Below, one piece after another: positions 1 through 64,000 of a stretch of DNA of 64,000 nt. Below the pieces are notes generated by a model. It saw nothing but the letters and a program-made list of their open reading frames with translations. It was not told the origin of the DNA and made no database searches. Origin of the DNA: an uncultured Gammaproteobacteria bacterium (GTDB lineage Bacteria > Patescibacteriota > Microgenomatia > Levybacterales > GWA1-39-11); the NCBI GenBank assembly GCA_964406795.1, contig CAYOTA010000001.1, forward strand, positions 77,081 through 141,080, written 5' to 3'. How positions within the stretch are numbered: position 1 is the stretch's first letter; each line of letters opens with the position of its first letter. Made by a program: the position numbers and the translations under genes.

Positions 1-1
1 T

Positions 2-451
2 ATTGAGGCAACGCGAAAAAGGAGACTGGAGAAAGAACCTGAGGGCTTTTTCCTTAATGATGGTAAGGGGCCTTATACCTGTGGACTTTGCGGCGAATTG
101 GCATATGGAAATGATATCTGGTGGAATTTAGATGGAATAAGGTGTAGAAACTGTTGGAAGAATATCAAGGAAGGAGTTATTCCTCCCTTAAAACATAGGT
201 ATGACAAAGATAAAATGTACTTTCAGGATTGGCAGATACAATCTGACTTTGGAGTACACCCTGCAACACGTACCAAATTAAAAAGAGAAGGACTACTAAA
301 AGGCAGAGATTTAAAAAATGACAAGGGTCAGGTTTATTACACTGTTTATTTAGTTTCAGAAAACCAAGAGTTTCTTAAAAAATATCCCAAGAAGAAATCT
401 GATATAAAGATGACGATCGCTGGATCTGGCGGAAAAGAAGTACAACTCTAA
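2..451 (+). CDS. Hypothetical zinc-ribbon protein, 5'-truncated by the window edge. The frame is open from position 2; the listed TTG at 98 is internal or an alternative start.
   Basis: Open frame with no stop from the window start; CxxC...CxxC cluster (CGLCGE...CRNCW); no recognisable catalytic motif. Confidence 0.35.
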   Translation: MEATRKRRLEKEPEGFFLNDGKGPYTCGLCGELAYGNDIWWNLDGIRCRNCWKNIKEGVIPPLKHRYDKDKMYFQDWQIQSDFGVHPATRTKLKREGLLKGRDLKNDKGQVYYTVYLVSENQEFLKKYPKKKSDIKMTIAGSGGKEVQL

Positions 452-462
452 AAAAACAGACT

Positions 463-1305
463 ATGGCATTTGAATTTAATGATCAACAGAAAAAAATAAT
501 AGCTGAATACCGTGAATTAATAACTTACGGATACAAAATGCTGAGCTCAGTTTCGTTAGATCTAAAAAAAATTAGAGTAAGGAAAAGGGTTCTATATTTC
601 ATGATGGGAGCGATGCAAAGCTATGCGGAAAGCATTTTGAAGCTTATGAGCTCAGAACCTGCCTATGAAAAACCTGATGAATCACTACTTAGATCTCAAT
701 TAGAAATATGGCTAAACCTCAGGTTCATCTATTCGAGTAGGTCTGAGGACAAAGCTAGATTATTTATGTCAGATTTGGTGATGGAATCAGTCACATTTGC
801 GAAGAAACATAAAGCCTTATGGGAGAAATACCCTGCCTGGAATTTAGAATTTGGAAAGATTAAGAAGTCCGATGATTGGGACAAGTTCATTTCTGACAAT
901 ACAGATCTTCTAAAGAAGTACCGCAAAGAACATAAAGACAAACAAGTTATGAAATTGCCCAGTTTATACGACAGAACTATAGCAATAGATAAACACCTCA
1001 AAAAACTTGGAACATTGACTGAGAACACGAGTGCTGAGAAATACTATACTCTTTTCTATCCTTACTTCTCGCAGTCCACTCACGCGAATATGTCTGGTTT
1101 GCAACGATATATGAGAGGGACTGCTGCCTCCCCAGAACCGTTCATAGACATAGATTCGAAACCAGAAGATGCTGAAAGAGTGTTGGTGATAAGCTATATG
1201 GCCTATTTCGATGTCCTCCACTTTTTCCTACAAGTGTTTGGCGTATACGACGCAGCTGAATATAAGCGATTCAAGCAGTATTCCAAGGGAATGATGAAGA
1301 AATAA
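463..1305 (+). CDS. Hypothetical protein, 280 aa
   Basis: Long ORF directly downstream of the previous CDS; AAAACAGACTATG start context; no family recognised. Confidence 0.45.
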   Translation: MAFEFNDQQKKIIAEYRELITYGYKMLSSVSLDLKKIRVRKRVLYFMMGAMQSYAESILKLMSSEPAYEKPDESLLRSQLEIWLNLRFIYSSRSEDKARLFMSDLVMESVTFAKKHKALWEKYPAWNLEFGKIKKSDDWDKFISDNTDLLKKYRKEHKDKQVMKLPSLYDRTIAIDKHLKKLGTLTENTSAEKYYTLFYPYFSQSTHANMSGLQRYMRGTAASPEPFIDIDSKPEDAERVLVISYMAYFDVLHFFLQVFGVYDAAEYKRFKQYSKGMMKK

Positions 1306-1419
1306 ATATATCAAACTACATCATTAGTTTTGAGACAATAGCCTCATGCGGTGTCTCATTTGTCTCATTTAGCCTCAAGCACGAGACAGTTGCTCCTGGG
1401 TGTTATAAGGAGGTAGAAT

Positions 1420-1800
1420 GTGAGTTATAGGGCCTATCTGGTTCCAGACCCGTATGGCTCACCCTTCGACAAGCTCAGGGTTTTACACCATAATAAGTGT
1501 ATGCTATGGTTTGTTTACATTCTTTTTTGCGATAAGAAAACATACTACATAGGCATCACTCATAACGTTGAACAAAGATTAAAATCCCATAACTCAAAAC
1601 AGAACATTGCCACTAAAGAGTTTTCTTATCTTGAACTAGTCTTTACAGAGGAGCACCCAACAAGAAGGGATGCTGAAAAACGCGAGAAACAAATTAAAGG
1701 GTGGACTGTTGCAAAAAAGAGAGCTCTCATTGGGGGTAACCTAGAGTTGTTAAAACAGTTGAGTATATTCCGGAGCGTGTCAAAGGATAATTCAGGATAA
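1420..1800 (+). CDS. GIY-YIG domain nuclease (UPF0213-like). The GTG start at 1420 follows the SD sequence AAGGAGG; ATG at 1501 is an alternative start.
   Basis: Motif VYILFCDKKTYYIGITHNVEQRLKSHN matches GIY-YIG (YxxxxxYIG...R...H). Confidence 0.6.
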   Translation: MSYRAYLVPDPYGSPFDKLRVLHHNKCMLWFVYILFCDKKTYYIGITHNVEQRLKSHNSKQNIATKEFSYLELVFTEEHPTRRDAEKREKQIKGWTVAKKRALIGGNLELLKQLSIFRSVSKDNSG

Positions 1801-1844
1801 AATGGTGAGCTTGTCGAATCCATTCCCGTGGGGTCACAAATTAA

Positions 1845-2315
1845 CTATTTGGGTTTTGCGTGAAGTAATTGCAGCACGGCCCTAAACACGGGATAATTCC
1901 CTTTTTCTGGAATATCAAAACCTGGAATAGGAAAAGTTCCAACTATCTGTTCCTTTGGTACAAACCTTGTCTCCTCTCGTTTACTGAAGTATTTTGTACC
2001 AGCTAAGTCATTGTTATGTAGAGGTATAAATACAACAATGGCCGGAGTAGTTTTAGGATCTGTCAAATCGACTTCTAAATATGGTGAGTTTTTTATTGCA
2101 GAAAATTTTGCCAACCCAATTGCAGTACTAAAGATTCTGCTTTCTTTCAATTGGCTTAAAAAAACAAATGGGTCGTTTATGTGATCTAGGTTCACATGAA
2201 CTGAGCATGGACTTCTTAGTCCACTCTCTTCTATACTTTTTGCTTTGTAAAGATTTGTCCCATGGATATCTACACCATTTTCAAGATACCGAGTATTTCT
2301 GCCTGCTTCCTTCAT
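1845..2315 (-). CDS. Hypothetical protein, 156 aa
   Basis: ORF only; no recognised motif. Confidence 0.35.
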   Translation of the reverse strand: MKEAGRNTRYLENGVDIHGTNLYKAKSIEESGLRSPCSVHVNLDHINDPFVFLSQLKESRIFSTAIGLAKFSAIKNSPYLEVDLTDPKTTPAIVVFIPLHNNDLAGTKYFSKREETRFVPKEQIVGTFPIPGFDIPEKGNYPVFRAVLQLLHAKPK

Positions 2316-2324
2316 GACTGAGAA

Positions 2325-3044
2325 TTATAATAAGGTTTTCTGAAACCAACTAGTAGCCAGTGACCTAAACTCTTCCCTCAATACATCTGTGTCTAGAGCA
2401 TGTGTCGCATCTTTCATCTCAATAAAATCTTTCATCTTTGCGTGTATAGGAGCATCAAAAAATGCTTGTGTCATTTTTGCTGGAATTACAAAATCTTTCT
2501 CTGAAGATATAACAAGCAAGCTTCCGGTAAACTTTTTAAGCCTTTTTATAACAAGTGTCTTGGAAATATTTTCCATTTTATTAAACTTTTCACCTTCCTC
2601 AGCCATTATATCCTTCAGCGTTAAACTCATAAGATAATCTGTGTAGGTCGCTGGCGCCCGCAGTACTAAGCTATGTGTGTTTCTTACTCCACTCACATAT
2701 GCTGATATTCCTCCACCAAAACTAGATCCACACATTCCAATCCTCTTTCTATCTATAAACTCATGCTGAACTAAAAAATCATATGCCTTCTCTCCATCTT
2801 GAAAACCATCTCTGACATGAAGCGTATTATTTTCCGATGCACCCTTCACATGACCTCTTAAATTAATAGCTAGAGCTACTATTCCTTTTTCAGCAAGTCT
2901 TTGAGCTAAAGGAAGATAGTTTTTTTCACTACTACCAAACCCATGAATTAAAATAACACCTGGGTTTTTCTTTTTTAATATTTTTGGAGTAATAAGCGTA
3001 CCCTGTATTTCTTGCCCACTAGTACCAAAGATTACCTTTTGCAT
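2325..3044 (-). CDS. Alpha/beta hydrolase (dienelactone hydrolase / S9 peptidase-like)
   Basis: VILIHGFG oxyanion region; GxSxG nucleophile elbow in MCGSSFGGG; C-terminal His region. Confidence 0.65.
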   Translation of the reverse strand: MQKVIFGTSGQEIQGTLITPKILKKKNPGVILIHGFGSSEKNYLPLAQRLAEKGIVALAINLRGHVKGASENNTLHVRDGFQDGEKAYDFLVQHEFIDRKRIGMCGSSFGGGISAYVSGVRNTHSLVLRAPATYTDYLMSLTLKDIMAEEGEKFNKMENISKTLVIKRLKKFTGSLLVISSEKDFVIPAKMTQAFFDAPIHAKMKDFIEMKDATHALDTDVLREEFRSLATSWFQKTLL

Positions 3045-3125
3045 TCTTTCATTATATCATCTGCTCTAAGTGGCTAACTGAAAAATCTTTAGAGGCGGGC
3101 GTGCATTTGTGTCACAGACTTTAAA

Positions 3126-4103
3126 TTATTGGTTTCGGGATTGGAGGTATTCAAGTAGGCCTTCGTGAAGATGTTTTTTACCATCCCAAACAACTATATT
3201 ATATCCCTCAGGAAATTCGTCAGGATTCTCTACTCTAAAATCTATTGACCTGACTTCTCTAGGTAATGCTTCACTCATATGCCTATCTGTACCTGTAAGA
3301 ACAGAAAATTTATCTCCCCAAATTTCAAAGTAATCTGGATTATTCAGATCTTCTTCCTGAATATTCAATGCTTTTCTTGTTTGTTCATTTTCTAGTGCAA
3401 ACCTAACGGATGTGGTTTTGGAAATTCCTTTTATTGCAAGATCTAATGCAAACATTCCACCTAACCTAGGCGTTACAGGAATAAGAGCCTCTTCAAGCAA
3501 TTTTCCTATTCTTTCCATGAAGGGTATTCTTAAATCAGCCATATCAAAATTTGGAATATTTTCTTTTAGCTTATTTATTTGGTCGTCAGAAAGATTATAA
3601 GAATTTACAAACTCTAATGTGATCTGTGGACCCCTATCTTCAAACATTACAACAAGAGGATTATCTCCATATTTTTCTTTGAATACTTTTAGTGGTTCCG
3701 GAGGATGTGTTTCAAGATGAAATTCTGTAATAACTTGCTGAACAATTTCTCGCCACTTATCTTTTTGCTCACTGGTTAATGACTCATCATAAACACTGTA
3801 GTAGGGCGTACTTAAAACTTCTCCTTGATCATCAAATCCCATGATTTCTGCCCCACTACAATGACTTATGAGAATATGTTTTCGTAAATTTAGGGGGAAT
3901 AAATCAGCCACTCTAGTTTTTAAACTAAGAAATCCAGACCCAGAAACAAGAAAGATTGATTTGTTCTCAGATAATAATTTTGATAGTTCTTGAATGGTTT
4001 CAAGAGGGGTAGGAACAAATAAATCAGCAATAGTTTCATCTACATCTGAGATTATTAGCCTTATATCATTATTGAATTTAACATTCATAAAACAATTATA
4101 CAC
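3126..4103 (-). CDS. HAD-superfamily hydrolase
   Basis: N-terminal DxDxT motif (ISDVDETI); length and layout typical of HAD IIB phosphatases. Confidence 0.55.
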   Translation of the reverse strand: MYNCFMNVKFNNDIRLIISDVDETIADLFVPTPLETIQELSKLLSENKSIFLVSGSGFLSLKTRVADLFPLNLRKHILISHCSGAEIMGFDDQGEVLSTPYYSVYDESLTSEQKDKWREIVQQVITEFHLETHPPEPLKVFKEKYGDNPLVVMFEDRGPQITLEFVNSYNLSDDQINKLKENIPNFDMADLRIPFMERIGKLLEEALIPVTPRLGGMFALDLAIKGISKTTSVRFALENEQTRKALNIQEEDLNNPDYFEIWGDKFSVLTGTDRHMSEALPREVRSIDFRVENPDEFPEGYNIVVWDGKKHLHEGLLEYLQSRNQ

Positions 4104-4273
4104 CGATTCTAATTCTTAATAGTATATAAATAACTTGCTGGTGGATAGTTTGGATTACAAAGCTTTCCTCGACTGCAATTATATTTGCTAATTTTTCCAT
4201 TTTTATAATTGTAACGTAATGTCTTACGACCCTCTTACCGAATTTTTATTCAACGGATACTTTTAAGTGTTTT

Positions 4274-4290
4274 AATTAACTAAGTTAATT
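4274..4290. promoter_or_regulatory. 17-bp palindrome AATTAACT-A-AGTTAATT. Putative MarR operator, copy 1, upstream of the CHRD protein gene.
   Basis: Perfect 8+1+8 inverted repeat; same core TTAACTAAGTTAA found at 8414..8426 and in reverse at 8945..8957. Confidence 0.45.
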
Positions 4291-4368
4291 ATTTTTCAAA
4301 AAATTCATCATCTTTCATAAATACAGAATTTATTACATTTAAGATTATTTGAAAGGAGGTGAAAAAAA

Positions 4369-5388
4369 ATGTTACATATTAAAACAAAACTAGCAACAGG
4401 GGTAATCACAAGTGCACTTTTATTTAGTGTAGTTACTCCCACATTTGCTGCAACAGAAATCAGAATATCCGGTAACGGATCTGGATCTGACAACACCGTT
4501 TCGGCAAACAAGAACTCTACAACTTCTGTACAACAGAGCAATAGTGCAACTATCAGCAATGATATGAGCACAAGCTCCAATACAGGGTCAAATAGGGCTT
4601 CTAACAATATTCGCGGCAATGTCAGGATTAATTCTGGTGACGCAGACTCTTCTGTCAAAATTTCCAACATGGCCAACATGAATCACGTAAGTGTGGGTGA
4701 TTGTAATGGTTGCAATGGGGATACGGATTTAAGAGTGTCAGGAAATGGATCAAGGTCAAATAACCGTATCAACTTAGATATGGATACTGACATGAGAGTG
4801 TCCCAGGATAACAGTTCACGCATTGATAATACTATCGATACAGAGAACAATTCTGGTGATAATCGTGCAGATAATAACTCCCGCGGAGATGTCATGATCA
4901 GAACAGGAGACACACGTTCAGCGATTCAGGTCTCAAATGATACAAACATGAATCATGTAAGTCTTGGCGGATCAGGAAATAGCGGAGAGAATAAAGGTTC
5001 AGACGGGAATGATCATATGAATCAAACCGGTCGTAAACTCAATGCTTCCCTGACCGGAGCACAAGAAGTTCCTGGCCCTGGAGATCCAGACGGAATGGGT
5101 TGGGCGAGCGTAAAAGCTCATCCAAAAAGTGGACAACTATGTGTTGCAATGCAGGTATCAAAAATTGATCCTGCCGCAGCAGCACACATCCATGAAGCAC
5201 CTAAAGGTGCATCTGGACCGGTAGTTGTAACTTTACCTACTCCAAACGCACAGGGATTTGCAAGCGGGTGTATAACAGTTGACAAAGAGTTACTGAAGGA
5301 AATAAAAAAGAACCCTTCTGACTATTACGTCAATGTTCACAACGCTCTATATCCTGCAGGCGCAGTTCGCGGACAATTGTCCAAATAG
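4369..5388 (+). CDS. Secreted protein with two ~140-aa internal repeats and a C-terminal CHRD domain
   Basis: Signal peptide ending AxA; duplicated block (R[IV]SGNGS...NMNHVS[VL]G); C-terminus LTGAQEVPGPGDPDG...AHIHEAPKGASGPVVVTL...YYVNVHNALYPAGAVRGQL matches CHRD. Confidence 0.65.
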   Translation: MLHIKTKLATGVITSALLFSVVTPTFAATEIRISGNGSGSDNTVSANKNSTTSVQQSNSATISNDMSTSSNTGSNRASNNIRGNVRINSGDADSSVKISNMANMNHVSVGDCNGCNGDTDLRVSGNGSRSNNRINLDMDTDMRVSQDNSSRIDNTIDTENNSGDNRADNNSRGDVMIRTGDTRSAIQVSNDTNMNHVSLGGSGNSGENKGSDGNDHMNQTGRKLNASLTGAQEVPGPGDPDGMGWASVKAHPKSGQLCVAMQVSKIDPAAAAHIHEAPKGASGPVVVTLPTPNAQGFASGCITVDKELLKEIKKNPSDYYVNVHNALYPAGAVRGQLSK

Positions 5389-5415
5389 TATCTCCGTAAG
5401 AGATATTTCTTCTTA

Positions 5416-5459
5416 GGATCCGCACGCATACAAGCGGCGGATCCGGGAAGCTATTTTTT
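5416..5459 (+). terminator. Putative rho-independent terminator after the CHRD gene
   Basis: GGATCCGC...GCGGATCC 8-bp perfect stem followed within 10 nt by TTTTTT. Confidence 0.4.
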
Positions 5460-5546
5460 AACTTGACACCATATTCCTCGTATTTAAAACCTACATTATT
5501 ATATAAAAAGCCTTTTTGTGATAAGATTTGATAAATTCACTGCAAA

Positions 5547-7244
5547 ATGAAATTATTAAATTTATACTATAAAAAGCTTGTTGTATTTGTATTAGTTGCT
5601 ACTTTTCTGCTGGCCCTTATTTTAAGACTCTATAGCCTTTCATCAATCCCCACTGGATTTCATATAGATGAAGCGTCCAAAGGATATACTGCATTCTCGA
5701 TTCTTAAAACAGGAAAAGATGACAATGGAAATATGTTTCCGCTTTATGTAGATATTTTTGGAGATAATAGTCCGTCTGGGTATCATGTACTAACTACTAT
5801 TCCCGTGGCAATATTTGGTCTCTCTGAATTTGCCGTACGCTTACCCGGAGCCATCATCGGGGCACTTTCTATTTTTGCAATATATTTCTTGTCTTACGCA
5901 CTATTTAAAAACAGAAAAGTTGCGGTTTTGAGTGCTTTCCTTCTTTCTGTATCCCCTTGGCATATTATTTTGTCACGTGCATCTAGCGAGTCACTAGTCG
6001 CATTATTTTTTATACTCCTGGGATTTGGTTACATAATAAATAGCCTAAGATCGGAAAAAATAAAAGAACTAGTGATAGGATGTGCACTACTTTCCTTAAG
6101 TTTCTTTTTCTATCAAACACCCCGCCTTTTTGTTCCGCTCATGTTTTTTTCTATACTCATATTTTATATAAAATTTTGGAGTTTAAAACTTTCAAAAAAA
6201 TTTATTAAAACGCTTATTTTTTCATTTTTAGCAATCTGTATACTAAATTTTTCGCTTATATTCATAGCCCCTGGAGGATCGGGAAGATTTGCCCAAGTAA
6301 ACATATTTACCTATCCTGAAACAAAACTAATATTGGATGAACAAATTCGGGAAGACGGAGTAATACAGACAAATAATCTAGTGACGCGCGCATTCCATAA
6401 TAAAGCAATAAACTTTCCGCGCTCATATATCTCCAATTATTTTGAATATTTCTCATTTAATTTTTTGTTTATTAATAATCTTCCACCCTGGTACTTTGTC
6501 CCCGGAGTTGGAGTTATGCACTTAATTTTTTTTCCGTTTATTTTATATGGACTGTTTTTATTGGCCCGTGACAATAACAAACTATATAGGATTCCTCTCA
6601 TTTGGCTTGTTATAGCCCCTGTGGCCGCTGCCACAGCTGTTGACACAAATAATTTACAAAGAGCAATAGTTTTATTTCCTATTTTGGAAATACTAGCAGC
6701 ATTCGGAATCCTGCATGTTTCTGAAAAGTTAAAAAAGATAAAGTTTGTATTTATATTATTTTTATCGATTGGAATACTATTTAGTGCATTTTATTTTCTT
6801 CATCAGTATTTTAACCATTCACCCATACACAAACCTTGGTATAGAAATGCAGGTTTTAAAGAAATGATGGAATACGTAAATATAAATTCTGGAAAATTTG
6901 AGACAGTTGTATTAACTAAAACAGGTGGTGGATATCCACTGGTCCAATTTTATGCGCAATACGATCCTGCTACTTATCAAAAGGAAGGATCGCCAAAAGA
7001 TAAACCATATGGCGGGTTTGGAAAATTCTTCTTTGTAGACCATGAATGTCCGTCACTTGAGATGGACAACAAGATTCCACAAAAAAAAGTTTTATTTATA
7101 AACAATGGAATTTGCAAAAAAGACATACGATATACAGAAGAAGTAATATACCGGACAGATAACACTCCAGCATTTAGAATAGTTAATACTAACAGTAAAT
7201 TATTACCTAACCCAGAAAAACTTGAACTGGATAGATATTTTTAA
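5547..7244 (+). CDS. Glycosyltransferase family 39 (PMT/ArnT-like) integral membrane protein
   Basis: Multi-TM N-terminus; first loop motif LRLYSLSSIPTGFHIDEASKGYTAF (DE motif of PMT/GT39); about 12 TM segments. Confidence 0.6.
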   Translation: MKLLNLYYKKLVVFVLVATFLLALILRLYSLSSIPTGFHIDEASKGYTAFSILKTGKDDNGNMFPLYVDIFGDNSPSGYHVLTTIPVAIFGLSEFAVRLPGAIIGALSIFAIYFLSYALFKNRKVAVLSAFLLSVSPWHIILSRASSESLVALFFILLGFGYIINSLRSEKIKELVIGCALLSLSFFFYQTPRLFVPLMFFSILIFYIKFWSLKLSKKFIKTLIFSFLAICILNFSLIFIAPGGSGRFAQVNIFTYPETKLILDEQIREDGVIQTNNLVTRAFHNKAINFPRSYISNYFEYFSFNFLFINNLPPWYFVPGVGVMHLIFFPFILYGLFLLARDNNKLYRIPLIWLVIAPVAAATAVDTNNLQRAIVLFPILEILAAFGILHVSEKLKKIKFVFILFLSIGILFSAFYFLHQYFNHSPIHKPWYRNAGFKEMMEYVNINSGKFETVVLTKTGGGYPLVQFYAQYDPATYQKEGSPKDKPYGGFGKFFFVDHECPSLEMDNKIPQKKVLFINNGICKKDIRYTEEVIYRTDNTPAFRIVNTNSKLLPNPEKLELDRYF

Positions 7245-7296
7245 AAGTTTATTGCAGTACTTGACGTATACATAAAGCCTACGATATGCTCAAAGT

Positions 7297-8031
7297 ATGA
7301 AATTATTATTTAGGCCAAAATCACAAACAAGCATAACATTTTTTTGCCTTACTCCTCTCGTGTCTTTTTCAACATTTGTGATCGAGTTTGCATTTGCGGT
7401 ATACGTGCTATACAAATATAAACCAACATCTTTTAGCAGACTTTGTGTGCTCGTCCTTCTCTGTTTAGGATTATTTCAACTTTCTGAATTTCTAGTCTGT
7501 ACTACTCCATATATAGATCTTTCAATAAAAATGGGGTATGTAGCAATTACTCTCTTACCAGCTCTAGGACTGCATATTATAAATACCTTAACCCATAGAT
7601 GGAGAACGTTAGTATATATATCTTATTCATGCGTGGCTTTACTCATAGCAGCTATTTTATTTATTCCACAAGTAGCCATTTTGCCCACTTGTAACCCCAA
7701 CTATGTCAGCTATGAAGTAAATTCAACTTTTTCATTCTTTCACTGGCTTTATTATGTAGTCGCAATGGTCATAGGTATAATTCTTTTGACATACTCACTA
7801 TTCAAACGTATAGGAGATAAGAAACAGGAGAAATGGATGATACTGTCATACTTAGTGTTTATTATTCCCTCTATCATTTTGTTATATGCAAATATCATAA
7901 CTAACACAGCGCTTCCATCAGTTATGTGCGGTTTTGCCGTCATAACTGCTGTGATATTTGTGTTTATTATTATTCCTAGACACTATTACTTAAAATCCAA
8001 ATTAAGAAAAAGTAAAAAAAAGAAACGATAA
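7297..8031 (+). CDS. Polytopic membrane protein, function unknown
   Basis: About 7 hydrophobic segments; basic C-terminal tail. Confidence 0.4.
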   Translation: MKLLFRPKSQTSITFFCLTPLVSFSTFVIEFAFAVYVLYKYKPTSFSRLCVLVLLCLGLFQLSEFLVCTTPYIDLSIKMGYVAITLLPALGLHIINTLTHRWRTLVYISYSCVALLIAAILFIPQVAILPTCNPNYVSYEVNSTFSFFHWLYYVVAMVIGIILLTYSLFKRIGDKKQEKWMILSYLVFIIPSIILLYANIITNTALPSVMCGFAVITAVIFVFIIIPRHYYLKSKLRKSKKKKR

Positions 8032-8035
8032 TGCT

Positions 8036-8377
8036 ATGACAGAAAGACAAACTGGATATACACTTTTGGGAATTGGAATTGCCATAATGTGCACTGCTGT
8101 GTTACTAGTTGTCTTGCTTTTTTCAGGAACTATAAATCCTATTTCTCTTTTTAATATTCCAGCCCCGTCTATTAACACAGGAGCTATGATGCCATCTATC
8201 CCCGGTTTGCCTGCAGCAAAAGGAGAAAATATAGAAATACTACCAACAAAAGTGTTTAATGACATGCTAAACCTTGGAGTTCAATTTTTACTTATGACGT
8301 TTATCATGTCCTTTGGTTTTAAACTTGCTGATTTAGGAACAAAACTACTTCGCCCAATCAAAATTGAGCAAAAGTAA
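8036..8377 (+). CDS. Small membrane protein
   Basis: Single N-terminal TM; immediately follows the previous gene. Confidence 0.3.
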   Translation: MTERQTGYTLLGIGIAIMCTAVLLVVLLFSGTINPISLFNIPAPSINTGAMMPSIPGLPAAKGENIEILPTKVFNDMLNLGVQFLLMTFIMSFGFKLADLGTKLLRPIKIEQK

Positions 8378-8411
8378 TATTCACTCTTTACTTTTTATAT
8401 ATTTGTGATAT

Positions 8412-8428
8412 ACTTAACTAAGTTAATT
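8412..8428. promoter_or_regulatory. Putative MarR operator, copy 2 (ACTTAACTAAGTTAATT), 10 bp upstream of the marR-like start
   Basis: Same palindromic core TTAACTAAGTTAA. Confidence 0.45.
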
Positions 8429-8437
8429 AAATAACAT

Positions 8438-8899
8438 ATGAATACAAGTTCAATTTTAAAAAGACTAAATATAAATACTGAATATCTAAACGCATACAGC
8501 GCAGGACTTCTTCAAGGAAAGGCGTATCGCACATTAAATTCTCACTTAACCAAAACGCTTATGCCTTTTGACCTCTCTATCCCAGAATGGAAATTACTAG
8601 GACAACTTCATGACCATGGAAATATGGGACTAGCTGAATTGGCCGATATACTCTCAGTAGAACCACCATTAATAACAAAACTTATAGATCACTTAGAGAA
8701 AAAAGGATATGTAGAACGTGTTCTTCACGAAACAGACAAAAGGTCAAAGATAATCATCATTACAAAAACTGGAGATAAGGCACTTATGGATCTAGAACCA
8801 AAAGTGAAAGAAGTTATGGGAACGTTAGTAAAAGGCGCATCTAAACTGGATATGCTTGCCTACGTTCGCGTACTTGAGACTATTGTAAACAATGGGTAA
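8438..8899 (+). CDS. MarR-family transcriptional regulator
   Basis: Winged-helix region LSIPEWKLLGQLHDHGNMGLAELADILSVEPPLITKLIDHLEKKGYVERV...DKRSKII typical of MarR. Confidence 0.8.
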   Translation: MNTSSILKRLNINTEYLNAYSAGLLQGKAYRTLNSHLTKTLMPFDLSIPEWKLLGQLHDHGNMGLAELADILSVEPPLITKLIDHLEKKGYVERVLHETDKRSKIIIITKTGDKALMDLEPKVKEVMGTLVKGASKLDMLAYVRVLETIVNNG

Positions 8900-8942
8900 G
8901 AAAGTACCCAACAGTATTGACATTATATTTTTTTTACGTAAT

Positions 8943-8959
8943 AATTAACTTAGTTAATA
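8943..8959. promoter_or_regulatory. Putative MarR operator, copy 3 (AATTAACTTAGTTAATA), upstream of the fasciclin gene
   Basis: Reverse-orientation copy of the same palindrome. Confidence 0.45.
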
Positions 8960-9006
8960 ATCTAATTAATAAAATAACTATATGAACAAACTATGTTTGA
9001 AGGGAG

Positions 9007-9612
9007 GTGAAAAAAATGAAAAATAGCGGAATGATAATAGCTATTGTAGCTGTAGTATTAGTTGTAGGGGTTGTTGCTTGGTTTGCCATGAATGGCAAAA
9101 CTGACAACAAGATGGTAACTACTCCAGCACAAAACAACACTATGATGGATCAAAATTCTTCTGAAGGCGTAATGGTTGGAGGAGCTCTCATGACTCCCGA
9201 TATGGATATCGTGGATAATGCAGTTAACTCTAAAGATCATACTACCGTAGTTGCAGCAGTTAAAGCAGCAGGACTTGTGGAAACATTAAAGGGCAAAGGC
9301 CCATTCACAGTTTTCGCGCCAGTTAACGAAGCATTTGAAAAACTTCCAGCGGGAACAGTGGACACGTTATTAATGCCAGAAAATAAAGAAAAATTAACTG
9401 GTGTTTTAACTTACCACGTTGTACCTGGAGCGTACCGTGCAGCAGACATCACTGAAGGGCTAAAATTAAAAACTGTCAATGGACAGGAAATAACTTTCAC
9501 TCAAAAGGATGAAATGTGGTACATAAATGACTCAGCAATGATAACGATTGCTGATGTTATATCAAGTAATGGGGTTACCCATGTAATTGATGGAGTTTTA
9601 CTACCAATGTAA
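9007..9612 (+). CDS. Fasciclin (FAS1) domain protein, membrane-anchored
   Basis: N-terminal TM; TVFAPVNEAFEKLP...LTYHVVPG...ITIADVISSNGVTHVIDGVLLP FAS1 signature. Confidence 0.8.
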   Translation: MKKMKNSGMIIAIVAVVLVVGVVAWFAMNGKTDNKMVTTPAQNNTMMDQNSSEGVMVGGALMTPDMDIVDNAVNSKDHTTVVAAVKAAGLVETLKGKGPFTVFAPVNEAFEKLPAGTVDTLLMPENKEKLTGVLTYHVVPGAYRAADITEGLKLKTVNGQEITFTQKDEMWYINDSAMITIADVISSNGVTHVIDGVLLPM

Positions 9613-9679
9613 ATTGGTGTTTAACACTGCGCCCGTTAAAATTTACGGACGCAGTAATTAAGCAAGGAGCATACAAATC

Positions 9680-11404
9680 ATGGCTGTACTTTTATTTTTT
9701 GCATTCTTATCCGGTCTCATAACAATTTTGGCGCCTTGCATTTGGCCATTACTCCCCATAGTACTTTCAACCTCAATTAAGGGAGGTAAAGCAAAATCAT
9801 TAGGAATAACACTTGGAGTACTTACTACTTTTGGGCTATTGACGCTTGGAATTTCATATTTAGTAAAAATATTTGGAATAGACCCTAATATTTTAAGGTA
9901 TACTTCGGTTGTAATTCTTATAGCATTAGGTGTTTCCATGATTTTTCCTTACCTCAATAGATTACTTGAAGGATTCGTTTCTCAGTTTGCTGGAAAGCTA
10001 GGACAAACAAAAAAGCCGCGTTCTGGATTTAGTGGAGGCTTTGCTACCGGCTCAGCCCTTGGCGTAGTGTGGACTCCTTGTGCGGGACCTATTTTTGCGG
10101 CCATAGCAACACTTTCAGTAACATCATCGGTAAATTTTGGAATTATACTTGTCACCATCGCCTATCTTATAGGGGTAGGAATTCCGTTATTTCTATTTTC
10201 ATATGGGGGACAAAAATTAGTTTCTGATACACGATTCCTTTCTAAATATACTGGACGCATCCAGCAAATTTTTGGTGTAGTACTTTTACTTACTGCGATT
10301 CTAATTGGGACTAATTATGACAAAGAACTACAGGTAAAAATTTTAAATGCTGTACCCTCATACACAAATTTTTTAATAAATTTTGAGAAATCATCTATTA
10401 TTACTAATGAACTCAATAAGTTAACTGGGAGAAAAGAATTAATACTAGATGACACTTCTCTTTTTAATACAAATACTATCGCTCCAGAGATAACTGGTAT
10501 CACAAATTGGATTAACACAAATGGAAAACCTATATCGCTTAAAGAATTAAAGGGCAAAGTTGTACTTATAGATTTTTGGACATATACATGTATCAACTGT
10601 ATACGTACACTTCCCTATTTAAACTCATGGTACGAGAAATATAATAAAGAAGATTTTGTACTTATAGGTGTGCATTCTCCGGAATTTGAATTCGAAAAGA
10701 AAACTAAAAACGTGAAAGATGCAGTGGAAAAATATAAGATAAAATATCCAGTAGCACAAGATAATAATTTTGGAACATGGAAGGCCTTTTCTAATCAGTA
10801 TTGGCCTTCAAAATATTTAATTGATACCAAGGGCGTAATCAGACGCATTCAGTTTGGCGAAGGAAAATATGAAGAGATGGAAAAAGCGATTCAACTTTTA
10901 CTAAAAGATTCTGGAAAGAATATAAATGAAAAAATTAAAGCTGCTCCAAAGCAGACAACACAATTGCCGTTATCTCCTGAAACATATTTAGGTTCTAAAA
11001 GAATGCTCTACTTAGTACCAAATGGAAAAGCTGACAACGGGATACAGGAATTTACCCTGCCTCAAAATATTACAAAAAACCGCTTCGGGTTTAATGGTGT
11101 ATGGAATATACTTGATGAATACTCGATATCTACAAAAGAAAGCTCGTTAACATATAAGTTTTCAGCAGGAAAGGTATATATAGTCATGCATCCTGCAAAC
11201 ACTCCTGGAACAGTTGAGGTTTATCTGGATGGGAAAATAATTGATAATTCAAAAGCCGGATCAGATGTAAAAAATGGGAGAGTTACAGTTAACACACCTG
11301 AAAGATACGAATTAGTGTCTCTGCCTAAAGCAGGAAATCACACTCTTAAACTTGTATACAAAACGGATGGGATTCAAAACTACGCATTCATCTTTGGAGA
11401 GTAA
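9680..11404 (+). CDS. CcdA/DsbD-like thiol:disulfide transporter fused to a thioredoxin-fold (TlpA/redoxin) domain, with an extra C-terminal domain
   Basis: TM region with the two conserved Cys (APCIWPL; WTPCAGPI); later KVVLIDFWTYTCINCIRTLPYLN CxxC thioredoxin motif. Confidence 0.65.
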   Translation: MAVLLFFAFLSGLITILAPCIWPLLPIVLSTSIKGGKAKSLGITLGVLTTFGLLTLGISYLVKIFGIDPNILRYTSVVILIALGVSMIFPYLNRLLEGFVSQFAGKLGQTKKPRSGFSGGFATGSALGVVWTPCAGPIFAAIATLSVTSSVNFGIILVTIAYLIGVGIPLFLFSYGGQKLVSDTRFLSKYTGRIQQIFGVVLLLTAILIGTNYDKELQVKILNAVPSYTNFLINFEKSSIITNELNKLTGRKELILDDTSLFNTNTIAPEITGITNWINTNGKPISLKELKGKVVLIDFWTYTCINCIRTLPYLNSWYEKYNKEDFVLIGVHSPEFEFEKKTKNVKDAVEKYKIKYPVAQDNNFGTWKAFSNQYWPSKYLIDTKGVIRRIQFGEGKYEEMEKAIQLLLKDSGKNINEKIKAAPKQTTQLPLSPETYLGSKRMLYLVPNGKADNGIQEFTLPQNITKNRFGFNGVWNILDEYSISTKESSLTYKFSAGKVYIVMHPANTPGTVEVYLDGKIIDNSKAGSDVKNGRVTVNTPERYELVSLPKAGNHTLKLVYKTDGIQNYAFIFGE

Positions 11405-11496
11405 ATAGGAGCATGGCATTTAGCCATATCGCGCTTTGCGTATCGTTAAAAAAGTATAACAATTTACAAAAACCGAATAATCGATTCTTACTTATC

Positions 11497-13896
11497 TTAC
11501 TCTGCTGGGGTTGGAGTTAAAGAAGTAATATTATGCTTGGATTTGTGCTCTCCTTTTACCTCAATAAATCCGGGAATAGGGGCAGTGAGTGCTTCTTTTA
11601 AGACTTCATCCATGTGAGATACAAACACAAACCTCAAATCTTTCATTACTTCTGGTGGTACATCTTCCAAGTCCTTCCTATTCTCCTTTGGAAGAATAAT
11701 CTTGCGAAGACCTGCCCTATGTGCTGCAATTACTTTTTCCTTAACACCACCAATTTCTAAAATTCTTCCTCTGAGTGTAACCTCCCCTGTCATACCTACC
11801 ATATGGTTTACGGAAATTTTGGTAAGTGCTGATACAAGTGCGGTTGTAATTGCGCCTCCTGCTGATGGGCCGTCTTTTGGGATTCCACCTTCAGGGACAT
11901 GAATATGAACATCAATTTTATGGAAAAAGTTTTCTCGAAGGCCCAACTTATCTGCCCGTGACCTAACATACGACATGGCAGCCTGCATAGACTCTTTCAT
12001 CACGTCTCCTAATTGTCCAGTTAATATAAGTGCGCCTTTTCCAGGCATAAGTGCAACTTCAATAAACAAAATATCTCCCCCAACTTGTGTCCATGCAAGT
12101 CCAGTACTCATACCTACTTCGTCCTGCTTTTCGGCAATCGTGTCAGAAAATCGTTCCGGTCCTAAGAATTTTACAGCCAATGGAACATCTACTTTAGTTA
12201 CTTCTTTTTTTCCTTCCGCCACAGTCTTTGCAACTTTTCTTAAAATAGAAGAAAGCTCACGCTCAAGGCTTCTTACTCCCGCCTCTCGAGTATAGCGTCT
12301 GATTACGTGTTTAATTGCCTCGTCTGAAAGTTCTATATGTGAATGCTTAAGACCATGCGATTCCATAAGTTTTTTAACCAAAAATTCTTTTGAAATTTTA
12401 AATTTTTCATGCTCCGTGTACCCTGAGAAAGTAATAATCTCAAGTCTGTCACGTAATGCTGCTGGAATTGTATCAAGCACATTTGCCGTAGTTATAAACA
12501 TTACGTCAGACAAATCAAAAGGAACATCTAGATAATGATCTGAGAATGCATTATTTTGTTCAGGATCAAGTGCCTCAAGAAGGGCCGCGGACGGATCTCC
12601 CCTGTAGTCAGCGCCTAACTTATCAATTTCATCAAGCATAAATACCGGATTTTTTGTACCTGCATCTTTAATCCCTTGGATAATACGTCCTGGAAGCGCT
12701 CCCACATATGTTCTTCTGTGACCTCTTATTTCAGCTTCATCCCTAATTCCACCAAGTGACACTTTCACGAATTTTCGGCCTAATGCTTTTGCAATTGACT
12801 TTCCTATAGAAGTTTTCCCAACACCCGGAGGCCCAGAGAAACAAAGAATAGGACCCTTCATCTTTCCTGACAATTTGTGTACAGCCAAGTATTCTACTAC
12901 ACGCTCTTTAGCTTTTTTAAGTCCATAATGTTCTTCTTCCAAAATTCTTTCAGCCTCCTTTAAATCAAGCGTAGTCTTACTTTTTTTATTCCATGGAAGC
13001 ACAACCAAAGCTTCCAGATAGTTTCTGATATATGCTGCTTCAGGATTATACGGAGTTGTTTGCTGAAGTTTTTTGAGCTCTTTGCGAGCCTTTTCTTCAA
13101 CCTCTTTTGGCATACCTGCAGTTTTAATTTTTTCAGACAGTTCTTTATATTCGCCGCCTTCATCCGTGTCATCCAATTCTTTTTGAATAGTCTTAAGTCG
13201 TTCACGTAAAATTGCCTCTTTAGCACTTTTTTCAAAGTTTTCCTGAGTTTTGTTGGATATCTTTTTCTCAAGTTCTAAAACTTTTACTTCACGGGCCAAA
13301 AATTCTGAAACTTTTTCAAGTCTCTTTTTAACATCTAAAGTCTCTAAGATTTCTTGTCTTTCAGAACCTTTAATGTCCAAAGTGGATGCAATTTGATCAG
13401 CTAATTCTGAGGCGGTAATTTGAGACATGATATTCATGAAAACTAAAAAGTCTGCCTGCTTTCCGAGTCCTAAAGCTTTTTTAAACTCTGCAATAAGATG
13501 GTTAGAAAGCGCTTTTACCTCTGCTATTTCTGTTGGGTTTTCTTCCAATTCTTCAATTTTTGCTAAAAAGTAATTTCCATGGTCTTCGTAAGACAAAATA
13601 CGTGCACGTGATAGACCTCTTACTAAAGCATTTAATTCACCGTCAGTTCTGATCATTCTTTCAATATGGGAAACAGTTCCCATGGTATATAAATCCTCAG
13701 GCTGAGGGTCATTTTGGCGTGGATTTTTTTGAAGCGCAAAACAGACAATTCTTTCTCCGGCAAAGGCGGATTCCAAGGCTGCCAGACTCTTGGGTCTACC
13801 AAAAGTTAGAATACTTTCTGTATGAGGGAAAACAATTCCGTCTCTAATGGGGATAACGGGTATCAATTTTTCTTTTGTAGCTATGATCTCTGTCAT
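11497..13896 (-). CDS. lon: ATP-dependent Lon protease (LonA)
   Basis: LON N-domain; Walker A GPPGVGKTS; protease active-site PKDGPSAG; length 799 aa. Confidence 0.95.
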   Translation of the reverse strand: MTEIIATKEKLIPVIPIRDGIVFPHTESILTFGRPKSLAALESAFAGERIVCFALQKNPRQNDPQPEDLYTMGTVSHIERMIRTDGELNALVRGLSRARILSYEDHGNYFLAKIEELEENPTEIAEVKALSNHLIAEFKKALGLGKQADFLVFMNIMSQITASELADQIASTLDIKGSERQEILETLDVKKRLEKVSEFLAREVKVLELEKKISNKTQENFEKSAKEAILRERLKTIQKELDDTDEGGEYKELSEKIKTAGMPKEVEEKARKELKKLQQTTPYNPEAAYIRNYLEALVVLPWNKKSKTTLDLKEAERILEEEHYGLKKAKERVVEYLAVHKLSGKMKGPILCFSGPPGVGKTSIGKSIAKALGRKFVKVSLGGIRDEAEIRGHRRTYVGALPGRIIQGIKDAGTKNPVFMLDEIDKLGADYRGDPSAALLEALDPEQNNAFSDHYLDVPFDLSDVMFITTANVLDTIPAALRDRLEIITFSGYTEHEKFKISKEFLVKKLMESHGLKHSHIELSDEAIKHVIRRYTREAGVRSLERELSSILRKVAKTVAEGKKEVTKVDVPLAVKFLGPERFSDTIAEKQDEVGMSTGLAWTQVGGDILFIEVALMPGKGALILTGQLGDVMKESMQAAMSYVRSRADKLGLRENFFHKIDVHIHVPEGGIPKDGPSAGGAITTALVSALTKISVNHMVGMTGEVTLRGRILEIGGVKEKVIAAHRAGLRKIILPKENRKDLEDVPPEVMKDLRFVFVSHMDEVLKEALTAPIPGFIEVKGEHKSKHNITSLTPTPAE

Positions 13897-13950
13897 GAAT
13901 TGTTAGCAGTTTATCAATTCTATTGCTAATTGTCAACCCCCCCGGAAATA

Positions 13951-14796
13951 CTAATATCCTAATTCTGAGATCAGTTTTCCACTGTTATCAAACAAATAAG
14001 CACGGTCAGAACTATTATTCCAAATGAAATTTTGTGGTTCAGGGCACTTCCAGTAATAACTCGTGCGGGAATTATTACCACATCCGGAGTGAAGTCTCAA
14101 GGTACCTTTTGCTGATATGCTTGCTACATTAAACTCAAACGAGTTACTCGCACTAGCATCTTTTATAAGGTAGCCGGAGATGTCCTGGGAAGTCACGCAT
14201 GTATTAATAAATTCTATCCATTCCTCATTCTTTGTCTTTCCTTCTTTATTAATTTTAGAAATTTGTACGCATGAAGATGCAGTAGGATTACACAGTCCGT
14301 CCCACATACCCTTACATTCATTCTTTGCTCTGTCCAGAGACGCAACAAGAGTATCTGCATATAGCACATTTGGGGGGACTGTATCTACCATAGCATACCC
14401 ACTTTCAATCATATTTTGGTTAATAAACTGATCACCTATAAATAGATATCCAAGAGTACGCCCATACATGTCTTTCTGTGATACATCCAGCTCAAGCCTT
14501 ACCTCTTTTTCTAAAATAAGCATTTCTAATGTGTCTTTCGCATCTTTAAAATATGGTTGACCTTTTTCCGGAGTATTAATCCCAATGAGCCTAATTTTTT
14601 CACCGTTTGACAACTCCACAGTGTCTCCATCCACAACTTTTAGCACCTTTAGCGTATCTGCAGAAGCAGTACTTTCTGTTTGAACGCCTTGTACTTTTTT
14701 ATATTCTGGAGCATATGGGGAATTGTTGAATACAAGACTCACAAGCATAACTATGGATAAAGCCAAAAGTGTGTAGATAGTACTCTTTGATCGCAT
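13951..14796 (-). CDS. Secreted thermonuclease (SNase-like) with a C-terminal Cys-rich domain
   Basis: Signal/TM; VVDGDTVEL...IRLIGINTPE...GRTLGYLF staphylococcal-nuclease fold motifs. Confidence 0.65.
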   Translation of the reverse strand: MRSKSTIYTLLALSIVMLVSLVFNNSPYAPEYKKVQGVQTESTASADTLKVLKVVDGDTVELSNGEKIRLIGINTPEKGQPYFKDAKDTLEMLILEKEVRLELDVSQKDMYGRTLGYLFIGDQFINQNMIESGYAMVDTVPPNVLYADTLVASLDRAKNECKGMWDGLCNPTASSCVQISKINKEGKTKNEEWIEFINTCVTSQDISGYLIKDASASNSFEFNVASISAKGTLRLHSGCGNNSRTSYYWKCPEPQNFIWNNSSDRAYLFDNSGKLISELGY

Positions 14797-14859
14797 CTTA
14801 CCAATATACTATATTTTGTATTTGCATTTCCATAAAAAACCTATGTACTATTATAGTAG

Positions 14860-15660
14860 ATGAGAAAGCCTATCCTTATCATATTGTTTGTTGTGCTTGC
14901 AGGATTTGTATTATTCGGAGTGGCGCAAGAAAAAGTATCAAATCCTGAAGAAAGCGCAGTGTTTAAGATGGCAGAATCAAGGCTTTCATCTGCCACATGG
15001 ACAAAACCAGTTGACACAACTGAACAGTCTCCAATTGGCACATTTCCCGGAAAAATCATGACCGGGACTCTTACAACCAGCAATGCAATACTGACCCATT
15101 TCGAAAATGTAAAGGAACTTTCAAGAATGGGATTTAAGGCTGATCAAAACCTTTCGGCAGATGGTCCAGGCTCTTCTCAGTGGGGATACAGCAAGGAATC
15201 AAATGGGGAAACTCAGATCATAATGTACTCATACAAAACATCTCCCACTTCTACTAACCCTGATGAACCCCTTCAATTTGACTGCCCATGTAACACATCT
15301 GTTTCTGTATTTTTAAGCGATTTACATAAAATTGAAGCAAACAATTCAGCCTCACTTGCAAATCCTGCATCCGTTAATTGTAAAACTGTAGGCGGCATAA
15401 CCATTATTAAAGACGGGCCGAATGGACAATATGGATTATGTGAGTTTGAGGACGATATGGCATGCGAAGAATGGGCGCTTTATAGAGGGGAGTGCCCGGT
15501 GGGCGGAGTTAAAACAACCGGTTATGACAATATACAGCAAATGTACTGCGCATGGGTAGGTGGAGAAACGTTAGCTGTTGCAAATCCTAATTGTAAACTC
15601 CCAGATGGAACCGTGTGCACCGTTGAGGCAGTCTATAACGGAACGTGTGAAGTTAACTAA
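14860..15660 (+). CDS. Secreted protein with two DUF333-like (putative hemolysin) Cys-rich modules
   Basis: Signal peptide; NPASVNC...GLCEFEDDMACEEWALYRGECP and NPNCKLPDGTVCTVEAVYNGTCE. Confidence 0.5.
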   Translation: MRKPILIILFVVLAGFVLFGVAQEKVSNPEESAVFKMAESRLSSATWTKPVDTTEQSPIGTFPGKIMTGTLTTSNAILTHFENVKELSRMGFKADQNLSADGPGSSQWGYSKESNGETQIIMYSYKTSPTSTNPDEPLQFDCPCNTSVSVFLSDLHKIEANNSASLANPASVNCKTVGGITIIKDGPNGQYGLCEFEDDMACEEWALYRGECPVGGVKTTGYDNIQQMYCAWVGGETLAVANPNCKLPDGTVCTVEAVYNGTCEVN

Positions 15661-15756
15661 GAACTACTAACCTATAACTACTCGCTAATAACTTTTTAAT
15701 TCTCAAGCTTATTGTTACTATTTTGTTATTTGAAATTAGATGTTAGAAGTTAGTTG

Positions 15757-17607
15757 TTAACTTGCGCCGCCTCCTCCACCTCCGCCACCTCCGCCACCTC
15801 CACCTGAGAAACCTCCACCAGAACCAGAAGAAAATGATGAATTAAATGAAGAACTCATGCCTGAAAAGCTTTGCGTAAGTGATGTACCAAAATCCAATCC
15901 TACACCAGACACAGAACTTGAAACACCACCGTGTGATGCGCTCATATAATACCAACCGGGAGTTGTAACTTTTTCCGAGGACAAAATAAGCGGCAAATAT
16001 TTTGCAACTTTATGTGCAACTCCTAAAGCTGTGCCATACACTAACATCTCCTCCCAGATAGTTACTGCCTGTGGCACTTCATTTTTAAATTTAGAAAAGT
16101 CGTTTAGAAAACGCTTAAAAGAAATCCATTCAAATGCTTCTTTCTCAACTGGCTTTGACCAATTAAGATACGCGCGGCTCACAAAAGCTAACACAAAAAT
16201 CCCAAAAAACACAGAAAACATAATAATAAAATAAAATGTTTCTAAAAAGATATTGAGTGAAAGCGCTAGTATAGACGAGAAAATAAGAATAAATATACTA
16301 TTACATACTATAAATCTCGTTCTCCAAGAATTACCAGAATCCTCCAAAAATTTCCTCTTTTTAACTTCATCTTCAATACTATTCTTAAATGATAAGAAAA
16401 ATTTACGAGTATGTGTTGGGTACGTTTTCATTTCGGCAAGTAACACATCCATGGAAATACTTTTTCGGGATCCTTTTGAGAAAATAAACTCCAGAACAGT
16501 TTTTTCAAAAGACAATAATGGTTTTTTAGAACTGTATGGCTTGTTATCTGCATGGAGTACATATTTATATTTTTTCCCAGCCCCTAATCCTAAGAAACCC
16601 TTGCTTATTTTCTCGATTGCTTCAATTTTTATATACTTCTTACGCGCTAAGTCTAAAACTGTCGCTGTAAATGCATTTGGAGTAATTGACGTTTTTTGTG
16701 TTACAAGCGCTTCAACTAACGCTGGGGGCAATTTACTGGGAGGATTGTGAACATATTTTGGAACATCAGAGCGTCTTTCACGTCCATATTTATACCAAAT
16801 CACATACCAGTAAATAATCCATCCCGCAAGAATAACGCCACCCATAATAAGAGCTCCAAGTCTTAATCTACCCTGCGAAACAGTTTTATCCTGAAACGCT
16901 TTTTCTTCTTTCTTTACATTTTCTAAATGAGGTTTATTATTTATAGGACCAGCAGAAATTATGGACGCCGGAAACAGCATTCGAATTTCAACAAACGTTT
17001 TTGGTGCTACGTCAGATACCACAAATTCCGCAGTTTTTCCGTTTAATATTTTTGAAGATCCGTTTAGAGGCCCGTGACCCCAAATGTATATATCTGAAAC
17101 TGAAACCACTTGAGGAAGTGTCACGAGTATTCGGGCTGAATCAGTCTTTGAGCCCCACGCATCCCCTATAACTTTCCAGTACAATTCTGCAACATCTGAA
17201 TATCGCGTTATGGCATTGGTCAGAGTATATGTAAGTATAAACTTTTTATCTTCATAAGCAGACGCGTGATACGCCTCAATGTGATATGAATTCCCCTGGC
17301 GCCTTACCCAGTACTTTTGAGCAGGTCGAGATGTGTCTTCATAGGGAATAAGTTCATAAGACACAGCCTCTTCTGATATGGATATAGTTTCAATTTGTTG
17401 ATTAGGCTTAACTGGAATATCCCAGTAAATTTGTGTAAACGCCCCATCAAATGAAAATGTCCGCTCCTCAGTAACAAGAATACTTGAATCTTTGTTTACT
17501 TGTATGTCTACATTTACTGATGGGAAGTAAAACGATTTAGCATTGACAGCAGAGGGCATGATAAAAAGGACGCATAAAAATACGAAGAGAGTTTTCAAAA
17601 CGTTCAT
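15757..17607 (-). CDS. DUF2207-family membrane protein with a Gly-rich C-terminal tail
   Basis: Signal peptide, large exo-domain, TM hairpins, terminal GSGGGFSGGGGGGGGGGGGGAS tail. Confidence 0.55.
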   Translation of the reverse strand: MNVLKTLFVFLCVLFIMPSAVNAKSFYFPSVNVDIQVNKDSSILVTEERTFSFDGAFTQIYWDIPVKPNQQIETISISEEAVSYELIPYEDTSRPAQKYWVRRQGNSYHIEAYHASAYEDKKFILTYTLTNAITRYSDVAELYWKVIGDAWGSKTDSARILVTLPQVVSVSDIYIWGHGPLNGSSKILNGKTAEFVVSDVAPKTFVEIRMLFPASIISAGPINNKPHLENVKKEEKAFQDKTVSQGRLRLGALIMGGVILAGWIIYWYVIWYKYGRERRSDVPKYVHNPPSKLPPALVEALVTQKTSITPNAFTATVLDLARKKYIKIEAIEKISKGFLGLGAGKKYKYVLHADNKPYSSKKPLLSFEKTVLEFIFSKGSRKSISMDVLLAEMKTYPTHTRKFFLSFKNSIEDEVKKRKFLEDSGNSWRTRFIVCNSIFILIFSSILALSLNIFLETFYFIIMFSVFFGIFVLAFVSRAYLNWSKPVEKEAFEWISFKRFLNDFSKFKNEVPQAVTIWEEMLVYGTALGVAHKVAKYLPLILSSEKVTTPGWYYMSASHGGVSSSVSGVGLDFGTSLTQSFSGMSSSFNSSFSSGSGGGFSGGGGGGGGGGGGGAS

Positions 17608-17641
17608 ACAGCTATTATACTACTACTGGTATAATTAACAC

Positions 17642-18178
17642 ATGATATATGTAGCGCTTTTACGGGGAATCAATGTAGGAGGTAACAATAAAGTTGAGAT
17701 GAAAAGACTTAAAAAAGTCTTTGAATCTTTAAAATTTTTTAATGTTAAAACGTATATTAATTCAGGTAATGTTATTTTTACAACTTCCGAAAAACACGCG
17801 AATCTTTCTTTAAAAATTGAAAATGCAATTGACATAGAATTCAAATTTCATGTTCATGTAATCCTCAAAAGCTTACCTGAAATTAAGAATATAGAAAGTG
17901 TTATTCCTAAAACTTGGACTAATATAGGAAACTCAAAAACGGATGTTTTATTTCTCTGGGATGAAATAAATAAAAAAGAAATATTAAATGATCTAAAAAT
18001 TAAACCAGAAATTGATCATGTAAAGTACGTAAATGGAGCAATAATATGGAATGTAGAGCGGAAAAATATCACAAGAAGCGAGCTGCTTAAAATAGTTGGG
18101 ACAGAGTTTTACAAAAAAGTTACGATAAGAAATGTAAATACTCTCCGGAAATTATTTGCCTTAATGAATGATTCCTAA
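17642..18178 (+). CDS. DUF1697 domain protein
   Basis: N-terminal YVALLRGINVGGNNKVEM signature. Confidence 0.65.
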   Translation: MIYVALLRGINVGGNNKVEMKRLKKVFESLKFFNVKTYINSGNVIFTTSEKHANLSLKIENAIDIEFKFHVHVILKSLPEIKNIESVIPKTWTNIGNSKTDVLFLWDEINKKEILNDLKIKPEIDHVKYVNGAIIWNVERKNITRSELLKIVGTEFYKKVTIRNVNTLRKLFALMNDS

Positions 18179-18184
18179 ACGTAG

Positions 18185-19429
18185 CTAATCCACGAAAGTA
18201 AGTGCGGTACCTGTTTTGCCGGCTCTTCCTGTGCGTCCAATTCTATGGACATAGTCATCATAGGTAGCAGGTTTATCAAAATTAATTACATGTGTTACGT
18301 CAGGTATATCCAGTCCACGGGATGCAACATCTGTTGCTAAAAGAATTTTGGCTTCATTGTTTTTAAACTGTGTAAGCGCTCTTTGTCTTTGTCCTTGTGT
18401 CTTATTTCCATGTATAACCACTGCTTTAAACCCCCTGGAAACTAATTCATTTCCAAGCTTTTGGACACCCCATTTGGTCCTTCCAAAAATTAGTACTTTT
18501 TCCATCTCTACTAAATTTAGTAAATCATGAAGCTTTTCTATCTTATCCTGCTTATCTTTTGCCTTTATAACATTTTGTTCAATATTTTCAGATGTATCCT
18601 GCGTTTTTACAGAAACAGTAACTGGGTTTTGAACAAATGCTTTTAAAATACTTTCTACTTTTCCTGAAACGGTTGCGGAAAAGAAAAGTGATTGACGTTG
18701 ACGTGGGAGACATGAAATAAAATATTCAATATCATTTATAAATCCTATATCAACCATCCTGTCAGCTTCATCCAGCACAACAGTTTGGAATTCTGAAAGT
18801 CGTAACCCACTTCCTCTTGATAAGTCCTTAATCCTCCCAGGCGTACCTATAAGAAAGTGAAATCCACGCTTTATTTCTTGTTTTTGTCTGTGCATACTTG
18901 CTCCACCTACAACTAGAACTGCATATATAGACATGCTTACCGTAAAGTCGCGAAGCTCTTGGTAGATTTGTACGGCTAACTCACGTGTTGGAGCTACAAT
19001 TAAAACTTTTTGGTTTTTGTCTTTCTCTACTTTTTGAATTAATGGAAGTAAAAAGGCCGCGGTTTTTCCTGTACCGGTATTAGCTATCCCTATTAAATCT
19101 CGCCCTTGAAGAATTGGCTCAATTGCCCCATCCTGAATAGGTGTTGGAGTTGTGTAGCCTTTATTTGCAACATTTCTCTGAATCGCAGGTGATAAATCAA
19201 AGTCAGAAAATTTGTGAATTGGTGTAAATGCTTCAGTTGCTTGAGTTACTTTTGCCTCTTTAACAAATTTATCTTGATTAATATTCTCACCAAAAGCAGG
19301 TCCGGGCTTTACCTGTGGCCTTCTAAAATTATTGTGGCTTCCATTTTGAGAACGTCTTCTAACGTTTATTCTACCCATATTGGGGACAAACTGAGGATAA
19401 AAATACAACCTTATGAGGAAATATGACAC
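18185..19429 (-). CDS. DEAD-box ATP-dependent RNA helicase
   Basis: Q motif; ANTGTGKTAAF (motif I); VLDEADRM (DEAD); SAT; HRIGRTGRAG (motif VI). Confidence 0.9.
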   Translation of the reverse strand: MSYFLIRLYFYPQFVPNMGRINVRRRSQNGSHNNFRRPQVKPGPAFGENINQDKFVKEAKVTQATEAFTPIHKFSDFDLSPAIQRNVANKGYTTPTPIQDGAIEPILQGRDLIGIANTGTGKTAAFLLPLIQKVEKDKNQKVLIVAPTRELAVQIYQELRDFTVSMSIYAVLVVGGASMHRQKQEIKRGFHFLIGTPGRIKDLSRGSGLRLSEFQTVVLDEADRMVDIGFINDIEYFISCLPRQRQSLFFSATVSGKVESILKAFVQNPVTVSVKTQDTSENIEQNVIKAKDKQDKIEKLHDLLNLVEMEKVLIFGRTKWGVQKLGNELVSRGFKAVVIHGNKTQGQRQRALTQFKNNEAKILLATDVASRGLDIPDVTHVINFDKPATYDDYVHRIGRTGRAGKTGTALTFVD

Positions 19430-19613
19430 CTAATCTGTCTAATTGTTAGTATACCACAAAATGTACACGTAATCAATAACTATAGGATTTATGGTTGTAA
19501 AGCCTTCATAGATATTTTAGCCACAATCTAGTAAAATAGATATGCATTACCATTAAACCGCAAATTTTGGATTAAACACTCATCATTTGCGGGGTAATGC
19601 AATTGAATTACAT

Positions 19614-19687
19614 TGCCATGTCGTCTAATGGTAGGACACGTCCCTCTGGAGGACGGTATTGGGGTTCAAATCCCTGCATGGCAGCCA
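19614..19687 (+). tRNA. tRNA-Gln (anticodon CUG)
   Basis: Hand-folded cloverleaf: acceptor TGCCATG/CATGGCA (U1:A72 as in bacterial tRNA-Gln), U8, A14, GG in D-loop, anticodon loop CTCTGGA, TTCAAAT T-loop, discriminator G, encoded CCA. Confidence 0.8.
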
Positions 19688-19856
19688 AGACGGGCACCCT
19701 ATGGTGACCGTGGTCTCTAGAATAGCCCGAAGGGGCTTGCTAAACGCCCATTTTTAGAGACCCAAAATTCGAACCGCTAAACACCCTCAAAAAGCTGAAG
19801 TTTCAGGCTACGGTTCCAGCCTGTCCGTTGTTCCCGATTAGGATGGATTCGAACGG
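19682..19856. repeat. Left copy of a degenerate ~170-bp direct repeat (att-like), overlapping the last 6 nt of tRNA-Gln
   Basis: Shares CAGCMAAGACGGGCACCC-TA-GGTGACCGT, GAAGGGGCTTGCTAAAMGCCC, ATTCGRACCG..AAACACCC and ATTAGGAT(G)GATTCGAAC blocks at the same spacing with 46005..46176. Confidence 0.55.
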
Positions 19857-19885
19857 GGCACTGAGGATTCACCACAGTTTCAGAT

Positions 19886-20617
19886 TTAGTTTTCAAAGAG
19901 TGGAGTGGTATTCCAATACTGGATTTCGTTGTTCCCATAGAGGGATATGCGGATACTAGGATACAGATAAGGTCTGCTACTTAGACCATCAGGAAGCTTG
20001 TAGGTTTTGTCTTCCCACGTCCATTCATGAGACTCACCGTTATTTTGTTGGGAATACGAGAATTGGTCTTTAATCTGATCAAAATTTGGTAGTCCACGCT
20101 TTAGATAACCCATCGCAATTATTTCTGCATCTGCTTTTGAAAGTTTCTGTATATTGCCGGAATCTGAGGAACAGGGAGTACCATTATTTTTATAGCTCTC
20201 AATCTCATTTGATTTCAAACCTCTAATAATAACTGCTGTTAGTTTATGATTTCTGGCATCAAGATTGTACTCATAGATGGAGCACGTTCCATTAACGAGC
20301 TCTTTTTGATCGTATACAGTCACCTGACGAACCCAACCATCAACTTTATCCATATTCTCTCCGGTACTAACTTTAGTAATTTTACCGACCCTAAAGTACT
20401 GTGTTGGCAGATCAGTACCCATTGATGAAAGATCCAGGTTCGGTTTATCCATGAACTGTCGGATGACTGAAACGTCATCTGTGGGAGTATTTTGGGTTAC
20501 ATTAGTAATTTGAGTAGGTGTTTTAATGTCTTTTTTCAGCCAAAGAAAACCTGCAACCAAACCTATTATCAGTAAGACAACGGCTATCTTTATTTTCATT
20601 ACCTTATTATATGCCAA
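19886..20617 (-). CDS. Hypothetical secreted or membrane-anchored protein
   Basis: N-terminal TM/signal; no known motif. Confidence 0.4.
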   Translation of the reverse strand: MAYNKVMKIKIAVVLLIIGLVAGFLWLKKDIKTPTQITNVTQNTPTDDVSVIRQFMDKPNLDLSSMGTDLPTQYFRVGKITKVSTGENMDKVDGWVRQVTVYDQKELVNGTCSIYEYNLDARNHKLTAVIIRGLKSNEIESYKNNGTPCSSDSGNIQKLSKADAEIIAMGYLKRGLPNFDQIKDQFSYSQQNNGESHEWTWEDKTYKLPDGLSSRPYLYPSIRISLYGNNEIQYWNTTPLFEN

Positions 20618-20631
20618 ATGGAGAGATAAGG

Positions 20632-21969
20632 TTAATGTATCGGGGCTGAAACGATTCCTTTGTCGTGAAGATATAGTTGACGGCCAAGCGTTTGAACTAC
20701 TTCTCTTTTTTCCATTGCCAATCCATTTTTTAATGCATGCTTCGCATATTCAGTAAAGGTGATCGGCTTTTTATCTGGATCAACGTCTTGTTGCAAAAGA
20801 ATTGCGTCACGAATTTCTTTATAACCCTGCATCCCTCGTTTTAGTTTTTCGGACATTCTCAATATTTGAGGATGTGCCATTTCCATAAAATTGATATATC
20901 GAAGTATAGCCTTTATAAGTTCTTCCTCGGTTACGTACGGCTCTGGACATTCGTAGTTGATCTGTCGGGTGCAATGGTAGTAGATATGGTATCGTGGAAT
21001 ACCTATTTTTCGTTTTCTATATCTGTCTTCGCCAATTACACTTGCCCCACAGAAAGCACATTTGAATAAATCTTTGAAATCGAACTTTTTACCTCCCCAT
21101 TTTGATTTTGGTGCAACAATTAGCTTTGTTTGTACTTTGTTAAATAATTCTCTTGTGACAAGAGGCTTATGTTTTCCTTCGTACCAATTCCCGCTACCAA
21201 TTGGATATTCAAATTCACCGTAGTAAAAAGGGTTTTTAAGCATTAGATAGATTTGGCTCAGTGTTACTCCTTTATTTGCTCTAGTTTTCATTCCAATCTC
21301 ATCGAACCATCTTTTGATTGTTCTTCCACTATCACCATTTTTTACAACTCTTTCAAACATTTCAGTAACAGTAGGTCCACGATCTGGATCTATGACTATA
21401 TCCTTAACTCCCGCCATAGCTCTGTTCCAATAACCGATTGGAGGCATTCCTGGTCGCCAACCCATCTCACATTTGGCGCGAATACCTCTTTTTACGTTGA
21501 TGCCTTTTTGATCATTCTCCAGTTTGGCCTGAGAGCAGAGGATCATGAGTAAAAACTTTTCATTGGGATTATTTGAGAAGCTTTGAGAGAAAGTCTTTAT
21601 TTGTTGTAATTTACCTTGATCCATAAGATCGACAAGCATTCCTAAGTCTCCTGCGTTCCGACTCAATCGATCAGGTGCCCATGTCAAAATACCAGTAAAC
21701 ATACCATCTCTAATATCACTAATAAGTTGGCTGAAAACTGGTCGTTGACCAGACATTTTTGCTGAATGACTTTCTTTACGAACTTCTTTAATGAAGTATC
21801 CCTCTCGTATTGCCATTTCAGTCATTTCTTTGATCTGTGAATCAATCGACATGGCCTGTCGTTCATCATCTTCACTCGATTTTCTAGCGTATAAACAATA
21901 TTCAACGCTTAATGTTGGGGGTATTATTTGATCAGCTGGTGCAGGTATTCTTGCCATTTCAGGGTACAA
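20632..21969 (-). CDS. Large serine recombinase (resolvase/integrase family)
   Basis: N-terminal resolvase catalytic domain YARKSSEDDERQAMSIDSQ...; recombinase domain; C-terminal zinc ribbon (CAFCG...YYHC); about 80% identical to the CDS at 46193..47521. Confidence 0.9.
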   Translation of the reverse strand: MYPEMARIPAPADQIIPPTLSVEYCLYARKSSEDDERQAMSIDSQIKEMTEMAIREGYFIKEVRKESHSAKMSGQRPVFSQLISDIRDGMFTGILTWAPDRLSRNAGDLGMLVDLMDQGKLQQIKTFSQSFSNNPNEKFLLMILCSQAKLENDQKGINVKRGIRAKCEMGWRPGMPPIGYWNRAMAGVKDIVIDPDRGPTVTEMFERVVKNGDSGRTIKRWFDEIGMKTRANKGVTLSQIYLMLKNPFYYGEFEYPIGSGNWYEGKHKPLVTRELFNKVQTKLIVAPKSKWGGKKFDFKDLFKCAFCGASVIGEDRYRKRKIGIPRYHIYYHCTRQINYECPEPYVTEEELIKAILRYINFMEMAHPQILRMSEKLKRGMQGYKEIRDAILLQQDVDPDKKPITFTEYAKHALKNGLAMEKREVVQTLGRQLYLHDKGIVSAPIH

Positions 21970-22071
21970 GGTATCGGGAACGCCCTCAGAAGTCCAGGCT
22001 CAAAATGATATATACATCACAAAAAATGCCCGATGTTACTCAGGCACTTTTTTGTTTTTAGATAGTAATAA

Positions 22072-22617
22072 TTACATTCCAAGATCGACCAATATTTTCT
22101 TATTACTATAAAAACTAGCGTTGTATTGAAGCTTGGGACCTTTTGCAGTCTTTGGTACTTCAAATCCTACCCAGTCAGTTTTCTTGGCTTTTGCAATTAA
22201 AGCGCCATCCATTCCTAAAGAACCAGCATTTTCTAGTCTTTTTCCAGTTACAGCAACTTGGTACTGATTATTGTCGCCATCTATGACGAACATCTGACCC
22301 ATTGTTGTAATGTACTGCTGACTTGATCCTGTGTTCTCAAGAGTCATGTTTACATCAATCCACTGATTACCTTCAGATGGCTTTGTGTATTGACCACCCT
22401 GAGCAGTTTCTACTTTATTTATAGTAAGGATAATATCTGACATTTGAACTTTATCTCCAACCTTGTAAGTCTCCTGACTTGGTTGTTCTTTCGTATTTGA
22501 AGTTTGAGTAGTGTCAGTAGATCCTACTTTTTTACTATCACTTCCCATACTGCCAATAACTCCGATTACTATTAGGATGATAAATCCTATTCCTCCCCAT
22601 TTAAGTAATTTCTTCAT
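22072..22617 (-). CDS. DUF4352-like lipoprotein
   Basis: N-terminal TM; all-beta domain with pattern typical of DUF4352 (YKVGDKV....T.NKVE...WIDVNMTLENTG). Confidence 0.5.
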   Translation of the reverse strand: MKKLLKWGGIGFIILIVIGVIGSMGSDSKKVGSTDTTQTSNTKEQPSQETYKVGDKVQMSDIILTINKVETAQGGQYTKPSEGNQWIDVNMTLENTGSSQQYITTMGQMFVIDGDNNQYQVAVTGKRLENAGSLGMDGALIAKAKKTDWVGFEVPKTAKGPKLQYNASFYSNKKILVDLGM

Positions 22618-22947
22618 ATGTATATCACCTCCTTTTTCAGGCTAAATGCTTAGTCTAGCTTAGCACGATTATATCAGTTCTTGTGCGTAAATGCTAAGTA
22701 ACGCTCAACATTTCATTTATGCTCAAATTTGTTCAATAATCGTTTTAATTGCTTAGTTACTGAGAAAAATCGGTCAATGTAGACCTTATTGTGTGTAAGG
22801 AGATACTTGTAGAAGTATTTTTCAGATCTACGAAGAAGTACAAATGCCTTGTCTTTTTGATTTTTGCCGTCCATCACGGCACAAGGTATCGGGAAGAGGT
22901 GTTGAAGTCTAGTCCTAAAATGGGCTCGTTTTCAAGCGTGTTGCTTT

Positions 22948-24234
22948 CTATTCATAGAACCAACTCATCGCAGGGTTATCGACTTCCATTATTTTTCCTT
23001 TTTGAATTTTGTATACGCCATCTTCCTTAACCATAATCCACGTTCCTTCGTAATAATGCATTATGGCTTCACTCTCTACCCAATTCTTAGTGGAGAACTT
23101 CACAAAGGCTGTATCTTTCGTATCCTCAAACTTTTCGGACTTAATAACATCAACATCCAAAATATCTTTAAATCTATTTGTCCATTCTTCGAAATTTGTC
23201 TTAAGCAAGTATTCCTGGCTTAAAAGATTAAATCCATCTCTCATTCTTCTGGCTTTGAGGTATGTATAGTACGCTCTAACTGCATCTTCTGGAGACTTTG
23301 ATGGATCAACCTCAATTTTGGTAATTCCCTGATCTGTAAAACTCGGAACCATTGTCTTTGCCTGGTCGGCAGAAATATAAAGAGATAATCCAGCTAAACT
23401 TAGCGTGTTAATACCTATGACATTTCCGCACTGGTCAGCAATAGGCCCACCGCTCATTCCTTCCACCAAGCTTATATTCGTTTGTAGATAAACAACTGGA
23501 CTTCTACTAGATTTTCGAAAATCAATAAAGTTACCCCTAACAACGGTTGCTTTACCGACTAAATCTGTTCCTAATGCATAACCAGTTGATATCAATGGTT
23601 CGTCTTCGCGGAGCGTTACTCTGTCTGGAAGTGGCAATACTTTATCAGGGAACTTTTTATCAGTGAAAAGAACGGCCAAGTCAGCATCTTTATTGCCCAA
23701 TATTTTGCTTGGTGTAACAAAACTACCATCAGGAAAAATAATTTTTGGACTTGGTTCATCGGCAATAACATGGAAGTTTGTAATCACTTGGTCGTCCGAA
23801 ATAAAAAATCCTGATCCTTCGGAGTATCCGCCCACAACCCTGACTACAGAATTTTGTAGACTTTCTTTAGCTCCAAAAGAGCATAGAAACTTACCGTACC
23901 ATCCGTATTGAGTACGCAAATAGTCGGCAATAACAAAAAGCGAAGCGATCATGTATACAACTACAGCGATAACAAATAAAGACTTCAAAAAGTTTTTCAA
24001 ACTCCTAAAGGGGAAAATAATTGAGTCAATAATTATTTTGATGAGTGCGACTACAAACTTGATCGAAAAAACGACCAAGTAATAAGAAGAGTAAGTAACG
24101 AGTTTTATAGGGAACAGGTAAAGAGGGAAAAGAAGTCGCTTAAAGTAAGCACGAAATCTCGAGAGAAGCTTAGAAAAGTTATCTTGGATACTCTTTGACC
24201 ATTTCTCAAATTGTTTTTCAAGAATATTGATCAT
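22948..24234 (-). CDS. Membrane-anchored trypsin-like (S1/HtrA-type) serine protease with a C-terminal NTF2-like domain
   Basis: Two N-terminal TMs; GSGFFISDDQVITNFHVI (His), DLAVL (Asp), GMSGGPI (Ser) catalytic triad motifs. Confidence 0.65.
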   Translation of the reverse strand: MINILEKQFEKWSKSIQDNFSKLLSRFRAYFKRLLFPLYLFPIKLVTYSSYYLVVFSIKFVVALIKIIIDSIIFPFRSLKNFLKSLFVIAVVVYMIASLFVIADYLRTQYGWYGKFLCSFGAKESLQNSVVRVVGGYSEGSGFFISDDQVITNFHVIADEPSPKIIFPDGSFVTPSKILGNKDADLAVLFTDKKFPDKVLPLPDRVTLREDEPLISTGYALGTDLVGKATVVRGNFIDFRKSSRSPVVYLQTNISLVEGMSGGPIADQCGNVIGINTLSLAGLSLYISADQAKTMVPSFTDQGITKIEVDPSKSPEDAVRAYYTYLKARRMRDGFNLLSQEYLLKTNFEEWTNRFKDILDVDVIKSEKFEDTKDTAFVKFSTKNWVESEAIMHYYEGTWIMVKEDGVYKIQKGKIMEVDNPAMSWFYE

Positions 24235-24237
24235 GGT

Positions 24238-24993
24238 TTATTTTTCAAATTGCCGGACTGCCTGGCGGTACTTGCAGAAATCACAGTCTTCGCCTGGATC
24301 AGGCATTTCATCTGCCTTGAGACATTTGACTGCATCCAAGATTGTTTGCTCAACCCAGTTAGTGTTACCTTCGTACGGAATCACCTTTATATCAAACTCA
24401 AGCTTTCCATCAAAAGCTGCTGGATCAGTATCACCATTACAATATACAAAGTAGCCTACAGGAGAGACCCTAAAGCCGTTTTGACGGAATAACCATTGAT
24501 ATATTTCCATCTGCCGTTTGTAGCCGATTTGCCAATCTGCATCAAGCGTTACCTCAGCATCCTTAGATGTGGCTTTGTAGTCCACAATGATGAATTCACC
24601 ATCTGGTTTTACCCACACATCGTCGACCCCACCCGTAATTACTACGTTTTCGTCGTCAATCTTGAAAGTTATACCGGCTCGTAGTGAATCTCTCCACTCA
24701 TCTATCTTTTCATGAGCCAATGGAACAGCATCGATACCATATGTTTTCATTAGCGGATGAGGAGTTTTATTGGCTCTGTGAGTATCAAATTCCTTCTTGA
24801 GAAGCTTATCTACAGCCGAGTTGAGAGAAAATGGATATCCAGGTGGCTGACCAACACCTAGGCGTCGATCGAGGTAGAAACAACGTGGACAATTTAAGAA
24901 AAGATCAATCTTTGAACGACTTAAGCGAAACAACTCTGACGAATTTGCGTCATATAGATTTCTTGTGCGATTTGGATTGTAGTATTTTGACAT
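24238..24993 (-). CDS. Cas4/RecB-like PD-(D/E)XK nuclease with a 4-Cys cluster
   Basis: N-terminal Cys (CPRCFY), core ITGGVDDVW...IIVDYK (D..D/E.K), C-terminal CDFCKY; stop/start abuts the helicase below. Confidence 0.6.
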   Translation of the reverse strand: MSKYYNPNRTRNLYDANSSELFRLSRSKIDLFLNCPRCFYLDRRLGVGQPPGYPFSLNSAVDKLLKKEFDTHRANKTPHPLMKTYGIDAVPLAHEKIDEWRDSLRAGITFKIDDENVVITGGVDDVWVKPDGEFIIVDYKATSKDAEVTLDADWQIGYKRQMEIYQWLFRQNGFRVSPVGYFVYCNGDTDPAAFDGKLEFDIKVIPYEGNTNWVEQTILDAVKCLKADEMPDPGEDCDFCKYRQAVRQFEK

Positions 24994-24994
24994 A

Positions 24995-26983
24995 TCAGTT
25001 TGGTCTTCTGCTATTGTTTCTAGCTTGTTGCAATGATTCTAAGTATTGAATAAATTCAGATTTATCTCGTAATAGTTGTATTTGTCGATTGGACTTTTTG
25101 TATTTATAAAACTCAATATTTTCGCTAGGTAGCATATCCAAATAAGCATGCGGTCTCTGTGATCCGCCTGAACCTAAAGCAGTTATGAGATGTAGTGATT
25201 TTCTTGCTCTTGTTATAGCGACAAAAAAAGCATTTTTAGTTATCCATGACATATTTTGATTATCAAAACCAATAATCATTACATGATCTGCTGATAACCC
25301 TTTTGATCCAACAAGAGTTAATAACTCAACGGCACACATGTTCTTTACTTCTAATTCCTCAAGTTCAACAGATTCTTCTTCCTTATGTTCAGTTTGCAAA
25401 ACTTGATTCTCATCTATAGCTTGTTCAGTGAGATTGTTTCTTAATTCATCGGAATTAGTTATACCAATCTCAACACTTAACTTTTGAATCTTAACCTCGA
25501 TAGAATCTGTTGATTCGATAATTTCTTTTACTTTCTGACATTTGCTTAGAATTAACTGCACGGACTCGTGAGCTAATTCGAAAAACTGCTTACTAGAAGT
25601 AAGACATTCATTTATCAAAACACTAATATCAGTTGTAGCAGTACCTTCATAGTAGAAAACCTTACGAAAGGTGAAATTATTCTCAGGGTGCCTAGCAAGA
25701 GAGTAATAAGTCAATAGTTTGTAGTAATCTTCTGAAAATTTCTTAGGTTCTTCTTTATATTCAGCAACCATTTCAAATAAATCTTTATTTGCATTTGAAT
25801 TCGCATAAAAAGTTACTTGTCCGGCAGGAGTCAAAATAAGTAAAAACGGATCTTTGCTCTGTCCACTTATTAAATCATTCTTCCTTGTTGCTATTTCTTG
25901 TGCGTGGTCTTCAATGAATTTTTTAATATAGTCAACCGCTGTAGGAGAAGTGGCACATCCAATAATCTGCACTTTTGGACATTGAGTGTCTGTAGAGATT
26001 GGTAAATATACCTTCTCTATACATCCATCTTCTTGCGATTGTTTAATAAAGTGACTAGCGGTTTTTGTAATATGAAAGCTACTTCGGCCACAAAATGGAA
26101 GCATTGCCGATGTGAAGCTTGTATCTTGATATAGATTTCTTATCAATTCTGCTTTTCCTGACTTTAGTTTCTCATAAAGAACTTGATCATCATCTCCAAC
26201 TATCAAGACACCAGAATTGCCAATGGTAAGTTCATTTATGAAATTCTCCTCGGCAGTATTGAAGTCTTGATATTCATCAATAATATAAAATTGATGTTTT
26301 ATTAGTGATCGATTTTCCAATAGTGCTTTTGGTGCATGAAAAATTAAATCTGCGAAGCCTACGGCGTTATAGAATTTGGACAACTTGAAATAGTTATAAA
26401 TCACAATTTCCCACTCCTCTGAAGTGTTGAAGTTCGAATTATGGAGTTGTTCGTTAAATTTCTTAAATGAATATGTTGTCTTGTCTGGTTGATCAACAGT
26501 AAGTAACACATCCTCCCAGACTGCGTCTGTCCAAACATCACTGATAATTCTGAAATGCGGTTGAAATCTTATTTCTGGAGTTCCGTGATTTTGTTCTACT
26601 ATACTTCGAGCATATTTATGCAATGTATGAACTTCAACTTGCCCTTTTTGATCTTCAGTAAGACTTGTGTCATTTTGAATATCATTTTGTAAGTCAGCTA
26701 CAAGTTTACGAACAAAACTTAATGCTAAAATTCCTGCGGATGGATTTTGAGTTAGCCAGTAGTCGATTCGTTGTTTAAAAATTGTGCTTTTCCCCGTTCC
26801 CGGTCCTGATACGATTACAATCTTGACTGATGGATGGCCAGCAATTGCACTAGCATTACCGTTTCGATAATTGGTTCGTTCAATATCAGTTAATCTATCA
26901 AGATCACCACTTATTGTTTGTAATTCAGTGCTATTAAATGGTTCACCGTTGTCGTTGATTAAGTGTCTTATTACATTTGGCAT
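24995..26983 (-). CDS. UvrD/Rep-family SF1 DNA helicase
   Basis: GPGTGKST (I), IIDEYQDFN (II), IVGDDDQ (III), VAITRARKSLHLI (VI). Confidence 0.8.
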   Translation of the reverse strand: MPNVIRHLINDNGEPFNSTELQTISGDLDRLTDIERTNYRNGNASAIAGHPSVKIVIVSGPGTGKSTIFKQRIDYWLTQNPSAGILALSFVRKLVADLQNDIQNDTSLTEDQKGQVEVHTLHKYARSIVEQNHGTPEIRFQPHFRIISDVWTDAVWEDVLLTVDQPDKTTYSFKKFNEQLHNSNFNTSEEWEIVIYNYFKLSKFYNAVGFADLIFHAPKALLENRSLIKHQFYIIDEYQDFNTAEENFINELTIGNSGVLIVGDDDQVLYEKLKSGKAELIRNLYQDTSFTSAMLPFCGRSSFHITKTASHFIKQSQEDGCIEKVYLPISTDTQCPKVQIIGCATSPTAVDYIKKFIEDHAQEIATRKNDLISGQSKDPFLLILTPAGQVTFYANSNANKDLFEMVAEYKEEPKKFSEDYYKLLTYYSLARHPENNFTFRKVFYYEGTATTDISVLINECLTSSKQFFELAHESVQLILSKCQKVKEIIESTDSIEVKIQKLSVEIGITNSDELRNNLTEQAIDENQVLQTEHKEEESVELEELEVKNMCAVELLTLVGSKGLSADHVMIIGFDNQNMSWITKNAFFVAITRARKSLHLITALGSGGSQRPHAYLDMLPSENIEFYKYKKSNRQIQLLRDKSEFIQYLESLQQARNNSRRPN

Positions 26984-27050
26984 AGTTTTTTATTATTTTC
27001 AATCATTGGGTGGCAACTGGTCTAATCCATACATCTTGTCTTGAGACATG

Positions 27051-29729
27051 CTATTTAGAACTTAGTTGTCCAAAACTCATATTTGGTGAGATAGACGTAT
27101 GGGGCAAGATTACATATCTCCAAGGTTTTCCTCGATTAATAGTGTTAAATTTAGTCGCTGCTTCACAATACTTTTTACCTGCCTCAGCTTTTTCAAGCAC
27201 TTCGGCATCATCAATGTCTCGTTCTGCCTTTATTTCAACCAGATAAATAGCGTCCTTAGTTTCTACAACAAAATCCGGTTCATATCGTTTAGAGTTTCGC
27301 TTCCAATACATCAGAAACTGTGACATTGAAGGACGGAGCCAGCGCACAACCTCTCGATCATCTTCTAGAATGGTTGCAAAATCCTTTTCAGCTTTAGAAT
27401 CAAATTTATACAGATTATGACAAGCTTTCTTAAACCCGCCAAAAACTTTAGTAGAGATCATATTTGTAGGTGTGATCGTCTCCGTAAAGTGGTGTATTTT
27501 ATCAGCGGTATATTTGGAAAAATTATGTGGTTCGATACGAGTAAACGGATAGACTACTGGTTCTTCATACGCACCAGTTTCCAGAAAGAAGTGCTGTTGT
27601 AACTGGGCATAGATGAAGTTCCCAATTTCTCGCTTGTGATATAGCACTATATTCTCCAAGTCTTCTTCACTTCGGTTGTTACCTAATTTAACAACAGCTT
27701 GTTGAACTATTTTGTGTAGCAGTTCCGATTCACGATCATAATCAATTTCCGGATAATTCACGAGTTCATTCATAACAATATTGCTCGGGATATCACGCTC
27801 CATGCCACTTTCAGTGCTTTGTAATACCTCACTCAAATTAGTTCTTAGAGTTCGACGAATAATTTCTTCTGATACTGGTTGGTAGTTAAGTCCAGAAACA
27901 TCAAGTTCAAAATCATGAAAACCTGAACGCACCTCATTACTTTGCTGAACCAGAATTCGAGGAATGGGAATGGTCTTAGAAATAAGCTCTTCAACTACCG
28001 CCTCATACTCTTTTTCAGCGGCTGCAACTATCTGATCCTTGAACAGATTTTGTTGAGGGATGCTTTCAATATGCTCGACCATCTTTTTAATAGCAAGTTT
28101 TTGTACATCACTGCTCTTTAAGTCATCAATGTTTTTAATTTGACTTCCAAGCGAGCTAACTGCGTCTACGATTAATTGCTGGGCATCAAGGGAAATTCCA
28201 GCACTTTGTCTTTCGACTTCATCTTTCAACTCGGAGACTTGATCTCGCCTTTCATTTAGAGATGATTGAACAATTGAAGACGATGTAATAACTTCTTGAT
28301 TGGCGGGCAGTTCATTCGGATCAATTTCTATGATATTTTCTTTTCGAATTATTGAGTTTGGGTCGTTAGCCGCATCCACGATTGATTGGAAACGATCATG
28401 GGCAATTATGGTAAGCTTGTCTACTTTTTCAACACCAGTACGTGCCCCGTATGGCAATCGCAAACCTCGGCCAATAGTCTGTTCTGTTAGGATTTGAGAA
28501 TTTGCAGCGCGAAGAGGAATGATTGTATAGAGATTGGTAACATCCCAACCTTCTTTAAGCATGTTGACATGAATAACGATTTCAATTGAATTATCTGGTT
28601 TTTCTAAAGCAACTAATTTCTGTACATTTTCTTCTTTTTCCTCACCACGCTGGTTGGAATGAATCTCAATGACCTTGCCTTTATAACGGCCTTCAAAGAA
28701 TTGTTCGGATTCAATTGTTGTTCGAATCTCTTTGGCATGATCAGTGTCTTTGGCAACAACTAATACAAATGGTCGTACCAATGGTTTGTTCATATCCCTG
28801 GAGTAGATATCTAGAGCAACTTTGGTATCTTCGTGGATACGAATACCATCTTCGAGTTTGATAAGGTCGAGTTCCTTAGGGTCATTTCTGTATTGGTCAG
28901 GATTAAAGTTTCTGCGTGTTGCTATCGCAGGTTCTTTGACAAACCCGTCTTGCAATGCTTTGGCCAAAGGATAATCGTAGACTACATTTTTGAATTTAAG
29001 ACCAGTTGAATCAATTGGAGTGGCGGTTAATTCCAAACCTAAAATTGGCTTAAGTTCATTAATTGCCTTGAGTCCTGCATCAGCACGATAATGATGTGAC
29101 TCGTCCATAATCAAGACGAGATCAGGCAACTCTGCAAGATAGTTAAAGTAAGATTCTCCTAGATATTCGGACAGTCGTTTAATGCGGGGCTCACGTCCTC
29201 CACGAACTTCAGAATTTATCTTGGAAATATTAAAGATGTTGATACGAACAGTCTCACCCAGCATTTGCTGGTGCTGATTGTAGGTATCTCCAGTGATGAT
29301 ACGTGGGCCAAATACCGCAAATTCGGATATACCTTTAAAGACATACTTTGGATTCTGTGGATTAGATAAATCGTCTATTAATTTATTATAAATAGTTAGA
29401 TTGGGCGCCAACACAAAAAAATTCTTTATTCCTTTTGCTGAATAGAGGTAGGCAATAAATGCTCCCATCAAGCGGGTTTTGCCAACGCCTGTAGCTAAAG
29501 AAAAACAAACTGAAGGAAACTCACGCTCAAAATCAGAACACGTAGGATACAACGCACGAACTTTTTCTAAATCACTTTTAACGTCATCATCACTCTTCAA
29601 TTTCAAAATATCTGTTATTTTTTGCAAAATTTCTAAGCTATCCGCTTGTGGTTTACGTAGACTTAATCTATTTTTGATAGTTTGAGCTTTACTGTTCATC
29701 TTGTACCTCCTTAGATTCTTCCGCCTCAT
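27051..29729 (-). CDS. Type III restriction enzyme Res subunit (SF2 helicase + C-terminal PD-(D/E)XK endonuclease)
   Basis: LATGVGKT (I), LIMDESHH (II), QTIGRGLRL (VI), C-terminal EPDFVV...YLVEIK nuclease motif; overlaps the mod gene by 41 nt. Confidence 0.75.
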   Translation of the reverse strand: MRRKNLRRYKMNSKAQTIKNRLSLRKPQADSLEILQKITDILKLKSDDDVKSDLEKVRALYPTCSDFEREFPSVCFSLATGVGKTRLMGAFIAYLYSAKGIKNFFVLAPNLTIYNKLIDDLSNPQNPKYVFKGISEFAVFGPRIITGDTYNQHQQMLGETVRINIFNISKINSEVRGGREPRIKRLSEYLGESYFNYLAELPDLVLIMDESHHYRADAGLKAINELKPILGLELTATPIDSTGLKFKNVVYDYPLAKALQDGFVKEPAIATRRNFNPDQYRNDPKELDLIKLEDGIRIHEDTKVALDIYSRDMNKPLVRPFVLVVAKDTDHAKEIRTTIESEQFFEGRYKGKVIEIHSNQRGEEKEENVQKLVALEKPDNSIEIVIHVNMLKEGWDVTNLYTIIPLRAANSQILTEQTIGRGLRLPYGARTGVEKVDKLTIIAHDRFQSIVDAANDPNSIIRKENIIEIDPNELPANQEVITSSSIVQSSLNERRDQVSELKDEVERQSAGISLDAQQLIVDAVSSLGSQIKNIDDLKSSDVQKLAIKKMVEHIESIPQQNLFKDQIVAAAEKEYEAVVEELISKTIPIPRILVQQSNEVRSGFHDFELDVSGLNYQPVSEEIIRRTLRTNLSEVLQSTESGMERDIPSNIVMNELVNYPEIDYDRESELLHKIVQQAVVKLGNNRSEEDLENIVLYHKREIGNFIYAQLQQHFFLETGAYEEPVVYPFTRIEPHNFSKYTADKIHHFTETITPTNMISTKVFGGFKKACHNLYKFDSKAEKDFATILEDDREVVRWLRPSMSQFLMYWKRNSKRYEPDFVVETKDAIYLVEIKAERDIDDAEVLEKAEAGKKYCEAATKFNTINRGKPWRYVILPHTSISPNMSFGQLSSK

Positions 29730-31287
29730 TCCTAGTCGCTTTGATGATATTCAAATCGTAATTATCTTTACCAAATTCGCACTTCCCAAGAATCATCTGA
29801 GGAATTTTCTTAATAGTTATATTTGAAAAATAATTTTCGCTCTCTGGAGCAAACGATTTGGCGCAGATTAATAAACTTTCATTTTCGGTCATTTGTGCAT
29901 GAATAGCATCGAGCTGTTCTACTGTCACGAAGCCAGTTGTAACAAAAATATAGTCCGTTTCGGTAGATTTACCCTGCTTCCAATATGCTGCCTCGTCAGG
30001 AGAATATTTAAAACCTTCATGTTTACACATAGCTGCGGACAACATATTTGCATTATATTTCTCATCAATCACAAAGTTTCCAAAACTGTCCTTGCGCAAG
30101 AGGGAAGGAGCTAAATTATAAAACTTAAATCCACCTCCACCTTTCCAACCAAGAGCTTCTGATAATGGTAACCCATCCTTACCGTCAACCACCTTCTTCA
30201 GCCTAGGTAAGCAGTGTGTTGTCGCGTGTTCGCCCAGTTCGACCCCAATCCATTTACGACCCATTTTGTGAGCGACTGACGCGGTAGTACCTGATCCTAG
30301 GAAACTGTCGAGTACCCAGTCTCCAGGCTTTGAAGCTATATCAAATATTCTCTTTATGAGTCTTTCAGGTTTAGGTGTTGAAAAAGGATCATCAGCAAAT
30401 AACTTTTTAATCTCTTGTTTAGCCTCCTGATTGTCACCAACTTCAGTTCGAAACCAAATTGTAATAGGGACAAGACCATCCTGCACCTCCGTAAGAAAAC
30501 GCTTATAGCGAGGAACATTGTTACCATTACTGCCGAAGTATATTCGATTATCGTTAATCAACTCTTCAAATCTGATTTTAGAAAATCTCCAGCTTGTACC
30601 TGCTGGAGGCATTAAGACTCTGCCTGATGGTGTGGTCAAAGGGTAAATATCCTTAGGATTTGGTGTTTTGGCATGACAAGGCCCTGATGCCCAGACTCCT
30701 CTTGGGTCGTTATCAATATTTGTATATCCTTTAGAATCATCACCATTGCGAGGCAACAAATTTCTTTGCCAAAGTAATTTATTCTTTGCGTAACAGAGTA
30801 TAAAATCGTGATTGTCAGATAGCCATCTTGCATCATTACTTCTCGTGTGTTTCTTTTCCCAAATAATTGTAGCTACAAAATTATTTCTACCAAAAACTTC
30901 GTCGCATAATACTTTTAAATAATGAGACTCTGTATCATCTACAGAAATCCATAAACTGCCCTGATCTTTATCTAAAAGATTTTTTAATATTTCTAATCTT
31001 GGGCGTACTAAATTTAACCAAATCGAATGTTCAAGGTTGTCGTCATAGTGCGTAAATGCACTTCCAGTATTATAAGGAGGGTCAATATAAATACATTTTA
31101 TTTTGCCTGTAAAATCTTGTTCTAAAGCCTTTAACGCAAGAAGGTTGTCACCGTAAATAAGCATATTTTCGGAGTTGTGGTCGCCATAAGACTTTTCAGA
31201 ATCTTCAATCAAGATTCTCGGCTCAAGCTTGAGTTCTTCATCTTTGCCGATCCATGTTAATTCCAGTTTTTGTTTTTTATTTGTCAT
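29689..31287 (-). CDS. Type III Mod N6-adenine DNA methyltransferase
   Basis: IYIDPPYN (motif IV) preceding LDSFLGSGTT (motif I): beta-class order typical of Mod. Confidence 0.8.
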   Translation of the reverse strand: MTNKKQKLELTWIGKDEELKLEPRILIEDSEKSYGDHNSENMLIYGDNLLALKALEQDFTGKIKCIYIDPPYNTGSAFTHYDDNLEHSIWLNLVRPRLEILKNLLDKDQGSLWISVDDTESHYLKVLCDEVFGRNNFVATIIWEKKHTRSNDARWLSDNHDFILCYAKNKLLWQRNLLPRNGDDSKGYTNIDNDPRGVWASGPCHAKTPNPKDIYPLTTPSGRVLMPPAGTSWRFSKIRFEELINDNRIYFGSNGNNVPRYKRFLTEVQDGLVPITIWFRTEVGDNQEAKQEIKKLFADDPFSTPKPERLIKRIFDIASKPGDWVLDSFLGSGTTASVAHKMGRKWIGVELGEHATTHCLPRLKKVVDGKDGLPLSEALGWKGGGGFKFYNLAPSLLRKDSFGNFVIDEKYNANMLSAAMCKHEGFKYSPDEAAYWKQGKSTETDYIFVTTGFVTVEQLDAIHAQMTENESLLICAKSFAPESENYFSNITIKKIPQMILGKCEFGKDNYDLNIIKATRNEAEESKEVQDEQ

Positions 31288-31291
31288 AGTT

Positions 31292-34200
31292 TTAGATTAT
31301 CTTCCATCGAATGGTAAATAATGGCTCAAGTTTTGAGTGCTGAGCCAATCGGGCTTCAACTGATTCAAGCAACTTTTCCTTCTTTAATTCTACCTCGTCT
31401 TGGGTCTCAAACAAACGCCTTCTCATCTCATTTCGTTTCTTCTCCCAATCTTTAATTTCTCTTTGGGCTTTCAATTTTTCATCTAAATTAATGATCTTTT
31501 TAGCATTTGTTTTTGCCGTTTTAATGTCAATATCAAACTTCCTTAAATCTAGCTCTATCGCTTTCTTTACATCTTCTGCCCAATTATCTAGTTTATCTAC
31601 CTCGTGATCAAAGAAACTCCCGTTACGCTCGGCGATAACGGTGGAAACAGTCTTAACATACGTATTTTCAAGTTCATCAAGTTTGGTTTTTTTATCACTT
31701 GGAACATTCAATGGAGTAGTGGACTCTGCTGATAACTGAAATATTTTCTTGATAATTTCAGGTTCTATTACATCACCAGAGTCGGTAATTGCAGAGAGAA
31801 TAATATTATCTTCTGCTTCAAATGATTCCACGGTAAAGTTTGAGATCTTCAATACTCCACTTTTTCCTACAAACCGTTTTAGTACAGATATTATGGTTTG
31901 ATTGTCGGAATAATTAAAGACAATTTCTGTTTCTTCAGCCTGTTTTGATTTAATGTCAGACAAAATACGCTGGGCAAGGGAATGTCCTGGGCGGTAAATG
32001 TGAGCATCTTCAATATTCTTACCTATTTTATAAGGGCCAGAATCAATTTCTTCGTTTGGAAATGGGTTCTTTTTTAACATGAATGAATATTCTTGTTCAG
32101 AAAATTCAGCATTATCGCCAAGATAAAATCTTGTGGTATCCCAAAGCCAACGGTTATACATGTCAAGATACATCGTAGTTTCTTTAAGATTTAATTTAAG
32201 TTTTTCGTGTACCTCAGCGTCAAAGTTCTCCAAAAGTGTTTGTCTAGTCTCGGAAAGATTATTTTTGATACTCACATCCATTTCCTCCTGAAGTTTATCG
32301 AACGCAGTATTAATCTCGTCTGTGGTACGACAATCTTGATAGATTGCTGCAATACGCTTTTCAAAGTCCACTCCAGACTCGATATTACCCAAAACTTCGT
32401 CACTAGCTCCGAAAACACCTTTAAACAATTTGAACTTTTGATCTAAAAGGTCATATACGCGACTATCAGCTGCGTTTTTTCGATTCACAAAATTAATTAC
32501 AACCACATCATGCTTCTGTCCGTATCGATGACATCTGCCAATGCGCTGTTCGATACGCTGTGGATTCCACGGCAAATCGTAGTTAATAACTAAGGAACAA
32601 AACTGTAAGTTAACACCCTCCGCTGCTGCCTCGGTGGCGATCATAATATCTGCTTCATCATGGAAGTAGTCGATAAGGGCAGAACGCATGTCCGCAGTTT
32701 TTGACCCAGTAAGTTTATCGGAGTCTTTATTTTTTTCAACCCAATTTTTATAAATTTCTTTTGATTTAGGATCGTTGTTCGAACCGTTAAAGAGGACGAT
32801 TTTATCCTGATAGCCATTATCCGGCAAAAGAGTCTCTGATAAATATTTTTGTGTAATCGTGGATTCAGTAAAAATAATCGCTTTTTGTTTTGCGCCAAGC
32901 TCTTTCGTCATCTCAAAACCTTTTTTAAGTGCTATCAGAAGCGCGTCCCCTTTAGAGTTAGTGAAAATAGCTTTTGCGAGATCTCTAAATCTTTCCAAAT
33001 CGATCTTTTCCTGTTCCATTAGTGGAATATCGTCCTGGGTGTATACCTTAGGTTTTTTACCTTTTTCTGTATCACCATCGTCACCTTCTTCATCATCAAT
33101 CCATTCATCAGATATTTCATCCAATCCCTCAAAATTTTGGGCAATCTCGGTTGTATCAAACTCAACAGGTACAGTTGCCAATGTCTTCTTCGTTTCATCA
33201 ATCAGTAATCCTAGTTTTGCTACGAGATTATTAAGGGTACTTGCTATGGCAAAGGAAGACGAAGCAAGTAACTTTCTTAAAATAAGTGTCATGAGCTGTC
33301 GCTGGCTCGAAGGAAGGGCAAACAATGTCGGCCGTTGTAAATATTCAGACATACTGTCATACAGCTCAATCTCTTGTTTCGTAGGGATGTAGTCCTGAGT
33401 AATTGGTTTACGTTCAGTGTATTTAATATATTCCAATACCTGACGTCTTAATGTCCGAATACAGACCGACTTTAGACGACTTCGTAAATCAGTAAAAAGA
33501 AGTTGTTTTGGATCGACCATTTGCTCATCTTCTGCCAGTCCATTTTCTCTTATAACAATACCTTTACCCGTGTCACCCTCTTTTGCCCACTGGATACCAC
33601 TTATATGTGTAGGAATTTCCTGCTCTCTAGGTGCATGCGAGTAATTTGCTTTGAAACTTTTTAAATCACCAAATACGTGATCATCGATAATGCTTACGAG
33701 ACCATATAGTTCAAGTAATGAATTTTGTAACGGTGTTGCTGTGAGCAGAATCTTGGGCACATCAGACAAAGAGCTTTTTATTTCTCGAGCTATCTTGTTA
33801 CTTGTCTTGTAAACATTACGTAGTCGATGCGCTTCATCGATTACTGCTAAATCCCATTTAGTTTGTTTTACGTATGGAGCTTTTCCTCTAGCAAAATGAT
33901 ATGAGCAAATAATTATCTTATCTTCCTGATCAAAAGGGTTGAGATTTCCGTCTTTAATAGATTGATTAAATGATTTGGCTTCCAATATCACCGAGGGCAA
34001 AAAGAACTTTTCTTGTAATTCCATGTTCCATTGCTTGCGAAGCGCAGCGGGAACAATCAAGAGAATCTTTCTTTTTCGCTCTGCCCATTTTTGAGATAAA
34101 ACAAGACCAGCCTCGATTGTCTTTCCTAGTCCAACTTCATCGGCCAAGATTGCACCCATCGATAAAGGGGATTTAAATGCAAATAATGCGGCTTCAATTT

Positions 34201-34327
34201 GGTGTGGATTAAGGTCAACCTGCGCATTAGAAAGAGTGGAAGATAATTTTTCAAGGCTATCTGAAGAACATCGCTTAGTTAACTCGTAAGCAAAGTATTT
34301 TGCATGATATGGCGTAATTTTTAACAT
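31292..34327 (-). CDS. SNF2-family helicase (1011 aa) co-operonic with Type III mod-res
   Basis: ADEVGLGKT, DEAHRLRN, HelicC block NYDLPWNPQRIEQRIGRCHRYGQ; 5-nt gap to mod. Confidence 0.85.
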   Translation of the reverse strand: MLKITPYHAKYFAYELTKRCSSDSLEKLSSTLSNAQVDLNPHQIEAALFAFKSPLSMGAILADEVGLGKTIEAGLVLSQKWAERKRKILLIVPAALRKQWNMELQEKFFLPSVILEAKSFNQSIKDGNLNPFDQEDKIIICSYHFARGKAPYVKQTKWDLAVIDEAHRLRNVYKTSNKIAREIKSSLSDVPKILLTATPLQNSLLELYGLVSIIDDHVFGDLKSFKANYSHAPREQEIPTHISGIQWAKEGDTGKGIVIRENGLAEDEQMVDPKQLLFTDLRSRLKSVCIRTLRRQVLEYIKYTERKPITQDYIPTKQEIELYDSMSEYLQRPTLFALPSSQRQLMTLILRKLLASSSFAIASTLNNLVAKLGLLIDETKKTLATVPVEFDTTEIAQNFEGLDEISDEWIDDEEGDDGDTEKGKKPKVYTQDDIPLMEQEKIDLERFRDLAKAIFTNSKGDALLIALKKGFEMTKELGAKQKAIIFTESTITQKYLSETLLPDNGYQDKIVLFNGSNNDPKSKEIYKNWVEKNKDSDKLTGSKTADMRSALIDYFHDEADIMIATEAAAEGVNLQFCSLVINYDLPWNPQRIEQRIGRCHRYGQKHDVVVINFVNRKNAADSRVYDLLDQKFKLFKGVFGASDEVLGNIESGVDFEKRIAAIYQDCRTTDEINTAFDKLQEEMDVSIKNNLSETRQTLLENFDAEVHEKLKLNLKETTMYLDMYNRWLWDTTRFYLGDNAEFSEQEYSFMLKKNPFPNEEIDSGPYKIGKNIEDAHIYRPGHSLAQRILSDIKSKQAEETEIVFNYSDNQTIISVLKRFVGKSGVLKISNFTVESFEAEDNIILSAITDSGDVIEPEIIKKIFQLSAESTTPLNVPSDKKTKLDELENTYVKTVSTVIAERNGSFFDHEVDKLDNWAEDVKKAIELDLRKFDIDIKTAKTNAKKIINLDEKLKAQREIKDWEKKRNEMRRRLFETQDEVELKKEKLLESVEARLAQHSKLEPLFTIRWKII

Positions 34328-34328
34328 A

Positions 34329-34499
34329 TTAATTCTTTTTACTTATGAATTTTTCTAAATCGGCTTTTCTATATCGCCTAGTTCGTTTTTCTCCAATTCG
34401 AATAGCTATGAGAATGCCCTTTTTGTCCCATATACGCAAAGTATTTACATGAACCTTTAAGATTTGTGCCGCTTCTTTGAGAGTTAATAGTTCTTCCAT
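34329..34499 (-). CDS. Small excisionase-family (AlpA/MerR-like) HTH protein, 56 aa. Not in the ORF track (below the size cut-off).
   Basis: Manual translation MEELLTLKEAAQILKVHVNTLRIWDKKGILIAIRIGEKRTRRYRKADLEKFISKKN; paralog of 39591..39773; stop 2 nt before the SNF2 start. Confidence 0.55.
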   Translation of the reverse strand: MEELLTLKEAAQILKVHVNTLRIWDKKGILIAIRIGEKRTRRYRKADLEKFISKKN

Positions 34500-34618
34500 A
34501 TTGATTTACCTACCAATTGATAACAATATTATATAGAGTTAGCTAGGCTTTTTCAACCATTTTTATACGAAAAAACACCTCAAAAAGGCCGAAGTCTATG
34601 TAGTATAGGAGGAATTCC

Positions 34619-34831
34619 TTAAACGAAGTCACTCATGGAAGATTTGAGGGCTTTTGCTACTTTTTGGAGTACTTCAAGAGAAGGAGCATGTCTACCTTGT
34701 TCAATATATCCCATATAGGCTCGACTGATGCCTGCTCTTTCAGCTGCTTCCTCCTGGGTAATCCCAATTTGTTTCCTTCGCTTCTGGATTTTCTTCCCTA
34801 TCGCTTTTGGAAGCGTTGCGTTTTTCCTCAT
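34619..34831 (-). CDS. XRE-family HTH transcriptional regulator
   Basis: IGITQEEAAERAGISRAYMGYIEQGRHAPSLEVLQKVAKAL. Confidence 0.75.
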   Translation of the reverse strand: MRKNATLPKAIGKKIQKRRKQIGITQEEAAERAGISRAYMGYIEQGRHAPSLEVLQKVAKALKSSMSDFV

Positions 34832-34947
34832 GTATATATTGTCTAAAACACTCGATCATTACTCCACTTAGCTACACTAAGAGTTTAGCCTTGAATACGG
34901 GGGTTTTTTATGCTAAGGTTGACTAAGCAACTAACTTATGACAGGAG

Positions 34948-35358
34948 GTGAACAAAATGGGATTATTTGGAAATAAACAACAAACTGGAGAAAAACCGTT
35001 GTATGAAACAAGTTATGCCGGGTTTTGGATTAAAGTTTTTCCTAATAGGATTGAGTTTAAAGCCGGAGTTGGTTCACAAAGTATTCCAATAAACCAGATA
35101 GCGAGTGTTCAACTACCTATGATGGGCATATGGAAAATCACTTTAGAAACAACTGGAGGAAAGAAGTACGCCGTACCAACTTCCAAAAAGAAAGAAGTTC
35201 AAAAGGCTATTTATGAGGCACAATCACAATTTTCTGGGAACGGAAGAGCTACTGAAGATGTGACTGGCGAAATTGTAAAGCTAAACGATTTAAAGGAAAA
35301 GGGAATTTTATCTCAAGAAGAATTTGATAAAAAGAAAAAACAACTTCTTGGAATTTAA
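34948..35358 (+). CDS. Bacterial PH-like domain + C-terminal SHOCT domain protein
   Basis: C-terminal IVKLNDLKEKGILSQEEFDKKKKQLL SHOCT motif. Confidence 0.5.
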   Translation: MNKMGLFGNKQQTGEKPLYETSYAGFWIKVFPNRIEFKAGVGSQSIPINQIASVQLPMMGIWKITLETTGGKKYAVPTSKKKEVQKAIYEAQSQFSGNGRATEDVTGEIVKLNDLKEKGILSQEEFDKKKKQLLGI

Positions 35359-35359
35359 T

Positions 35360-36907
35360 TTAAAACTTCATATCCAGTGTGATTGGTTCAATATCAAATC
35401 CTAAATCATTCATGTGTTGCAAAGACCAAGTTAATCCAGGGTGAGGATCAGGTTCTGGTGTAGATACTTCGCCCGGTTTACGCCTGCTTGATGGACGATC
35501 TGAATCTATGACTTTTGACATAAGTAATGTAAAAGCATCAGCCAAATCATCATATTTTTCCACACCAAAATTTACTAATTGACCTATTAATACTTCTGCA
35601 CCTGTTCTTGGAAAGAATACTTTCCCTTGTTGGATAAGGGGAGAAACCAAGGATAGTCTTGACCTTTTATCCATATTTGGAATTCTCACTTCTTCAGCAA
35701 GTACGTGTTCTACTGTCAGTTGTTGCGCTGCGGCACTTTGGTAACCGACACTTTCTATGTAGGCCACAGGATACGGTCTATAACCTACTTTAAGTTGCTC
35801 CGTTAAGGTTTTTATTGCCTGAATTGTTTGTGGAAAATCTAATTTCTTGTTTAAGATATATGGCAAAATGTAGACTTGAAGATTGTCGCCGTAACCCACT
35901 ACATACGCTGGAACTAAGGCCGTGAAGTTTGCCCATTCCAAAAGTGAAATAGCTAAGTCAACGCCAATCGCTACAAGCCTGGCTGGATAACGATCAGTAC
36001 TAGGAAGAATATCGTAATATTTTATCCAAGAGCCTTTTACAATTCGGTCTTCGTCAGCAATAATTTTTAACAAGAACTCCCTGTACCAAGCTGATTCATC
36101 AGAAATCTCTTTCCTTTTAGCTTCAATGTGTGCCATCGTTGGAAATTTGCCAGGCCAAGCAATATTTCCGTTATCGTCTAACAATGGAAATTCTTTATAA
36201 ATACCGCCTGCCCCTCCTGATTGGATATTTTGCTTAATTCGCATCATCAGCGAATCCTCATGCAAGAGGTTACCTACTGTAATTATTCTGGTGCCACTAT
36301 CTCCAATTGGCTTTATCTCACCAGAAAACCAGTTCCAGAGATTATCTCTGCTTTCTCTGGTCTTAACTGATTCCAGATCTTCAACATCGTCGATGATAAT
36401 AAGATCAGGTCGGTATTGTCGATGTCTGAGTCCTCTGATTCTTTCACTTTGAGATATGGCTGAAATTCTGGCGTCGTGGTGCGGGATTACGAGTGAATTG
36501 GATCGCCATTCGTCAGCTACTTCTGAAAATGGTCCAAAATCTCGTATCAATAACTCATTTGATGTAAGTTCTTGTTTTATGTTTGTAAGGATTTGTTTTG
36601 CCAATCCCTGGGTCAGGCTCACGAGCAGGGTATATTTCTTGCTTGGCTTACCAACCATTGCCCAGATAGGTAGTGCAAGAGTTGCTATTGTTGATTTAGC
36701 CGAACCACGAAAAGCAGTAATGGAAATCTTTTCTAATTCTTCGTTTTGTATGAGATTAAAAATTTCCTTTTGAAAATCAGCAGTCGGACAAGTAATGTAG
36801 TGAGGAAAATAAGTGACAAAAAACCAATAAAAGTTCTCCTGCGTTAATGCTCTTCGAAAATCAGGATTATCCTGAATTTGTTTTATGATTTGTTGTTGAT
36901 CATTCAT
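35360..36907 (-). CDS. Phage terminase large subunit-like protein (ATPase + nuclease)
   Basis: Walker A-like AFRGSAKST, Walker B LIIIDDVED, nuclease motif IGVDLA; 515 aa. Confidence 0.65.
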   Translation of the reverse strand: MNDQQQIIKQIQDNPDFRRALTQENFYWFFVTYFPHYITCPTADFQKEIFNLIQNEELEKISITAFRGSAKSTIATLALPIWAMVGKPSKKYTLLVSLTQGLAKQILTNIKQELTSNELLIRDFGPFSEVADEWRSNSLVIPHHDARISAISQSERIRGLRHRQYRPDLIIIDDVEDLESVKTRESRDNLWNWFSGEIKPIGDSGTRIITVGNLLHEDSLMMRIKQNIQSGGAGGIYKEFPLLDDNGNIAWPGKFPTMAHIEAKRKEISDESAWYREFLLKIIADEDRIVKGSWIKYYDILPSTDRYPARLVAIGVDLAISLLEWANFTALVPAYVVGYGDNLQVYILPYILNKKLDFPQTIQAIKTLTEQLKVGYRPYPVAYIESVGYQSAAAQQLTVEHVLAEEVRIPNMDKRSRLSLVSPLIQQGKVFFPRTGAEVLIGQLVNFGVEKYDDLADAFTLLMSKVIDSDRPSSRRKPGEVSTPEPDPHPGLTWSLQHMNDLGFDIEPITLDMKF

Positions 36908-37334
36908 GACTATTTTCTTTGGACGGAATAAGTGCCGCCATTTCTATTGCTTTATTGAGTAATTCTTTCTGTTCATCTGTCAGGTTAATTTCTTTGTTAT
37001 AGCCAGCGGTAGTCACCTCAACTCTGTTGCGATAGGAATCATGATGTGTCTTAAGCCAGAAAATTATCGAGGTCATGTTTTTATCCTTAATGGCACTAAT
37101 TAGCTGGCTCTCGGCTAGATCATTCACAAGCAAGTTGCCTTCTTGCAAGGCTTCATCTGCCTGTTTTGAAAACTCTTTATCTTCAGCTCTCCATCGATAA
37201 TATGTCGAACGTCCTACATTGGTTTTCTCACAGGCCACCTGAACTATGGGAGTTTTCTTTAGTTGCTCTACCAGTAGATCTTGTTCAACTTTTATACGAT
37301 CTCTAACTGTAATTTGATTATCTTTGTTGTTCAT
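36900..37334 (-). CDS. Phage terminase small subunit-like HTH protein
   Basis: HTH ACEKTNVGRSTYYRWR; ...IIFWLKTHHDSYR typical of TerS; overlaps terL by 8 nt. Confidence 0.5.
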   Translation of the reverse strand: MNNKDNQITVRDRIKVEQDLLVEQLKKTPIVQVACEKTNVGRSTYYRWRAEDKEFSKQADEALQEGNLLVNDLAESQLISAIKDKNMTSIIFWLKTHHDSYRNRVEVTTAGYNKEINLTDEQKELLNKAIEMAALIPSKENSHE

Positions 37335-38074
37335 AGTTTTTTAGCATTTTTACCTGTAACTTTTTCAAAACGATCCATGACGACCTGACAGTATTCTGGA
37401 TCAAGCTCGATTCCCAAACATCTACGCCTAGTTTGCTCACAGGCTATTAACGTAGATCCCGAACCTAGAAAAGGGTCATATACCCAGTCGCCGATTTTTG
37501 AACTATTTAGAATAAGATTGCGAAGTAACCCGACTGGCTTCATCGTTGGGTGCAACGGACTCTTATTTGGTTTAGGGTAAAACAAAACGCTTTTATCCTG
37601 GGATTTCTGAAACCTATGAGTGCCGAACCACCCATAGGCTATGAGCTCATGCATGGGGAGATAGTTAAGTCTTCCGAGTACCGCATGGTTTTTGATCCAG
37701 ATAAGAAGTTGGGCAAACTTGAATCCCTGTTCAAGCAGTCCTTCTCGCATAGAAAAGAGCATTTTGTCGGAATTAAACAAATAATAGCTATTTTTTTCAG
37801 CAAGATGTAGTTTAACTAATTTCAACCATCCACTTGTAAATTCTTTATATTCCTCATCAGTTTGCAAATGGTCATTTAGGATAGTTTTCCTTTTCCCAAC
37901 TTGGTTAAATCCAATTTTGTTTTCAATAAGCGCCACAGCGTACGGCATATCGGTGAGGATCAAAGAAACCTTCCGATCACTAAGAATCTTTTTAACAATT
38001 TCTGGATCCAATGCATCGCCACAAGCGAGATAGTGTGAACCTAGTTCAAAGATGTCATTCTTTTGGATTAACAT
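37331..38074 (-). CDS. DNA N6/N4 methyltransferase
   Basis: ILTDMPY (motif IV), VYDPFLGSGSTLIACE (motif I). Confidence 0.75.
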   Translation of the reverse strand: MLIQKNDIFELGSHYLACGDALDPEIVKKILSDRKVSLILTDMPYAVALIENKIGFNQVGKRKTILNDHLQTDEEYKEFTSGWLKLVKLHLAEKNSYYLFNSDKMLFSMREGLLEQGFKFAQLLIWIKNHAVLGRLNYLPMHELIAYGWFGTHRFQKSQDKSVLFYPKPNKSPLHPTMKPVGLLRNLILNSSKIGDWVYDPFLGSGSTLIACEQTRRRCLGIELDPEYCQVVMDRFEKVTGKNAKKL

Positions 38075-39338
38075 ATTTTGCCTCCTTTCCAGTCAATTGT
38101 TGATACCGAGCGACAATAACATCACAAAAGATCGGATCAATTTCGCAGAGGAACACCCTGCGTTTCAACTGCTCGGCGGCTACAAGTTGACTTCCTGAAC
38201 CTCCAAAGAGGTCAAGAATAATATCTCCTGGCTTGGTACAACGACGGAATGCTTTCTCATATAAAGTAGGGGGCTTTTGTGTAGGATGTTCGTAGTCCTG
38301 TCCATTTACACGCTTCACGAGCCAGATATTAAATAAGTCCATGATGTCATCGGGAAGTCGATTACCTGTTCCAATCTCTTTATTGAGGACTTCGCTGATA
38401 TTGTGAACAGAAGCTGATAGGTAAGGACTGCCGATAGTTCCGTAGACGCAAGGCTCGAAAACCTTATTAAATGCAATTTGGGGAGTCATGTTGGAATTAT
38501 TCTTGATCCAAAGACAAACTCGTTTGTTATTAATTCCTAATTCTGAATACAAACTTTGTAGCATCCCAATGTATGTTTCATCACACCAACAAAAGATGTG
38601 ACAATCGGGGTAAATAAATTGCAAGCCGTTTTGAAGAACAGTTTTTAGAAATTCTCGGTACTCACTGTCAGATTTTTTGTCAGTAGCTCTGCCTCCATAT
38701 TTTCCTTTTGTGCTCACGCCCTTGTTGTAACTAAGTCCGATGTTATAAATCGGATCATAATTAAGCATATGGATTTTATGGTCATCAACTAACTCCTTAA
38801 CCACTTCAGAACTGGTACTATCCCCGCAATACAATCTGTGTTGCCCTAGCAAAATTAGATCACCCAGTTTTGTTCTTGGATTTCTTATCTTTGTCGCCTC
38901 TACCTCAGCATCAAAATCATCATCTTCAACACCAAGCGCATCGTCAAAAATATGGGTGAAATCAAGATCGTCAAAACCAGATTCCAAAAGCAGTTCCATG
39001 TCAAAGCTTTTTAAAAGTTCGTAATCCCAATCGCCAGATACGCGATTCAAAGTCAAATTCAATTTCTTCTCTCTTTCTACATCTTCGATGTCGATAAAAT
39101 TTACAGGAACCGTTTCGTATCCTAAGTCCTTGGCAATTTTTAATCTTAGATGACCTGCGATTACGGTTCCGTAGCGAGATTTATTGCTATTAACTAGGAT
39201 TGGAATAACAAACCCGTTTTCCTTAATACTTTTCGTCGCATCATGTATAGTCTTTTCATACCAAACACGAGGATTGTAACCAGCAGGGTTTAAATCGTTG
39301 ATAGGAACTTCAACTGTTTGAAGAGATATTTGTTTCAT
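38055..39338 (-). CDS. ParB-like nuclease domain fused to a DNA methyltransferase (phage-type)
   Basis: N-terminal ParB/Srx fold (VPINDLNPAGYNPR...IAGHLRL); C-terminal ILDLFGGSGSQLVAAE motif I. Confidence 0.75.
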   Translation of the reverse strand: MKQISLQTVEVPINDLNPAGYNPRVWYEKTIHDATKSIKENGFVIPILVNSNKSRYGTVIAGHLRLKIAKDLGYETVPVNFIDIEDVEREKKLNLTLNRVSGDWDYELLKSFDMELLLESGFDDLDFTHIFDDALGVEDDDFDAEVEATKIRNPRTKLGDLILLGQHRLYCGDSTSSEVVKELVDDHKIHMLNYDPIYNIGLSYNKGVSTKGKYGGRATDKKSDSEYREFLKTVLQNGLQFIYPDCHIFCWCDETYIGMLQSLYSELGINNKRVCLWIKNNSNMTPQIAFNKVFEPCVYGTIGSPYLSASVHNISEVLNKEIGTGNRLPDDIMDLFNIWLVKRVNGQDYEHPTQKPPTLYEKAFRRCTKPGDIILDLFGGSGSQLVAAEQLKRRVFLCEIDPIFCDVIVARYQQLTGKEAKYVNPKE

Positions 39339-39532
39339 ACTGTCAATTTACCACGCGTTTTTTTGAAGACCCGGGTGACACGGAGGGCAAGGTGAAACCC
39401 TGGGTTGTATAGAGAATTGGTTGATATGTTGGGATAAATCGATTTTAGATTTTAAAAAATGATTAACAAAAATACCCCTTGACAAGGTTTTCGATAAAAA
39501 TCTTTCCCCTTAATTTATTGACCTTAAGTAGA

Positions 39533-39561
39533 TTGCTATTTAGTCGATATTTTTGTATGAT
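39533..39561 (+). promoter_or_regulatory. Candidate sigma70-type promoter for the HTH/giant NTPase operon
   Basis: TTGCTA -35, 17-nt spacer, TATGAT -10, about 30 nt upstream of the ATG at 39591. Confidence 0.3.
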
Positions 39562-39590
39562 ATTGTTAACAAATGGTAAGTTAGGAAGAC

Positions 39591-39773
39591 ATGAACAAAA
39601 CAGAAAAAATTCCAGAGCTGCTAACCCTAAAGGAAACATGCGACCTTCTTAAGGTTCATGCCAATACGCTTAGACAGTGGGATAAAAAGGGTATCTTAGT
39701 TGCGGTACGTTTCGGCGCGCGAAAAGATCGAAAATATAACAAAGAAGATGTCTTAAGGTTACTAAAAGGGTAA
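39591..39773 (+). CDS. Excisionase-family (AlpA-like) HTH protein, 60 aa
   Basis: LLTLKETCDLLKVHANTLRQWDKKGILVAVRFG; 3-nt gap to the next gene. Confidence 0.65.
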   Translation: MNKTEKIPELLTLKETCDLLKVHANTLRQWDKKGILVAVRFGARKDRKYNKEDVLRLLKG

Positions 39774-39776
39774 ATT

Positions 39777-42700
39777 ATGGAAGATATTAATTGGAGTGCT
39801 TTTAAGGCGAAATTCGATGGAAAAGAACAAAAGTCGTTCGAGAGGCTCAGTTACCTCCTTTTTTGTGACGAGTTTAACAAACCATTAGGGTTGTTTCGAT
39901 ATAAAAACCAGGCTGGCATTGAAACAGAACCAGTTGAAGTTGACGGGAAAAATATTGGCTTCCAGGCAAAATTTTATGAAACATCTCTTGCTAGTAATAA
40001 AGCTGAAATAATAGACGCACTTAAGAAAGCAAAAGATAAAAACTCCGAACTTAATAAAGTTATTTTCTATACAAACCAGGAGTTTGCGGAAAGTAGCAAG
40101 AAAAACAAAAAAGAACCTGACTATAAAGTAGAGATTGAAAATTATGCCAAATCATTAGTTTTAGAAATTGAATGGAGAACTAAGAGTTATTTTGAGTCAT
40201 CTCATGTAAGTATTAAAAATAAAAACATTGCCCATCATTATTTTAGCCTTGAAAAAAGCACACTTGACTTAGTTACTGAATTAACTCAACACTCGGACTC
40301 AATCATCTCTCCAATACACTCATTAATTGAATTTAATAACCAAGAAATTAAAATACAACGTGCTGAGACTCTTGCATTTCTCATTAAAAAACTTAAGGAT
40401 TTTCCATTAGTTATTTTGAGTGGCGAAGGCGGATCAGGAAAAACAGCGATTATAAAAGACTTTTATGATGCGAAAAAGAATGAATCACCCATTTTTATAT
40501 TTAAGGCTACAGAGTTTAATATATCGAATATCAATTTGCTGTTTAAAAACTACGGGGAATTTACTCTAGCTAGCTTTAATGAAGAATTATCTGGATATTC
40601 TGAAAAATTTATTGTAATTGATTCTGCTGAAAAACTGTCAGACATAGAGGATACTCAAGCTTTTCAAGAATTTTTAACTACAACACTCAGCAATAAATGG
40701 AAAATAATCTTTACAACACGATATAACTACCTTGATGACTTGAAATTTCAACTTACCAACATTTATGGAAGAAACTTTCATTTAATTAATATTGAAAATC
40801 TTGATCAGAAAGCCCTTAGTGATTTAGCATCTAAGTATGGTTTTAAATTGCCTCAAAACGACAAGTTTATAGATCTGATAAAAAATCCATTTTATCTTAA
40901 TGAATATTTGCAAAATTACACGACTTTAGGTGAATCAACAAACCCTACTGAATTTAAAGAACTCATATGGAACAAGCAAATATTGGGAAATTTCCAAAGA
41001 AATAACACGCATATAAAAAGGGAGGAAGTATTTCTAAAAATCGCAGAAAAAAGGGCAAATGACACTTCATTCTTTGTAAATACAGCTGAATTCGACAGTG
41101 AAATTCTTCACAAGCTTGAATCAGATGAGTTAATCAAACATGATCCTCGCACGGGTGGGTATTTTATTACGCATGACATATACGAAGAGTGGGCGTTAAA
41201 CAAAATAATTGATAGAGAGTTTTATAAAAATGAAGACAAACTCGATTTCCTAAAATCCATCGGCATTTCATTACCAGTTCGTAGAGCCTTTAGAATTTGG
41301 CTTTCAGAAAAACTTGCTGTTAAACCAAAGGAAATAGAGTCTTTTATCGATACCGTAATAAAAACTAAAGAAATCGAACCTTTTTGGAAAGATGAATCAA
41401 TTATATCTGTCCTATTGTCAGACTATGCTCAAACATTTTTTGAATTGTATGAGCAGAAAATATTAGCCAATGATTACGAGCTATTGGTCAGAATTATTTT
41501 TCTCCTGAGAATCGCGTGTAAAGAAATTGATGAGACACTACTACATCTCTTGGGGCTACAGAAGACTGATGGTATTGCTTTAAAAACTATTTTCACAAAA
41601 CCAAAAGGTGCAGGATGGAATTGCGTTATAAGTCTAATATTTAAGCATAAAGAGGAACTTGGCTTGACCAAGATGTTTATCATTACGTCTTTGTTGGCTG
41701 ACTGGAATAGCAAGTTTAAGAGGGGTAATACCACAAAAAATGCGAGTCTAATTGCTCTCTATTTATATGAACAATTTATGGATCAAGGTGGCTATTGGTC
41801 TGGATCAAGAGATGACAAGAAGGAAGAAATAGTAAATGTTATTTTGCAAGGTTCCGCTGAGATTAAAGAAGAGTTAAAAAAAGTTTTTGATACTGTAATA
41901 GCTGAAAAACAAACAAGCCACAGAGATAAATACTACCCATTAGTTGAGGTAATGTTAGGATCAATCTCTAGTGCCGCGGAAATTACAATGAACTTACCAG
42001 AATATGTTATTAAAATAGCTGACTTATATTGGTATAGACCGCCTGTTAAAGAGCTTAATCCATACGAACATCATTCAATTGGCGTTGAACAACACTTCGG
42101 CTTAAGTGAGATGCATGACTTTAACTACTTCCCCCCTAGTGCGCTTCAAACACCAACATTTCTACTTTTAAGATACCATCCTCAACTTGCAGTAAATTTC
42201 ATATTGTCATTTACAAATAAGACAGCTGAATGTTATTCAAAATCAGAATTTGGAGACGAGGTTGAAGAGGTGGAAATTTTTTTCGATGAATCATCATCCA
42301 TAAAACAACTAATTAGTAATCGTTTATGGAATATGTACAGGGGTACTCAGGTTTCCACCAGTCTTTTAGAGTCAATACATATGGCACTTGAGAAATGGCT
42401 ACTCGAATTCGCCAAAATTGTATCTGGTGAGGTTTTAGAGAGTTGGTGCCTATATCTACTCAAGAATTCGAAGTCTGCATCGATTACAGCAGTAGTGACA
42501 AGTGTCGTTCTAGCTAACCCAGATAAATTAAGCAAAGTCGCCATTATTTTATTTAGGTCTAGAAAATTGTTTTTTTATGACACAGGTAGATATAGCTTAG
42601 ATCAAACTGCCAGTTTTCAGTATTCAATAGGGAGCGGTTTGGGTCATGGAGATATGTATAGAAACGAAAGAATTAAAACGTGTGAAGATCCACATAGGAA

Positions 42701-44513
42701 ACAATCATTAGAATATTTGGCAGTAAATTATCAATTTTTTAGATCTGATAAAGTTGATGAAAAAACAGCCGAAAACAGACTAAAAGAAGTTTGGGATGTT
42801 ATCGATAAACATTATTCCGAACTTCCTGATGAACAAAGTGAGACTTCAGAAGACAAGACGTGGAGGCTGTATCTTGCGAGAATGGATAAAAGGAAAATGA
42901 ATCCTAAGCTTGAAAGAAAAGATGGACAAGTACTAATAAAGTTTAATCCTAAGATTGAACCGAAGTTGAGGAAGTACAGTGAAGATTCTTTGAAGAAAGG
43001 TAATGAGGCCTCAAAATATGTCCAACTTAAACTTTGGTCTAGCTACAGATTTGAATACAAGAAAGAAGAATACGAAAAATATGAAAAGTATCAAGATAAT
43101 CCAACGCAGGTTATATCCGATGTAAAAAAGATTGTTAGTAAGATAAAAAGAAATAAAGATGATAACTTCTCACTGCTGAATAGAACAATTCCAGTATTTT
43201 CATGCGCTGTTTTAGTGCGAGACTATTTTGATCAATTAAGCCCTAAGGATAAAGAGTATTGTAAAAAAATCTTACTAGAGTTCGCTTTTCTTCCACTTAA
43301 TCCTCAATACCGCTTTCAAATTTCTGATGGAGTTGAACCAGCAATTGCAAGCCTTCCCTTATTAATAAAAAACTTTCCCTCTGATAGAACAGAGACAAAA
43401 GCTTTATTACTGATGCTTTTAGTTAGTTCGTGGGGACATATTGAAGTATTTGTTATCAAAGCGATATTACATCAACTATGGAAACTGAGCTTTAAAGATG
43501 CACAGTCCTTATTATTTGGCTATATTTTATTAAAACCTAAATACGATCTTCTTAGAGAAGAATTAAGAAAAGAAAGTTATAAGAATTATCATTATGAGGA
43601 TTTAGAACCTAAGTTAATGTTAGCGTTCACTCAAAAGTATGAGAAGGAAAGCGAATCTGTTGTTGTGGATGCGATTTCGTACAAGGACTTAGAACCTTTA
43701 GCAGATTTAGAAAACGATGTCTTGAATACAATATTTGAACTAATTCCTTTAAGAACTTCAGATGAAGAACACAAAAAAATAATTGGTCAATTATTTCCGA
43801 TTTTTTCTAAAAAAATGTTCAAAGAGCGTGATGGAGATAGCTATCAATTAAGGCAAAGGTTTTTTGAGAAGATGTCTTATTTTCTACTCACATCTAGTAA
43901 AGATGAGCTGCATACGCACTTAATCCCGTTCATTGAAAACTTCACCCTCTCGAGGGAAACGGCAGACTTTTTTCAAGCACTAGTATTTGCTGAAGATTCA
44001 CTAAATGAATATGAGAACTTTTGGACTATATGGAACAATTACTACGATAAACTAAAGGATGCTTGTCAGGCAGAAAGACCCAATTTTTATCTTAAAGAAA
44101 TTATTCGTAACTATCTACTTGCTGGGTCATTTTGGAAGGAAGAAGCGAAAGAGTGGCATTCTTTAAAAGATCGTGAAAAAAGCTTTTTTAGCAATGTTGC
44201 TAATGAAATGGGTAAGTTCCCGACGACCCTTTATTCCATTTCTAAACTTTTAAACGAAATTGGAAGCAAATTCTTAGATGATAGTATTTACTGGATAGCA
44301 ACTATCATAGATAAAAATCCTGAATTAACCTCTGCTGATTTGGATACCAATACCATTTATTATCTTGAAAATTTAATTAGAAAACACATTCTGGTAGACA
44401 GACAAAGTATTAAAAGAAACACTAAAGAAAAAAAGGCTGTTATTTCCATTCTTAACTTCCTTGTTGAGCATGGTTCTCCAACGGGTTATTTGCTAAGAGA
44501 GGATATTCTTTAA
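39777..44513 (+). CDS. Giant Mrr-like restriction-endonuclease domain + STAND/NACHT NTPase + ~1200-aa C-terminal helical region (Avs-like antiviral NTPase candidate)
   Basis: N-terminus FERLSYLL...AGIETEPVEVDGKNIGFQAKFY...VIFYTNQEF (Mrr_cat-like D...QxK); Walker A ILSGEGGSGKTAII; Walker B FIVIDSAEKL; NACHT TTR motif KIIFTTRYNY. Confidence 0.6.
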   Translation: MEDINWSAFKAKFDGKEQKSFERLSYLLFCDEFNKPLGLFRYKNQAGIETEPVEVDGKNIGFQAKFYETSLASNKAEIIDALKKAKDKNSELNKVIFYTNQEFAESSKKNKKEPDYKVEIENYAKSLVLEIEWRTKSYFESSHVSIKNKNIAHHYFSLEKSTLDLVTELTQHSDSIISPIHSLIEFNNQEIKIQRAETLAFLIKKLKDFPLVILSGEGGSGKTAIIKDFYDAKKNESPIFIFKATEFNISNINLLFKNYGEFTLASFNEELSGYSEKFIVIDSAEKLSDIEDTQAFQEFLTTTLSNKWKIIFTTRYNYLDDLKFQLTNIYGRNFHLINIENLDQKALSDLASKYGFKLPQNDKFIDLIKNPFYLNEYLQNYTTLGESTNPTEFKELIWNKQILGNFQRNNTHIKREEVFLKIAEKRANDTSFFVNTAEFDSEILHKLESDELIKHDPRTGGYFITHDIYEEWALNKIIDREFYKNEDKLDFLKSIGISLPVRRAFRIWLSEKLAVKPKEIESFIDTVIKTKEIEPFWKDESIISVLLSDYAQTFFELYEQKILANDYELLVRIIFLLRIACKEIDETLLHLLGLQKTDGIALKTIFTKPKGAGWNCVISLIFKHKEELGLTKMFIITSLLADWNSKFKRGNTTKNASLIALYLYEQFMDQGGYWSGSRDDKKEEIVNVILQGSAEIKEELKKVFDTVIAEKQTSHRDKYYPLVEVMLGSISSAAEITMNLPEYVIKIADLYWYRPPVKELNPYEHHSIGVEQHFGLSEMHDFNYFPPSALQTPTFLLLRYHPQLAVNFILSFTNKTAECYSKSEFGDEVEEVEIFFDESSSIKQLISNRLWNMYRGTQVSTSLLESIHMALEKWLLEFAKIVSGEVLESWCLYLLKNSKSASITAVVTSVVLANPDKLSKVAIILFRSRKLFFYDTGRYSLDQTASFQYSIGSGLGHGDMYRNERIKTCEDPHRKQSLEYLAVNYQFFRSDKVDEKTAENRLKEVWDVIDKHYSELPDEQSETSEDKTWRLYLARMDKRKMNPKLERKDGQVLIKFNPKIEPKLRKYSEDSLKKGNEASKYVQLKLWSSYRFEYKKEEYEKYEKYQDNPTQVISDVKKIVSKIKRNKDDNFSLLNRTIPVFSCAVLVRDYFDQLSPKDKEYCKKILLEFAFLPLNPQYRFQISDGVEPAIASLPLLIKNFPSDRTETKALLLMLLVSSWGHIEVFVIKAILHQLWKLSFKDAQSLLFGYILLKPKYDLLREELRKESYKNYHYEDLEPKLMLAFTQKYEKESESVVVDAISYKDLEPLADLENDVLNTIFELIPLRTSDEEHKKIIGQLFPIFSKKMFKERDGDSYQLRQRFFEKMSYFLLTSSKDELHTHLIPFIENFTLSRETADFFQALVFAEDSLNEYENFWTIWNNYYDKLKDACQAERPNFYLKEIIRNYLLAGSFWKEEAKEWHSLKDREKSFFSNVANEMGKFPTTLYSISKLLNEIGSKFLDDSIYWIATIIDKNPELTSADLDTNTIYYLENLIRKHILVDRQSIKRNTKEKKAVISILNFLVEHGSPTGYLLREDIL

Positions 44514-45817
44514 AAAAGCGATAAATTTTCATTTATCTTTATTTGATTTAGACCTGCAAGCAGCAGTGATATTAAATAATATCTTCTGTCCGGTTTTGCA
44601 TAAAGAATCATGTTTTGAAGGTACATTTTGGTTGTAGTGTCGTCTATTTCGCTAAATTTCATTGGATAAATTGAGAGTTTGATTGTGCTTTCGCTCATGC
44701 GGGCGTGAATATCCCATCGCATCCGTTCAAATCTGACTATCTCGTCCTGAATCTGCTCTGGAAAATTGATTTTTGAAACATCGACGGAATCAATGAGCTT
44801 AGTTATATCCCGGAAGACATCTTCTTCTAAGACATATTCAACCTTACATTTTTTATCTTTTTGACGACTACATCTGTAGTAAGTATGAAAATTCGATCTG
44901 CCGTTTTTAAGTTTCCGAATTTTACTCTGGCGGTGCACTGGCGACCCACAACGAGCGCATTTTAGAAATCTGGCTATCGAATACTTATCTCCACGGGCAT
45001 ATGTATTGCGGAATGGTCGGAGTTTTGCTTGAACCTGATCATATCGTTCTAGGGTGACGGTAGGTTCGTAAATTCCTTGATATTCAATACCCTTAATCAC
45101 AAATCTGCCAGCATAGAATTTGTTTCGGAGTATTCCATAAATAACACTCTGAGGAATGTGTTTTCCTTTGGCACTTCTTAAAGAAGTATTCTTATTGATC
45201 CATGCAATTACTTTTTTTACGGGTATTCCGTCCGCTACCTTCTGGAATAACTTTGAAATGGGTTCTCCTCGCTCTGGATCGATGGAGATTTTACGTACTC
45301 CACCAATCGTTTCACTGATATAGCCAATTGGCACTGGCCCCGGCCAATATCCGAGCTGGCACTGATTTCGTATCCCGCGCCGAATGTTTATGCTTCGATT
45401 ATCGTTCTCTAGCTTAGCTTGACTGCCAAGGATCATTAAGAGGAACTTCTCATTAGGATTGTCGGTAAAGGTCTGTGAGTACGTCACGATCATCTTAAGC
45501 TTCCCCTCGTCCATCAGATCGACCAAGATACCAAGGTCTCCAGCGTTCCTTGATAATCTGTCTGGCGACCATGTAATAATGCCGGAGTAAATACCTTGCT
45601 CGATTTCTTTAAGTAGTTTGTTAAAAGTTTCTCGTTGTCCGCATTTTTTAGCAGTGTGACTTTCCCGATAGATTTCGCCAATTTCAAGATTATCTCGTTG
45701 TGCTATCTTTTGCATTTCGTTTACCTGCGAGTCGATAGAGATTGCCTGTCTTTCGTCCGACTCCGATGATTTTCTGGCATAGAGGCAAAACCGTATGTGC
45801 GAATCTTGTTTTTCCAT
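44510..45817 (-). CDS. Large serine recombinase (more divergent paralog)
   Basis: YARKSSESDERQAISIDSQ catalytic region; zinc ribbon CARCG...YYRC. Confidence 0.9.
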   Translation of the reverse strand: MEKQDSHIRFCLYARKSSESDERQAISIDSQVNEMQKIAQRDNLEIGEIYRESHTAKKCGQRETFNKLLKEIEQGIYSGIITWSPDRLSRNAGDLGILVDLMDEGKLKMIVTYSQTFTDNPNEKFLLMILGSQAKLENDNRSINIRRGIRNQCQLGYWPGPVPIGYISETIGGVRKISIDPERGEPISKLFQKVADGIPVKKVIAWINKNTSLRSAKGKHIPQSVIYGILRNKFYAGRFVIKGIEYQGIYEPTVTLERYDQVQAKLRPFRNTYARGDKYSIARFLKCARCGSPVHRQSKIRKLKNGRSNFHTYYRCSRQKDKKCKVEYVLEEDVFRDITKLIDSVDVSKINFPEQIQDEIVRFERMRWDIHARMSESTIKLSIYPMKFSEIDDTTTKMYLQNMILYAKPDRRYYLISLLLAGLNQIKINENLSLF

Positions 45818-46004
45818 TCAACTCAACACATACCGGGAATATTTGAGGAATGCAAGCTAATTTTAGATAAATATATCAAAGTACATCATACCTAAATTGT
45901 GAGACACCCTTTTTTATAGTGTCCCATTTGTCTCATTTTTGATAGAATTAGCCTCGAAAGCTAATTGGGCTATAGGGATAAAAAGGGTCTAGACCGTACC
46001 CCAC

Positions 46005-46176
46005 AGCAAAGACGGGCACCCCTAGGTGACCGTATTCCCTATTTAGCTTGAAGGGGCTTGCTAAAAGCCCCTTCAAGACGGGAAACATTCGGACCGACAA
46101 AACACCCCCAAGTTCTCAATATTAGGCTAGGGTTCACATATGTCCTACTTAACCGGAGGAATTAGGATTCGAACAG
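46005..46176. repeat. Right copy of the ~170-bp degenerate direct repeat (att-like)
   Basis: See 19682..19856; contains perfect hairpin GAAGGGGC-TTGCTAAAA-GCCCCTTC. Confidence 0.55.
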
Positions 46177-46192
46177 TAGATTTGCAATCCGA

Positions 46193-47521
46193 TCAAATAA
46201 GCGGTACGGAGGTTACAGTTTCGTTGTGGATATAAAGCTGTCGGTTTAATATGTTCGTTACCTCCCGTTTTTCCTGCACGGTCCCGTTGCGAAATATGTA
46301 GTTTGCGTAATCCATAAAATGCACTGATTTGTTTTCGGGATTAATATCCTGCGCCCATAGAATTTCATCTCTCATTTTCTTATACGCTTCCATACTTTCC
46401 TTAATAAATTCCTTAAAAGTAAAGATCTGAGGATGTGCCATGTACATAAAGTTTAAGTATCGTAATATTTGTTTTATGAGCTTTTCTTCGGTCAGGTATG
46501 GCTCAGGACAGCCATACTTCTTTTGCCTTGTGCAATGATAATAAATATGATAAACAGAGGGTCTTGCTTTCCTCTTTCTGTATCTGTCTTCGCCGATAAC
46601 CAAGGATCCACAGCTTGCACATTTGAATAAATCTTTGAAGGTAAATGTTTTGCTTCCCCATTTTGCTTTTTTGAATGGAACCGCAAGTTGTTTCTGGACT
46701 TGATCAAATAGTTCTTTAGTAATTAATGGTTGATGAGAGCCCTTATACCAGTTTCCGCTACCGATTGGGTATTCAAATTCGCCATAGTAAAAGGGATTCT
46801 TTAGCATGAGGTAAATCTGACTTAACGTTACTCTCTTTCCTGCTCGTGTTGTAAGACAAGTATCTAGCCATTTCTTAAGCGTCCTTCCACTGTCACCATT
46901 CCTTGCGACACGTTCAAACATTTCAGTAACTATGTGACCTCTGTCGGGATCTACCACAATATCTTTTATTCCTGCCATAGCTCGGTTATAGTAACCAATT
47001 GGTGGCATGCCTGGTCTCCATCCCATGTTACACTTTGCTCGAATACCTCGCTTAACGTTAATTCCTTTTTGATCGTTCTCCAACTTTGCTTGAGAACACA
47101 AGATCATTAAGAGAAACTTTTCATTTGGATTATTAGAAAAACTTTGACTAAATGTTTTTATTTGCTGAAGTTTACCTTGGTCCATCAGATCTACAACCAT
47201 TCCTAAGTCTCCTGCATTACGGCTTAAACGATCAGGAGCCCAAGAAAGAATACCTGTAAACATTCCATTTCTAATATCCTCAAGTAACTTTCTAAAAACT
47301 GGTCGTTGTCCTGATTCTTTAGCCGAATGACTTTCTCGACGTATCTCTTTAATAAAGAATCCTTCTCTTTCTGCAAGTTCGCTCATTTCTTTAACTTGTG
47401 AGTCAATAGACATTGCTTGTCGCTCATCATCTTCGCTGGATTTCCTTGCATACAAACAATACTCAATAATATGGATTTGTATAGATGGAGTAACTCTTAA
47501 AGGCTCGCTGTATTTATCCAT
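46193..47521 (-). CDS. Large serine recombinase
   Basis: Same architecture and high identity to the CDS at 20632..21969. Confidence 0.9.
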   Translation of the reverse strand: MDKYSEPLRVTPSIQIHIIEYCLYARKSSEDDERQAMSIDSQVKEMSELAEREGFFIKEIRRESHSAKESGQRPVFRKLLEDIRNGMFTGILSWAPDRLSRNAGDLGMVVDLMDQGKLQQIKTFSQSFSNNPNEKFLLMILCSQAKLENDQKGINVKRGIRAKCNMGWRPGMPPIGYYNRAMAGIKDIVVDPDRGHIVTEMFERVARNGDSGRTLKKWLDTCLTTRAGKRVTLSQIYLMLKNPFYYGEFEYPIGSGNWYKGSHQPLITKELFDQVQKQLAVPFKKAKWGSKTFTFKDLFKCASCGSLVIGEDRYRKRKARPSVYHIYYHCTRQKKYGCPEPYLTEEKLIKQILRYLNFMYMAHPQIFTFKEFIKESMEAYKKMRDEILWAQDINPENKSVHFMDYANYIFRNGTVQEKREVTNILNRQLYIHNETVTSVPLI

Positions 47522-47588
47522 AGTTGTGGTAGAAGGTACCGCAACTATTCTTTGAAGTCCAGACGCAGAATGCTATAGGCAAATCTTA

Positions 47589-48755
47589 TCAATTATGAGT
47601 TTTTACAAGCATAGTAACACCTAGCGCCGTTCCATCAAATGTTTTTTGCTTTCTCACTGAAATCTTTGATACTTCAGATTGTTTTGAAACTAAAAAGTCG
47701 CTTCTAGTAACACCACCATCTAAGATCAGCTCATTTGGCTTTATTGGAAGTTGTTTTAAATAGGTATCGACATCTATGGTTAAATCAGTAAGAAATTTTT
47801 GTAACTCTACTGGTTTATTAAGTAAAGGCTCGACTTGTTTTCCTCCACGAGCGATTTTTGCCTCTATCGCATAAATCGGCTTATCTGTATATCCAGCAAT
47901 TGTTGTGAAAAATGGCTCTCTGATCTTGAACTGTGAACCGATGATCTGCATAATAAACGTTCCTGTTCCATAGGTTATTTTTGTTGTTCCTTCCTCTATA
48001 CCGGCCGCATACATACTTGCCTGCTGGTCTCCTGCTACCGCCAAGACTGGCAAGCTAAAGCCCAGTATCTCTTTTTTAAGATTGCCAAAAAGAGAGGATG
48101 GAGGCTTAACTGATGGGAGAACACCAGCGGGAACCTGAAATAACGCAAGAAGCTCTCTATCCCACTCAAGTGTTTGAATATCAAAAAGAAGCGTCCTGGC
48201 GGCATTCGTATAATCTGTGATATGCGGCTTGCTCTCAAGTAAATTCCATAAAATCCAAGTGTCAACAGTGCCAAAAAGTAACGTGTCTTGTTTGAGGAGT
48301 CCTTTTGCCTCTTTTACATTTTCCAAAATCCAATTGATCTTTGTCGCTGAGAAATAGGTGTCGATTTTTAAGCCTGTCTTTTCCTGCACTTGCTTGCCAT
48401 ATTTCTTCTGCAACTCATCACACAATGCTTTTGTTCTAGTGTCTTCCCATACAATAGCAGGATAGATACTCTTTCCCGTAGTTTTATCCCACAAAATAGT
48501 TGTTTCTCTTTGATTGGTAATGCCTAATCCTAAAAATGACGCAGCGGGAATCTTGCTTTCCGCTATAACTTTCTGCAAGACTTCTTTTGATGCTTCAATA
48601 AGCTCTTGCGGATCCTGTTCAACCCACCCCTCAGGTGTCACAGATTTCTCAAGTGCTTTATATATTCGAGAGACAATATTGAACTTATCATCAAAAACCA
48701 GTGCTTTAACGCCTGTTGTTCCAATATCGAGAACGAGAATATGATTTTTAGCCAT
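47589..48755 (-). CDS. FGGY-family carbohydrate kinase (glycerol kinase-like, short). Start trimmed to ATG at 48755, which gives an 8-nt overlap with gpsA.
   Basis: ILVLDIGTTGVKALVFD...GITNQRETTILWDKTTGK FGGY N-domain. Confidence 0.65.
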   Translation of the reverse strand: MAKNHILVLDIGTTGVKALVFDDKFNIVSRIYKALEKSVTPEGWVEQDPQELIEASKEVLQKVIAESKIPAASFLGLGITNQRETTILWDKTTGKSIYPAIVWEDTRTKALCDELQKKYGKQVQEKTGLKIDTYFSATKINWILENVKEAKGLLKQDTLLFGTVDTWILWNLLESKPHITDYTNAARTLLFDIQTLEWDRELLALFQVPAGVLPSVKPPSSLFGNLKKEILGFSLPVLAVAGDQQASMYAAGIEEGTTKITYGTGTFIMQIIGSQFKIREPFFTTIAGYTDKPIYAIEAKIARGGKQVEPLLNKPVELQKFLTDLTIDVDTYLKQLPIKPNELILDGGVTRSDFLVSKQSEVSKISVRKQKTFDGTALGVTMLVKTHN

Positions 48756-49638
48756 GTGTTGTAAATACCTTTCTGAAGGCAGTTTTTGCATCCTTATGTT
48801 CAAGGACAACCTCGGAAATTGCATGTAATAAAATGAATCTTTCCAAGGTATCAATTCTTTTTATAAACACAGGTAACGCTACTAATCCTTCGCTTTTTTT
48901 ATCAGTATTGCCATGTTTTCCCAAATCAAAACCCACCTGTCTGTTGCTGGAGTATTGGCTAAAGCCGGTTGCTATAAAATCCCCAATTCCAGCAGTACTA
49001 AAAACAGTTTCTTTTCTTCCTCCAAGACTGGTAACTATCTCTACCATTTCTTTTACTGCTAAATTTGTGAGCCAGCCTTTGGCATTATTTCCGTAGCCTA
49101 ATCCCTCAGCTATCCCCAGAGAAATAGCATAGATATTTTTTAACACACCACAGAGCGCAACACCACGAATATCATCAGTAAATTCTAAATACAGACTGGT
49201 ATCAGCAAAAACGTTTCTTAACTCATCAAAAACTTGGGAATTTTTTGCTCCAACAGCGCCAACACCAATCATATCTGCTTTTAATTCTTCAGCTAACATC
49301 GGTCCACCTAAAATCGCGTATTGGGCTGACAGAGAAAACAATCCTTCTAGTAGCTCGTCAATAGTTTTTCCGCTTTTTTCCTCGATTCCTTTCGAAACCG
49401 AAACGATAATGCTATCTTTTTTTAAATAGCCAGTGATGGCAGCTGCAACTTCACGAATAGCCCATGAAGGAATACAAAGAAAGATAATGTCAGATGAAGG
49501 AATAATAGACTCTAGCGATTTTTGGCTTGGCGCTTTACTGGAATTCCGATCCCACACTTCAATAGTAAAACCCTTGGGAGAAAGTAATTTGTGAATGGCT
49601 TGTCCAATTTCACCAGTGCCAATAATTGTTATAAACAT
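48748..49638 (-). CDS. gpsA: NAD(P)H-dependent glycerol-3-phosphate dehydrogenase
   Basis: N-terminal Rossmann IIGTGEIGQA; overall GpsA layout. Confidence 0.75.
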   Translation of the reverse strand: MFITIIGTGEIGQAIHKLLSPKGFTIEVWDRNSSKAPSQKSLESIIPSSDIIFLCIPSWAIREVAAAITGYLKKDSIIVSVSKGIEEKSGKTIDELLEGLFSLSAQYAILGGPMLAEELKADMIGVGAVGAKNSQVFDELRNVFADTSLYLEFTDDIRGVALCGVLKNIYAISLGIAEGLGYGNNAKGWLTNLAVKEMVEIVTSLGGRKETVFSTAGIGDFIATGFSQYSSNRQVGFDLGKHGNTDKKSEGLVALPVFIKRIDTLERFILLHAISEVVLEHKDAKTAFRKVFTTHG

Positions 49639-49656
49639 ACTGTGATTGCAAGATTT

Positions 49657-51321
49657 TTATCTCTCGACTGTAAACTTCATCATCATGTCAGCTTCCAAGT
49701 GTTCAGCAATATGGCAATGCGCCATCCACTGCCCGGGATTAGTCATATCAACAAGCAATTCCATCGTATCGCCGTTTGGAATAAGCACTGTGTCTTTCCA
49801 CACAAGGTTGTCGTTAGTTTTGCCATTGGTAGAGAGCACTAAGAAACGCTGGCCGTGAATATGGATCGGGTGCTGCATCGGATGCATGGAATTTTTATCA
49901 TTGGTAATTTTAATCTTTACCTTGTCTCCAACTTTAAACTTCCAATCAATATCCATGTTTTTAATACCCGTATCTTCATCTTGAATAACCCACTTCATCA
50001 TCTCTTTATCGGACATCGTATTCATTTCAGCGTTTGATTCTTCCCATTCAATCGGATCATCATTGCCCATCATTTGTCCGCTTGGCATCATTTCATCCAT
50101 GTTGTGGCCACCAGAATTGTTTGGCATCATACCCTGCATTTGACTGCCCATATCAATCGTGAGTTTCAGACGTTTGTCAGCAGGTTTATCGAAAAACGGC
50201 CTAAATGCGTCAATCTCTGACTGTATATCGCTATTTGACCTGAGTGTTGCGAATTCTTTTTCAAATGAAGTGTCAGTCTTTTCACTCGCAACAGTGATTG
50301 TTCCAAGTGTATAGGTACGCTCTGGAGTCTTGTGTTGAATCGTGTATGATCCGGCATTAGCAAAGAACACCTCAATAATAGCACGCTCGGAAGGGCCGAG
50401 AATCACACTATCGCTCCATGTTTCCCGCTCATATTTGCCACCATCACCACCGACCAGTTTTACTTTGGCTCCGGGAATAGCAATATTAAATGTCCGAGTG
50501 TTTGCAGAGTTAGTGATATAGAAACGGATTACCTCTCCAGTTTTCGCAGAAAGAGTGTAGTTTGTCTCGCCGTTGACCAGCATGGTGTTACCGAACCTGC
50601 CCATGAGCGTGCGGTTGGCATTTGCTGTATTAAACACCGCAATCTTGCCGTTTTCCATAAGAATATCGTCTATAAATAGCGCAACCTCGCGGTTGACAGG
50701 AGACCAATAATTAGGGTCGTTGGGTGTAACAAGGTAATTGCCATAAAGACCAAGTTCCTGAGCATAGTCTTCTCTAATATGTGGATGATACCAGTACATA
50801 CCCTCATCAGGGAATTTGATCTGATAAGTGAATGATTCTCCAGGTTTGACCTCTTTCTGGGTCAAGTCAGGAACACCATCAAATTTATTTTCAAGCCTGA
50901 CACCGTGTGAATGGATCGTGGTTGGGACATCGGCCTGATTGGTAAAATTCAGAGTGACTTGTGCGCCTTGCTCGACTTTGACAAGCGGCCCTGGGATCAT
51001 GCCGTTATAGGCAAGCATTTTCACTACGTCGTTACCGATTTGCTTTTTGACAATTGAAGCGGTGAGATCATACGTATCGCCGTTTTTAAGCTCGACTATT
51101 TCAGACGATTTTGCTTCAGGTAATCCGACTGTGCTTTGCGAGAAATATGCTTGTCCGGCCTGGCCTGACATATCGTTAGGACGCATGAAGAAATTACCAT
51201 AAAGTGCGGCAATAACGATCCCTGCTGCCAAGGCAACGAGTGAAAGAACTGTCACTGCAATTATTTGAGGCTGTGTGACTTTTGATTTCATATTCATTTG
51301 TTCAGAGTTTATATTTTTCAT
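49657..51321 (-). CDS. Multicopper oxidase (CueO/laccase-like) with a Met-rich segment
   Basis: HSHGV, HPHIRE, HPIHIHG, HCHIAEHLEADMMM copper-ligand motifs; N-terminal TM/signal. Confidence 0.85.
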   Translation of the reverse strand: MKNINSEQMNMKSKVTQPQIIAVTVLSLVALAAGIVIAALYGNFFMRPNDMSGQAGQAYFSQSTVGLPEAKSSEIVELKNGDTYDLTASIVKKQIGNDVVKMLAYNGMIPGPLVKVEQGAQVTLNFTNQADVPTTIHSHGVRLENKFDGVPDLTQKEVKPGESFTYQIKFPDEGMYWYHPHIREDYAQELGLYGNYLVTPNDPNYWSPVNREVALFIDDILMENGKIAVFNTANANRTLMGRFGNTMLVNGETNYTLSAKTGEVIRFYITNSANTRTFNIAIPGAKVKLVGGDGGKYERETWSDSVILGPSERAIIEVFFANAGSYTIQHKTPERTYTLGTITVASEKTDTSFEKEFATLRSNSDIQSEIDAFRPFFDKPADKRLKLTIDMGSQMQGMMPNNSGGHNMDEMMPSGQMMGNDDPIEWEESNAEMNTMSDKEMMKWVIQDEDTGIKNMDIDWKFKVGDKVKIKITNDKNSMHPMQHPIHIHGQRFLVLSTNGKTNDNLVWKDTVLIPNGDTMELLVDMTNPGQWMAHCHIAEHLEADMMMKFTVER

Positions 51322-51325
51322 AGCA

Positions 51326-52081
51326 TTACATGTTCATACCATCATGACTTGTATTTAGCTTTTCTCCACCTTTTCCTAAAACTGCCTCTGTACCCATACC
51401 ATGCTTTAGTTTATTGGCAACCAGCCACCAGTTAATTGGATAAGCCAGGATTAGCCCAACCAAGCTTGCTAAAGACATAACACCCCAAAACCGAAGATTT
51501 GTGGCTTCCATTGCCTGCATATCTCGGCTCATCAAAATGACCATGATAGGAATCATTCCTGCCATAACCATATTCATTGACAACCACTCAGGAAGAAACG
51601 ATTTTTTAACAGCACTAGCATACGATCCCCCGAGCATTTTCTGCATGAATAATGCCTGGAAAATTAAAAGTCCAAAGGCAAAACCAAAGATATATTCAGA
51701 TATGGTATCAGCCCACATCGGAAAGCCTAAATAAGCAGTAATTGCCGCTGCGACAATAATCCCTGTTGCGTCTCCTGCCATACAATGAATCGTGGAACCA
51801 AGTGCTTGCTTCCAACGAGGAGATATAAAAGATTGGTGTTCTTTTACCTTTGGTGGTTTACAGGAAAGCACATACAATGCTGCTCCAATGACGCCAGTAT
51901 AGGCAGTAACTAATATCCAACCCCAACGCATTACTTTCAGTTCCGGGTTATTGGTAAAGCTATCATAGGCAACATAGAGTACTGACAAAGCAGTTAAAAT
52001 AAACCAAATTATTAAGGCTGCATCAATAATTGATCCAGTCGCCACAGGAGTCATTGTCATAGTTGAATGATCCATATTCAT
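51326..52081 (-). CDS. Integral membrane protein (DUF4396-like), adjacent to the MCO
   Basis: About 6 TM; His/Met-rich N-terminus. Confidence 0.4.
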   Translation of the reverse strand: MNMDHSTMTMTPVATGSIIDAALIIWFILTALSVLYVAYDSFTNNPELKVMRWGWILVTAYTGVIGAALYVLSCKPPKVKEHQSFISPRWKQALGSTIHCMAGDATGIIVAAAITAYLGFPMWADTISEYIFGFAFGLLIFQALFMQKMLGGSYASAVKKSFLPEWLSMNMVMAGMIPIMVILMSRDMQAMEATNLRFWGVMSLASLVGLILAYPINWWLVANKLKHGMGTEAVLGKGGEKLNTSHDGMNM

Positions 52082-52156
52082 TTACTTATTTATTCTATCA
52101 AAGATTATCGTTATCTCCGTGATAAATATCACGGCTTGATGCATTAGTAGCGTCTG

Positions 52157-53524
52157 TTAGGAATATACCCGCACAAAGAGGATTGCGGAAATAAAACCAG
52201 CTGCAAGCGTTATTAGTAAGCAGACTGCCCATACAATCGAGACTGGATGCGACAGGAGCTTTTGCGTGGCTATTTTTTCTCCCCAATACATCGGCGCGAT
52301 AATCCGTATATACACTCCCAATGATATAACGCTATTTAAGATGCCAATAATTGCCAGGAGAATTGCTTTGTTCTCAATTGCAACGCCAAAAAGCAGTATC
52401 TTGCCGATAAATCCAAAAAGCGGAGGTATACCGACAAGTGAAAGAAGAAATATTGTCATAGAGAGTGCCAACCAGGGATGTCTTTTCATAAGTCCTGAAA
52501 AATTAGAAAGCGCGGATCCTATTTGCAAGGTCACAGCAAACGCGCCGATGTTCATGGCAGCGTAAGCTGCTGCAAAAACTAATAATGCCGGAAGCGCCAG
52601 ACTGCTTTTGCCAAGGAACGCAATAGCAAAAAGAAAATAGCCGGATTGGGCAATGGAAGAGTATGCCAAAAGCCGTTTGACATTATCCTGAAACAGGGCA
52701 GCAACAGTGCCGTAGGTCATGGTTGCAATGGCAAGTAAGCTTATGAGTAAAGTCCAGTCAACTCCACCCGAAAGATTTTTGGCAATTTGAGCAAGTGCAA
52801 ACAGCCCGCCTATTTTGGGAATAATAGAAAGATAAGCCGCGATAGAAACAGGAGCGCCTTCATACGCATCTGGTGTCCAGAAATGAAATGGTACGAGTGA
52901 TGCTTTATATCCCAGTCCCGCGATAACACCTATTGTCCCGATCAACGCAGCAAGCGGCATACCAGAGGCTTTCGGAAGGTCCAAAAGAAGCGTTGATCCG
53001 GTTGCTCCGTACCAGTATGTGAGTCCAAATAACATCAGCGCCGTACTGATGGAGCCGAAAATAAAATACTTCATACCGGCTTCAGTTGCATTAATACTGC
53101 CAGGATACGTCACCAGCGCATAAGAGCCAAGACTTGTTAAGAGCATTCCTAAAATAAGAAACATCATATCCCCTGAGGCTGATAAAACAATTGCGCCAAG
53201 TGTTGTAAAAAGAAACAGCGTATAGATAGATCCTACTCGTACAGTCTTGCCTAACTCATCACGAGTCAATAATACGATGAGCGCAGTTGCGGGCAAAAGT
53301 ATCACTTTTGCCCAGACACTAAGCGCATCAATTCTGAAAGTCTGGCTAAATACTGTTGTTTCAGTATTCAGTAGTGAGATGGTCAGAAAAAAGGATAGGA
53401 ATAGTCCAGCTATACTGATAAGAAAAGTAAGTTGCTTGCGGTGAAACATCTCCGAAACCAGAGCAAACACTGCTGTCAGCAAAAGCGCAATATCCGGAAG
53501 TAAAAGTTGTAAATCCCGTTCCAT
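52157..53524 (-). CDS. Complex-I-like antiporter subunit (NuoN/Mrp-type)
   Basis: Polytopic; conserved NuoN-type core. Confidence 0.75.
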   Translation of the reverse strand: MERDLQLLLPDIALLLTAVFALVSEMFHRKQLTFLISIAGLFLSFFLTISLLNTETTVFSQTFRIDALSVWAKVILLPATALIVLLTRDELGKTVRVGSIYTLFLFTTLGAIVLSASGDMMFLILGMLLTSLGSYALVTYPGSINATEAGMKYFIFGSISTALMLFGLTYWYGATGSTLLLDLPKASGMPLAALIGTIGVIAGLGYKASLVPFHFWTPDAYEGAPVSIAAYLSIIPKIGGLFALAQIAKNLSGGVDWTLLISLLAIATMTYGTVAALFQDNVKRLLAYSSIAQSGYFLFAIAFLGKSSLALPALLVFAAAYAAMNIGAFAVTLQIGSALSNFSGLMKRHPWLALSMTIFLLSLVGIPPLFGFIGKILLFGVAIENKAILLAIIGILNSVISLGVYIRIIAPMYWGEKIATQKLLSHPVSIVWAVCLLITLAAGFISAILFVRVYS

Positions 53525-53530
53525 ACATTG

Positions 53531-55009
53531 TTACAATTTGAGCATGTTAGTTGTTTCATGAATAATATTTAAGATGATTCCCGGGAAGATACCGAGCAGG
53601 ATGATCAGCAGGATTAATATTGTGGCGACAACAAGCTCCGCCCGGTCAAAATCCCGGATCTTTGCAAACTTTTGGGGAAGTTCTCCGAAAAATACTTTCT
53701 GGATTGCCCGAAGATACAGCGCTGCGGTGACGGCGATACTGACGACTGTGAGGGCTGTAATAACCGGAAATGCCTGGAAGCTGCCTAAAAAGATCTGAAA
53801 TTCTGCCGGGAAATGCGCCAGAGCCGGAAGGCCAAGCGATGCAAATGCGGCCAAAATAAAAAACCAGCCGAATTTCGGCATCACAGACAGTATTCCGGAA
53901 AGCTCAGGCATTTCTCTTGTTTTTGTCCGTGTTTCAAGTATTCCTACCAATAAAAAAAGTGTGCCGGTCACCACACCATGGCTGACCATTTGGAGTACTG
54001 CCCCATCAAGCGCCAAAGTTCTGGCTGCCTGGTTGGTTGTCGCGGCAGCAGCTGCAACTGCCAGCAGAATAAAACCCATGTGATTAACGGATGTGTATGC
54101 GACCATGCGCTTGAGATCTGTCTGGGCCAATGCCACAAATGCACCATAAAGCGCTGAAACCATACCAAGGGATGCCACAACAATTGCTAGTTGAGCAAAC
54201 GCATCAGGCGTCATCTGCAAGGCAAAGCGGATCAGCCCGTATGTCCCGAATTTCAGAAGGATAGCAGCCAAAACCACACTGCCAGTGGATGGTGCTTCTA
54301 CGTGCGCCAAAGGCAACCAGGTATGGAAAGGTACTGAAGGCGTTTTAATCAGAAACGCCAACAGCATGCCGATAAATGCCAGCATTCCTGCCAGTCCCAA
54401 AAGCGGCGGGTCGGCAATAATTGTCCGCATGTCAAAGGTGTTGGGGGTGCTGCCAAAATAAAGCCCGATGATTGCAAGCAGAAGCGGCAAACTCCCCAAA
54501 AGGGTATAGAGGAAAAATGTAAGTGCTGCTTTTTTTGCATCTTTATGCCCACCCCACTGTGCGATAATAAAATACATCCCAACCAGACTGACCTCAAAAA
54601 AGATGTAAAACAAAAACATATCCAAAGCCATAAAGACTCCGAGAGATGCTGTCTCAAGCATCAGAAAAAGCGCATAATAACTTTTCAGCCGCTCAAACCG
54701 CCGTCCCGAATACGCAATGACAGCCAGGAAGAGAACGCTTGTTAAAAGCACCAGGGGAAGGCTGATGCCATCAAGTCCTACCCTATAGGCAACACCGAGC
54801 GAGGGAATCCAGTTAAACTCTTCAATCTGGGAAAATCCCACCCCAACACCTCTAACATACATTAGTATTGTCCCTAAAAAGGTAAGGACAGCAGTGCCAA
54901 GCGCCACCATGTTACTCTGGCGTGAGGTAGGATTATTCCACAGCGCTAAGATTACTGCTCCCAAAAGCGGAAGGAAAAGTGTGATTGTTAACAGTAAAGG
55001 TATATTCAT
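53531..55009 (-). CDS. Complex-I-like antiporter subunit (NuoM-like)
   Basis: NuoM family motifs in a 14-TM protein. Confidence 0.8.
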   Translation of the reverse strand: MNIPLLLTITLFLPLLGAVILALWNNPTSRQSNMVALGTAVLTFLGTILMYVRGVGVGFSQIEEFNWIPSLGVAYRVGLDGISLPLVLLTSVLFLAVIAYSGRRFERLKSYYALFLMLETASLGVFMALDMFLFYIFFEVSLVGMYFIIAQWGGHKDAKKAALTFFLYTLLGSLPLLLAIIGLYFGSTPNTFDMRTIIADPPLLGLAGMLAFIGMLLAFLIKTPSVPFHTWLPLAHVEAPSTGSVVLAAILLKFGTYGLIRFALQMTPDAFAQLAIVVASLGMVSALYGAFVALAQTDLKRMVAYTSVNHMGFILLAVAAAAATTNQAARTLALDGAVLQMVSHGVVTGTLFLLVGILETRTKTREMPELSGILSVMPKFGWFFILAAFASLGLPALAHFPAEFQIFLGSFQAFPVITALTVVSIAVTAALYLRAIQKVFFGELPQKFAKIRDFDRAELVVATILILLIILLGIFPGIILNIIHETTNMLKL

Positions 55010-55013
55010 AGTG

Positions 55014-56756
55014 TTATCCTATCATTATAGTAAAAACTATATAAACCACAACAATAATTATTGTACTGTACAAGGCGTAGGCCATTTCCTGGTGGATAAG
55101 CCCGGTTTGTAATCTTCTGGCATACATTCCAAGCATCCTTACTTCTGTTACTAAATAATTGATAATGCCATTAATAAAAGGTTCGCCGGATTGGTTTGAA
55201 ATGTTGCCGAGAGACAAATTGACCCGACCTATACCAAAAACTTGCTGGGTTAGTAGAAAGTCTACCCGAGTCAGGCGTTGGCTGGTTTGCAGGGCGTATG
55301 CAGCGGTTTTTTGCGGAAGGGTTATTAGGAATTCTTCAACCAACACCAATCTATTTGTAATTAAAAATGTACTTTTAATGAAGACTGAATCAATCGTTGA
55401 ACTAATAGATAAACCATTTTGTAAAAAGGCAGTTAAATTTTTAGGAACAAAGTTTTCTTTCCAAATCCAGCCGAGAGCAAGACCAATAATACCGACTACC
55501 AGTCCCGCGATAAGTGCCATATTACCTTCTATTGCTTCAAAGCCAACTACCTCTTCAAGTAAAGCGAAAAAAAGGAAAAATGTTAGGACAAAGAATGCGA
55601 GTCCAGCAATTCCGAAATACATGAACGACTTTCCGGCAAGCGGTTGATCTTTTCCAGTACCAAACCAGAGCTGTTTTGCCGATCTTGCCACATAGATGCC
55701 AGTAAATACAGAGGAAAGAAGCGTCATAGGCAACAAGATAGCTTGGAAAGAAGAGGTAATAGTTACGGCAATGATTGCATCCTTTGTAAAAAATCCAGCG
55801 AGTGGCGGGATGCCGCTTAAGGCAAGGCCTGCAATTACAAAAGCAGAAAATACAAATACGTTTTTTCTGCCGATGCCTTGTAATTTTTGAAATTCCGTCC
55901 CTTCCCGTAGGTGCTGGAAAACTCCTGCAGTTAAAAATAGTGTACTTTTCATTGCGGCATTCGCAATCAAATGTAAAATAGCTGCCCCTGGAACGCCCGA
56001 ACCGACTGCGACAAGCATTAATCCAAGCTGGGCAGATGTTGATGCAGCCAGCATCCGTTTCAGGTCATACTGTGTTATCGCAGCTATGCCTGTAATTAGT
56101 GCGGTTATACCGCCGATAATTCCAACTAGAAGCAAAAGCGGGAAGGTAAATAGCGGAAAGATTTTTAAAATCAAGATAACTCCAGCTGCAACCAAAGTTG
56201 CAGAGTGTAAAAGTGCCGACACAGGTGTCGGCCCTGCCATGGCATCTCTGAGCCAGCCGTCAAATGGAACTTGGGCTGCTTTGGCAAATCCGGCAATCAG
56301 AATAAAAAGGGCTGCAAGTTGCGCCAGACCTCCGGTCGTTGTTACTGTTTTTGTTATTTCTGTTGTTTGGGTTAAAGAAAACAAAAGTAAAATTCCCAAA
56401 ATCAGTCCGGTATCAGCACTTCTGGTAGTGAGAAAAGCGCGGTTACCGGCTTTTAGCGCAGTGTCCGTCTGATAAAAGCCGATCAGAAAATATGAAGCAA
56501 CACCGATAATTTCCCAGGCAGTAATAAGGAGCAGCCAGTCGCCTGCGAAAATAAAAAGTTGCATGCCTGTGATAAAAAGCAGCATAAAAGCAAAAAAGCG
56601 ACTTTTCCCGTTTTCTTTTTGCATGTACCCGATGCTGTAAAGCAGAATAAAAAAAGCGGCAATAAAAACCATTGCTGATAGCAGCAGGGAAACCGGTGTC
56701 ACTGAAAACACCAGAGGTAACTTAGGTATAAACGGCACAAGTATTTCCGTATTCAT
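55014..56756 (-). CDS. Complex-I-like antiporter subunit (NuoL-like). Start trimmed to the ATG overlapping the nuoK stop (ATGA).
   Basis: Listed ORF has a 53-aa basic, non-membrane N-terminal extension; MNTEILVPFIP start gives ATGA coupling. Confidence 0.8.
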   Translation of the reverse strand: MNTEILVPFIPKLPLVFSVTPVSLLLSAMVFIAAFFILLYSIGYMQKENGKSRFFAFMLLFITGMQLFIFAGDWLLLITAWEIIGVASYFLIGFYQTDTALKAGNRAFLTTRSADTGLILGILLLFSLTQTTEITKTVTTTGGLAQLAALFILIAGFAKAAQVPFDGWLRDAMAGPTPVSALLHSATLVAAGVILILKIFPLFTFPLLLLVGIIGGITALITGIAAITQYDLKRMLAASTSAQLGLMLVAVGSGVPGAAILHLIANAAMKSTLFLTAGVFQHLREGTEFQKLQGIGRKNVFVFSAFVIAGLALSGIPPLAGFFTKDAIIAVTITSSFQAILLPMTLLSSVFTGIYVARSAKQLWFGTGKDQPLAGKSFMYFGIAGLAFFVLTFFLFFALLEEVVGFEAIEGNMALIAGLVVGIIGLALGWIWKENFVPKNLTAFLQNGLSISSTIDSVFIKSTFLITNRLVLVEEFLITLPQKTAAYALQTSQRLTRVDFLLTQQVFGIGRVNLSLGNISNQSGEPFINGIINYLVTEVRMLGMYARRLQTGLIHQEMAYALYSTIIIVVVYIVFTIMIG

Positions 56757-57055
56757 CCTTTTAATCCTCCTGCTTCTTCGGATTCCACTGACCCCCGGGA
56801 GCGGAATCTGCCGACTGCGATCCCAAATCCGACAGCCGCTTCTACGGCCATAATCACCATGGCAACTAAGACAAACATCTGGCCTGAAAATTCCTGAGGA
56901 TACAGAAACCGCCAAAAGGCAACCAGATTGACCATGGCTGATCCCAGCATCAGTTCTATGCCCATCATAATCATGACCATATTCGTCTGTGATAAAGCGC
57001 CGTAAAGACCGATCGCAAAAAGGACAGCACCGATGATAAGGGAAAGTTCAAGCAT
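56753..57055 (-). CDS. NuoK-like subunit (ND4L)
   Basis: 100 aa, 3 TM, conserved Glu positions. Confidence 0.8.
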   Translation of the reverse strand: MLELSLIIGAVLFAIGLYGALSQTNMVMIMMGIELMLGSAMVNLVAFWRFLYPQEFSGQMFVLVAMVIMAVEAAVGFGIAVGRFRSRGSVESEEAGGLKG

Positions 57056-57563
57056 TGGTATTTTTCCTTTCCGGCACAGCTACTATGATGGAGGCGATCA
57101 TCGCCACCAGTATCGTTATGCCCGCTACCTGGAAGATAAGCATTGAACGTTCAAGTATCTGCATGCCTAGTTCATAGGTTTGTTTTTCAGGCGACGGCAC
57201 AAGTGATGTTGATTGTCCCCAATTGGTGAAAAAGATCACAGCTACTATGGTTATAAAAGCGACAATGGCGATACCACCAGCTGTTTTTTTCTGGTGCGTC
57301 ATATTCATCTGTCCCATACCGCCCGGATCCATCATAAACATCACCATAAAAACAGCCATAATCGTCATCTCCCCTGCCATCATCATCAGTTGCAAAACAC
57401 CTAAGAACTGCGCTTCCATTGCCAAAAAGAGAAAGCCAATGGAGGCCATGGAAGCAAGAAGCGATAATGCAGAACGCACCATTGAGCGGGTACGAAAAAC
57501 TCTCCAGCCAAACCAGATAGCGGAAATCCCGAAAAATATGATGCCTAATAGTTGCATGGTCAT
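57048..57563 (-). CDS. NuoJ-like subunit (ND6); start trimmed
   Basis: NuoJ-like TM core. Confidence 0.65.
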   Translation of the reverse strand: MTMQLLGIIFFGISAIWFGWRVFRTRSMVRSALSLLASMASIGFLFLAMEAQFLGVLQLMMMAGEMTIMAVFMVMFMMDPGGMGQMNMTHQKKTAGGIAIVAFITIVAVIFFTNWGQSTSLVPSPEKQTYELGMQILERSMLIFQVAGITILVAMIASIIVAVPERKNTNA

Positions 57564-58450
57564 AGATAAATAACAATGAGTCCTGTTATAAAAATATTCA
57601 AAAGTGCTAAGGGAATACCTAATTTCCAGCTCCATTCCAGAAGATGGTCTTGTCTGAGTCTTGGCAGAAAGCGTCTGGCTGTAAGCATACTTGCTGCAAC
57701 AAGTAATGTCTTAAGAACATTCCATAACCAGTCAGGAAGTAGCGGTCCGCTCCATCCGCCCAAAAAGAAAACTACAATAGCCTGAGCAAGCACCAGTATC
57801 AAGGTAAGTCTTGCTATGCGGATTACGGCCAAACGGATGCCGGTGTATTCTGCAAAAGCTCCCCCTGCCAGTTCAGATCCTGAAACAGGCAAGTCGAAAG
57901 GCGGCAGGAAGGAAAGTGCCAGGGCAAAGATATAAAAAACAAGAAAGCCAAGTGGCATATAAATAATATTCCACAGATTTTCCTGGGAAGAAATTACCTG
58001 CGTCATAGAAAGAGACTGTGCCCGCATACCCACAGCAACGATCGACATTACAATCGGCATGGCATAGGAGAGCAGTTGCCCAATCGCCCGGAAGGCACCG
58101 ATCATTGCGTAATTGCCATTTGATCCCCACCCAGCCATAAAAAGTGCGACCAGCACATAAATTAAGGCGGCATTCACAAAGAGTGCCCCGGTCGCAAGGT
58201 CAATCAGCACAGAATCTTTGGCAAACGGCAGAACAACTGATGCAGCTAGCGGCGCAATAAGAAGCAAGAGTGGAGCAGTCTCAAACAAAACCTTATCCCG
58301 CTCACGGGGCGTAAGCGATTCCTGAGAGAAAAGCGCGAGAGTATTCAAAAACGGAGCACTCAAACGCACCCTTCCGGATGTGCTCCAATGTTGGATTAAG
58401 GCAACAATATAAATTCCAGCGAAAAGTGCCAATAACCACATAATTATCAT
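57560..58450 (-). CDS. NuoH-like subunit (ND1)
   Basis: NuoH signature regions. Confidence 0.8.
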   Translation of the reverse strand: MIIMWLLALFAGIYIVALIQHWSTSGRVRLSAPFLNTLALFSQESLTPRERDKVLFETAPLLLLIAPLAASVVLPFAKDSVLIDLATGALFVNAALIYVLVALFMAGWGSNGNYAMIGAFRAIGQLLSYAMPIVMSIVAVGMRAQSLSMTQVISSQENLWNIIYMPLGFLVFYIFALALSFLPPFDLPVSGSELAGGAFAEYTGIRLAVIRIARLTLILVLAQAIVVFFLGGWSGPLLPDWLWNVLKTLLVAASMLTARRFLPRLRQDHLLEWSWKLGIPLALLNIFITGLIVIYL

Positions 58451-59844
58451 AACGCCACCTCCCATGGAGAAATATCGAGCGAGGCGATAGCAATAAGTGC
58501 ATCTCCAACCTCTGAATTTTGAACAAGTTGTGGAATAAGCTCAATTTTTTTGGCCGATGGGGAGGAGAATGACACAGCGGATATTTTTCCGCTTTCCAGT
58601 ATTATTGAAAGCTCTGCTTTCCCTCTTGGTGTTTTTAAGGATGTCTTACCACTACCTGAGAAATTGTCCGGTACATTCTCCGGCTGACCAATCCTTTTTT
58701 GTACTTCTTGCTTTCTCTCACTTAAAAGAGAAAGGCTTTGATCTACTTCTGAGAATATGGTTAAGAGTCTTATCCAGGCATCTGTTTCCTCAATAATGCC
58801 AATGCTGGAGAGCCGTTTTTTTAAAAGCCAATTGTTTGTTACCCTGGCAGCAAGCCGCCCTACATCATTTTGTATCATTTCAAAATCATCAGCGGTTTGG
58901 GCATTTTGTAAATTTTTTAAATGCCTCTCTGCACCATCTCTCAGGTTGGAAAAGTGAAGCAGTGTTGCAAACGAGGCAAGCCAGTTGAGATGGCTTATAA
59001 CCCGCTCTTGTTCTAAAAGGAACATTCTTTCACTTTTCGTTTTTTCATCTATAGTTTTTTTCATAGCATTTTCAATCGCCTGCTCAGCTAAAATCCGATA
59101 CGACTGAGGCGCGAGTGGATCGATCATTGAAAAAATATGCAGAAAGTTACTAACACTTCCAATCCATTTGCTATCTAAATTCCGTTTGACAGACTCAGTT
59201 GCAATTTGCGTATCAGCCACACTGTCTCCGTCTAATAGAAAGATAACTTCAAGCCCTCCGGGTAATCCAGCAAAAAGCGGGCCAAAATGCACTTCTCCCC
59301 ATTCCATCGGCAGACCGTCAGGGCTTTTGGGTAAATTCTCCGTCATCATGACCATGGACATAAAACCCATATCGTTTGAACCGTGATCCATGCCTTCCAT
59401 ACCCTGCATATTATGTTCCTGGTGGGATGACTGTTTTGTCTTTTCAGCATGAATCCCATTTTTCTCAAACGCTTTATTACTGAAAAGCTCTTGTAACTTC
59501 TTCACTGATTGTTTAATACTTTGCTGACTGAAATCAGCTGTCATATCAGGCTTAGGAAGCGGATTAAACGCTGCTGTTCCAATTGCCAGTATTGCCTTGG
59601 GAGCAGGCATCTGGTTATACAAAGTCCTGGCATGTTGCCGCATGCTCTGTGGTATTTCTCCGATAAGGAGTAAGACATTAGCATGGCGGGGAGTATCGGT
59701 TAGGATAAGTCCACTGTTTTCTAAGTCAAGTTGATACGTTCTGGCAATTTCCATTCCCGGCACAACAATCGCAGTTAAGTCATTACTAACTGCATTGCTT
59801 AAAAAGCTATTTAATACCGGTATCGTGCTTTGTGCTGTTATCAT
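58447..59844 (-). CDS. Cysteine-free NuoB-like + NuoD/[NiFe]-hydrogenase large-subunit-like fusion protein
   Basis: N-terminus PRHANVLLLIGEIPQSM resembles NuoB but has no FeS Cys; C-terminus ends DISPWEVAL where hydrogenase large subunits have DPCxxCxxH; the whole protein contains zero Cys. Confidence 0.55.
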   Translation of the reverse strand: MITAQSTIPVLNSFLSNAVSNDLTAIVVPGMEIARTYQLDLENSGLILTDTPRHANVLLLIGEIPQSMRQHARTLYNQMPAPKAILAIGTAAFNPLPKPDMTADFSQQSIKQSVKKLQELFSNKAFEKNGIHAEKTKQSSHQEHNMQGMEGMDHGSNDMGFMSMVMMTENLPKSPDGLPMEWGEVHFGPLFAGLPGGLEVIFLLDGDSVADTQIATESVKRNLDSKWIGSVSNFLHIFSMIDPLAPQSYRILAEQAIENAMKKTIDEKTKSERMFLLEQERVISHLNWLASFATLLHFSNLRDGAERHLKNLQNAQTADDFEMIQNDVGRLAARVTNNWLLKKRLSSIGIIEETDAWIRLLTIFSEVDQSLSLLSERKQEVQKRIGQPENVPDNFSGSGKTSLKTPRGKAELSIILESGKISAVSFSSPSAKKIELIPQLVQNSEVGDALIAIASLDISPWEVAL

Positions 59845-60203
59845 AATCTCGTAATTGCCCCTTGACTCCATCCGTAGAGAAGCCCTAAGAAAAGTATTGC
59901 CAAAAATACGCCCATATCCAAAAGTGCGACTAAACCAACTTCTTTATAAACCACCGACCAGGGGTACATAAATGCCATTTCCATATCAAAAGCCATAAAA
60001 AGAAGCGCGATGCCATAGTAATGGAAGTGATACCGCAGCCAGGCAGGGGTTTCTTGGACTTTCCCGCTTTCTGCAGGCAGGTCTTTCTTATCCTCAACCC
60101 TCGCTTTGCCAATTTTTCTACGCAGCAAGTAAAGCGTCATAATAAACCCTGCTGTAGAAAGCAGGATACCTGTGAGTAATGTATATTGCAGTAACGGCTC
60201 CAT
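59841..60203 (-). CDS. NuoA-like subunit (ND3)
   Basis: LFMAFDMEMAFMYPW motif. Confidence 0.8.
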   Translation of the reverse strand: MEPLLQYTLLTGILLSTAGFIMTLYLLRRKIGKARVEDKKDLPAESGKVQETPAWLRYHFHYYGIALLFMAFDMEMAFMYPWSVVYKEVGLVALLDMGVFLAILFLGLLYGWSQGAITRL

Positions 60204-60322
60204 TATTTATTTTCTTCTTTCTTTTTGGCAGGCACTAAACGCATTTTGCATTTTGGGCAAATCCCCGGTTTGTCAGATGTCACTTCAGGGTGCATCGGAC
60301 AGGTATATGTTTGCTTTTCCAT
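60203..60322 (-). CDS. 39-aa heavy-metal-binding-domain peptide, translationally coupled to nuoA (TAATG overlap). Not in the ORF track.
   Basis: Manual translation MEKQTYTCPMHPEVTSDKPGICPKCKMRLVPAKKKEENK: YTCPMHPEV...G.CP.CGM.L metal-binding motif. Confidence 0.5.
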   Translation of the reverse strand: MEKQTYTCPMHPEVTSDKPGICPKCKMRLVPAKKKEENK

Positions 60323-60343
60323 ATTTATTTATCGCCTCCTTTC

Positions 60344-60559
60344 TTACTGTGCATATTCTTCAGGATCACTATCAAACTGCTCAACACAACCATTGCAGCA
60401 AAGATAAATTTTCTTTCCTTTATATTCGCTCACCCAGCCGTTTTCTTCAGACTCTTCCTTATTAATAGGAATGCCTTTCATCACAGGACACGTTAATAGT
60501 TCTTCATCAGATAGGTGGTATTTTTGATTCTGTATGTGTGTCATAAGATTAAGATTCAA
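60344..60559 (-). CDS. YHS/TRASH-domain metal-binding protein
   Basis: TCPVMKG...YKGKKIYLCCNGCVEQF. Confidence 0.6.
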   Translation of the reverse strand: MNLNLMTHIQNQKYHLSDEELLTCPVMKGIPINKEESEENGWVSEYKGKKIYLCCNGCVEQFDSDPEEYAQ

Positions 60560-60563
60560 ATCG

Positions 60564-62252
60564 TCAAAATATTTTTTTAATCAGCGTCCATCCGCCAATA
60601 ATTCCTAAAACCACTAATGCAACCGTTGAAAGATTTAGGTGTAAATTTAATAAACCATTGGCTACAAGATAGGAAACGATCCCTATGGCAAAAAGAGACG
60701 CAACGAGTGTAGTTGTCATCCGCTTTGTGCCTTCCTCTGATAATCTTTTTCCAAACGCTTCAAATTCTTCCTGATTAATTTTCACTTCGAATTGTCCGTT
60801 TTGTACTTTTTTCAGTGTCTGCATGATCATTTCCGGTCCTTCTTCAAGATAGGAGTAGTAATCAAGCGCCATATCCTGTAATTTTTGTTTGAGATTTTTG
60901 GGATTGATTTCTTTTTTAAGAATTTGCATGGCGTAGGGTTTCATCTGCTTGGCAAAATCAAATTCAGGATCAAGACTCATCCCCATCGCTTCAGTTGTCA
61001 AAAGCGATTTCCCAAGATAGGCAAAACTTGAAGGGAAATAGACTCTGTTTCTTCTGCCGCTGTCCATAATCCGCATAAAGGTTCGGGCCAGACTAATGTC
61101 TTTTAATTTCGCGCCAAACCATTCATGCAAAATATCGTCAACATCATGCTCAAATGACATTTTGTTCGCGTTTGGCCCTACTTCCACCAAATGCCAGAGA
61201 TGTTTAATAGCGCCTTCCGAATCCTCATTTAAAAAGCTGATGAAAAATGCCGCTAGTTCTCTTCTATCGGTAACGGATAATCTGCCCACCATGCCATAAT
61301 CTATAAAGGCAAAGACATTTTCGGAAAGGGCAAAATAATTGCCCGGATGCGGATCGGCGTGGAAGAACCCCTCAATAAAGACTTGGCGTAAAAGCGCGTT
61401 CACGCCGTTTTGGGCAAGTACTTGTTTATCAATATGCGCTTTTTGTAATGCTTTTTCATCATCCAGTTTTACTCCACTTATGAGTTCCATTGTCATAACG
61501 CTTCTGGAAGAATATTCGGAAAAGACTTTTGCAACTTTCACTGAGGGTTCACCCGCAAACATTGTGCCGAAGCGTTTGGCATGCACTGCCTCAATCGTAA
61601 AATCCAGCTCACGGCCGATGGTTTGGGCAAATTCTTCAACTAACTGCTTAGGACGAAAGATGCGCCACTCAGGAACCTGTTGTTCAATGCGATTGGCAAG
61701 AAAACGTAAGATGTCGATGTCTTCTCCTACCATTTTTCTGATACCCGGGCGTTGGACTTTGACTGCTACTTTTGTCCCATCAAAAAGGACAGCTTTATGT
61801 ACTTGCGCAAGTGAGGCGGCAGCTAACGGCTCGCGGTCAAATTCTTTAAAGAGCTTTTCAATTGGTTTTCCTAATTCATTTTCAACAAGAATTTTTACCT
61901 GTTGGTAAGGAAACGACGGTACTTGGTTGGTTAGCTTACTCAATTCTGTTGTGAGATTTGAAGGTATGATGTCTGGTCTAAGAGATAGCACTTGTCCGAA
62001 TTTGACAAAGGTCGGGCCGAGCTTTATGAGCATTTTTCTAAGGCGCGTAGGGAATTCTTCTTCAGGTATGCTGTCTGACCACATACCAACACAGGCTTTT
62101 AGATAACAACGGATTTTACACTCAAGAGGCACTGCCCAAGAAAGCTTGGCTTTTTGAAAGATGACTCCAAAGCCTTCCTCAAAGACGGCTCCGGTTATAA
62201 CCCCAAACCGCTTCAGGTCTGCAATTGTGTTTCTTGTAAATAAAAGTTTCAT
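60564..62252 (-). CDS. UbiB/ABC1-family atypical kinase
   Basis: FVKFGQVLSLRPDIIP; AAASLAQVHKA...VAVKVQRPGI; C-terminal TMs. Confidence 0.85.
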   Translation of the reverse strand: MKLLFTRNTIADLKRFGVITGAVFEEGFGVIFQKAKLSWAVPLECKIRCYLKACVGMWSDSIPEEEFPTRLRKMLIKLGPTFVKFGQVLSLRPDIIPSNLTTELSKLTNQVPSFPYQQVKILVENELGKPIEKLFKEFDREPLAAASLAQVHKAVLFDGTKVAVKVQRPGIRKMVGEDIDILRFLANRIEQQVPEWRIFRPKQLVEEFAQTIGRELDFTIEAVHAKRFGTMFAGEPSVKVAKVFSEYSSRSVMTMELISGVKLDDEKALQKAHIDKQVLAQNGVNALLRQVFIEGFFHADPHPGNYFALSENVFAFIDYGMVGRLSVTDRRELAAFFISFLNEDSEGAIKHLWHLVEVGPNANKMSFEHDVDDILHEWFGAKLKDISLARTFMRIMDSGRRNRVYFPSSFAYLGKSLLTTEAMGMSLDPEFDFAKQMKPYAMQILKKEINPKNLKQKLQDMALDYYSYLEEGPEMIMQTLKKVQNGQFEVKINQEEFEAFGKRLSEEGTKRMTTTLVASLFAIGIVSYLVANGLLNLHLNLSTVALVVLGIIGGWTLIKKIF

Positions 62253-62342
62253 AAGAGTATTGTATCAAGTTTGTATCGTGTTTTTACGCAAACACGGTTA
62301 TCTTATTTCTATGTTTTTCAGAACGATAACCGTGTTTCTGTT

Positions 62343-62546
62343 TTAATGTGCATGTGCGGTTGTGCCTTTTTCCTTTGGCCCGCAGCATTTATTGACCTGA
62401 TCAACACCCCATGGCAAAAAGAATGCTACTGCCAACGGGATAAGAAGAAATGCGCTCCAGAATGGAAAGTGCCAAGATAAAGCGAATATATCATACACAA
62501 CCATTGCTGCTATAAAGAAAAATGCAAAGCTTGCGAGTGTTCTCAT
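62343..62546 (-). CDS. Small 2-TM protein with a C-terminal CCGP...HAH tail (start trimmed to MRTLASF)
   Basis: Hydrophobic hairpin; Cys/His-rich terminus. Confidence 0.3.
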   Translation of the reverse strand: MRTLASFAFFFIAAMVVYDIFALSWHFPFWSAFLLIPLAVAFFLPWGVDQVNKCCGPKEKGTTAHAH

Positions 62547-62652
62547 AATGTCCACCTCCTTTCTCATATATCTAACGCAATCATAAAACAAGTACAACGG
62601 CTTTTCCGTGACATTTGTCACGGAGCAGTGAAAGGAGAAAATTGAAGAATTA

Positions 62653-63540
62653 TCAAGAAACTGATCGGTTTTTCAGCGAGTCAAAAACAAGAAACAGTGT
62701 TGCAAGAAGAATTGAACCAATCCCAAACAGTTCATTTCCGCGCAATGGCTCTTTAAATACAAAACCGGCAATGACAAGACCAAAGACTGGAATAAGAAAG
62801 AGAAATAACGATAGCCTTCCGACATTGTGGCGCTGAATCAATAGGTACCATGTTGCAGTGATAAAAGCTGTTCCGATAACTCCCAAAAATAACAAAATGC
62901 CAACTGATGTGATATTCCAGATGAGTGGTTTCCCCTGCTCAGTAAACCATGACAATAGCATAAGGGGAAGGCTGCCCGCAATAAGTTGCCAAGCACTAAT
63001 TCGGACAATCCCTTTTGTCAGATGCATTTGTTTTACAAGTATGTTGCTTGTGGCTGCACCAATTGATGCTCCGAGTGCTAATACAAGCCCTGTTATGCCA
63101 TAGGCGTTTTCTCCAAATAAATCAGGATAAGAAATAAGCAGTATGCCAAATATACCAAAAATGAGAGCGATCAGAGACTTGCGGGAAAGTTTTTCATGAA
63201 GTACAACTGCTGCAAGAAGCACCGTAAAAAGTGGTGACATATTGCCAAGAATTGACGCAATGCCTGCACCTGTTCTCCCAGGACTTAAAAACATGCCAAA
63301 GAATGTTATGGTTGTTGTAACTCCAATCCAGCATATCCATTTCCATTCCTGTTTCGTCGGCAGTATCGGTTGCTTCAAATACAAGATAACCAGAAGAAGG
63401 GATACTCCGCCAAGAAGCGCACGCAAGCCGCCGAAAAGTAAGGGAGGAAGATACAAAAGCCCTAATTTTATAGCGGTAAAACAGATCGCATAGATAAGGG
63501 TAAGAAGCGCCATAAAGCAGAGAAGATACATTCGTTTCAT
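62653..63540 (-). CDS. EamA/DMT-superfamily transporter
   Basis: 10 TM, duplicated EamA halves. Confidence 0.7.
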   Translation of the reverse strand: MKRMYLLCFMALLTLIYAICFTAIKLGLLYLPPLLFGGLRALLGGVSLLLVILYLKQPILPTKQEWKWICWIGVTTTITFFGMFLSPGRTGAGIASILGNMSPLFTVLLAAVVLHEKLSRKSLIALIFGIFGILLISYPDLFGENAYGITGLVLALGASIGAATSNILVKQMHLTKGIVRISAWQLIAGSLPLMLLSWFTEQGKPLIWNITSVGILLFLGVIGTAFITATWYLLIQRHNVGRLSLFLFLIPVFGLVIAGFVFKEPLRGNELFGIGSILLATLFLVFDSLKNRSVS

Positions 63541-63611
63541 AGGTTATACTGAGTATACAAAAACATACGACTATTCATCAGTATTACTTTTTGAATCGCC
63601 GTATGTTTGAG

Positions 63612-63824
63612 TTAGTGTTGATGAGCTGTTTGCGGTTTTTTCTCATCAGTACTGCCGTGTCCCTCGCCATGATTCATAAACAGGTGCATGACTCCGCAAA
63701 GTGCTAGTGGCAGAATCAAAAACGCGTACGATGCTGGCAGGTTAAATATCGCTGAAGCACCCAGGTATAACGCTGCTGCTCCTAAACCGTAGATAACAAT
63801 TTTTTTGATATTCATATTGTTCAC
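63612..63824 (-). CDS. DUF2933-like small membrane protein
   Basis: 2 TM; LALCGVMHLFMNHGEGHG motif typical of DUF2933, which is usually near metal-resistance genes. Confidence 0.5.
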   Translation of the reverse strand: MNNMNIKKIVIYGLGAAALYLGASAIFNLPASYAFLILPLALCGVMHLFMNHGEGHGSTDEKKPQTAHQH

Positions 63825-64000
63825 CTCCTCTCCTTGTTCTGCATTCAGAATACCTCAATGAAAAAACAAATGCCGTGATATTTATCACGAGGTATAAAAA
63901 CCAGGGCAGCGTTTTTAAGAAGGCTGTTGTTTGTACCAAGTAAAATGCTCATAGACACTGCTCCACATAGCTCCAAGGGATGCTGCCCATAGCAATTCCT

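Follow-up and report, generated by a model that had tools for sequence, protein, structure and literature searches.

The 64-kb window, meaning the whole stretch of DNA that was analyzed, derives from an uncultured bacterium of the candidate phyla radiation, probably one of the Levybacteria, and encodes on its plus strand a secreted CHRD-domain protein (339 aa; 4369..5388), a MarR-family regulator (153 aa; 8438..8899), a membrane-anchored fasciclin (FAS1) protein (198 aa; 9016..9612) and a full-length DipZ (9680..11404). Pfam agrees with the identities that a first-pass annotation had given to the first three genes (CHRD, 8.7e-27; MarR, 7.8e-17; fasciclin, 2.3e-36). The CHRD protein starts at ATG 4369 and carries a signal peptide of the Sec type that ends TFA/AT, an N-terminal Asn/Ser-rich module that appears to be duplicated, judging from overlapping tblastn matches, and a C-terminal CHRD domain (residues 225-337); a sequence search found no solved structures related to CHRD. 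The marR gene starts at ATG 8438 after a short leader that lacks a Shine-Dalgarno sequence. The FAS1 start is ATG 9016 rather than GTG 9007, as given by an independent gene call of 198 aa. The FAS1 protein is Cys-free, its Met-rich linker ends in GVMVGGALMTPD, and it matches MPT70 (E = 7.8e-16). In DipZ, a CcdA-type membrane domain with Cys20 and Cys134 is followed by a thioredoxin-like domain, in which CINC occupies residues 304-307, and a C-terminal Thioredoxin_10 module; the protein matches M. tuberculosis DipZ 2hyx (E = 6.7e-60). The CHRD and FAS1 genes share the Shine-Dalgarno sequence GGAGGTGA (4355-4362 and 9003-9010, respectively), of which the 64-kb window has just five copies. Their ribosome binding and start contexts, noted earlier as near-identical, indeed differ by a single A (GGAGGTGAAAAAAAATG for CHRD and GGAGGTGAAAAAAATG for FAS1).

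Three copies of a 17-bp palindrome, none assigned to a strand, precede these genes. Operator 1 (4274-4290; AATTAACTAAGTTAATT) is a perfect 8-1-8 palindrome, operator 2 lies at 8412-8428 (ACTTAACTAAGTTAATT) and operator 3 at 8943-8959 (AATTAACTTAGTTAATA). The first-pass annotation had placed the palindrome at these positions only, upstream of the CHRD, marR and FAS1 starts, and scans of the window confirmed this; the end of the 17-mer is separated from the start codon by 78 nt (CHRD), 9 nt (marR) and 56 nt (FAS1). The 13-bp core TTAACTWAGTTAA, allowing at most one mismatch, has only three matches on both strands of the 64-kb window, all of them exact, and the 17-mer AATTAACTAAGTTAATT with up to three mismatches is found in the same three places only. 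A position weight matrix trained exclusively on operator sites from other genomes scored operators 1, 2 and 3 at 21.6, 22.2 and 20.4 bits, respectively. The next best score in the 64-kb window is 9.8 bits, leaving a gap of approximately 10 bits below the three operators. The scans covered 64 kb of a 150.9-kb contig, and further sites, some of them outside promoters, may occur elsewhere in the genome.

All three promoters are sigma-70-like, and in each the final 3 nt of a -10-like hexamer lie within the palindrome. The FAS1 promoter (8917..8945, plus strand) combines TTGACA, a 17-nt spacer and AATAAT, matching the consensus at 11 of 12 positions. The marR promoter (8387..8414, plus strand) has a -35 of TTTACT (8387-8392), a 16-nt spacer and an extended -10, TGaTATACT (8406-8414), the TATACT of which is overlapped by operator 2. 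The CHRD promoter, as read from the sequence, has an extended -10, TGtTTTAAT (4268..4276, plus strand), without a good TTGACA -35; a TGtTTTAC(T) arrangement also precedes CHRD in related loci L005, L008 and L034. The CHRD promoter also contains extra conserved CTTAC boxes and no clear -35, and a second regulator may act there. In most marR and FAS1 promoters of related loci the -10 ends 6-8 nt before the palindrome center, usually with a TTGACA -35. With the palindrome overlapping the -10, the transcription start would be masked by a dimer bound there.

The position of the palindrome is conserved. In total, 314,624 bases from 31 related loci, mostly of Levybacteria, were scanned with the matrix; MarR is only 42-61% identical in the related loci that carry the palindrome. 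Of the 63 matches of at least 11 bits, 61 lie directly before marR, FAS1, CHRD (L005, L008), dipZ (L016) or genes for other membrane or secreted proteins. The palindrome occurs in the same promoter register before FAS1 in 19 loci and before marR itself in 24 of the 27 loci that encode this MarR subfamily, although these loci (L001-L031) were fetched through MarR and co-occurrence with marR is thus partly built into the sample. Loci with a paralogous MarR subfamily (L006, L010, L012 and L018) contain no such palindrome, and one of them, L012, is from the same genome as L002. A small independent sample of six loci was obtained through CHRD orthologs (L033-L038); L039 was left out because its contig ends 101 nt upstream of CHRD. 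In L033, L034 and L035, marR is adjacent to CHRD and operators precede both genes, whereas L036, L037 and L038 have CHRD without an adjacent marR and have no operator. The palindrome thereby precedes CHRD in five loci (L005, L008, L033, L034 and L035). On a further contig, P0116, CHRD adjoins a divergent MarR. The palindrome is associated exclusively with this MarR subfamily. The regulon proposed in the first-pass annotation, with autoregulation and two surface-protein targets, is thus supported as a predicted regulon by a phylogenetic footprint over approximately 30 loci.

The window MarR scores 61.4 bits against PF01047 (cut-off 24.6) and matches 119 solved MarR-family structures, with SlyA among the closer ones. 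It nonetheless falls below the cut-off of every named MarR equivalog in NCBIfam, the best being HpaR (44.7 bits versus 121). An invariant N-terminal motif (GLLQGKAY ... PEWKLLGQ) is particular to the subfamily. Residues 76-82 (PPLITKL) form the recognition helix, within which residue 81 covaries with the operator. Among 23 loci with Lys at residue 81, 20 carry C at position 5 of the marR-proximal operator, the exceptions being L020, L021 and L024; none of the six loci with R, A, V or M at this residue does so (Fisher p = 1.8e-4, uncorrected for shared ancestry). Moreover, operator variants in some loci are symmetric (TTAAG..CTTAA, TTAAT..ATTAA), the pattern anticipated when a dimer occupies the site, which provides indirect support for dimeric binding.

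There is almost no chance that the palindromes are fortuitous AT-rich sequence, belong to a repeated element or form an RNA hairpin that plays no part in DNA binding. The genome is AT-rich (~37% GC), and 2 of 100 shuffles of the window gave three matches to the 13-mer with at most one mismatch. However, shuffles are expected to give 0.25 such matches, the three observed matches are exact, and mononucleotide shuffles reached a mean best matrix score of 13.2 bits and a highest of 18.6, below all three operators. Beyond the palindrome, the sequences around the three sites are dissimilar, which rules out a repeated or mobile element as their source. A hairpin role is likewise ruled out, as the RNA folds (-1.1 to -3.5 kcal/mol) are no more stable than those of shuffled sequences. 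The conservation of position over approximately 30 loci refutes a chance origin. It is also highly improbable that the palindrome is bound by another transcription factor, the product of a gene elsewhere in the genome, with marR as just one of its targets. The adjacency of marR to the sites does owe something to retrieval through MarR, but a site precedes marR in nearly all loci of the subfamily, and in the sample retrieved through CHRD the sites follow marR: all three CHRD loci with marR for which DNA was available have one, and those without marR do not. The covariation of operator position 5 with residue 81 also argues against another factor, as do half-sites equal to those of AdcR and ZitR, regulators that share the [VI]TK helix motif.

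A separate question is whether MarR acts as a repressor. That it binds the palindrome as an activator or dual regulator, like SlyA or RovA, is very unlikely. The proximity of SlyA among solved relatives is consistent with activation, as is the labeling of some homologs as hemolysin regulators, and the CHRD promoter, lacking a -35, might need an activator. However, in the three promoters, as in most orthologous loci, the operator is centered approximately 6-8 nt downstream of the -10, on the transcription start, which is the position of a repressor. The FAS1 promoters, being near-consensus (TTGACA/TATAxT), should not need an activator, and membership in the SlyA/RovA group was rejected by a score of 38.5 bits against the NCBIfam SlyA equivalog (cut-off 120). 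It is therefore likely, judging from the sequence data, that MarR represses its own gene and shuts off CHRD and FAS1, probably with dipZ, through one palindrome at each transcription start. A homodimer of the 153-aa MarR would bind TTAAC-N3-GTTAA (17-bp form wwTTAACTwAGTTAAww), and each of the three sigma-70-type promoters has one copy, beginning at the 3' end of its -10. Once bound, the dimer would sit over the transcription start and block RNA polymerase, until a signal would free MarR from the DNA.

The third target probably comprises FAS1 and dipZ as a unit, not FAS1 alone. The order marR-FAS1-dipZ is found in L002, L004, L007, L011, L013, L015 and L016, and in L016 dipZ carries its own operator. 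Co-transcription of dipZ with FAS1 is uncertain because a stable hairpin (9627..9654, plus strand; -19.9 kcal/mol, z = -3.5) lies between the two genes. The hairpin has no U-tract, and a strong hairpin is found at the equivalent position in L002, L004, L007, L011, L013 and L015. It is probably an attenuating or stabilizing structure inside a FAS1-dipZ transcript.

AdcR and ZitR are zinc-responsive MarR-family repressors of streptococci and lactococci that bind TTAACYRGTTAA palindromes overlapping promoter boxes (PMC6372160; PMC7012047). The window system resembles theirs in its predicted MarR-fold homodimeric repressor, in the identical half-sites (TTAAC and GTTAA) and in a recognition helix with the common [VI]-T-K motif, the Thr of which reportedly contacts the major groove. 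Because of the identical half-sites, membership in the AdcR/ZitR group was considered, but it is ruled out by spacer length, missing zinc ligands and target genes. The three window sites and the related sites have a 3-nt spacer and a 13-bp core, whereas TTAACYRGTTAA has a 2-nt spacer and spans 12 bp. The alignment with AdcR (hhalign, residues 58-118 versus AdcR 47-107; 25% identity) is confined to the winged-helix domain. The zinc ligands of AdcR are E24, H42, H108 and H112. The AdcR sequence used for comparison was checked against 3tgn, which shows the His-rich stretch EEHHHHHEH; such a His-rich zinc site is absent from the window MarR. The AdcR and ZitR targets are zinc-uptake genes, whereas those in the window encode surface and redox proteins. 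Similar to E. coli MarR, MepR, SlyA and PA3341, the window MarR is a winged helix-turn-helix protein of approximately 150 aa with a palindrome over the -10 and transcription start of its own and neighboring target promoters. It differs from them in the N-terminal motif of its subfamily and in its scores against the NCBIfam equivalogs.

The nature of the signal is suggested by the residues that MarR lacks. The protein has no Cys and no His after residue 97, and the subfamily alignment has no His or Cys in invariant or nearly invariant columns. A thiol-sensing regulator of the OhrR type was rejected, since the reactive N-terminal Cys is absent and the score against the OhrR equivalog is 28.2 bits (cut-off 200). 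A small-molecule ligand is more likely to be the signal than thiol oxidation or a metal, because MarR lacks Cys and conserved His.

A close parallel for the target set is the mycobacterial SigK-RskA regulon, which comprises mpt83-dipZ-mpt70 (PMC3078919), and the stimuli of which remain obscure (PMC9861118). In both systems the gene for a fasciclin surface protein is adjacent to a gene for full-length DipZ (CcdA, thioredoxin-like domain and C-terminal module), and FAS1-type and dipZ genes are co-regulated, presumptively so in the window. The regulators are different: in mycobacteria an ECF sigma factor and its anti-sigma factor, in the window a putative MarR repressor with a palindromic operator. 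Pfam identified no sigma or anti-sigma domains among the 18 larger ORFs between 463 and 19429. The CHRD protein is an extra target in the window. In addition, the window FAS1 protein is Cys-free and therefore cannot be a disulfide substrate of DipZ.

To our knowledge, the transcription factor regulons of candidate-phyla-radiation bacteria have been little charted, because the organisms are mostly uncultured. A full-text search of one literature collection returned nothing that joins Patescibacteria, the MarR family and a regulon, and a search for fasciclin with MarR returned only bone-marrow papers, the MarR term having matched the starts of words. A MarR repressor acting on a palindrome is a textbook mechanism and an ordinary gene switch; it is the target set that is unusual. 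The operator consensus, promoter register, specificity-determining residue and target set together define the regulon sufficiently for in vitro or heterologous testing.

Finally, the fasciclin-DipZ pairing of the mycobacterial SigK regulon also occurs, with another kind of regulator, in a phylum very distant from the mycobacteria, which argues for functional coupling of the two proteins. The window FAS1-DipZ system provides a second, simpler setting in which to find the signal. Neighborhoods in sister genomes encode extra thioredoxins, MsrA/MsrB and a cupredoxin alongside DipZ, weakly suggesting a link between the regulon and oxidative damage of the cell envelope. It is conceivable, though doubtful, that the regulon is a defense module of candidate-phyla-radiation bacteria against such damage, the functional equivalent of the SigK regulon with a ligand-sensing MarR as its regulator. 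If so, identifying the MarR ligand would show which stimulus, long obscure, acts on bacterial FAS1-DipZ pairs and what role these pairs have.

The window harbors three copies of a 17-bp palindrome: AATTAACTAAGTTAATT (4274-4290), ACTTAACTAAGTTAATT (8412-8428) and AATTAACTTAGTTAATA (8943-8959), as read from the sequence, precede genes assigned by Pfam to a CHRD-domain protein (4369-5388), a MarR protein (8438-8899) and a fasciclin (FAS1) protein (9016-9612), respectively. The first-pass annotation had claimed that these are the only three sites in the window, and every search agreed. The shared core, TTAAC-TWA-GTTAA, matched three times with up to one mismatch allowed on both strands of the 64 kb, each time exactly, against 0.25 matches expected by chance from dinucleotide-preserving shuffles. 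A search for the 17-mer that tolerated three mismatches returned the same positions and no others. A matrix built from other genomes only scored the three sites at 22.2, 21.6 and 20.4 bits; the runner-up position reached 9.8 bits, less than the mean best of shuffled sequence (13.2). The flanks of the sites are dissimilar, which rules out a repeated element as their source, and the palindromes folded as RNA no better than shuffles.

Each palindrome starts 3 nt within a -10-like hexamer: TGtTTTAAT for CHRD (4268-4276), TGaTATACT behind TTTACT and a 16-nt spacer for marR (8387-8414), and AATAAT behind TTGACA and a 17-nt spacer for FAS1 (8917-8945). From this placement, a protein bound at the palindrome would be expected to overlie the transcription start of each promoter. 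The CHRD and FAS1 genes carry an extended ribosome-binding site, GGAGGTGA, present just five times in the whole window; marR lacks it, and its ATG follows the operator by 9 nt. FAS1 starts at ATG 9016 rather than at GTG 9007: a Shine-Dalgarno sequence, GGAGG, occupies 9003-9007, and independent gene calling yields 198 aa. The next gene (9680-11404) encodes DsbD_TM, redoxin and Thioredoxin_10 domains by Pfam, and the top solved relative of its product is M. tuberculosis DipZ (2hyx, E = 6.7e-60). Since a convergent lon gene follows, the unit ends at dipZ. In the window only, genes for a PMT_2 glycosyltransferase (5547-7244, Pfam), a 7-TM protein and a 113-aa membrane protein (together 5547-8377) separate CHRD from marR, which directly adjoin in L005, L008 and L034; the block resembles a local insertion within the regulon cluster.

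In the protein collection, 111 proteins are homologous to the window MarR, several of them labelled Levybacteria; they form a tight subfamily in which the GLLQGKAY and PEWKLLGQ motifs are invariant and neither Cys nor His is conserved. Scanning genome and metagenome collections provided 31 related loci, mostly Levyibacteriota, with MarR identities of 38-61% (42-61% without the truncated L031 fragment, at 38%). The matrix found 63 matches of at least 11 bits in their 314,624 bases, 61 of which sit immediately 5' of a gene (exceptions, L007 14067 and L011 10288). Sites precede marR in 24 of the 27 subfamily loci and FAS1 in 19 loci, and also CHRD (L005, L008), dipZ (L016), a DUF4383 protein gene (L001), an unnamed membrane-anchored family of 230-260 aa (L002, L005) and unknown genes (L017, L025). 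L021 and L024 have no marR match, yet contain a weaker TTAAG-AAG-NTTAA palindrome at the equivalent place; the remaining locus, L031, is cut. The gene order marR-FAS1-dipZ is common, and GGAGGTGA occurs on most target genes.

The 35 nt upstream of the sites nearly always contain a TTGACA-like box and a TATAxT box. The distance from the -10 end to the palindrome centre is 8 nt in 14 of 24 marR promoters and 6 nt in 14 of 20 FAS1 promoters. A Shine-Dalgarno sequence is consistently missing from the subfamily marR genes in L001-L030, whose start codons lie 6-27 nt 3' of the operator; so short a leader may mean that the repressor is translated at a low rate. The 3' flank TTAAAT behind the marR palindrome is also conserved (window 8429-8437; L001-L030). 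The unnamed family, Ala/Gly-rich, probably helical and without a Pfam match (L002 4655-5428, L005 8586-9284, L034 7591-8289), has the operator at a strong promoter in three genomes and is therefore a further predicted regulon member.

Two controls link the operator to this subfamily of MarR. The palindrome was found in none of four loci encoding paralogous MarR proteins with a TSL or otherwise divergent recognition helix (L006, L010, L012, L018), although L012 and the palindrome-containing L002 are from the same assembly. L006, L010 and L012 share a conserved downstream promoter-like stretch (cttgacttc ... ttaacgatacttaagcac) before a membrane protein gene, probably a distinct operator of the paralogous subfamily. 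Immediately upstream of its paralogous marR, L012, a Levybacteria MAG contig, has about nine repeats of TTTAGGG (~7840-7900, JACDET010000021.1). TTTAGGG is the plant-telomere unit; the run may stem from chimeric assembly, or the tandem repeat may be real. Among loci found independently via CHRD orthologues, marR adjoins CHRD and operators precede both genes in L033, L034 and L035, L034 having an extra operator before an unnamed 232-aa gene. In L036, L037 and L038, marR is absent within 4-6 kb and CHRD lacks the operator. This count excludes P0116, a CHRD homologue with a divergent marR on its contig, and L039, which is cut. The operator thus tracks marR, not CHRD itself.

CHRD promoters lack a TTGACA box (window 4221-4239; L034-L038). 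Boxes of (T)CTTAC recur 25-35 nt 5' of the -10 region, even where the MarR operator is missing; these genes may answer to a further regulator or to an alternative sigma factor. In the window CHRD protein (339 aa), the Asn/Ser-rich N-terminal module is doubled (residues ~30-115 and ~120-205); most orthologues (~245 aa) have one copy. In L005 the module is joined to an unrelated C-terminal domain (302 aa), again with an operator upstream.

Some loci have symmetrically altered operators (TTAAG-N3-CTTAA, TTAAT-N3-ATTAA), the pattern that binding by a dimer would predict. The operator base at position 5 covaries with the recognition-helix (T-K-L) residue that aligns with Lys81: among loci with Lys, 20 of 23 have a TTAAC-type operator next to marR, against 0 of 6 with Arg, Ala, Val or Met (Fisher p = 1.8e-4). 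With shared ancestry uncorrected and L020, L021 and L024 as exceptions, this link is suggestive.

The solved structures nearest to the window MarR belong to generic MarR members (for example PA3341, Lin2960 and SlyA), and no NCBIfam equivalog matched it at cut-off. The AdcR/ZitR operator, TTAACYRGTTAA, overlaps promoter boxes (PMC6372160; PMC7012047), as do the window palindromes, and its half-sites are identical to theirs; AdcR, checked against 3tgn, also shares a VTK motif in the aligned recognition helix. However, the spacer is 3 nt rather than 2 nt, the alignment is confined to the winged-helix part, and the zinc ligands are missing. Membership is therefore rejected; the window MarR is predicted to be AdcR/ZitR-like at the DNA, yet outside that group. 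OhrR-type thiol sensing is excluded because the protein has no Cys.

The regulated FAS1 proteins are likewise Cys-free (window; L002, L004, L007-L009, L011, L013-L016, L022, L023, L031); solved matches of the window protein are Rhodobacter Fdp (1w7d) and MPT70 (1nyo). Behind the N-terminal membrane helix is a linker with 3-8 Met per 22-53 residues (8-23% Met vs 2.4% background), which terminates in GVMVGGALMTPDK in most orthologues and may serve as a tether that binds Cu(I) or scavenges oxidants. The spacer before dipZ forms a stable hairpin in the window (9627-9654), and all six further loci checked (L002, L004, L007, L011, L013, L015) have a strong GC-rich hairpin at the equivalent place. 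Spacer energies are -20 to -60 kcal/mol, and the hairpins are unrelated in sequence and without a U-tract. They may be U-less terminators or attenuators typical of these bacteria, so that partial read-through may express dipZ; L016 dipZ has its own operator.

All regulon targets are secreted or membrane-anchored, and DipZ retains its redox cysteines. Neighbours in sister loci include MsrA (L017, L028, L034, L039), MsrB (L035, L039), extra thioredoxins (L034, L035) and a cupredoxin (L034). These features would fit a part in coping with oxidative damage to the cell envelope, though the inference is weak. Around the marR/CHRD cluster (L034, L035, L039, L017, L028, P0116 contig), Msr, thioredoxin/glutaredoxin and cupredoxin genes recur, as do a short-chain dehydrogenase-GDSL lipase pair and UvdE, which gives a flavour of oxidative or UV damage.

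The comparative evidence supports the original proposal of an autoregulated MarR with CHRD and FAS1 as targets. It is quite likely that the window MarR binds the three sites and represses. The data support a predicted conserved, autoregulated repressor-operator system of an uncharacterised MarR subfamily in candidate-phyla-radiation bacteria, whose putative regulon of surface and redox proteins comprises FAS1 (with dipZ) and CHRD, among others. The FAS1-DipZ pairing mirrors the mycobacterial mpt83-dipZ-mpt70 triad, which is under SigK-RskA instead of a MarR protein and whose stimuli are described as obscure (PMC3078919; PMC9861118). The mechanism would be of a familiar kind; what is new is the makeup of the regulon and the parallel with that of SigK.

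Follow-up and report, generated by a model that had tools for sequence, protein, structure and literature searches.

Large serine recombinases (LSRs) recombine attP with attB in a direction that is set by an RDF, and strand exchange by serine integrases, which takes place at a 2-bp overlap, does not produce long repeats. To our knowledge, canonical LSRs recombine attP with attB only, the characterised enzymes of temperate phages target protein-coding genes, and about 50 bp is needed; we know of no long conserved attP arms for them. The SCCmec/SCC elements of staphylococci (CcrA/CcrB or CcrC) are LSR islands at the 3' end of rlmH/orfX, a gene that is not inactivated; each element holds more than one LSR paralogue, composite tandem arrays are frequent and the accessory cargo is variable. 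The locus described here shares with SCC the position at the 3' end of a conserved housekeeping gene, the paralogous LSRs, the tandem array and the variable cargo. It differs in that the target is a tRNA gene and not a protein-coding gene, in that the two LSR genes are separated by the length of the integrated element, one at each end, instead of sharing an operon, so that in the inferred circle attP would lie between them, and in that the hosts are Patescibacteria.

The tRNA islands of tyrosine integrases (P4-like elements, pathogenicity islands and most tycheposons) are likewise found at the 3' end of a tRNA that stays intact, with the integrase at the junction, defence cargo and tandem accretion in which the newest element is nearest to the tRNA. 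Here, however, the enzyme belongs to the serine family, CAGC alone is shared instead of a long identical direct repeat, and the far end is a degenerate mimic of the tRNA end, not a displaced tRNA fragment. With the phage LSRs (phiC31, Bxb1, A118, TP901-1 and SPbeta SprA) the locus has in common the Resolvase, Recombinase and zinc-ribbon domains, an integrase gene beside the attachment site and quasi-palindromic half-sites of ~20-25 bp on each side of a short core (GGTC at ~-20, GACC at ~+20), whereas conservation of its attP-side arms extends over 100-190 bp and includes extra sequence boxes, and its larger element lacks structural phage genes, TerS and TerL alone remaining. Conserved ends and a backbone with swappable defence cassettes recall the defence-loaded satellites and hotspots (P4/P2, PICI-like); this element differs in having a large and a small terminase, and genes for capsid redirection, primase or replicase were not recognised in it. 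Tandem LSR elements at a tRNA are a variant of a known arrangement. Serine integrases at t(m)RNA sites were termed previously unreported in a survey in which they made up 14 of 297 cases (Mageeney et al. 2020, PMC7192596), and among 937 tycheposons and cryptic elements, 910 had a tyrosine recombinase and 27, by subtraction, an LSR (bioRxiv 10.1101/2020.12.28.424599).

Organisation of the tRNA-Gln locus

The window, that is, the whole 64,000-nt stretch of DNA that was analysed, contains an intact tRNA-Gln(CTG) gene on the plus strand (19614..19687; ARAGORN; Rfam tRNA, 55.7 bits). Two related LSR-mobilised integrative elements probably stand in tandem at the 3' end of this chromosomal gene. The one adjoining the tRNA, hereafter named island-1, spans 19686-46007 (26,322 bp, ~26.3 kb). 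It opens with a P' arm (19686..19885, plus strand), followed on the minus strand by an ORF of 243 aa (19886..20617), which has an N-terminal TM segment and matches no family, and by Rec1, the tRNA-proximal LSR (20632..21969). The first-pass annotation had placed Rec1 just inside the left of two ~170-bp repeats; this is not confirmed, the 243-aa ORF intervening between that repeat and the gene. In other loci the slot between P' arm and LSR is occupied by unrelated genes, as variable cargo.

Beyond Rec1, the minus strand encodes a DUF4352 protein (22072-22617), a membrane-anchored trypsin-like protease (22948-24234), a Cas4-like PD-(D/E)XK nuclease (24238-24993) and a UvrD/GajB-like helicase (24995-26983). 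An operon on the same strand (27051..34499) comprises a type III Res (27051-29729; PADLOC REase_III, 6.1e-185), the adjacent type III Mod (29689-31287; MTase_III, 2.9e-193), a DrmD-like SNF2 helicase (31292-34327; DrmD, 1e-206) and an HTH_17 protein (34329-34499). A repressor-like XRE-type HTH gene (34619-34831, minus) and a SHOCT-domain gene (34948-35358, plus) separate it from a phage-derived backbone on the minus strand, recognised with PHROGs: TerL (35360-36907), a TerS-like HTH protein (36900-37334), an MTase (37331-38074) and a ParB-MTase (38055-39338). A further HTH_17 gene (39591-39773, plus) precedes Avs4 (39777-44513, plus), which is full-length: residues 1-1578 match positions 1-1570 of the PADLOC profile PDLC02169 (E = 0, 1979 bits). 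The small HTH_17 proteins are candidate RDFs. Between the ends of island-1, then, the defence genes are Avs4, type III restriction-modification, the DrmD-like helicase and the GajB/UvrD-like helicase with the Cas4-like nuclease; together with TerS, TerL and the MTases they agree with the earlier description of the cargo as defence or mobile.

Three further class assignments were considered and rejected. DISARM, which combines DrmA, DrmB and DrmC with DrmD/DrmE and a methylase, is represented by the DrmD-like SNF2 protein only, and this stands beside type III restriction-modification; the neighbour of the GajB-like UvrD helicase is the Cas4-like nuclease and not the OLD-family nuclease GajA, as Gabija would need; and of an intact prophage, only TerS, TerL, MTases and the XRE repressor-like gene were recognised, with no portal, capsid, tail or lysis genes.

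Island-1 ends with Rec2, the second LSR (44510..45817, minus, its 5' end toward the junction), and a P arm (45818..46007, plus) that is unrelated in sequence to the two repeats. What follows is a remnant at 46008-47521 without backbone genes, composed of a second P' arm (46008..46192, plus) and Rec3 (46193..47521, minus), the LSR of a displaced and presumably older element. The far-end P arm of Rec3 itself is missing, or survives at best as a doubtful remnant in the 67-nt spacer between Rec3 and glpK (47522..47588), in which AAGTCCAGACGCAGAATGC, compared by eye with other P halves, may tentatively be read as a decayed P half-site. Outside the island coordinates, BLAST with the island-1 P arm matched 1302..1465 (plus), which is the right-end P arm of a further element in this family. 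The left flank is core, as had been proposed: its Lon-SNase-DUF333-DEAD synteny is common to the related loci L090 and L092. The right flank comprises glpK, gpsA and nuo genes.

Recombinases, arms and junctions

The three serine recombinases reported by the first-pass annotation were all found as domain-complete ORFs on the minus strand. Rec1, Rec2 and Rec3 each have the full-length LSR architecture (PF00239 Resolvase, PF07508 Recombinase and PF13408 Zn_ribbon_recom), and Rec1 also matches a PHROG integrase. The residues YARKSS (columns Y24 A25 R26 K27 S28 S29) are invariant in a 7-sequence alignment and are present in Rec2 as well; by analogy to resolvases, the serine of the Y-x-R-x-S motif near the N-terminus would be the nucleophile. 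These LSRs are distant from solved or characterised ones (PDB matches at E ~1e-8), and their identity to any deposited phage is below 28%. Rec1 and Rec3, which had been called near-identical, share 74% of their amino acids and ~75% at the DNA level, and Rec2 and Rec3 share 46%. Rec3 is 90% identical to the LSR of locus L010 and 88% to that of L011, and Rec1 has an equally close relative (74%) in L001, a viral contig. In the LSR tree L011 groups with Rec3, and Rec1 falls outside that pair. Since Rec3 and its arm are closer to L010 than to Rec1, the Rec1 and Rec3 modules have separate histories, with no local duplication. The earlier suggestion that related elements integrated one after another at this tRNA is supported.

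The two repeats (copy A, 19682-19854; copy B, 46004-46174) are identical in 123 of 176 aligned columns (70%), with blocks that reach 82-87%. The first-pass annotation had accepted that a fall to background identity would count against them; their local score was 56, against 8.7 +/- 1.25 for shuffled sequences (z ~38). The repeats are real, then, but they do not bound a single island as it had supposed, the right copy lying outside island-1. They are colinear with the Rec1/Rec3 paralogy: the two genes are offset by 25,561 and their arms by 26,322, the inserted 243-aa ORF making up the difference. Each ~170-bp repeat is the integrase-proximal P' arm of a separate, related element and not an att duplication; the likeness of the copies comes from the kinship of the elements and not from duplication by recombination. 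Copy B is ~95% identical to the L010 arm over 93 nt and ~85% to the L011 arm over 180 nt.

Both copies begin with CAGC, which in copy A is tRNA nt 71-74 (19682..19685, plus strand), and finish in GGATTCGAAC. The P' arm in copy A carries GACC at +21, a GGCTTGCTAAA box at 19734-19744, TTCGAACCG, ACCCTCAAAA and GGATTCGAAC. Junction comparison gave attL as GGCAGC|CAAGACGGG and the right junction as CACAGC|AAAGACGGG; CAGC is the only sequence common to both and would contain the crossover. The P arm of island-1 carries TGTC(C/T)CATTTGTCTCATTT repeats and a pseudo-T-arm half-site, GGGTCTAGACCGTACCCCACAGC, at 45985-46007. It recurs, with 22 of 23 positions identical, in locus L240, where it abuts a core SBP gene at exactly ...CCCCACAGC|, so that the far end of island-1 is placed by the same base at CAGC (46007). 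P halves of other Gln-targeting elements also finish in CAGC(C). In a dozen elements the P halves resemble the T arm, and their final 4-5 nt are those of the cognate tRNA: CAGCC in Gln-, CCGCC in Ser- and CACC in Lys/Glu-targeting elements.

Related loci and the unoccupied site

The family set consisted of 89 loci with homologous LSRs, mostly from Patescibacteria MAGs. The 424 kb upstream of these LSRs contain one tRNA, the 372 kb downstream 68. In 48 of 48 loci the nearest tRNA on the downstream side is convergent (25 Gln, 15 Ser, 3 Asn, 2 Glu and one each of Lys, Arg and Asp), and at the window locus, too, an intact tRNA forms one junction with an integrase gene adjacent. The tRNA type tracks the LSR phylogeny. 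GACC begins 15-27 nt past the tRNA end in 32 of the 50 LSR-facing tRNAs (background 2.9%) and is missing in the other 18; it lies at the same distance in 2 of 23 other tRNAs, both of which proved to be LSR-facing in loci added later, making this effectively 0/21. This LSR family is widespread in candidate-phyla-radiation bacteria and consistently located at tRNA 3' ends, which is unusual for the enzyme class.

The TerL/TerS/MTase/ParB-MTase quartet lies upstream of the LSR in ~40 of the 89 loci. L240 repeats the far-end layout of island-1 (P arm, Rec2-type LSR, then convergent defence cargo), with type I R-M in the same slot; the L021/L236 contig also has the two-LSR layout with a defence load, a Rec2-type LSR standing at the far end and TIR, AAA_15 and a type ISP enzyme forming the L236 cargo. 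The LSR subtypes do not have fixed roles, because a 97% relative of Rec2 holds the tRNA-proximal position in L238. L010 and L011 each have a Rec3-like LSR, a copy-B-like arm and an adjacent tRNA-Gln, and their homology to the window stops at CAGC; the tRNA-proximal module of the second element thus directly adjoins a tRNA elsewhere.

An unoccupied tRNA-Gln(CTG) site was found in L090/L091, beside a syntenic DEAD-box helicase and with neither LSR nor P' arm or its motifs. L090/L091 belong to a different species, their helicase being 74% identical, and the comparison with an empty site that the first-pass annotation had proposed holds on the helicase side only, other, non-syntenic genes being present on the far side. 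No same-species genome lacking island-1 was found, a metagenome scan for exact matches to the tRNA 3' end gave 0 matches, and no circular form or excision product of island-1 was seen.

Alternative explanations and proposed integration

A single 26.5-kb island, with the ~170-bp direct repeats as duplicated attL and attR and all three recombinases as its own, would agree with the direct orientation of the repeats, with the start of the left one in the tRNA 3' end and with their spacing of 26,322 bp, equal to the island length. Enzymes of this class, however, whose crossover overlap is 2 bp, are not expected to produce long repeats; identity between the copies is only 70%, they are colinear with 74%-identical recombinases, the right one falls past the element end set by L240, and ~95%-identical relatives of copy B adjoin tRNA-Gln in other genomes. 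We consider this quite improbable. Duplication of an arm-plus-LSR module in place within one element, followed by divergence and without a second integration, would explain why the modules are colinear and in the same orientation. It is very improbable given that Rec3 and its arm resemble L010 (90% and ~95%) far more than Rec1 (74%), that Rec1 is equally close to the viral contig L001, that the tree pairs L011 with Rec3 to the exclusion of Rec1, and that the P arm which separates the modules marks the end of an element in another genome.

The ~170-nt unit might instead be a structured non-coding RNA, a tRNA trailer or an LSR 3'-UTR element, travelling with the recombinase gene. In both copies a hairpin can form past the tRNA end, with another stem around GCUUGCUAAA; a 13-bp stem persists in copy B, L011 and L010 despite A-U/U-A and G-U changes, and fold z-scores range from -1.3 to -3.1. 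Nevertheless, no Rfam family matched at E <= 10, RNAalifold, run on 17 P' arms of elements linked to Gln, Asn, Ser and Glu, returned 0 conserved pairs while primary-sequence boxes were conserved, and the stems of the close relatives are lost in L015, L016, L021 and L238, which leaves an RNA improbable. Phages often carry tRNAs, several of the loci come from contigs called viral, and L002 ends shortly past its tRNA; the tRNAs beside the LSRs could accordingly be phage-borne cargo and not integration targets. The window tRNA, however, has core genes on its flanks, and L090/L091 hold the same tRNA-Gln beside the same helicase without an element. The convergence in 48/48 loci and the motifs at a fixed distance from the tRNA 3' end fit an att junction, and the far ends bear tRNA-end mimics, not tRNAs. 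The chance that the tRNAs are cargo appears to us very small.

Under the favoured explanation of two tandem elements, island-1 would be the younger, with its P' arm, small cargo slot and Rec1 forming a conserved tRNA-proximal end, Rec2 and the P arm a conserved far end, and the phage-derived backbone and several defence modules the interior; the older element would have been reduced to its P' arm and Rec3 and displaced from the tRNA by island-1. The LSR is predicted to bind a chromosomal site made of the tRNA T arm plus acceptor 3' strand (the B half-site) and the downstream flank, and an element site made of a P half that mimics the tRNA end (GGTCTAGACC...CAGC) and a P' half with GACC ~20 nt off centre. 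Strand exchange, including the cleaved dinucleotide, would fall within CAGC (tRNA nt 71-74), and for this reason the tRNA would stay intact while its 3' flank is swapped for the P' arm.

The route to the tandem array is left unexplained by this scheme, because, with a P' arm already resident beside the tRNA, insertion of island-1 at that point amounts formally to attP x attL. A speculative and rather unlikely answer is that the family reads the tRNA T arm/acceptor as attB, needs accessory arm sites and uses two paralogous LSRs flanking attP. Within this same unlikely proposal, the outer P' boxes TAGCYYGA-N3-GGCTTGCTAAA (~+40 to +57) and TTCGrACCG (~+90) might act as the accessory sites. If it were true, recombination into an occupied site would be enabled, and this would account for the recurrent P|P' junctions and for the tandem accretion of defence islands at the tRNAs of Patescibacteria.

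The tRNA-Gln site, its recombinases and their relatives

The only tRNA gene in the window is a tRNA-Gln(CTG) at 19614–19687 on the plus strand (55.7 bits against the Rfam tRNA model). Three genes for large serine recombinases (LSRs), all on the minus strand and all encoding Resolvase, Recombinase and Zn_ribbon_recom domains, are located at 20632–21969 (Rec1), 44510–45817 (Rec2) and 46193–47521 (Rec3). A guide RNA of the TnpB/IscB type 3' of these ORFs was ruled out, the ORFs being true LSRs. Rec1 and Rec3, described as near-identical in the first-pass annotation, share only 74% of their protein sequence (~75% at the DNA level), and Rec2 is 46% identical to Rec3. The three proteins are far from solved LSRs (E ~1e-8) and less than 28% identical to any deposited phage, and no close relatives of Rec2 were found in the viral contigs searched.

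Relatives of Rec3 were collected from 9 viral and 80 genomic loci (89 loci), nearly all from MAGs of Patescibacteria/CPR, with Levybacteria as the closest. The 424 kb of sequence upstream of these LSR genes contain a single tRNA gene, and the 372 kb downstream contain 68. Downstream sequence of 400 bp or more was available for 81 loci, 48 of which have a tRNA there; in every one of these 48, the first tRNA and the LSR are convergent (Gln 25, Ser 15, Asn 3, Glu 2, Lys 1, Arg 1 and Asp 1), and the two are frequently just 95–220 nt apart. The tRNA type mostly tracks the LSR tree, with a few switches, which fits a specificity encoded by the protein.

The LSRs and tRNA-flanking arms of loci L038 (tRNA-Lys) and L047 (tRNA-Glu) are nearly identical, and their tRNA species differ but have similar 3' ends (GGGCTCAC and GGGGTCAC); the metagenomic locus L208 carries an arm of the window type at a tRNA-Lys. 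This indicates that target switches between tRNAs with similar ends seem easy.

The P' arm

Two repeats of ~170 bp, copy A (19682–19854) and copy B (46004–46174), had been reported as the bounds of the island. Their existence was confirmed (123 of 176 identical columns, sub-blocks of 82–87% identity, and a local alignment score of 56 versus 8.7 ± 1.25 for shuffled sequences), but not their role as bounds, since the two copies appear to be homologous arms of separate elements. The similarity of the repeats is colinear with that of the Rec1 and Rec3 genes, with offsets of 26,322 for the repeats and 25,561 for the genes; the difference corresponds to an extra ORF of 243 aa that separates copy A from Rec1. 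Hence, the recurring unit is the arm plus the LSR gene, and copies A and B are two examples of a family arm lying between the tRNA end and the LSR, here named P' by analogy with an attP of the form P/P' (slashes mark junctions throughout).

The P' arm contains conserved boxes, among them GGCTTGCTAAA and TTCGAACCG, at fixed distances from the tRNA end. The motif GACC starts between +15 and +27 in 32 of 50 LSR-facing tRNAs, against a background rate of 2.9%; it was found in 2 of 23 tRNAs classed as "other", both of which are LSR-facing and come from loci fetched later. Sixteen loci, with Gln, Asn, Ser and Glu targets, carry the GGCTTGCTAAA box at around +46 to +55, and TTCGrACCG, followed by ACCCTCAAAA, lies near +90. 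Comparison of the P' arm with Rfam revealed no known RNA, RNAalifold returned 0 conserved base pairs for 17 arms, which speaks against a conserved RNA structure, and the hairpins of close relatives are not maintained across the family. The arm is therefore best read as a set of DNA sites, the first ~25 nt of which would form a putative integrase half-site.

Other candidates for this stretch were discarded. Motifs such as GGATTCGAAC suggested a tmRNA, a permuted tmRNA or a pseudo-tRNA, none of which was found by ARAGORN or Rfam. A sigma-70-like promoter in the GCTTGCTAAA box lacks, by eye, a -10 element at the right spacing, and TAGCYYGAW, considered as a box common to the P and P' arms, occurs in the window at chance level (4 counts, 4.2 expected).

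The arm also varies within the family. Four loci of the Saccharibacteria type with tRNA-Gln spacers (L035, L061, L071 and L073) have P' arms without the GGCTTGCTAAA box and carry two or three direct copies of GACCGnGTTCCATGACC instead, indicating that the repeated boxes of this arm differ from clade to clade. A metagenome scan with the P' core yielded 120 hits; L146, L185 and L208 were the only relevant ones, and the others were chance matches in GC-rich DNA. In L185 (3455–3650) a complete P' arm (GACGGGCACC...GTGACCG, GGCTTGCTAAT, TTTCGTACCGG) lies behind a tRNA-Gln(CTG), and no LSR gene occurs within the next 10 kb; the arm looks like the orphan of a decayed element.

Limits, content and probable relative age of the elements

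The left neighbour of copy B in the window is not a tRNA but a 190-nt stretch (45818–46007) representing the opposite end, or P arm, of the probably younger element (island-1). It contains TGTC(C/T)CATTTGTCTCATTT repeats and its terminus, GGGTCTAGACCGTACCCCACAGC, is a degenerate version of the T arm and acceptor end of a tRNA. This P arm also precedes a Rec2-type gene (90% identical) in locus L240, where 22 of the 23 positions of the last segment are identical and the arm likewise stops at CAGC, next to the 3' end of a core gene encoding a solute-binding protein. Related P arms were found in L012, L022, L023, L031, L072, L146, several viral contigs and the window itself (1302–1465); each of them ends with a T-arm-like GGTTCnAGACC and the last 4–5 nt of a tRNA (CAGCC, CCGCC or CACC). 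Scanning of viral sequences with the exact P half gave 0 hits, and with the P-arm repeat mostly low-complexity noise and five relevant contigs.

The left junction of island-1 reads GGCAGC/CAAGACGGG and the right one CACAGC/AAAGACGGG. Since they have in common only CAGC (tRNA nucleotides 71–74), the deduced limits of island-1 are 19686–46007 (26,322 bp), give or take the four shared bases. The attP junction would accordingly be ...GGGTCTAGACCGTACCCCACAGC/CAAGACGGGCACCC..., and excision would leave tRNA...GGCAGC/AAAGACGGGCACCCC... at the site.

The stretch 1302–1465, in a region with ORFs at 98–451, 463–1305 and 1420–1800, is the P arm (right end) of a further element of the same family, whose body would lie to the left of the window. 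Its junction, ...GGTTCCAGACCCGTATGGCTCACC/CTTCGACAAGC, suggests a target tRNA ending in ...CTCACC(A), and it is followed by a GIY-YIG ORF.

Relatives were compared to define the empty site, as proposed in the first-pass annotation. L090/L091 encode a homologue (74% identical) of the DEAD-box helicase adjacent to the tRNA, within a conserved Lon-SNase-DUF333-helicase neighbourhood, and there the tRNA-Gln(CTG) is unoccupied, with no LSR and no P' box at the site; beyond the tRNA, the flank is unrelated and carries a GIY-YIG ORF. The tRNA of the window is thus chromosomal and the arm belongs to the element. Scanning of metagenomes with the exact tRNA 3' end gave 0 hits. Exact-protein look-ups with ORF-finder starts returned nothing for the window proteins, and the helicase with the correct start led to L094, a locus of the window's own genome. 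The small GIY-YIG genes of L090 (3850–4389) and the window (1465–1800) are both preceded by TTCGAC and directly follow a (former) tRNA 3' flank, in otherwise unrelated contexts (the unoccupied tRNA-Gln and the B' side of the first junction, respectively). L090 also contains an LSR element at a tRNA-Glu(CTC) (14810–15935), where GACC lies at +23 and GGCTTGCTAAA at +55; at the syntenic position, no tRNA is present in the window.

Read from the tRNA, island-1 opens with the P' arm, the 243-aa ORF and Rec1, after which come genes for a DUF4352 protein and a trypsin-like protease. Next are a Cas4-like nuclease and its neighbour, a UvrD/GajB-like helicase, followed by the type III pair Res and Mod together with a DrmD-like SNF2 helicase and a small HTH_17 gene. 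An XRE-type HTH and a SHOCT protein precede the TerL, TerS, MTase and ParB-MTase genes, and a second HTH_17 gene, accompanied by a full-length Avs4, leads to Rec2 and the P arm at the far end. In ~40 of the 89 loci, the ParB-MTase, MTase, TerS and TerL backbone lies immediately upstream of the LSR; the family thus descends from phages, or phage-like elements, of CPR bacteria. Structural genes are missing from island-1, which does not qualify as an intact prophage. The two HTH_17/MerR-like genes (34329–34499, minus strand, and 39591–39773, plus strand; 56–60 aa) are paralogues that account for a 44-nt inverted repeat in the window. Each heads a defence operon (DrmD-like/Mod/Res and Avs4, respectively), and their products may be regulators or candidate directionality factors.

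The same layout was observed in L021 and L236, which lie on one contig and together run from a far-end Rec2-type LSR through defence cargo (TIR, AAA_15 and a type ISP enzyme) and the backbone to a Rec1-type LSR, which is followed by the P' arm and a tRNA-Gln. In the inferred circular form, two same-strand LSR genes would flank attP. The Rec2 type is not always at the far end, since a 97% relative of Rec2 is proximal to the tRNA in L238, with a copy-A-like arm; the LSR subtypes are thus interchangeable and not strictly paired. The ORF in the same slot of L238 was compared with the 243-aa ORF and is unrelated. In the IMG/VR contig L111, a 9,117-nt unit recurs in head-to-tail order (at 5264 and 14381). 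It contains a ParB-MTase (76% to that of the window), an MTase (83%), TerS, a truncated TerL, NUDIX and RNR-like genes and a P arm, with no LSR, and could be a small circular element or a concatemer produced by assembly.

Copy B and Rec3 (46008–47521) lack the backbone. That Rec3 originated as a local duplicate was rejected, because it has much closer relatives elsewhere than Rec1, namely L010 (90% at the amino acid level) and L011 (88%). Their arms resemble copy B (~95% identity over 93 nt in L010, 85% over 180 nt in L011) and abut a tRNA-Gln directly, the similarity to the window ending at CAGC. Rec3 is therefore an independent and probably older arrival, displaced from the tRNA. The junction between the P arm of island-1 and the P' arm of the Rec3 element takes the form of an attP; similar P/P' junctions in L023, L146, L099 and L110 may be tandem arrays or free forms.

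The glpK gene begins 67 nt after Rec3 and is followed by gpsA, a multicopper oxidase and nuo-like genes. The longest glpK-like ORF (47589–48854) overlaps gpsA (48748–49638) by 107 nt, its true start is likely at MAKNHILVLDIGTTG, and its product is short (~387 aa), with only a partial FGGY_C match. The stretch 49657–59871 exceeds the rest of the window by 5–10 points in GC content and encodes a multicopper oxidase, a DUF4396 protein and a complex-I-like run (NuoL/M/N-type antiporter subunits, chain 6 and NuoH-like). Such genes are unusual for a CPR genome; the closest relatives of this genome are Levybacteria.

Proposed integration at tRNA ends

This arrangement is best read as integration by LSRs at the tRNA gene end. 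One half of attB would be the tRNA T arm plus acceptor strand, the P half of the element would mimic it, and strand exchange would occur within CAGC, so that the tRNA would be kept intact. The entry of a second element into the occupied site is formally an attP x attL reaction, which is non-canonical for an LSR.

In behaviour, the closest analogue of the family is SCCmec: its LSRs target the 3' end of a housekeeping gene, each element has several LSR paralogues, and the elements form composite arrays. In target choice, the closest are the tRNA islands of tyrosine integrases, for which tRNA genes are the classic landing sites. Serine integrases at tRNAs were previously marginal, with rare unverified cases: Mageeney et al. 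(2020) counted 14 of 297 at tRNA sites, a use not "reported previously" (PMC7192596), and in a preprint on tycheposons 910 of 937 elements have a tyrosine recombinase, the remainder an LSR (bioRxiv 10.1101/2020.12.28.424599). Nothing on CPR LSRs at tRNAs was found in our literature search.

The window thus holds a real composite island with corrected boundaries and nothing categorically new in itself; at the level of the family, the association of LSRs from a CPR clade with the 3' ends of tRNAs is a fresh variation on a known theme. Across Patescibacteria this whole clade has a very consistent tRNA link, defined junctions and an attP half that mimics the tRNA. It provides concrete, testable pairs of integrase and att site for LSR-based genome engineering, with natural targets among the most conserved sequences in biology, and raises the mechanistic question of a serine integrase building tandem arrays at an occupied site. 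It also identifies vehicles of defence systems (Avs4, R-M and helicase-nuclease pairs) in the ultra-small genomes of CPR bacteria.

Follow-up and report, generated by a model that had tools for sequence, protein, structure and literature searches.

The UvrD-like helicase gene and the Cas4/AddB-like nuclease gene at positions 24238-26983 of the window (the whole 64,000-nt stretch of DNA analysed here) are members of two families with independent distributions. We consider it probable that the locus is a slot for defence cassettes, framed by an HTH_17 regulator gene and the solo nuclease gene, and that the helicase and the nuclease became neighbours through cassette replacement. A preliminary description of this DNA had taken them for a dedicated split helicase/nuclease system; the nuclease was missing from all 44 informative loci of helicase homologues, and its own upstream neighbour changes from genome to genome.

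A swapped cassette between two frame genes

The cassette occupies positions 24994-34326 on the minus strand, the strand that also carries both frame genes. It begins with a gene for an SNF2-family, DrmD-like helicase (31292-34327; PADLOC DrmD, E=1e-206; NCBIfam DISARM_DrmD_b, 693 bits, below the cut-off of 950), continues with genes for a type III methyltransferase, Mod (29689-31287; PADLOC MTase_III, E=3e-193; PF01555, E=2e-46), and a type III restriction subunit, Res, with a C-terminal PD-(D/E)XK motif (27051-29729; PADLOC REase_III, E=6e-185; PF04851; a TnsA-like endonuclease match), and ends with the gene for a UvrD-like SF1 helicase (24995-26983, 662 aa). The Mod and Res ORFs overlap by 41 nt and together make up a type III restriction-modification (RM) system. 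Directly downstream of the helicase gene lies the right-hand frame gene, which encodes the nuclease (24238-24993, 251 aa). Both ORFs were recovered exactly as the preliminary description had reported them, on the minus strand and one base apart, although in the reverse of the order it gave: the helicase gene is upstream, its TGA stop codon is at 24997-24995 and, after a single base, the nuclease ATG is at 24993. On the left, the stop codon of a gene for a 56-aa HTH_17/excisionase-like regulator (34329-34499, minus strand; excisionase/regulator families phrog_66 and phrog_2907) lies 1 nt from the SNF2 ATG, and the best sigma-70-like promoter match of the region (34528-34556, minus strand; 11/12 by consensus scan only), a candidate operon promoter, lies upstream of HTH_17. 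A full-length Avs4 gene is located 15 kb away in the same defence island; together with Mod/Res and the DrmD-like gene, it bears out the earlier placement of the locus in such an island.

The limits of the cassette were apparent from blastn comparisons with three close relatives (L087, L007 and L003). Homology broke off exactly at the nuclease ATG (24993), from which it continued through the frame gene, and at 34327, and none was detected inside 24994-34326; the enclosed block is therefore a swapped cassette. In these relatives, the slot holds PLD-SNF2, Eco57I-like and PDC-S06 ATPase genes in one, a type I RM system with an SMC-like ATPase in another, and PLD-SNF2, MmeI-like and RT_UG13b genes in the third. 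The nuclease is 80-98% identical across the three (96-98% in the two closest), and HTH_17 is 75-80% identical, with homology stopping at its 3' end. Sister genomes with nucleases of 96-98% identity have, in place of UvrD, a PDC-S06-type or an SMC-like ATPase as the upstream neighbour. Orthologous flanks in relatives with unrelated defence cargo between them place the locus among core defence hotspots. When we searched both cassette junctions of the window, L087, L007, L003, L001 and L174 for a recombination motif, only the stop and start codons were common to all. HTH_17 was rejected as a universal left frame, since a co-oriented copy precedes the nuclease in only 6 of about 77 loci (10-kb flanks); its framing role is confined to this lineage.

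Independent distribution of the helicase and the nuclease

The description of the 662-aa protein as an SF1 UvrD-like helicase was upheld by PF00580 (E=1e-26) and by the Walker A sequence GPGTGKST and the motifs DEYQD, VGDDDQ and ITRARK in its translation; it also matched UvrD/Rep/PcrA in the PDB (E=4e-10) and, partially, the PADLOC GajB/RTasHel models. A public entry (P0121) is 100% identical to it, and nucleases of 96-98% identity are likewise public, so neither gene is a chance ORF. The helicase family (38-69% identity) extends over many phyla, normally as the last gene of RM-like operons; its members close SNF2-like plus Eco57I/MmeI-like operons (13 loci), operons of HsdR with an HsdM-S fusion (11 loci), and EcoRI-methylase plus GmrSD_N-HNH operons. 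The nuclease was absent from all 44 helicase-homologue loci with enough downstream sequence, and PF12705, the domain of the nuclease, was found in none of the 120 best helicase homologues. Since the place of this family in many phyla is at the 3' end of RM-type operons, the adjacency to the nuclease is ascribed to cassette replacement and not to a two-gene system. The best reading of the helicase is that of an accessory of the RM cassette, and UvrD-like helicases of about 655 aa emerge as an accessory family that recurs with RM-type operons across several phyla.

Relatives of the nuclease were found in at least 580 species genomes, the best 80 at 71-96% identity, and its neighbour-joining tree follows host taxonomy, with Microgenomates apart from Parcubacteria. 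The nuclease is thus a very conserved Patescibacteria gene that is mostly inherited vertically. Many third-party assemblies have titles such as 'uncultured Gammaproteobacteria', which conflict with their Patescibacteria-type gene content and were given no weight here. The nuclease gene nearly always comes last, in the same orientation, after RM or other defence genes, and the gene directly upstream varies among 77 loci (Old, AbiP2, DRT UG13b, Shedu, GmrSD, PDC-S06 and UvrD); several of these families are known stand-alone defence genes. About half of the loci have an upstream gene with a recognised defence or ATPase domain, and in the rest it is unannotated. Eight upstream genes are OLD-like; most pairs of them share only 21-29% identity, with two exceptions at 45% and 64%, whereas the adjoining nucleases are 70-80% identical. 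A UvrD-like gene is directly upstream in only 2 of the 77 loci, and those two helicases are merely 22% identical.

These counts bear on the proposal of a dedicated split helicase-nuclease pair, Gabija- or AddAB-like, in which the neighbouring protease and DUF4352 protein might form a sensing or abortive-infection arm. The spacing of 1 nt on the same strand would suit such a pair, and so would the UvrD-Cas4 fusions known elsewhere (PMC5704561) and the recurrence of the same helicase-nuclease junction in one other contig, L174. In L174, however, the helicase (88% identity) is more similar than the nuclease (82%), which points to a transferred cassette. Moreover, homology to the relatives breaks off between helicase and nuclease, the DUF4352 gene is restricted to close relatives, and the conservation of the pair expected in other genomes failed to appear on either side. 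We regard a dedicated pair as very unlikely, the distribution having already largely refuted it. A new two-gene defence system does not hold, and the unit to be cloned is not the helicase-nuclease pair.

A trypsin-like serine protease gene (22948-24234, minus strand; 428 aa with a hydrophobic N-terminal region; PF13365 Trypsin_2, E=3e-19) starts 3 nt past the nuclease stop codon, and a gene for a DUF4352 protein with an N-terminal hydrophobic segment lies farther on (22072-22617, minus strand; PF11611, E=2e-20; phrog_806). The two are adjacent as described, but downstream of the nuclease rather than upstream. About 9 of 77 loci have a protease homologue downstream of the nuclease, in 7 of them immediately after it, and the DUF4352 gene was found in none but the closest relatives (L004/L007 and L087), a distribution that does not favour the suggested sensing or abortive-infection arm. 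At the edge of the region is a large serine recombinase gene (20632-21969, minus strand; Resolvase, Recombinase and Zn_ribbon_recom domains), which occupies the same position in L004 and L087. Beside the recombinase end of the island is a tRNA-Gln gene (19614-19687, plus strand; ARAGORN, Rfam), followed by an imperfect direct repeat of about 70 nt (19682-19752 and 46004-46073, 26.3 kb apart).

The window contains TerL (phrog_38, E=3e-78), TerS, a ParB-methylase and, in all, three serine recombinases. Together with the excisionase-like HTH_17, the tRNA-Gln, the direct repeat, the same TerL-to-recombinase frame in L087 and weak PHROG exonuclease matches, these genes could indicate an integrative, phage-derived element that bears the defence cargo along with terminase genes, methyltransferases and serine recombinases, and whose recombination exonuclease is the nuclease. 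Such an origin appears highly improbable, given that the nuclease tree follows host taxonomy and that only about 8 of the 77 loci have a serine recombinase nearby. A relative was detected in just 2 of 2.9 million viral contigs, at 60-63% identity, and a phage origin of the nuclease was rejected for that reason.

The nuclease and its possible role behind exchanged cassettes

The nuclease matched PF12705 (PDDEXK_1) with E=5e-15 and 56.5 bits against a Pfam gathering cut-off of 22, its residues 23-244 aligning with profile positions 1-244 of 247, and is a member of that family; several PADLOC Cas4 models matched it as well (E about 5e-9). The RecB-type catalytic motifs (hD, (D/E)xK and QxxxY) are present as GGvDD (D124/D125), D138-Y-K140 and Q161..Y165 and line up with those of SSO0001. 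Among 40 nuclease sequences down to 35% identity, D124/D125, K140 and Y165 are invariant, and at least 90% retain D138 and Q161. An AlphaFold model of moderate quality (pLDDT 76.6) was closest in Foldseek to Cas4 SSO0001, Pcal_0546, AdnAB, ACE1, EXO5 and AddB (E about 1e-5, TM 0.35-0.49). A PDB search with the single sequence returned spurious cellulase matches only, and one with the 40-sequence profile gave only a marginal match to Cas4 SSO0001 (E=0.005); Pfam and the fold search are thus the basis of the family assignment. The earlier identification of a Cas4/AddB-like PD-(D/E)XK nuclease was thus sound, but its Cas4/AddB-type cysteine arrangement was not: the conserved pattern is 2+2, C35-x2-C38...C237-x2-C240, in which, among sequences as distant as 35% identity, C35, C38 and C237 are invariant and C240 is conserved in at least 90%. 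These conserved cysteines suggest that the protein may bind an Fe-S cluster.

The position of the nuclease gene is strongly polar. The upstream gene is co-oriented with it in 73 of 78 loci (94%, background 67%), co-orientation differs between the upstream and downstream sides (Fisher test, p=1.4e-4), and the median gap to the upstream gene is 12 nt. In 33 loci RM components precede the nuclease gene, and no RM family follows it in more than one. Three genomes carry two nuclease paralogues of 74-89% identity, each behind a different defence operon. A Moraniibacteriota genome has the same SNF2/Mod/Res module, 67-75% identical, upstream of the nuclease, with AbiP2 replacing UvrD. We counted co-orientation, RM polarity, the paralogues and the Moraniibacteriota module, along with the precedents of UvrD-Cas4 fusions next to type III RM and of solo-Cas4 next to RM in DPANN archaea (PMC5704561), toward a possible link to defence. 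Counting against a link between nuclease and cassette are distant family members (36-45% identity) in housekeeping contexts, some upstream of rsmH-ftsL and others between nrdR-like and ogt-like/HD_4 genes, and also some close homologues that come after ROK/PGI genes and have a -10-like box of their own. Ten over-length relatives among the 150 best nuclease representatives were scanned and had other or no recognised domains, never UvrD.

These observations leave room for the nuclease to be an anchor only, that is, an enzyme of housekeeping DNA repair or processing without a functional tie to defence, whose upstream side is a core defence hotspot where islands are exchanged by recombination between conserved flanks. 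Its mostly vertical descent and very strong conservation, its distant relatives in housekeeping neighbourhoods and its near-identity beside three unrelated cargos are all in line with this; upstream genes such as Shedu, AbiP2, Old and DRT are self-sufficient single-gene systems elsewhere, and core defence hotspots are an established phenomenon, for example in Pseudomonas aeruginosa (cDHS; PMC10250203). However, 94% co-orientation and a 12-nt median gap look operonic, the strict polarity of RM components and the separate defence operon in front of each paralogue are at odds with a passive flank, and in another class the horizontally moved RM module is once more found immediately before the nuclease. 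The moved module has a DNA identity of about 70%, which would be poor for homologous recombination. A mere anchor is possible, though we do not think it probable.

In the cassette slot that we favour, transcription would run from HTH_17 to at least the nuclease. Mod and Res would cut unmodified DNA, the SNF2 and UvrD motors may then remodel or unwind the cut DNA, and the nuclease might thread 5' single-strand ends and degrade or resect them. Such a RecBCD/AddAB-like post-restriction role would be generic for any cassette in the slot; where UvrD lies beside the nuclease, the two could act as a split UvrD-Cas4 or AddAB-type helicase-nuclease. The nuclease is nearly unchanged beside unrelated partners, which argues against specific protein contacts.

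A wider form of this proposal can be advanced only tentatively. Across Patescibacteria, one solo Cas4-like nuclease may be the shared terminal module of a plug-in slot, with unrelated defence cassettes swapped at its start codon and the DNA ends of all of them processed by it, an integron-like immunity that would substitute for RecBCD/AddAB. The cassettes in question comprise RM types I, IIG and III, Old, DRT/Abi reverse transcriptases, Shedu, GmrSD, PDC-S06 and UvrD. A literature search on RecBCD/AddAB in Patescibacteria gave nothing usable, so the substitution for RecBCD is something that we infer. The unexplained solo-Cas4 of candidate-phyla bacteria gains a testable genomic role, that of a constant gene closing defence operons which are themselves exchanged. 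The slot just upstream of it is a place to harvest new defence genes of uncultured bacteria, and the unannotated upstream genes of the nuclease loci are candidates.

Comparison with known systems

The nuclease was rejected as a true Cas4: it scored 34.2 bits with the CRISPR-associated Cas4 equivalog TIGR00372 (cut-off 65), and the third C-terminal cysteine of the Cas4 layout C...CxxCx5C (1+3) is absent from its C35xxC38...C237xxC240. No cas domains were found in the ORFs scanned across the window, and a repeat scan found no tandem arrays.

PADLOC and NCBIfam profiles agreed with the earlier view that the locus is neither Gabija nor Hachiman. The likeness to Gabija (the OLD-family ATPase-TOPRIM GajA plus the UvrD-like helicase GajB) lies in the N-terminal half of the helicase, which matched GajB models with E down to 4e-25, but GajA matched no neighbouring protein; unlike in Gabija, OLD-family genes in other genomes directly precede the nuclease without UvrD. 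Hachiman combines HamA (DUF1837) with the SF2 helicase HamB, whereas the helicase here is of the SF1 UvrD type and DUF1837 is absent; the only HamA match was a weak one on the protease domain (E=1.5e-5). DISARM (DrmA, DrmB, and DrmC or DrmE, plus DrmD or a methylase) was rejected too, as only the DrmD-like SNF2 gene is present. DrmA, DrmB or DrmC was the best PADLOC match of no adjacent protein, and the sole DrmA match was a secondary one on the SNF2 protein.

AddAB, AdnAB and RecBCD share with this locus an SF1 helicase and a RecB-type nuclease whose domain is stapled by a cysteine cluster, and the fold search placed the nuclease domains of AdnAB and AddB among the closest to the modelled nuclease. 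In contrast to those complexes, there are no large two-domain subunits (the 662-aa protein is helicase only and the 251-aa protein nuclease only), the cysteines are 2+2, and the genes form no conserved pair, as the 44 helicase loci lacking the nuclease attest. NCBIfam AddA, AddB, RecB and RecC gave no match, and RecD was far below threshold (19 bits, cut-off 310). The preliminary description had named ordinary AddAB/RecBCD repair genes as the alternative; the nuclease does behave as a vertically inherited core gene, but it is not AddAB.

Solo-Cas4/pfam12705 Cas4-like nucleases have been described in CPR bacteria and DPANN archaea (Hudaiberdiev et al. 2017, PMC5704561) as stand-alone, mostly vertically inherited genes of small-genome lineages that mostly lack CRISPR, adjoining RM genes in DPANN archaea. 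The nuclease resembles them in spread, vertical inheritance and RM adjacency; its strict 3'-terminal position, the exact cassette breakpoints and CxxC...CxxC are not mentioned for solo-Cas4 in the available part of that paper. The same source reports UvrD-Cas4-like fusions encoded beside type III Mod/Res, with a proposed ancillary role in unwinding and cleavage. An SF1 UvrD-type helicase, a PF12705 nuclease, and Mod and Res immediately upstream are found here too, but as two separate genes with independent distributions and not as one polypeptide, and membership in the fusion clade was rejected. ACE1 (PDB 9iab/9iac), Argonaute-associated according to its PDB name, is a precedent for a Cas4-family nuclease in non-CRISPR defence. 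Its fold match to the nuclease model is partial (E about 1e-4, about 145 aligned columns, TM 0.27-0.29), and, unlike for ACE1, an Argonaute is absent here.

In P2/P4 prophage hotspots, defence cargo turns over rapidly between conserved flanking genes. The present locus is similar to these and to the cDHS in its conserved flanks and in sister genomes that differ only in cargo. It is distinguished from both by cargo that is co-oriented with, and a few bases from, one conserved flanking nuclease across a phylum-level radiation.

Gene order of the cassette

The genes of the region are all encoded on the minus strand. In transcription order, they specify an HTH_17 regulator (34499..34329, 56 aa), a DrmD-like SNF2 protein scoring below the NCBIfam cut-off (34327..31292, 1011 aa), type III Mod (31287..29689, 532 aa; PADLOC type III MTase, E=3e-193) and Res (29729..27051, 892 aa; PADLOC type III REase, E=6e-185), a UvrD-like helicase (26983..24995, 662 aa; PF00580, E=1e-26), a PD-(D/E)XK nuclease (24993..24238, 251 aa; PF12705, E=5e-15), a trypsin-like protease (24234..22948, 428 aa), a DUF4352 protein (22617..22072, 181 aa), and a large serine recombinase (21969..20632, 445 aa). 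The domain assignments of the nuclease, helicase, MTase, REase, and SNF2 protein are solid. A single base separates the helicase stop codon from the nuclease ATG; the helicase thus precedes the nuclease, and the protease and DUF4352 genes follow it. The preliminary description, in which the nuclease came first and the protease and DUF4352 genes lay upstream, reported real genes but partly misread them, since it reversed their order. At this locus, a type III RM cassette accompanied by SNF2 and UvrD accessories occupies a defence hotspot; the fixed gene on the downstream side of this hotspot is the solo Cas4-like nuclease of Patescibacteria.

The earlier proposal of a new two-gene helicase-nuclease defence system was unsupported: the nuclease was found nowhere in the 44 informative helicase-homologue loci (those with at least 800 nt downstream), and the nuclease's upstream gene varies. 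Helicase homologues (53-69% identity) were present in records of Paceibacterota, Actinobacteria, Bacteroidota, Burkholderiales, Peribacteria, and Saccharibacteria, and typically close RM-like operons composed of SNF2-like and Eco57I/MmeI-like genes (13 loci), HsdR and an HsdM-S fusion (11 loci), or HTH, EcoRI-methylase, and GmrSD_N-HNH genes. The UvrD-nuclease junction was repeated only in the short contig L174, where the helicase and nuclease are 88% and 82% identical to those of the window, respectively; the cassette is therefore closer than its frame, which fits cassette movement. The ~655-aa UvrD-like helicase family, a recurrent terminal gene in several phyla (loci L095-L173; e.g., L116 2531-5998 and L120 3548-5995), may be an accessory of RM-type systems that has so far escaped recognition.

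Cassette exchange upstream of the nuclease

In blastn comparisons of the window with three relatives (L087, L007, and L003), homology stopped at 34327, where HTH_17 ends and the first cargo gene starts, and restarted at 24993, the nuclease ATG; no similarity was detected between these positions. In place of the DrmD-like SNF2, type III Mod, Res, and UvrD genes of the window, L087 (nuclease 98% identical) carries PLD-SNF2, an Eco57I-like gene, a 53-aa ORF, and a PDC-S06-type ATPase, L007 (96%) carries type I RM and an SMC-like ATPase, and L003 (80%) carries PLD-SNF2, an MmeI-like gene, and RT_UG13b. The frame genes of L087 were 97% (protease), 94% (DUF4352), and 100% (HTH_3) identical to those of the window. 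The cassette junctions of the window, L087, L007, L003, L001, and L174 showed no recombination motif in common. A Moraniibacteriota genome has a window-type SNF2/Mod/Res module (67-75% identity) upstream of the nuclease with AbiP2 replacing UvrD, indicating that exchange at the position just before the nuclease is independent of the RM module.

Our survey of 77 non-redundant nuclease loci showed that the direct upstream gene comes from a wide range of unrelated families: OLD/AAA_15 (8 loci), SMC-like or AAA_23 ATPases (about 10), GmrSD (4), YgjP (3), reverse transcriptases (3), Shedu (2), Schlafen-like (2-3), UvrD (2), and, at a few loci, housekeeping genes (ROK). PADLOC identified known stand-alone systems among them (Old, RT_UG13b, AbiP2, SduA, and PDC-S06). 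The upstream gene was co-oriented in 73/78 cases, compared with 67% of background gene pairs, with a median gap of 12 nt. The second gene upstream mostly encodes a type I R subunit, type III Res, or an Eco57I/MmeI-like enzyme; RM components lay upstream in 33 loci and downstream in at most one locus per RM family. The eight OLD-like genes share mostly 21-29% identity (two pairs, 45% and 64%), and their adjoining nucleases 70-80%. The slot in L014, L003, L053, L008, L036, and L020 is occupied by Old, RT_UG13b, AbiP2, PDC-S06, Shedu, or a DUF262/HEC-05-like gene. Annotation is lacking for many further occupants of this position (e.g., a 262-aa protein, L001 7189-7977), which are candidates for new defence genes.

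The surrounding island

The island is set in a phage-derived, recombinase-rich stretch. TerL (phrog_38, E=3e-78) and a TerS-like gene occur in the region 35360-39338 (minus strand) together with two methylase genes, one of them encoding a ParB-N6/N4 methylase. Capsid and tail genes were not seen alongside them, and the region looks like a prophage remnant or satellite-like element. In L087, the same TerL is again found upstream of the slot. The same island contains a full-length Avs4, a known STAND-NTPase anti-phage gene (39777-44513, plus strand; 1578 aa; end-to-end PADLOC match, 1979 bits). The window has three large serine recombinases (20632-21969, 44510-45817, and 46193-47521). An imperfect direct repeat of ~70 nt (82-87% identity) occurs just 3' of two of them; its copies, separated by 26.3 kb, lie within 19614-19752, abutting tRNA-Gln at 19614-19687, and at 46004-46073. 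They may represent the att sites of a single element or of islands in tandem. The island's flanks consist of housekeeping genes (Lon, DsbD-like, and FGGY kinase).

Elsewhere in the window, 49657-59871 (minus strand) encodes Nuo/Mrp-type membrane subunits (three Proton_antipo_M and a NuoH-like protein) and a multicopper oxidase. The cluster has a G+C content of 0.43-0.45 versus about 0.37 elsewhere. It is unusual for Patescibacteria and may be an acquisition. A protein in which staphylococcal-nuclease and lamin-tail domains are fused (13951-14796, minus strand) may represent a secreted or surface DNA-degrading enzyme.

The nuclease and its relation to the cargo

The solved structures nearest to the AlphaFold model of the nuclease (pLDDT 76.6) were the Cas4 proteins SSO0001 and Pcal_0546, the nuclease domains of AdnAB and AddB, human EXO5, ACE1, and RecE (E ~1e-5, TM 0.35-0.49); by sequence, matches to the PDB were marginal at best. 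The family conserves the catalytic residues D124/D125, D138-x-K140, and Q161..Y165 and, in members down to 35% identity, four cysteines (C35xxC38...C237xxC240). The preliminary description was imprecise in assigning the cysteines to the Cas4/AddB type: that pattern is 1+3, whereas the nuclease has 2+2. The nuclease fell below the Cas4 equivalog threshold (34 bits versus 65), and neither cas genes nor arrays were seen in domain scans of the window ORFs and a tandem-array search.

Databases hold more than 8000 relatives (the best 120 being 78-98% identical), and at least 580 species-representative genomes carry one (the best 80, 71-96%); all representatives with informative names are Patescibacteria, and only two viral contigs carried a relative. 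Assemblies with this nuclease are often titled 'uncultured Gammaproteobacteria', 'Bdellovibrionales', or 'Saccharibacteria' (L012-L084), probably placeholder or wrong labels. In a neighbour-joining tree, Microgenomates-type sequences were separated from Parcubacteria-type ones with few exceptions, indicating mainly vertical descent. Distant relatives (P0250, P0272, and P0290) are fused to NUDIX, HD_4, or TIR+GYF domains, and L182 (8001-10029) has the nuclease near ogt-like and HD_4 genes, which hints that the wider family has functions in repair or nucleotide metabolism.

Vertical inheritance with very strong conservation would also suit a nuclease that is a mere anchor, functionally unconnected to the defence cargo. 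This explanation, which we consider rather unlikely, is consistent with a nuclease unchanged next to unrelated cargos, the self-sufficiency of the upstream genes in other settings, -10-like boxes of the nuclease's own where the upstream region is intergenic, NUDIX or HD fusions, and the housekeeping surroundings of more distant relatives (rsmH-ftsL or nrdR...ogt-like...HD_4). A functional link is suggested by the operon-like geometry and strict polarity of the nuclease and its upstream genes, by three genomes in which each of two paralogous nucleases (74-89% identical) follows a separate defence operon, and by the horizontally moved RM module that is again joined to the nuclease in another class. 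We favour a conserved DNA-end-processing nuclease into which defence operons plug, and tentatively suggest that nuclease and cassette cooperate.

The operon-like, phylum-wide coupling of one very conserved nuclease with many defence cassettes is worth following. The novelty is modest because the cassette hotspot and the solo Cas4-like nuclease have both been described in outline; PMC5704561 provides precedents for a link, namely UvrD-Cas4 fusions adjoining type III RM and solo-Cas4 adjoining RM in DPANN archaea.

Follow-up and report, generated by a model that had tools for sequence, protein, structure and literature searches.

Our data indicate that a compact minus-strand locus in the window, the 64,000-nucleotide stretch of DNA analysed here, is very probably a functional-looking Type III restriction-modification (R-M) system of a three-gene class with SNF2 placed 5' of mod-res, which comes with an HTH leader and three sporadic accessories and sits on a mobile island bearing Avs4. 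Since the SNF2-mod-res layout was reported in 2021 for Eco86II, the locus belongs to a known class, and the label given by an earlier sequence-only reading of this DNA - an 'unclassified' RM-plus-remodeller hybrid - is superseded by a layout already present in Murray et al. (2021, PLoS One 16:e0253267, PMC8259958).

Genes of the block and the promoter-like site in front of it (window positions)
Feature	Position	Strand	Details
Promoter-like site TTGAAA-17 nt-TATAAT	34528..34556	minus	11/12 consensus matches
HTH	34329-34499	minus	56 aa
SNF2	31292-34327	minus	1011 aa
Mod	29689-31287	minus	532 aa
Res	27051-29729	minus	892 aa
UvrD/GajB-like SF1 helicase	24995-26983	minus	662 aa
Cas4-like PD-(D/E)XK nuclease	24238-24993	minus	251 aa
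Trypsin-like serine protease	22948-24234	minus	428 aa; final gene in block

Read directly from the sequence, the HTH stop codon (TAA) and the SNF2 ATG are 1 nt apart, and the coordinates give a 4-nt gap between SNF2 and Mod and a 41-nt overlap between Mod and Res. The four minus-strand ORFs and spacings of the sequence-only reading are thereby confirmed, as are, through profile matches, its domain calls (HTH, SNF2, Type III Mod, Type III Res). Its block of four, however, is too short: tight co-directional spacing runs on past Res into the UvrD-like helicase, the Cas4-like nuclease and the protease, with a Res/UvrD spacer of 67 nt that holds no terminator-like hairpin, 1 nt from the UvrD stop to the nuclease start and 3 nt from the nuclease stop to the protease start. 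Phase-variation repeats were looked for at the locus and not found.

Mod is predicted to be a Type III, beta-class DNA amino-methyltransferase. It matches N6_N4_Mtase (E=2e-46) and PADLOC MTase_III (642 bits), among solved structures it comes closest to the Mod in 6k0w (E=6e-52) and to EcoP15I Mod (E=1e-33), and DPPY (69-72) precedes FLGSG (329-333), while the central TRD (about residues 170-305) differs between loci. The predicted Type III Res would join an SF2 helicase-like ATPase to a C-terminal PD-(D/E)XK nuclease, consistent with its Pfam domains (ResIII, Helicase_C and a C-terminal TnsA-like_N, PD-(D/E)XK domain), a PADLOC REase_III match of 615 bits and an alignment to EcoP15I Res that includes the nuclease motif, albeit at distant similarity (E=1e-4). 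The suspicion that res might be a pseudogene can be set aside: residues 1-892 align with full-length homologues at 82-89% identity, and GVGKT (81, Walker A), DESH (209, DExH), GRGLR (420, motif VI) and PD(818)...E832xK834 are invariant across the family alignment. The catalytic motifs of SNF2, Mod and Res are all intact; for the window's locus, we infer a recognition site, a modified base (m6A or m4C) and restriction activity.

Going by its sequence, the SNF2 protein is of RapA/DrmD/BrxHII type and carries no Tudor domains. Pfam finds SNF2-rel_dom and Helicase_C, a domain scan detected no nuclease or other effector domain, and 16 diverse homologues all retain DEVGLGKT, DEAH and QRIGRCHRYGQ unchanged; because the SNF2 domain begins near residue 18-40, there is no room for an N-terminal Tudor domain. 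DrmD models are the best profile matches (PADLOC PDLC02619, 687 bits; NCBIfam DrmD_b, 693 bits, which falls below the curated DrmD equivalog cut-off of 950 bits), in keeping with the DrmD likeness noted earlier. As the global confidence of an AF2 model is low (pTM 0.34), its use is confined to the local C-terminal fold (residues 730-1011, pLDDT 72-90) and to the ranking of RapA structures, which are the best fold matches over ~1050 aligned columns. A RapA-like fold including the C-terminal domain is thus modelled, alongside the description in PMC12839542, and what had been taken for an added 'C-terminal extension' of ~350 aa is instead the usual RapA/DrmD-type C-terminal module.

In the Type III systems Eco86II (E. 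coli NCTC86) and BspHIV (Acinetobacter sp. H), an extra helicase-like ATPase, conserved 5' of mod in >500 genomes, is not required for methylation, for which mod alone suffices; partially purified Eco86II cleaves ~25 bp 3' of its site, as a classical Type III enzyme does, and ATPase peptides were not detectable in the preparation (PMC8259958). Their absence may still be compatible with an interaction that is transient or occurs in vivo. For NCTC86, a single putative Type III system is described, with the ATPase gene directly 5' of mod (PMC8259958), and the SNF2-MTase-helicase locus that we found in this strain is probably Eco86II, judged by those statements rather than by coordinates; over the full length, the SNF2 protein encoded there and that of the window are 43% identical. 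Like the window, Eco86II and BspHIV have ATPase, mod and res in this order and on the same strand, an ATPase with SF2 motifs, without a nuclease motif and unrelated to Res, a beta-class Mod with DPPY and FxGxG, and a Res with Walker A, DExH and PD-ExK. The window differs in its HTH leader and its UvrD/Cas4-like/protease tail, and its Mod and Res are compact proteins (532 and 892 aa) of other lineages than those of the NCTC86 locus (1040 and 1126 aa): the Mods are 28% identical in the catalytic core only, and Res similarity is at motif level only. As neither the window's Mod nor its Res is an orthologue of the Eco86II counterpart, applying Eco86II biochemistry here is an extrapolation via the shared SNF2 protein, an ATPase that the 2021 paper did not recognise as SNF2/RapA/DrmD-type (PMC8259958).

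Comparison with other systems places the locus with the Type III enzymes. Classical representatives (EcoP15I, EcoPI) likewise have a Mod-Res operon with overlapping genes, a beta-class Mod and a Res made of an SF2 ATPase and a C-terminal PD-ExK nuclease; against these, the window has the extra SNF2 gene, the HTH leader and a distant Res. DISARM class 1 (DrmD, DrmMI, DrmA, DrmB, DrmC) resembles the window in having a DrmD-like RapA-type SNF2 directly 5' of an amino-methyltransferase, followed downstream by an effector that contains a helicase, yet a DISARM hybrid is not supported as an assignment: the methylase belongs to the beta-class Type III Mods (PF01555) and is not DrmMI (PF13659), and the SNF2 protein stays under its cut-off. 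Moreover, no equivalents of DrmA (with DUF1998), DrmB or the PLD protein DrmC were found among the window proteins scanned, as the sequence-only reading had held. ARMADA type II combines a RapA-like SNF2 (ArmA), a PglX-like MTase (ArmB), a YprA helicase-nuclease (ArmC) and a GajB-like UvrD helicase (ArmD) (PMC12458937), and so parallels the window in its SNF2, methylase, SF2 helicase-nuclease and UvrD/GajB-like helicase, encoded co-directionally on a mobile satellite-like island. Its PglX-like methylase and YprA/DUF1998 helicase-nuclease belong, however, to other families than Type III Mod and Res, and the window's UvrD gene is sporadic among loci of this Type III family and its product lacks a Pfam-detectable N-terminal RelE-like domain. 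In contrast to type 3 BREX BrxHII and BREX-related (BR)/Hma systems (PMC12839542), the window has no BrxC/DUF499 ATPase, PglZ or other BREX genes, no N-terminal Tudor domain on SNF2 and a methylase of the beta class.

One might nonetheless envisage a DISARM class 1 variant, in which DrmD and the methylase would mark self DNA and a Type III Res would replace DrmA/B/C as effector, so that unmethylated invader DNA would be blocked without strict scaling to site number, unlike with a classical restriction enzyme. The DrmD profile matches would fit, as would the coupling of a RapA-like SNF2 with a methylase and a helicase/nuclease effector throughout DISARM class 1, ARMADA, type 3 BREX and BR/Hma, the ArmD-like helicase after Res, and a locus (L084) that joins a DUF1156-type methylase and a divergent SNF2 protein to the window's Res family. 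To our minds, such a variant is improbable, given the missing DrmA/B/C triplet, the Type III Mod architecture, the SNF2 score, the classical cleavage by an Eco86II preparation and the occurrence of close relatives of the window's Mod-Res as ordinary two-gene systems without SNF2.

The linkage of SNF2 to mod-res holds well beyond this DNA. SNF2, Mod and Res follow one another at gaps of 4-20 nt in 31/32 informative SNF2-anchored loci, which come from Patescibacteria, Gammaproteobacteria, Rickettsiales, Ignavibacteria, Bacteroides and Cytobacillus. In a reciprocal, Res-anchored test, 40 of 50 loci had an SNF2 gene 5' of Mod. The order also occurs on Salmonella, Klebsiella and Rhizobium plasmids and, as one lineage, on the chromosomes of 30/5426 E. 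coli genomes; a related SNF2 gene is present in 255 of the 5426. The linkage persists where RhuM, Bro-N, AbiV, an SMC-like ATPase or a Schlafen-like protein has been inserted between SNF2 and Mod, and also where Res and Mod have been replaced non-orthologously, and SNF2 pairs with several non-orthologous Mod/Res lineages. Distance matrices correlate (Mantel r=0.50 for SNF2-Res and 0.65 for Mod-Res, p=0.001). Mod-Res loci without SNF2 are scattered among the SNF2-linked ones, with Res 62-84% identical to that of SNF2-linked neighbours. SNF2 has been lost repeatedly in evolution, yet is strongly co-inherited with Mod-Res. A few related loci (L114, L128) are decayed.

Repeated loss of SNF2 while Mod-Res stays may also be seen as a sign of two separable systems travelling together, with SNF2 as a stand-alone defence or anti-plasmid factor (cf. 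HmaA) that prefers R-M neighbours and has no functional interaction with Mod/Res. The active Eco86II preparations devoid of the SNF2-type ATPase agree with this, other defence genes, such as those found between SNF2 and Mod, are known to insert preferentially at R-M operons, and HmaA, an SNF2 protein, defends alone. HmaA, however, needs its NOV_C nuclease domain, whereas the window's SNF2 has no detected nuclease or effector domain, and SNF2 proteins of the clade with at least 47% identity precede, in 31/31 informative loci, a PF01555 methylase and a ResIII-type helicase that has a nuclease domain or an HNH nuclease next to it; the SNF2 gene is invariably upstream and co-directional, mostly at a distance of 4-20 nt, and this also holds where non-orthologous versions have replaced Mod and Res. 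Together with the correlated matrices, this makes separable systems very unlikely. Chance adjacency in one genome, or a decayed locus, is next to negligible, as, save for the few decayed relatives, it has prior possibility only in its favour and is countered by synteny across phyla and collections, intact motifs and full-length proteins throughout; since SNF2 is truly linked to mod-res, the chance adjacency that would have told against the sequence-only reading is refuted.

The gene order it proposed thus stands for SNF2-Mod-Res and fails for the HTH, which is optional: the conserved unit is three genes, not four. The window's HTH protein is of the HTH_17, excisionase/MerR-like type (Pfam HTH_17, E=4.5e-12; TIGR01764 'excise'; PADLOC mad1, E=1e-13); of 76 loci, 7 others have a homologue adjoining the SNF2 gene and a further 8 have an XRE-type HTH there instead, so that a recognisable leader, from two unrelated families, is present in only ~20% of loci. 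The promoter-like site lies ~28 nt 5' of the HTH start codon, inside the 119-nt gap preceding the gene, and scored highest in a 13.5-kb scan, as a consensus match only and in a scan whose total count of such sites was not above chance. The small HTH is probably a facultative transcriptional controller of the operon.

Downstream of Res, the UvrD-like helicase (Pfam UvrD-helicase, E=1e-26; PADLOC GajB and RTasHel matches) is a sporadic 3' accessory: it is not present in the other 128 loci scanned, a homologue (69%) likewise comes directly after Mod-Res on another contig, and relatives close other methylase-containing operons. The Cas4-like nuclease (PDDEXK_1, E=5e-15; also Cas4 models) is a recurrent accessory, with homologues (52-87% identical) 3' of Res in L001, L004, L005, L009, L018, L022 and L037, where the preceding partner varies (reverse transcriptase, T5orf172 or nothing). 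The protease (Trypsin_2, E=3e-19) has a protease domain similar to those in the PADLOC models RT-Protease and LmuA; L004 and L005 have a homologue after PDDEXK, and L023 has one a few genes 3' of Res. A defence island that is bounded by a serine recombinase, bears a terminase and also encodes Avs4 carries the whole block as cargo.

For a three-gene-class Type III system, we envisage that a Mod dimer would recognise a short asymmetric site and methylate one strand, as shown for relatives, and that Mod2Res would bind unmethylated sites on incoming DNA, enter a sliding state upon ATP hydrolysis by Res and, when complexes from inversely oriented sites meet, cut beside the site with its PD-ExK nuclease; we infer this established Type III mechanism here because the motifs are intact. 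SNF2, predicted to be an active dsDNA translocase with no detected nuclease domain, would stand outside the core cutting or methylating enzyme, since it is dispensable for Eco86II/BspHIV methylation, missing from the cleaving Eco86II preparation and repeatedly lost. By analogy with RapA acting on RNA polymerase, it might possibly - and we propose this tentatively - be an in-vivo helper that strips or pushes protein roadblocks off DNA, or loads the enzyme, which would let sliding Type III complexes communicate on protein-covered invader DNA. As the main alternative, SNF2 and Mod together would provide a second layer of surveillance that does not depend on cleavage, a role put forward for DrmD+DrmMI or BrxHII+PglXI. 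When the locus enters a new host, the HTH probably sets the timing of expression, much as C-proteins do in other R-M systems. To the class known from Eco86II and BspHIV, our analysis adds the typing of its ATPase as a RapA/DrmD/BrxHII SNF2 protein, multiple Mod/Res pairings and repeated loss, along with an optional HTH and a UvrD/Cas4-like nuclease/protease trio after Res.

The four minus-strand open reading frames described by the sequence-only reading, together with their spacings, are borne out by ORF coordinates and profile searches (see table). As read from the sequence, a single base lies between the HTH stop codon (TAA) and the SNF2 ATG, 4 nt separate the SNF2 stop from the co-directional mod start, and mod lies directly 5' of res on the same strand with a 41-nt overlap. 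About 28 nt upstream of the HTH start, TTGAAA and TATAAT, 17 nt apart, form the strongest promoter-like site of the region, which is a consensus match only; with regard to phase variation, no simple-sequence tracts were found at the locus. In Mod, DPPY (69-72) precedes FLGSG (329-333), a beta-class motif order typical of Type III Mods, and the nearest solved relatives are likewise Type III Mods (6k0w Mod, E=6e-52; EcoP15I Mod, E=1e-33). That Res might be a pseudogene is ruled against by its full-length alignment with homologues (82-89% identity) and by catalytic motifs (ATGxGKT 79-85, DESH 209-212, motif VI (GRGLR) 417-424 and PD818...E832xK834) that are invariant among 11 sequences covering both Res classes and a Salmonella plasmid copy. 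EcoP15I Res gives a weak direct match, and its nuclease motif aligns with that of the window Res. The window genes are a Type III Mod and Res in mod-res operon order, and we infer that as Mod2Res they behave like a classical Type III enzyme; for relatives such as Eco86II, it has been shown that a short asymmetric site is hemimethylated and that cleavage, about 25 bp away, needs ATP and two inversely oriented unmethylated sites (PMC8259958).

Coordinates of the SNF2-Mod-Res locus and its surroundings (window positions)
Feature	Position	Strand	Size and evidence
HTH	34329-34499	minus	56 aa; HTH_17/excisionase profile match
SNF2	31292-34327	minus	1011 aa; SNF2-rel_dom + Helicase_C
Mod	29689-31287	minus	532 aa; N6_N4_Mtase (PF01555); PADLOC MTase_III, 642 bits
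Res	27051-29729	minus	892 aa; ResIII + Helicase_C + C-terminal TnsA-like PD-(D/E)XK; PADLOC REase_III, 615 bits
UvrD/GajB-like helicase	24995-26983	minus	first gene after Res; profile searches
Cas4-like PD-(D/E)XK nuclease	24238-24993	minus	profile searches
Trypsin-like protease	22948-24234	minus	profile searches
XRE-type HTH	34619-34831	minus	70 aa
SHOCT-domain protein	34948-35358	plus	
Large serine recombinase	20632-21969		
Large serine recombinase	44510-45817		
Large serine recombinase	46193-47521		
terL	35360-36907		terS/terL: phrog_38, 265 bits
terS	36900-37334		
Two methylases	37331-38074, 38055-39338		one fused to ParB domain
Avs4 (AVAST type 4) STAND NTPase	39777-44513	plus	1578 aa; PADLOC Avs4 end to end, 1979 bits
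FGGY-kinase ORF	47589-49638	minus	weak C-terminal domain match only
ORF	48748-49638		296 aa

Conservation of the gene order elsewhere, the check that had been proposed, was found in scans from both ends of the operon, and the linkage is real. Anchoring on SNF2, with one genome per species, returned 48 loci that span Patescibacteria, Gammaproteobacteria, Rickettsiales, Ignavibacteria, Syntrophia-type Deltaproteobacteria, Omnitrophota, Bacteroides and Cytobacillus, 32 of them informative, with SNF2 matched over its full length and sufficient sequence downstream. In 31 of these 32, the genes that come after SNF2 on the same strand encode a PF01555 methylase and a ResIII-type helicase, the sole exception (L038) holding the most distant SNF2 at 43% identity. 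The helicase of the 31 loci has its own nuclease domain, except in L040 where a separate HNH nuclease follows instead, and in 27 of the 31 Res clusters with the window Res and mod-res order is kept, as it also is in most of the loci reached from the Res side. Homologues at 42-52% identity show the same arrangement on Salmonella IncFIB, Klebsiella IncF and Rhizobium conjugative plasmids; on E. coli chromosomes it occurs as one lineage in 30 of 5426 complete genomes, with a related SNF2 gene in 255 of the 5426. Phage carriage amounted to a single partial match among 50,697 phage records.

For the reciprocal test, metagenome contigs were scanned with the Res alignment and counts were made over the 50 loci in which Res has 5.5 kb or more of upstream sequence. 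A SNF2 homologue lies upstream of Mod in 40; the other 10 comprise one divergent SNF2, two decayed loci and seven clean two-gene Mod-Res loci, whose upstream genes are, for example, IleRS or Gabija-like. Pairwise distances across 49 loci correlate between SNF2 and Res (r=0.50) as well as between Mod and Res (r=0.65; Mantel p=0.001). SNF2 shows the highest conservation among the three proteins. The seven SNF2-less loci do not form a separate clade, and since their Res proteins are closest, among relatives of known state, to SNF2-linked ones (62-84% identity), SNF2 seems to have been lost or gained repeatedly. This pattern argues for SNF2 as a strongly preferred yet dispensable partner, one that is frequent, not universal (~80% of Res-anchored loci).

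The HTH gene, by comparison, was rejected as a core component since only 15-16 of 76 loci have a recognisable HTH directly before the SNF2 start, and it belongs to either of two unrelated families: the HTH_17 type seen in the window (7 loci, including the Salmonella, E. coli and Rhizobium copies) or an XRE type (8 loci, including the Klebsiella copy). The remaining small ORFs upstream of SNF2 are unrelated singletons. Hence, while the four packed genes that had been read as an operon are present, the conserved unit consists of three of them, SNF2-Mod-Res, and the HTH is best interpreted as a facultative controller akin to C-proteins, which would set the timing of expression as the system becomes established in a new host. 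An XRE-type HTH lies one gene upstream of the HTH_17 leader, with a divergent SHOCT-domain protein beyond it, and because XRE-type HTHs lead other loci, the window has both controller types in tandem. In E. coli CFSAN004176 (L133, 9001-9201) and 29 other E. coli genomes, NCBI PGAP labels the HTH upstream of SNF2 'mads1 / MAD1'; no MADS core genes adjoin it in these E. coli, and the name is probably an over-specific annotation of a generic regulator.

The SNF2-Mod-Res linkage survives both non-orthologous partner replacement and gene insertion. From Patescibacteria to E. coli, the SNF2 clade pairs with at least four non-orthologous Mod/Res lineages: a compact Mod with a class A Res, a compact Mod with a class B Res (~36% identity to class A), a 634-680-aa Mod with a ~1000-aa Res that carries PF19778, and a Mod of ~1000 aa with a helicase of 1050-1126 aa. 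Genes inserted at the SNF2-mod junction encode RhuM, Bro-N, AbiV-HEPN with an SMC-like ATPase, Schlafen/AlbA_2 with HATPase_c_4, DUF3644, Abi with AIPR, or IS256. This junction is a hot spot for defence-type insertions (L009, L010, L021, L032, L034, L049, L133), and the Mod-Res junction likewise holds Fic, YhcG or DUF262 genes. A hybrid locus (L084, 464-11679) combines a 1090-aa DUF1156-type methylase, a divergent 936-aa SNF2, a Type III Mod fragment, a 408-aa ORF and an intact Res of the window family, and is possibly transitional between the DISARM-like arrangement and the Type III-linked one.

What kind of protein is SNF2? Its DEVGLGKT, DEAH, TATPLQN and QRIGRCHRYGQ motifs are invariant among 16 homologues (44-83% identity) from several phyla and plasmids. 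Best family matches are to DrmD (PADLOC, 687 bits; NCBIfam DrmD_b, 693 bits), followed by BrxHII, HmaA, DpdE and RapA. RapA is the closest solved structure by sequence and by fold; only RapA matches span the whole protein (~1050 aligned columns as against ~620-760 for most eukaryotic remodellers), and the best fold match is an N-terminally truncated RapA. The AF2 model is globally poor (pLDDT 64, pTM 0.34; TM-scores ~0.17) and confident at 730-1011, so we used from it only this C-terminal segment and the rank and extent of the RapA matches. [quoted passage not shown] A degenerate REase-like fold has also been described for RapA/BrxHII. The C-terminal extension noted earlier is thus the standard RapA-type C-terminal module of this helicase family and nothing out of the ordinary. 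As the helicase core begins at about residue 18-40, SNF2 has no Tudor domain. Pfam gives SNF2/helicase domains only, with no nuclease domain detected.

The claim that the arrangement is unclassified does not hold: a three-gene Type III class, with Eco86II and BspHIV as examples, was published in 2021 (Murray et al., PMC8259958). In that paper, an extra ATPase without nuclease motif and unrelated to Res co-localises with Mod and Res in >500 genomes, Mod alone fully methylated the site, and partially purified Eco86II, in which ATPase peptides were not detectable, cut ~25 bp 3' of the site (PMC8259958). The window is alike in having a conserved SF2 ATPase gene directly 5' of mod and co-directional with it, whose product is not homologous to Res and lacks a nuclease motif by Pfam. 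On the NCTC86EC chromosome, a 963-aa SNF2-related protein is followed after 20 nt by a 1040-aa methyltransferase and then a 1126-aa DEAD/DEAH helicase; this locus was recovered by sensitive blastn, while megablast with the Salmonella-plasmid and second E. coli lineages gave no NCTC86 match. NCTC86 has a single putative Type III system (PMC8259958), and from the paper's description the locus (L135) is probably Eco86II. Window SNF2 (1-1011) and its NCTC86 counterpart (WP_000580534.1, 1-963) are 43% identical over their lengths; the methylases, in contrast, share 28% identity in the catalytic core only, and the helicase resembles window Res at motif level only. Together with the Murray et al. report, the NCTC86 locus means that the SNF2-Mod-Res architecture was already known. 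The 2021 paper left the role of the ATPase open and did not name it as SNF2/RapA/DrmD-type (PMC8259958), and that it is a RapA/DrmD/BrxHII-type SNF2 protein is one point our data add. We found no follow-up literature on Eco86II beyond Murray et al., and no named SNF2-Type III system in the literature on DISARM, DrmD and related families.

DISARM is defined by DrmA, DrmB and DrmC, to which class 1 adds DrmD and a PF13659 methylase. As had been noted, equivalents of the first three are missing: none of 30 window proteins, every large island ORF included, has domains of or PADLOC matches to DrmA (helicase with DUF1998), DrmB (DUF1998) or DrmC (PLD). SNF2 scores below the DrmD equivalog cut-offs (NF038318, 693 vs 950 bits; NF038317, 255 vs 610), so it is related to DrmD without being an equivalog, and the window methylase is PF01555 N6_N4_Mtase, not the PF13659 methylase DrmMI. 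DISARM class 1 was rejected on these grounds, and with it goes the idea of a hybrid between restriction-modification and a DISARM-type system. ARMADA type II was rejected too: it requires a YprA-like (DUF1998) helicase, ArmC, and a PglX-like methylase, ArmB (PMC12458937), while Res is ResIII/TnsA-like and Mod is PF01555, which leaves only ArmA-like and ArmD-like counterparts in the window. BR/Hma systems need a DUF499 AAA+ ATPase besides an N6-MTase and a Swi2/Snf2 helicase (PMC12839542); SNF2 has a secondary HmaA match (182 bits), and rejection follows from the block having no DUF499 or BrxC-like protein. MADS can be dismissed, as the mad1 match of the window HTH (PADLOC, E=1e-13) concerns a widespread accessory regulator whose deletion hardly affects MADS (preprint), and none of MAD6, MAD7 and MAD8, mandatory according to the preprint, is present in the PADLOC scan, which gave no more than a marginal mad8 P-loop match (E=1e-4).

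Past Res, the co-directional block runs on with genes for a UvrD/GajB-like helicase, a Cas4-like nuclease and a trypsin-like protease, so the four genes are indeed packed and the block is longer than the extent first assigned to it. A 67-nt spacer without hairpin separates Res from UvrD, and the trio genes are 1 and 3 nt apart; with moderate confidence, they are probably co-transcribed and serve as accessories or backup effectors. The UvrD-like helicase is of a widespread ~655-aa family (L136-L141) whose members close several kinds of methylase-containing operon (Mod-Res-UvrD-DUF2779; HTH-MTase-GmrSD-UvrD, with an EcoRI-like MTase; HTH-(PLD-SNF2)-MmeI-like MTase-UvrD), a 3' position analogous to that of ArmD in ARMADA II. 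UvrD as a core component was rejected: it is missing from the other 128 loci scanned and hence a sporadic accessory. The Cas4-like nuclease lies 3' of Res in seven other loci with differing upstream partners, among them a reverse transcriptase (L009, L022), T5orf172 (L037) or nothing (L004, L005) in place of the UvrD of the window, and the protease follows it in the window, L004 and L005. This arrangement may represent a distinct small defence module or a backup effector.

The whole assembly sits in a region of ~27.6 kb (~19900-47520) flanked by host-type genes, with Lon, a DsbD-like protein and a DEAD-box helicase on the left, and an FGGY kinase, a multicopper oxidase and complex I subunits on the right. 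Besides the SNF2 system, the island holds three large serine recombinases, terL, terS, two methylases and an Avs4 STAND NTPase, and no capsid, portal or tail genes were found in it. The recombinase-terL-terS-ParB-methylase set recurs beside the SNF2 system in L007, L017 and L039, and beside a UvrD helicase in L136, which suggests that the island is one of a family of phage-satellite-like mobile elements with defence cargo. The FGGY-kinase ORF, which overlaps a 296-aa ORF, adjoins the outermost serine recombinase, and this gene or the DNA next to it may be the site at which the island integrated.

As for mechanism, methylation by Eco86II needs Mod only and in-vitro cleavage proceeds without the ATPase (PMC8259958). 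SNF2 would be an ATP-driven dsDNA translocase acting as a helper in vivo. The reading we prefer, if tentatively, is that it strips protein roadblocks in a RapA-like manner, or loads the enzyme, and so lets sliding complexes communicate on invader DNA that is covered by protein. The main alternative sees SNF2 together with Mod as a cleavage-independent surveillance layer, as has been proposed for DrmD and DrmMI. Taken alone, the window locus is an ordinary member of a published, mechanistically unexplained class and would not surprise a specialist; its value is comparative, as it links classical Type III restriction with the pairing of SNF2 and methylase that runs through DISARM-1, ARMADA, BREX-3 and BR/Hma. 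A bolder and rather doubtful proposal is that a RapA-like SNF2 and its adjacent methylase form an ancient, portable unit to mark self and survey DNA, with interchangeable helicase-nuclease effectors: DrmABC in DISARM-1, ArmC in ARMADA, BREX-3 and BR components and, in this locus, an ordinary Type III Res. In that case SNF2 would do one job common to all: it might, for example, sense or remodel invader DNA that is covered by protein or being replicated, or couple to RNA polymerase like RapA. The Type III version would then be the minimal model for the function of DrmD, ArmA and BrxHII, and the most tractable one because much is known of its effector and E. coli carries native examples. With a simple test system in 30 to 255 complete E. 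coli genomes, the role of the RapA/DrmD-type helicase and its ties to DISARM-1, ARMADA and BREX-3 are a genuine question that is now easy to test.
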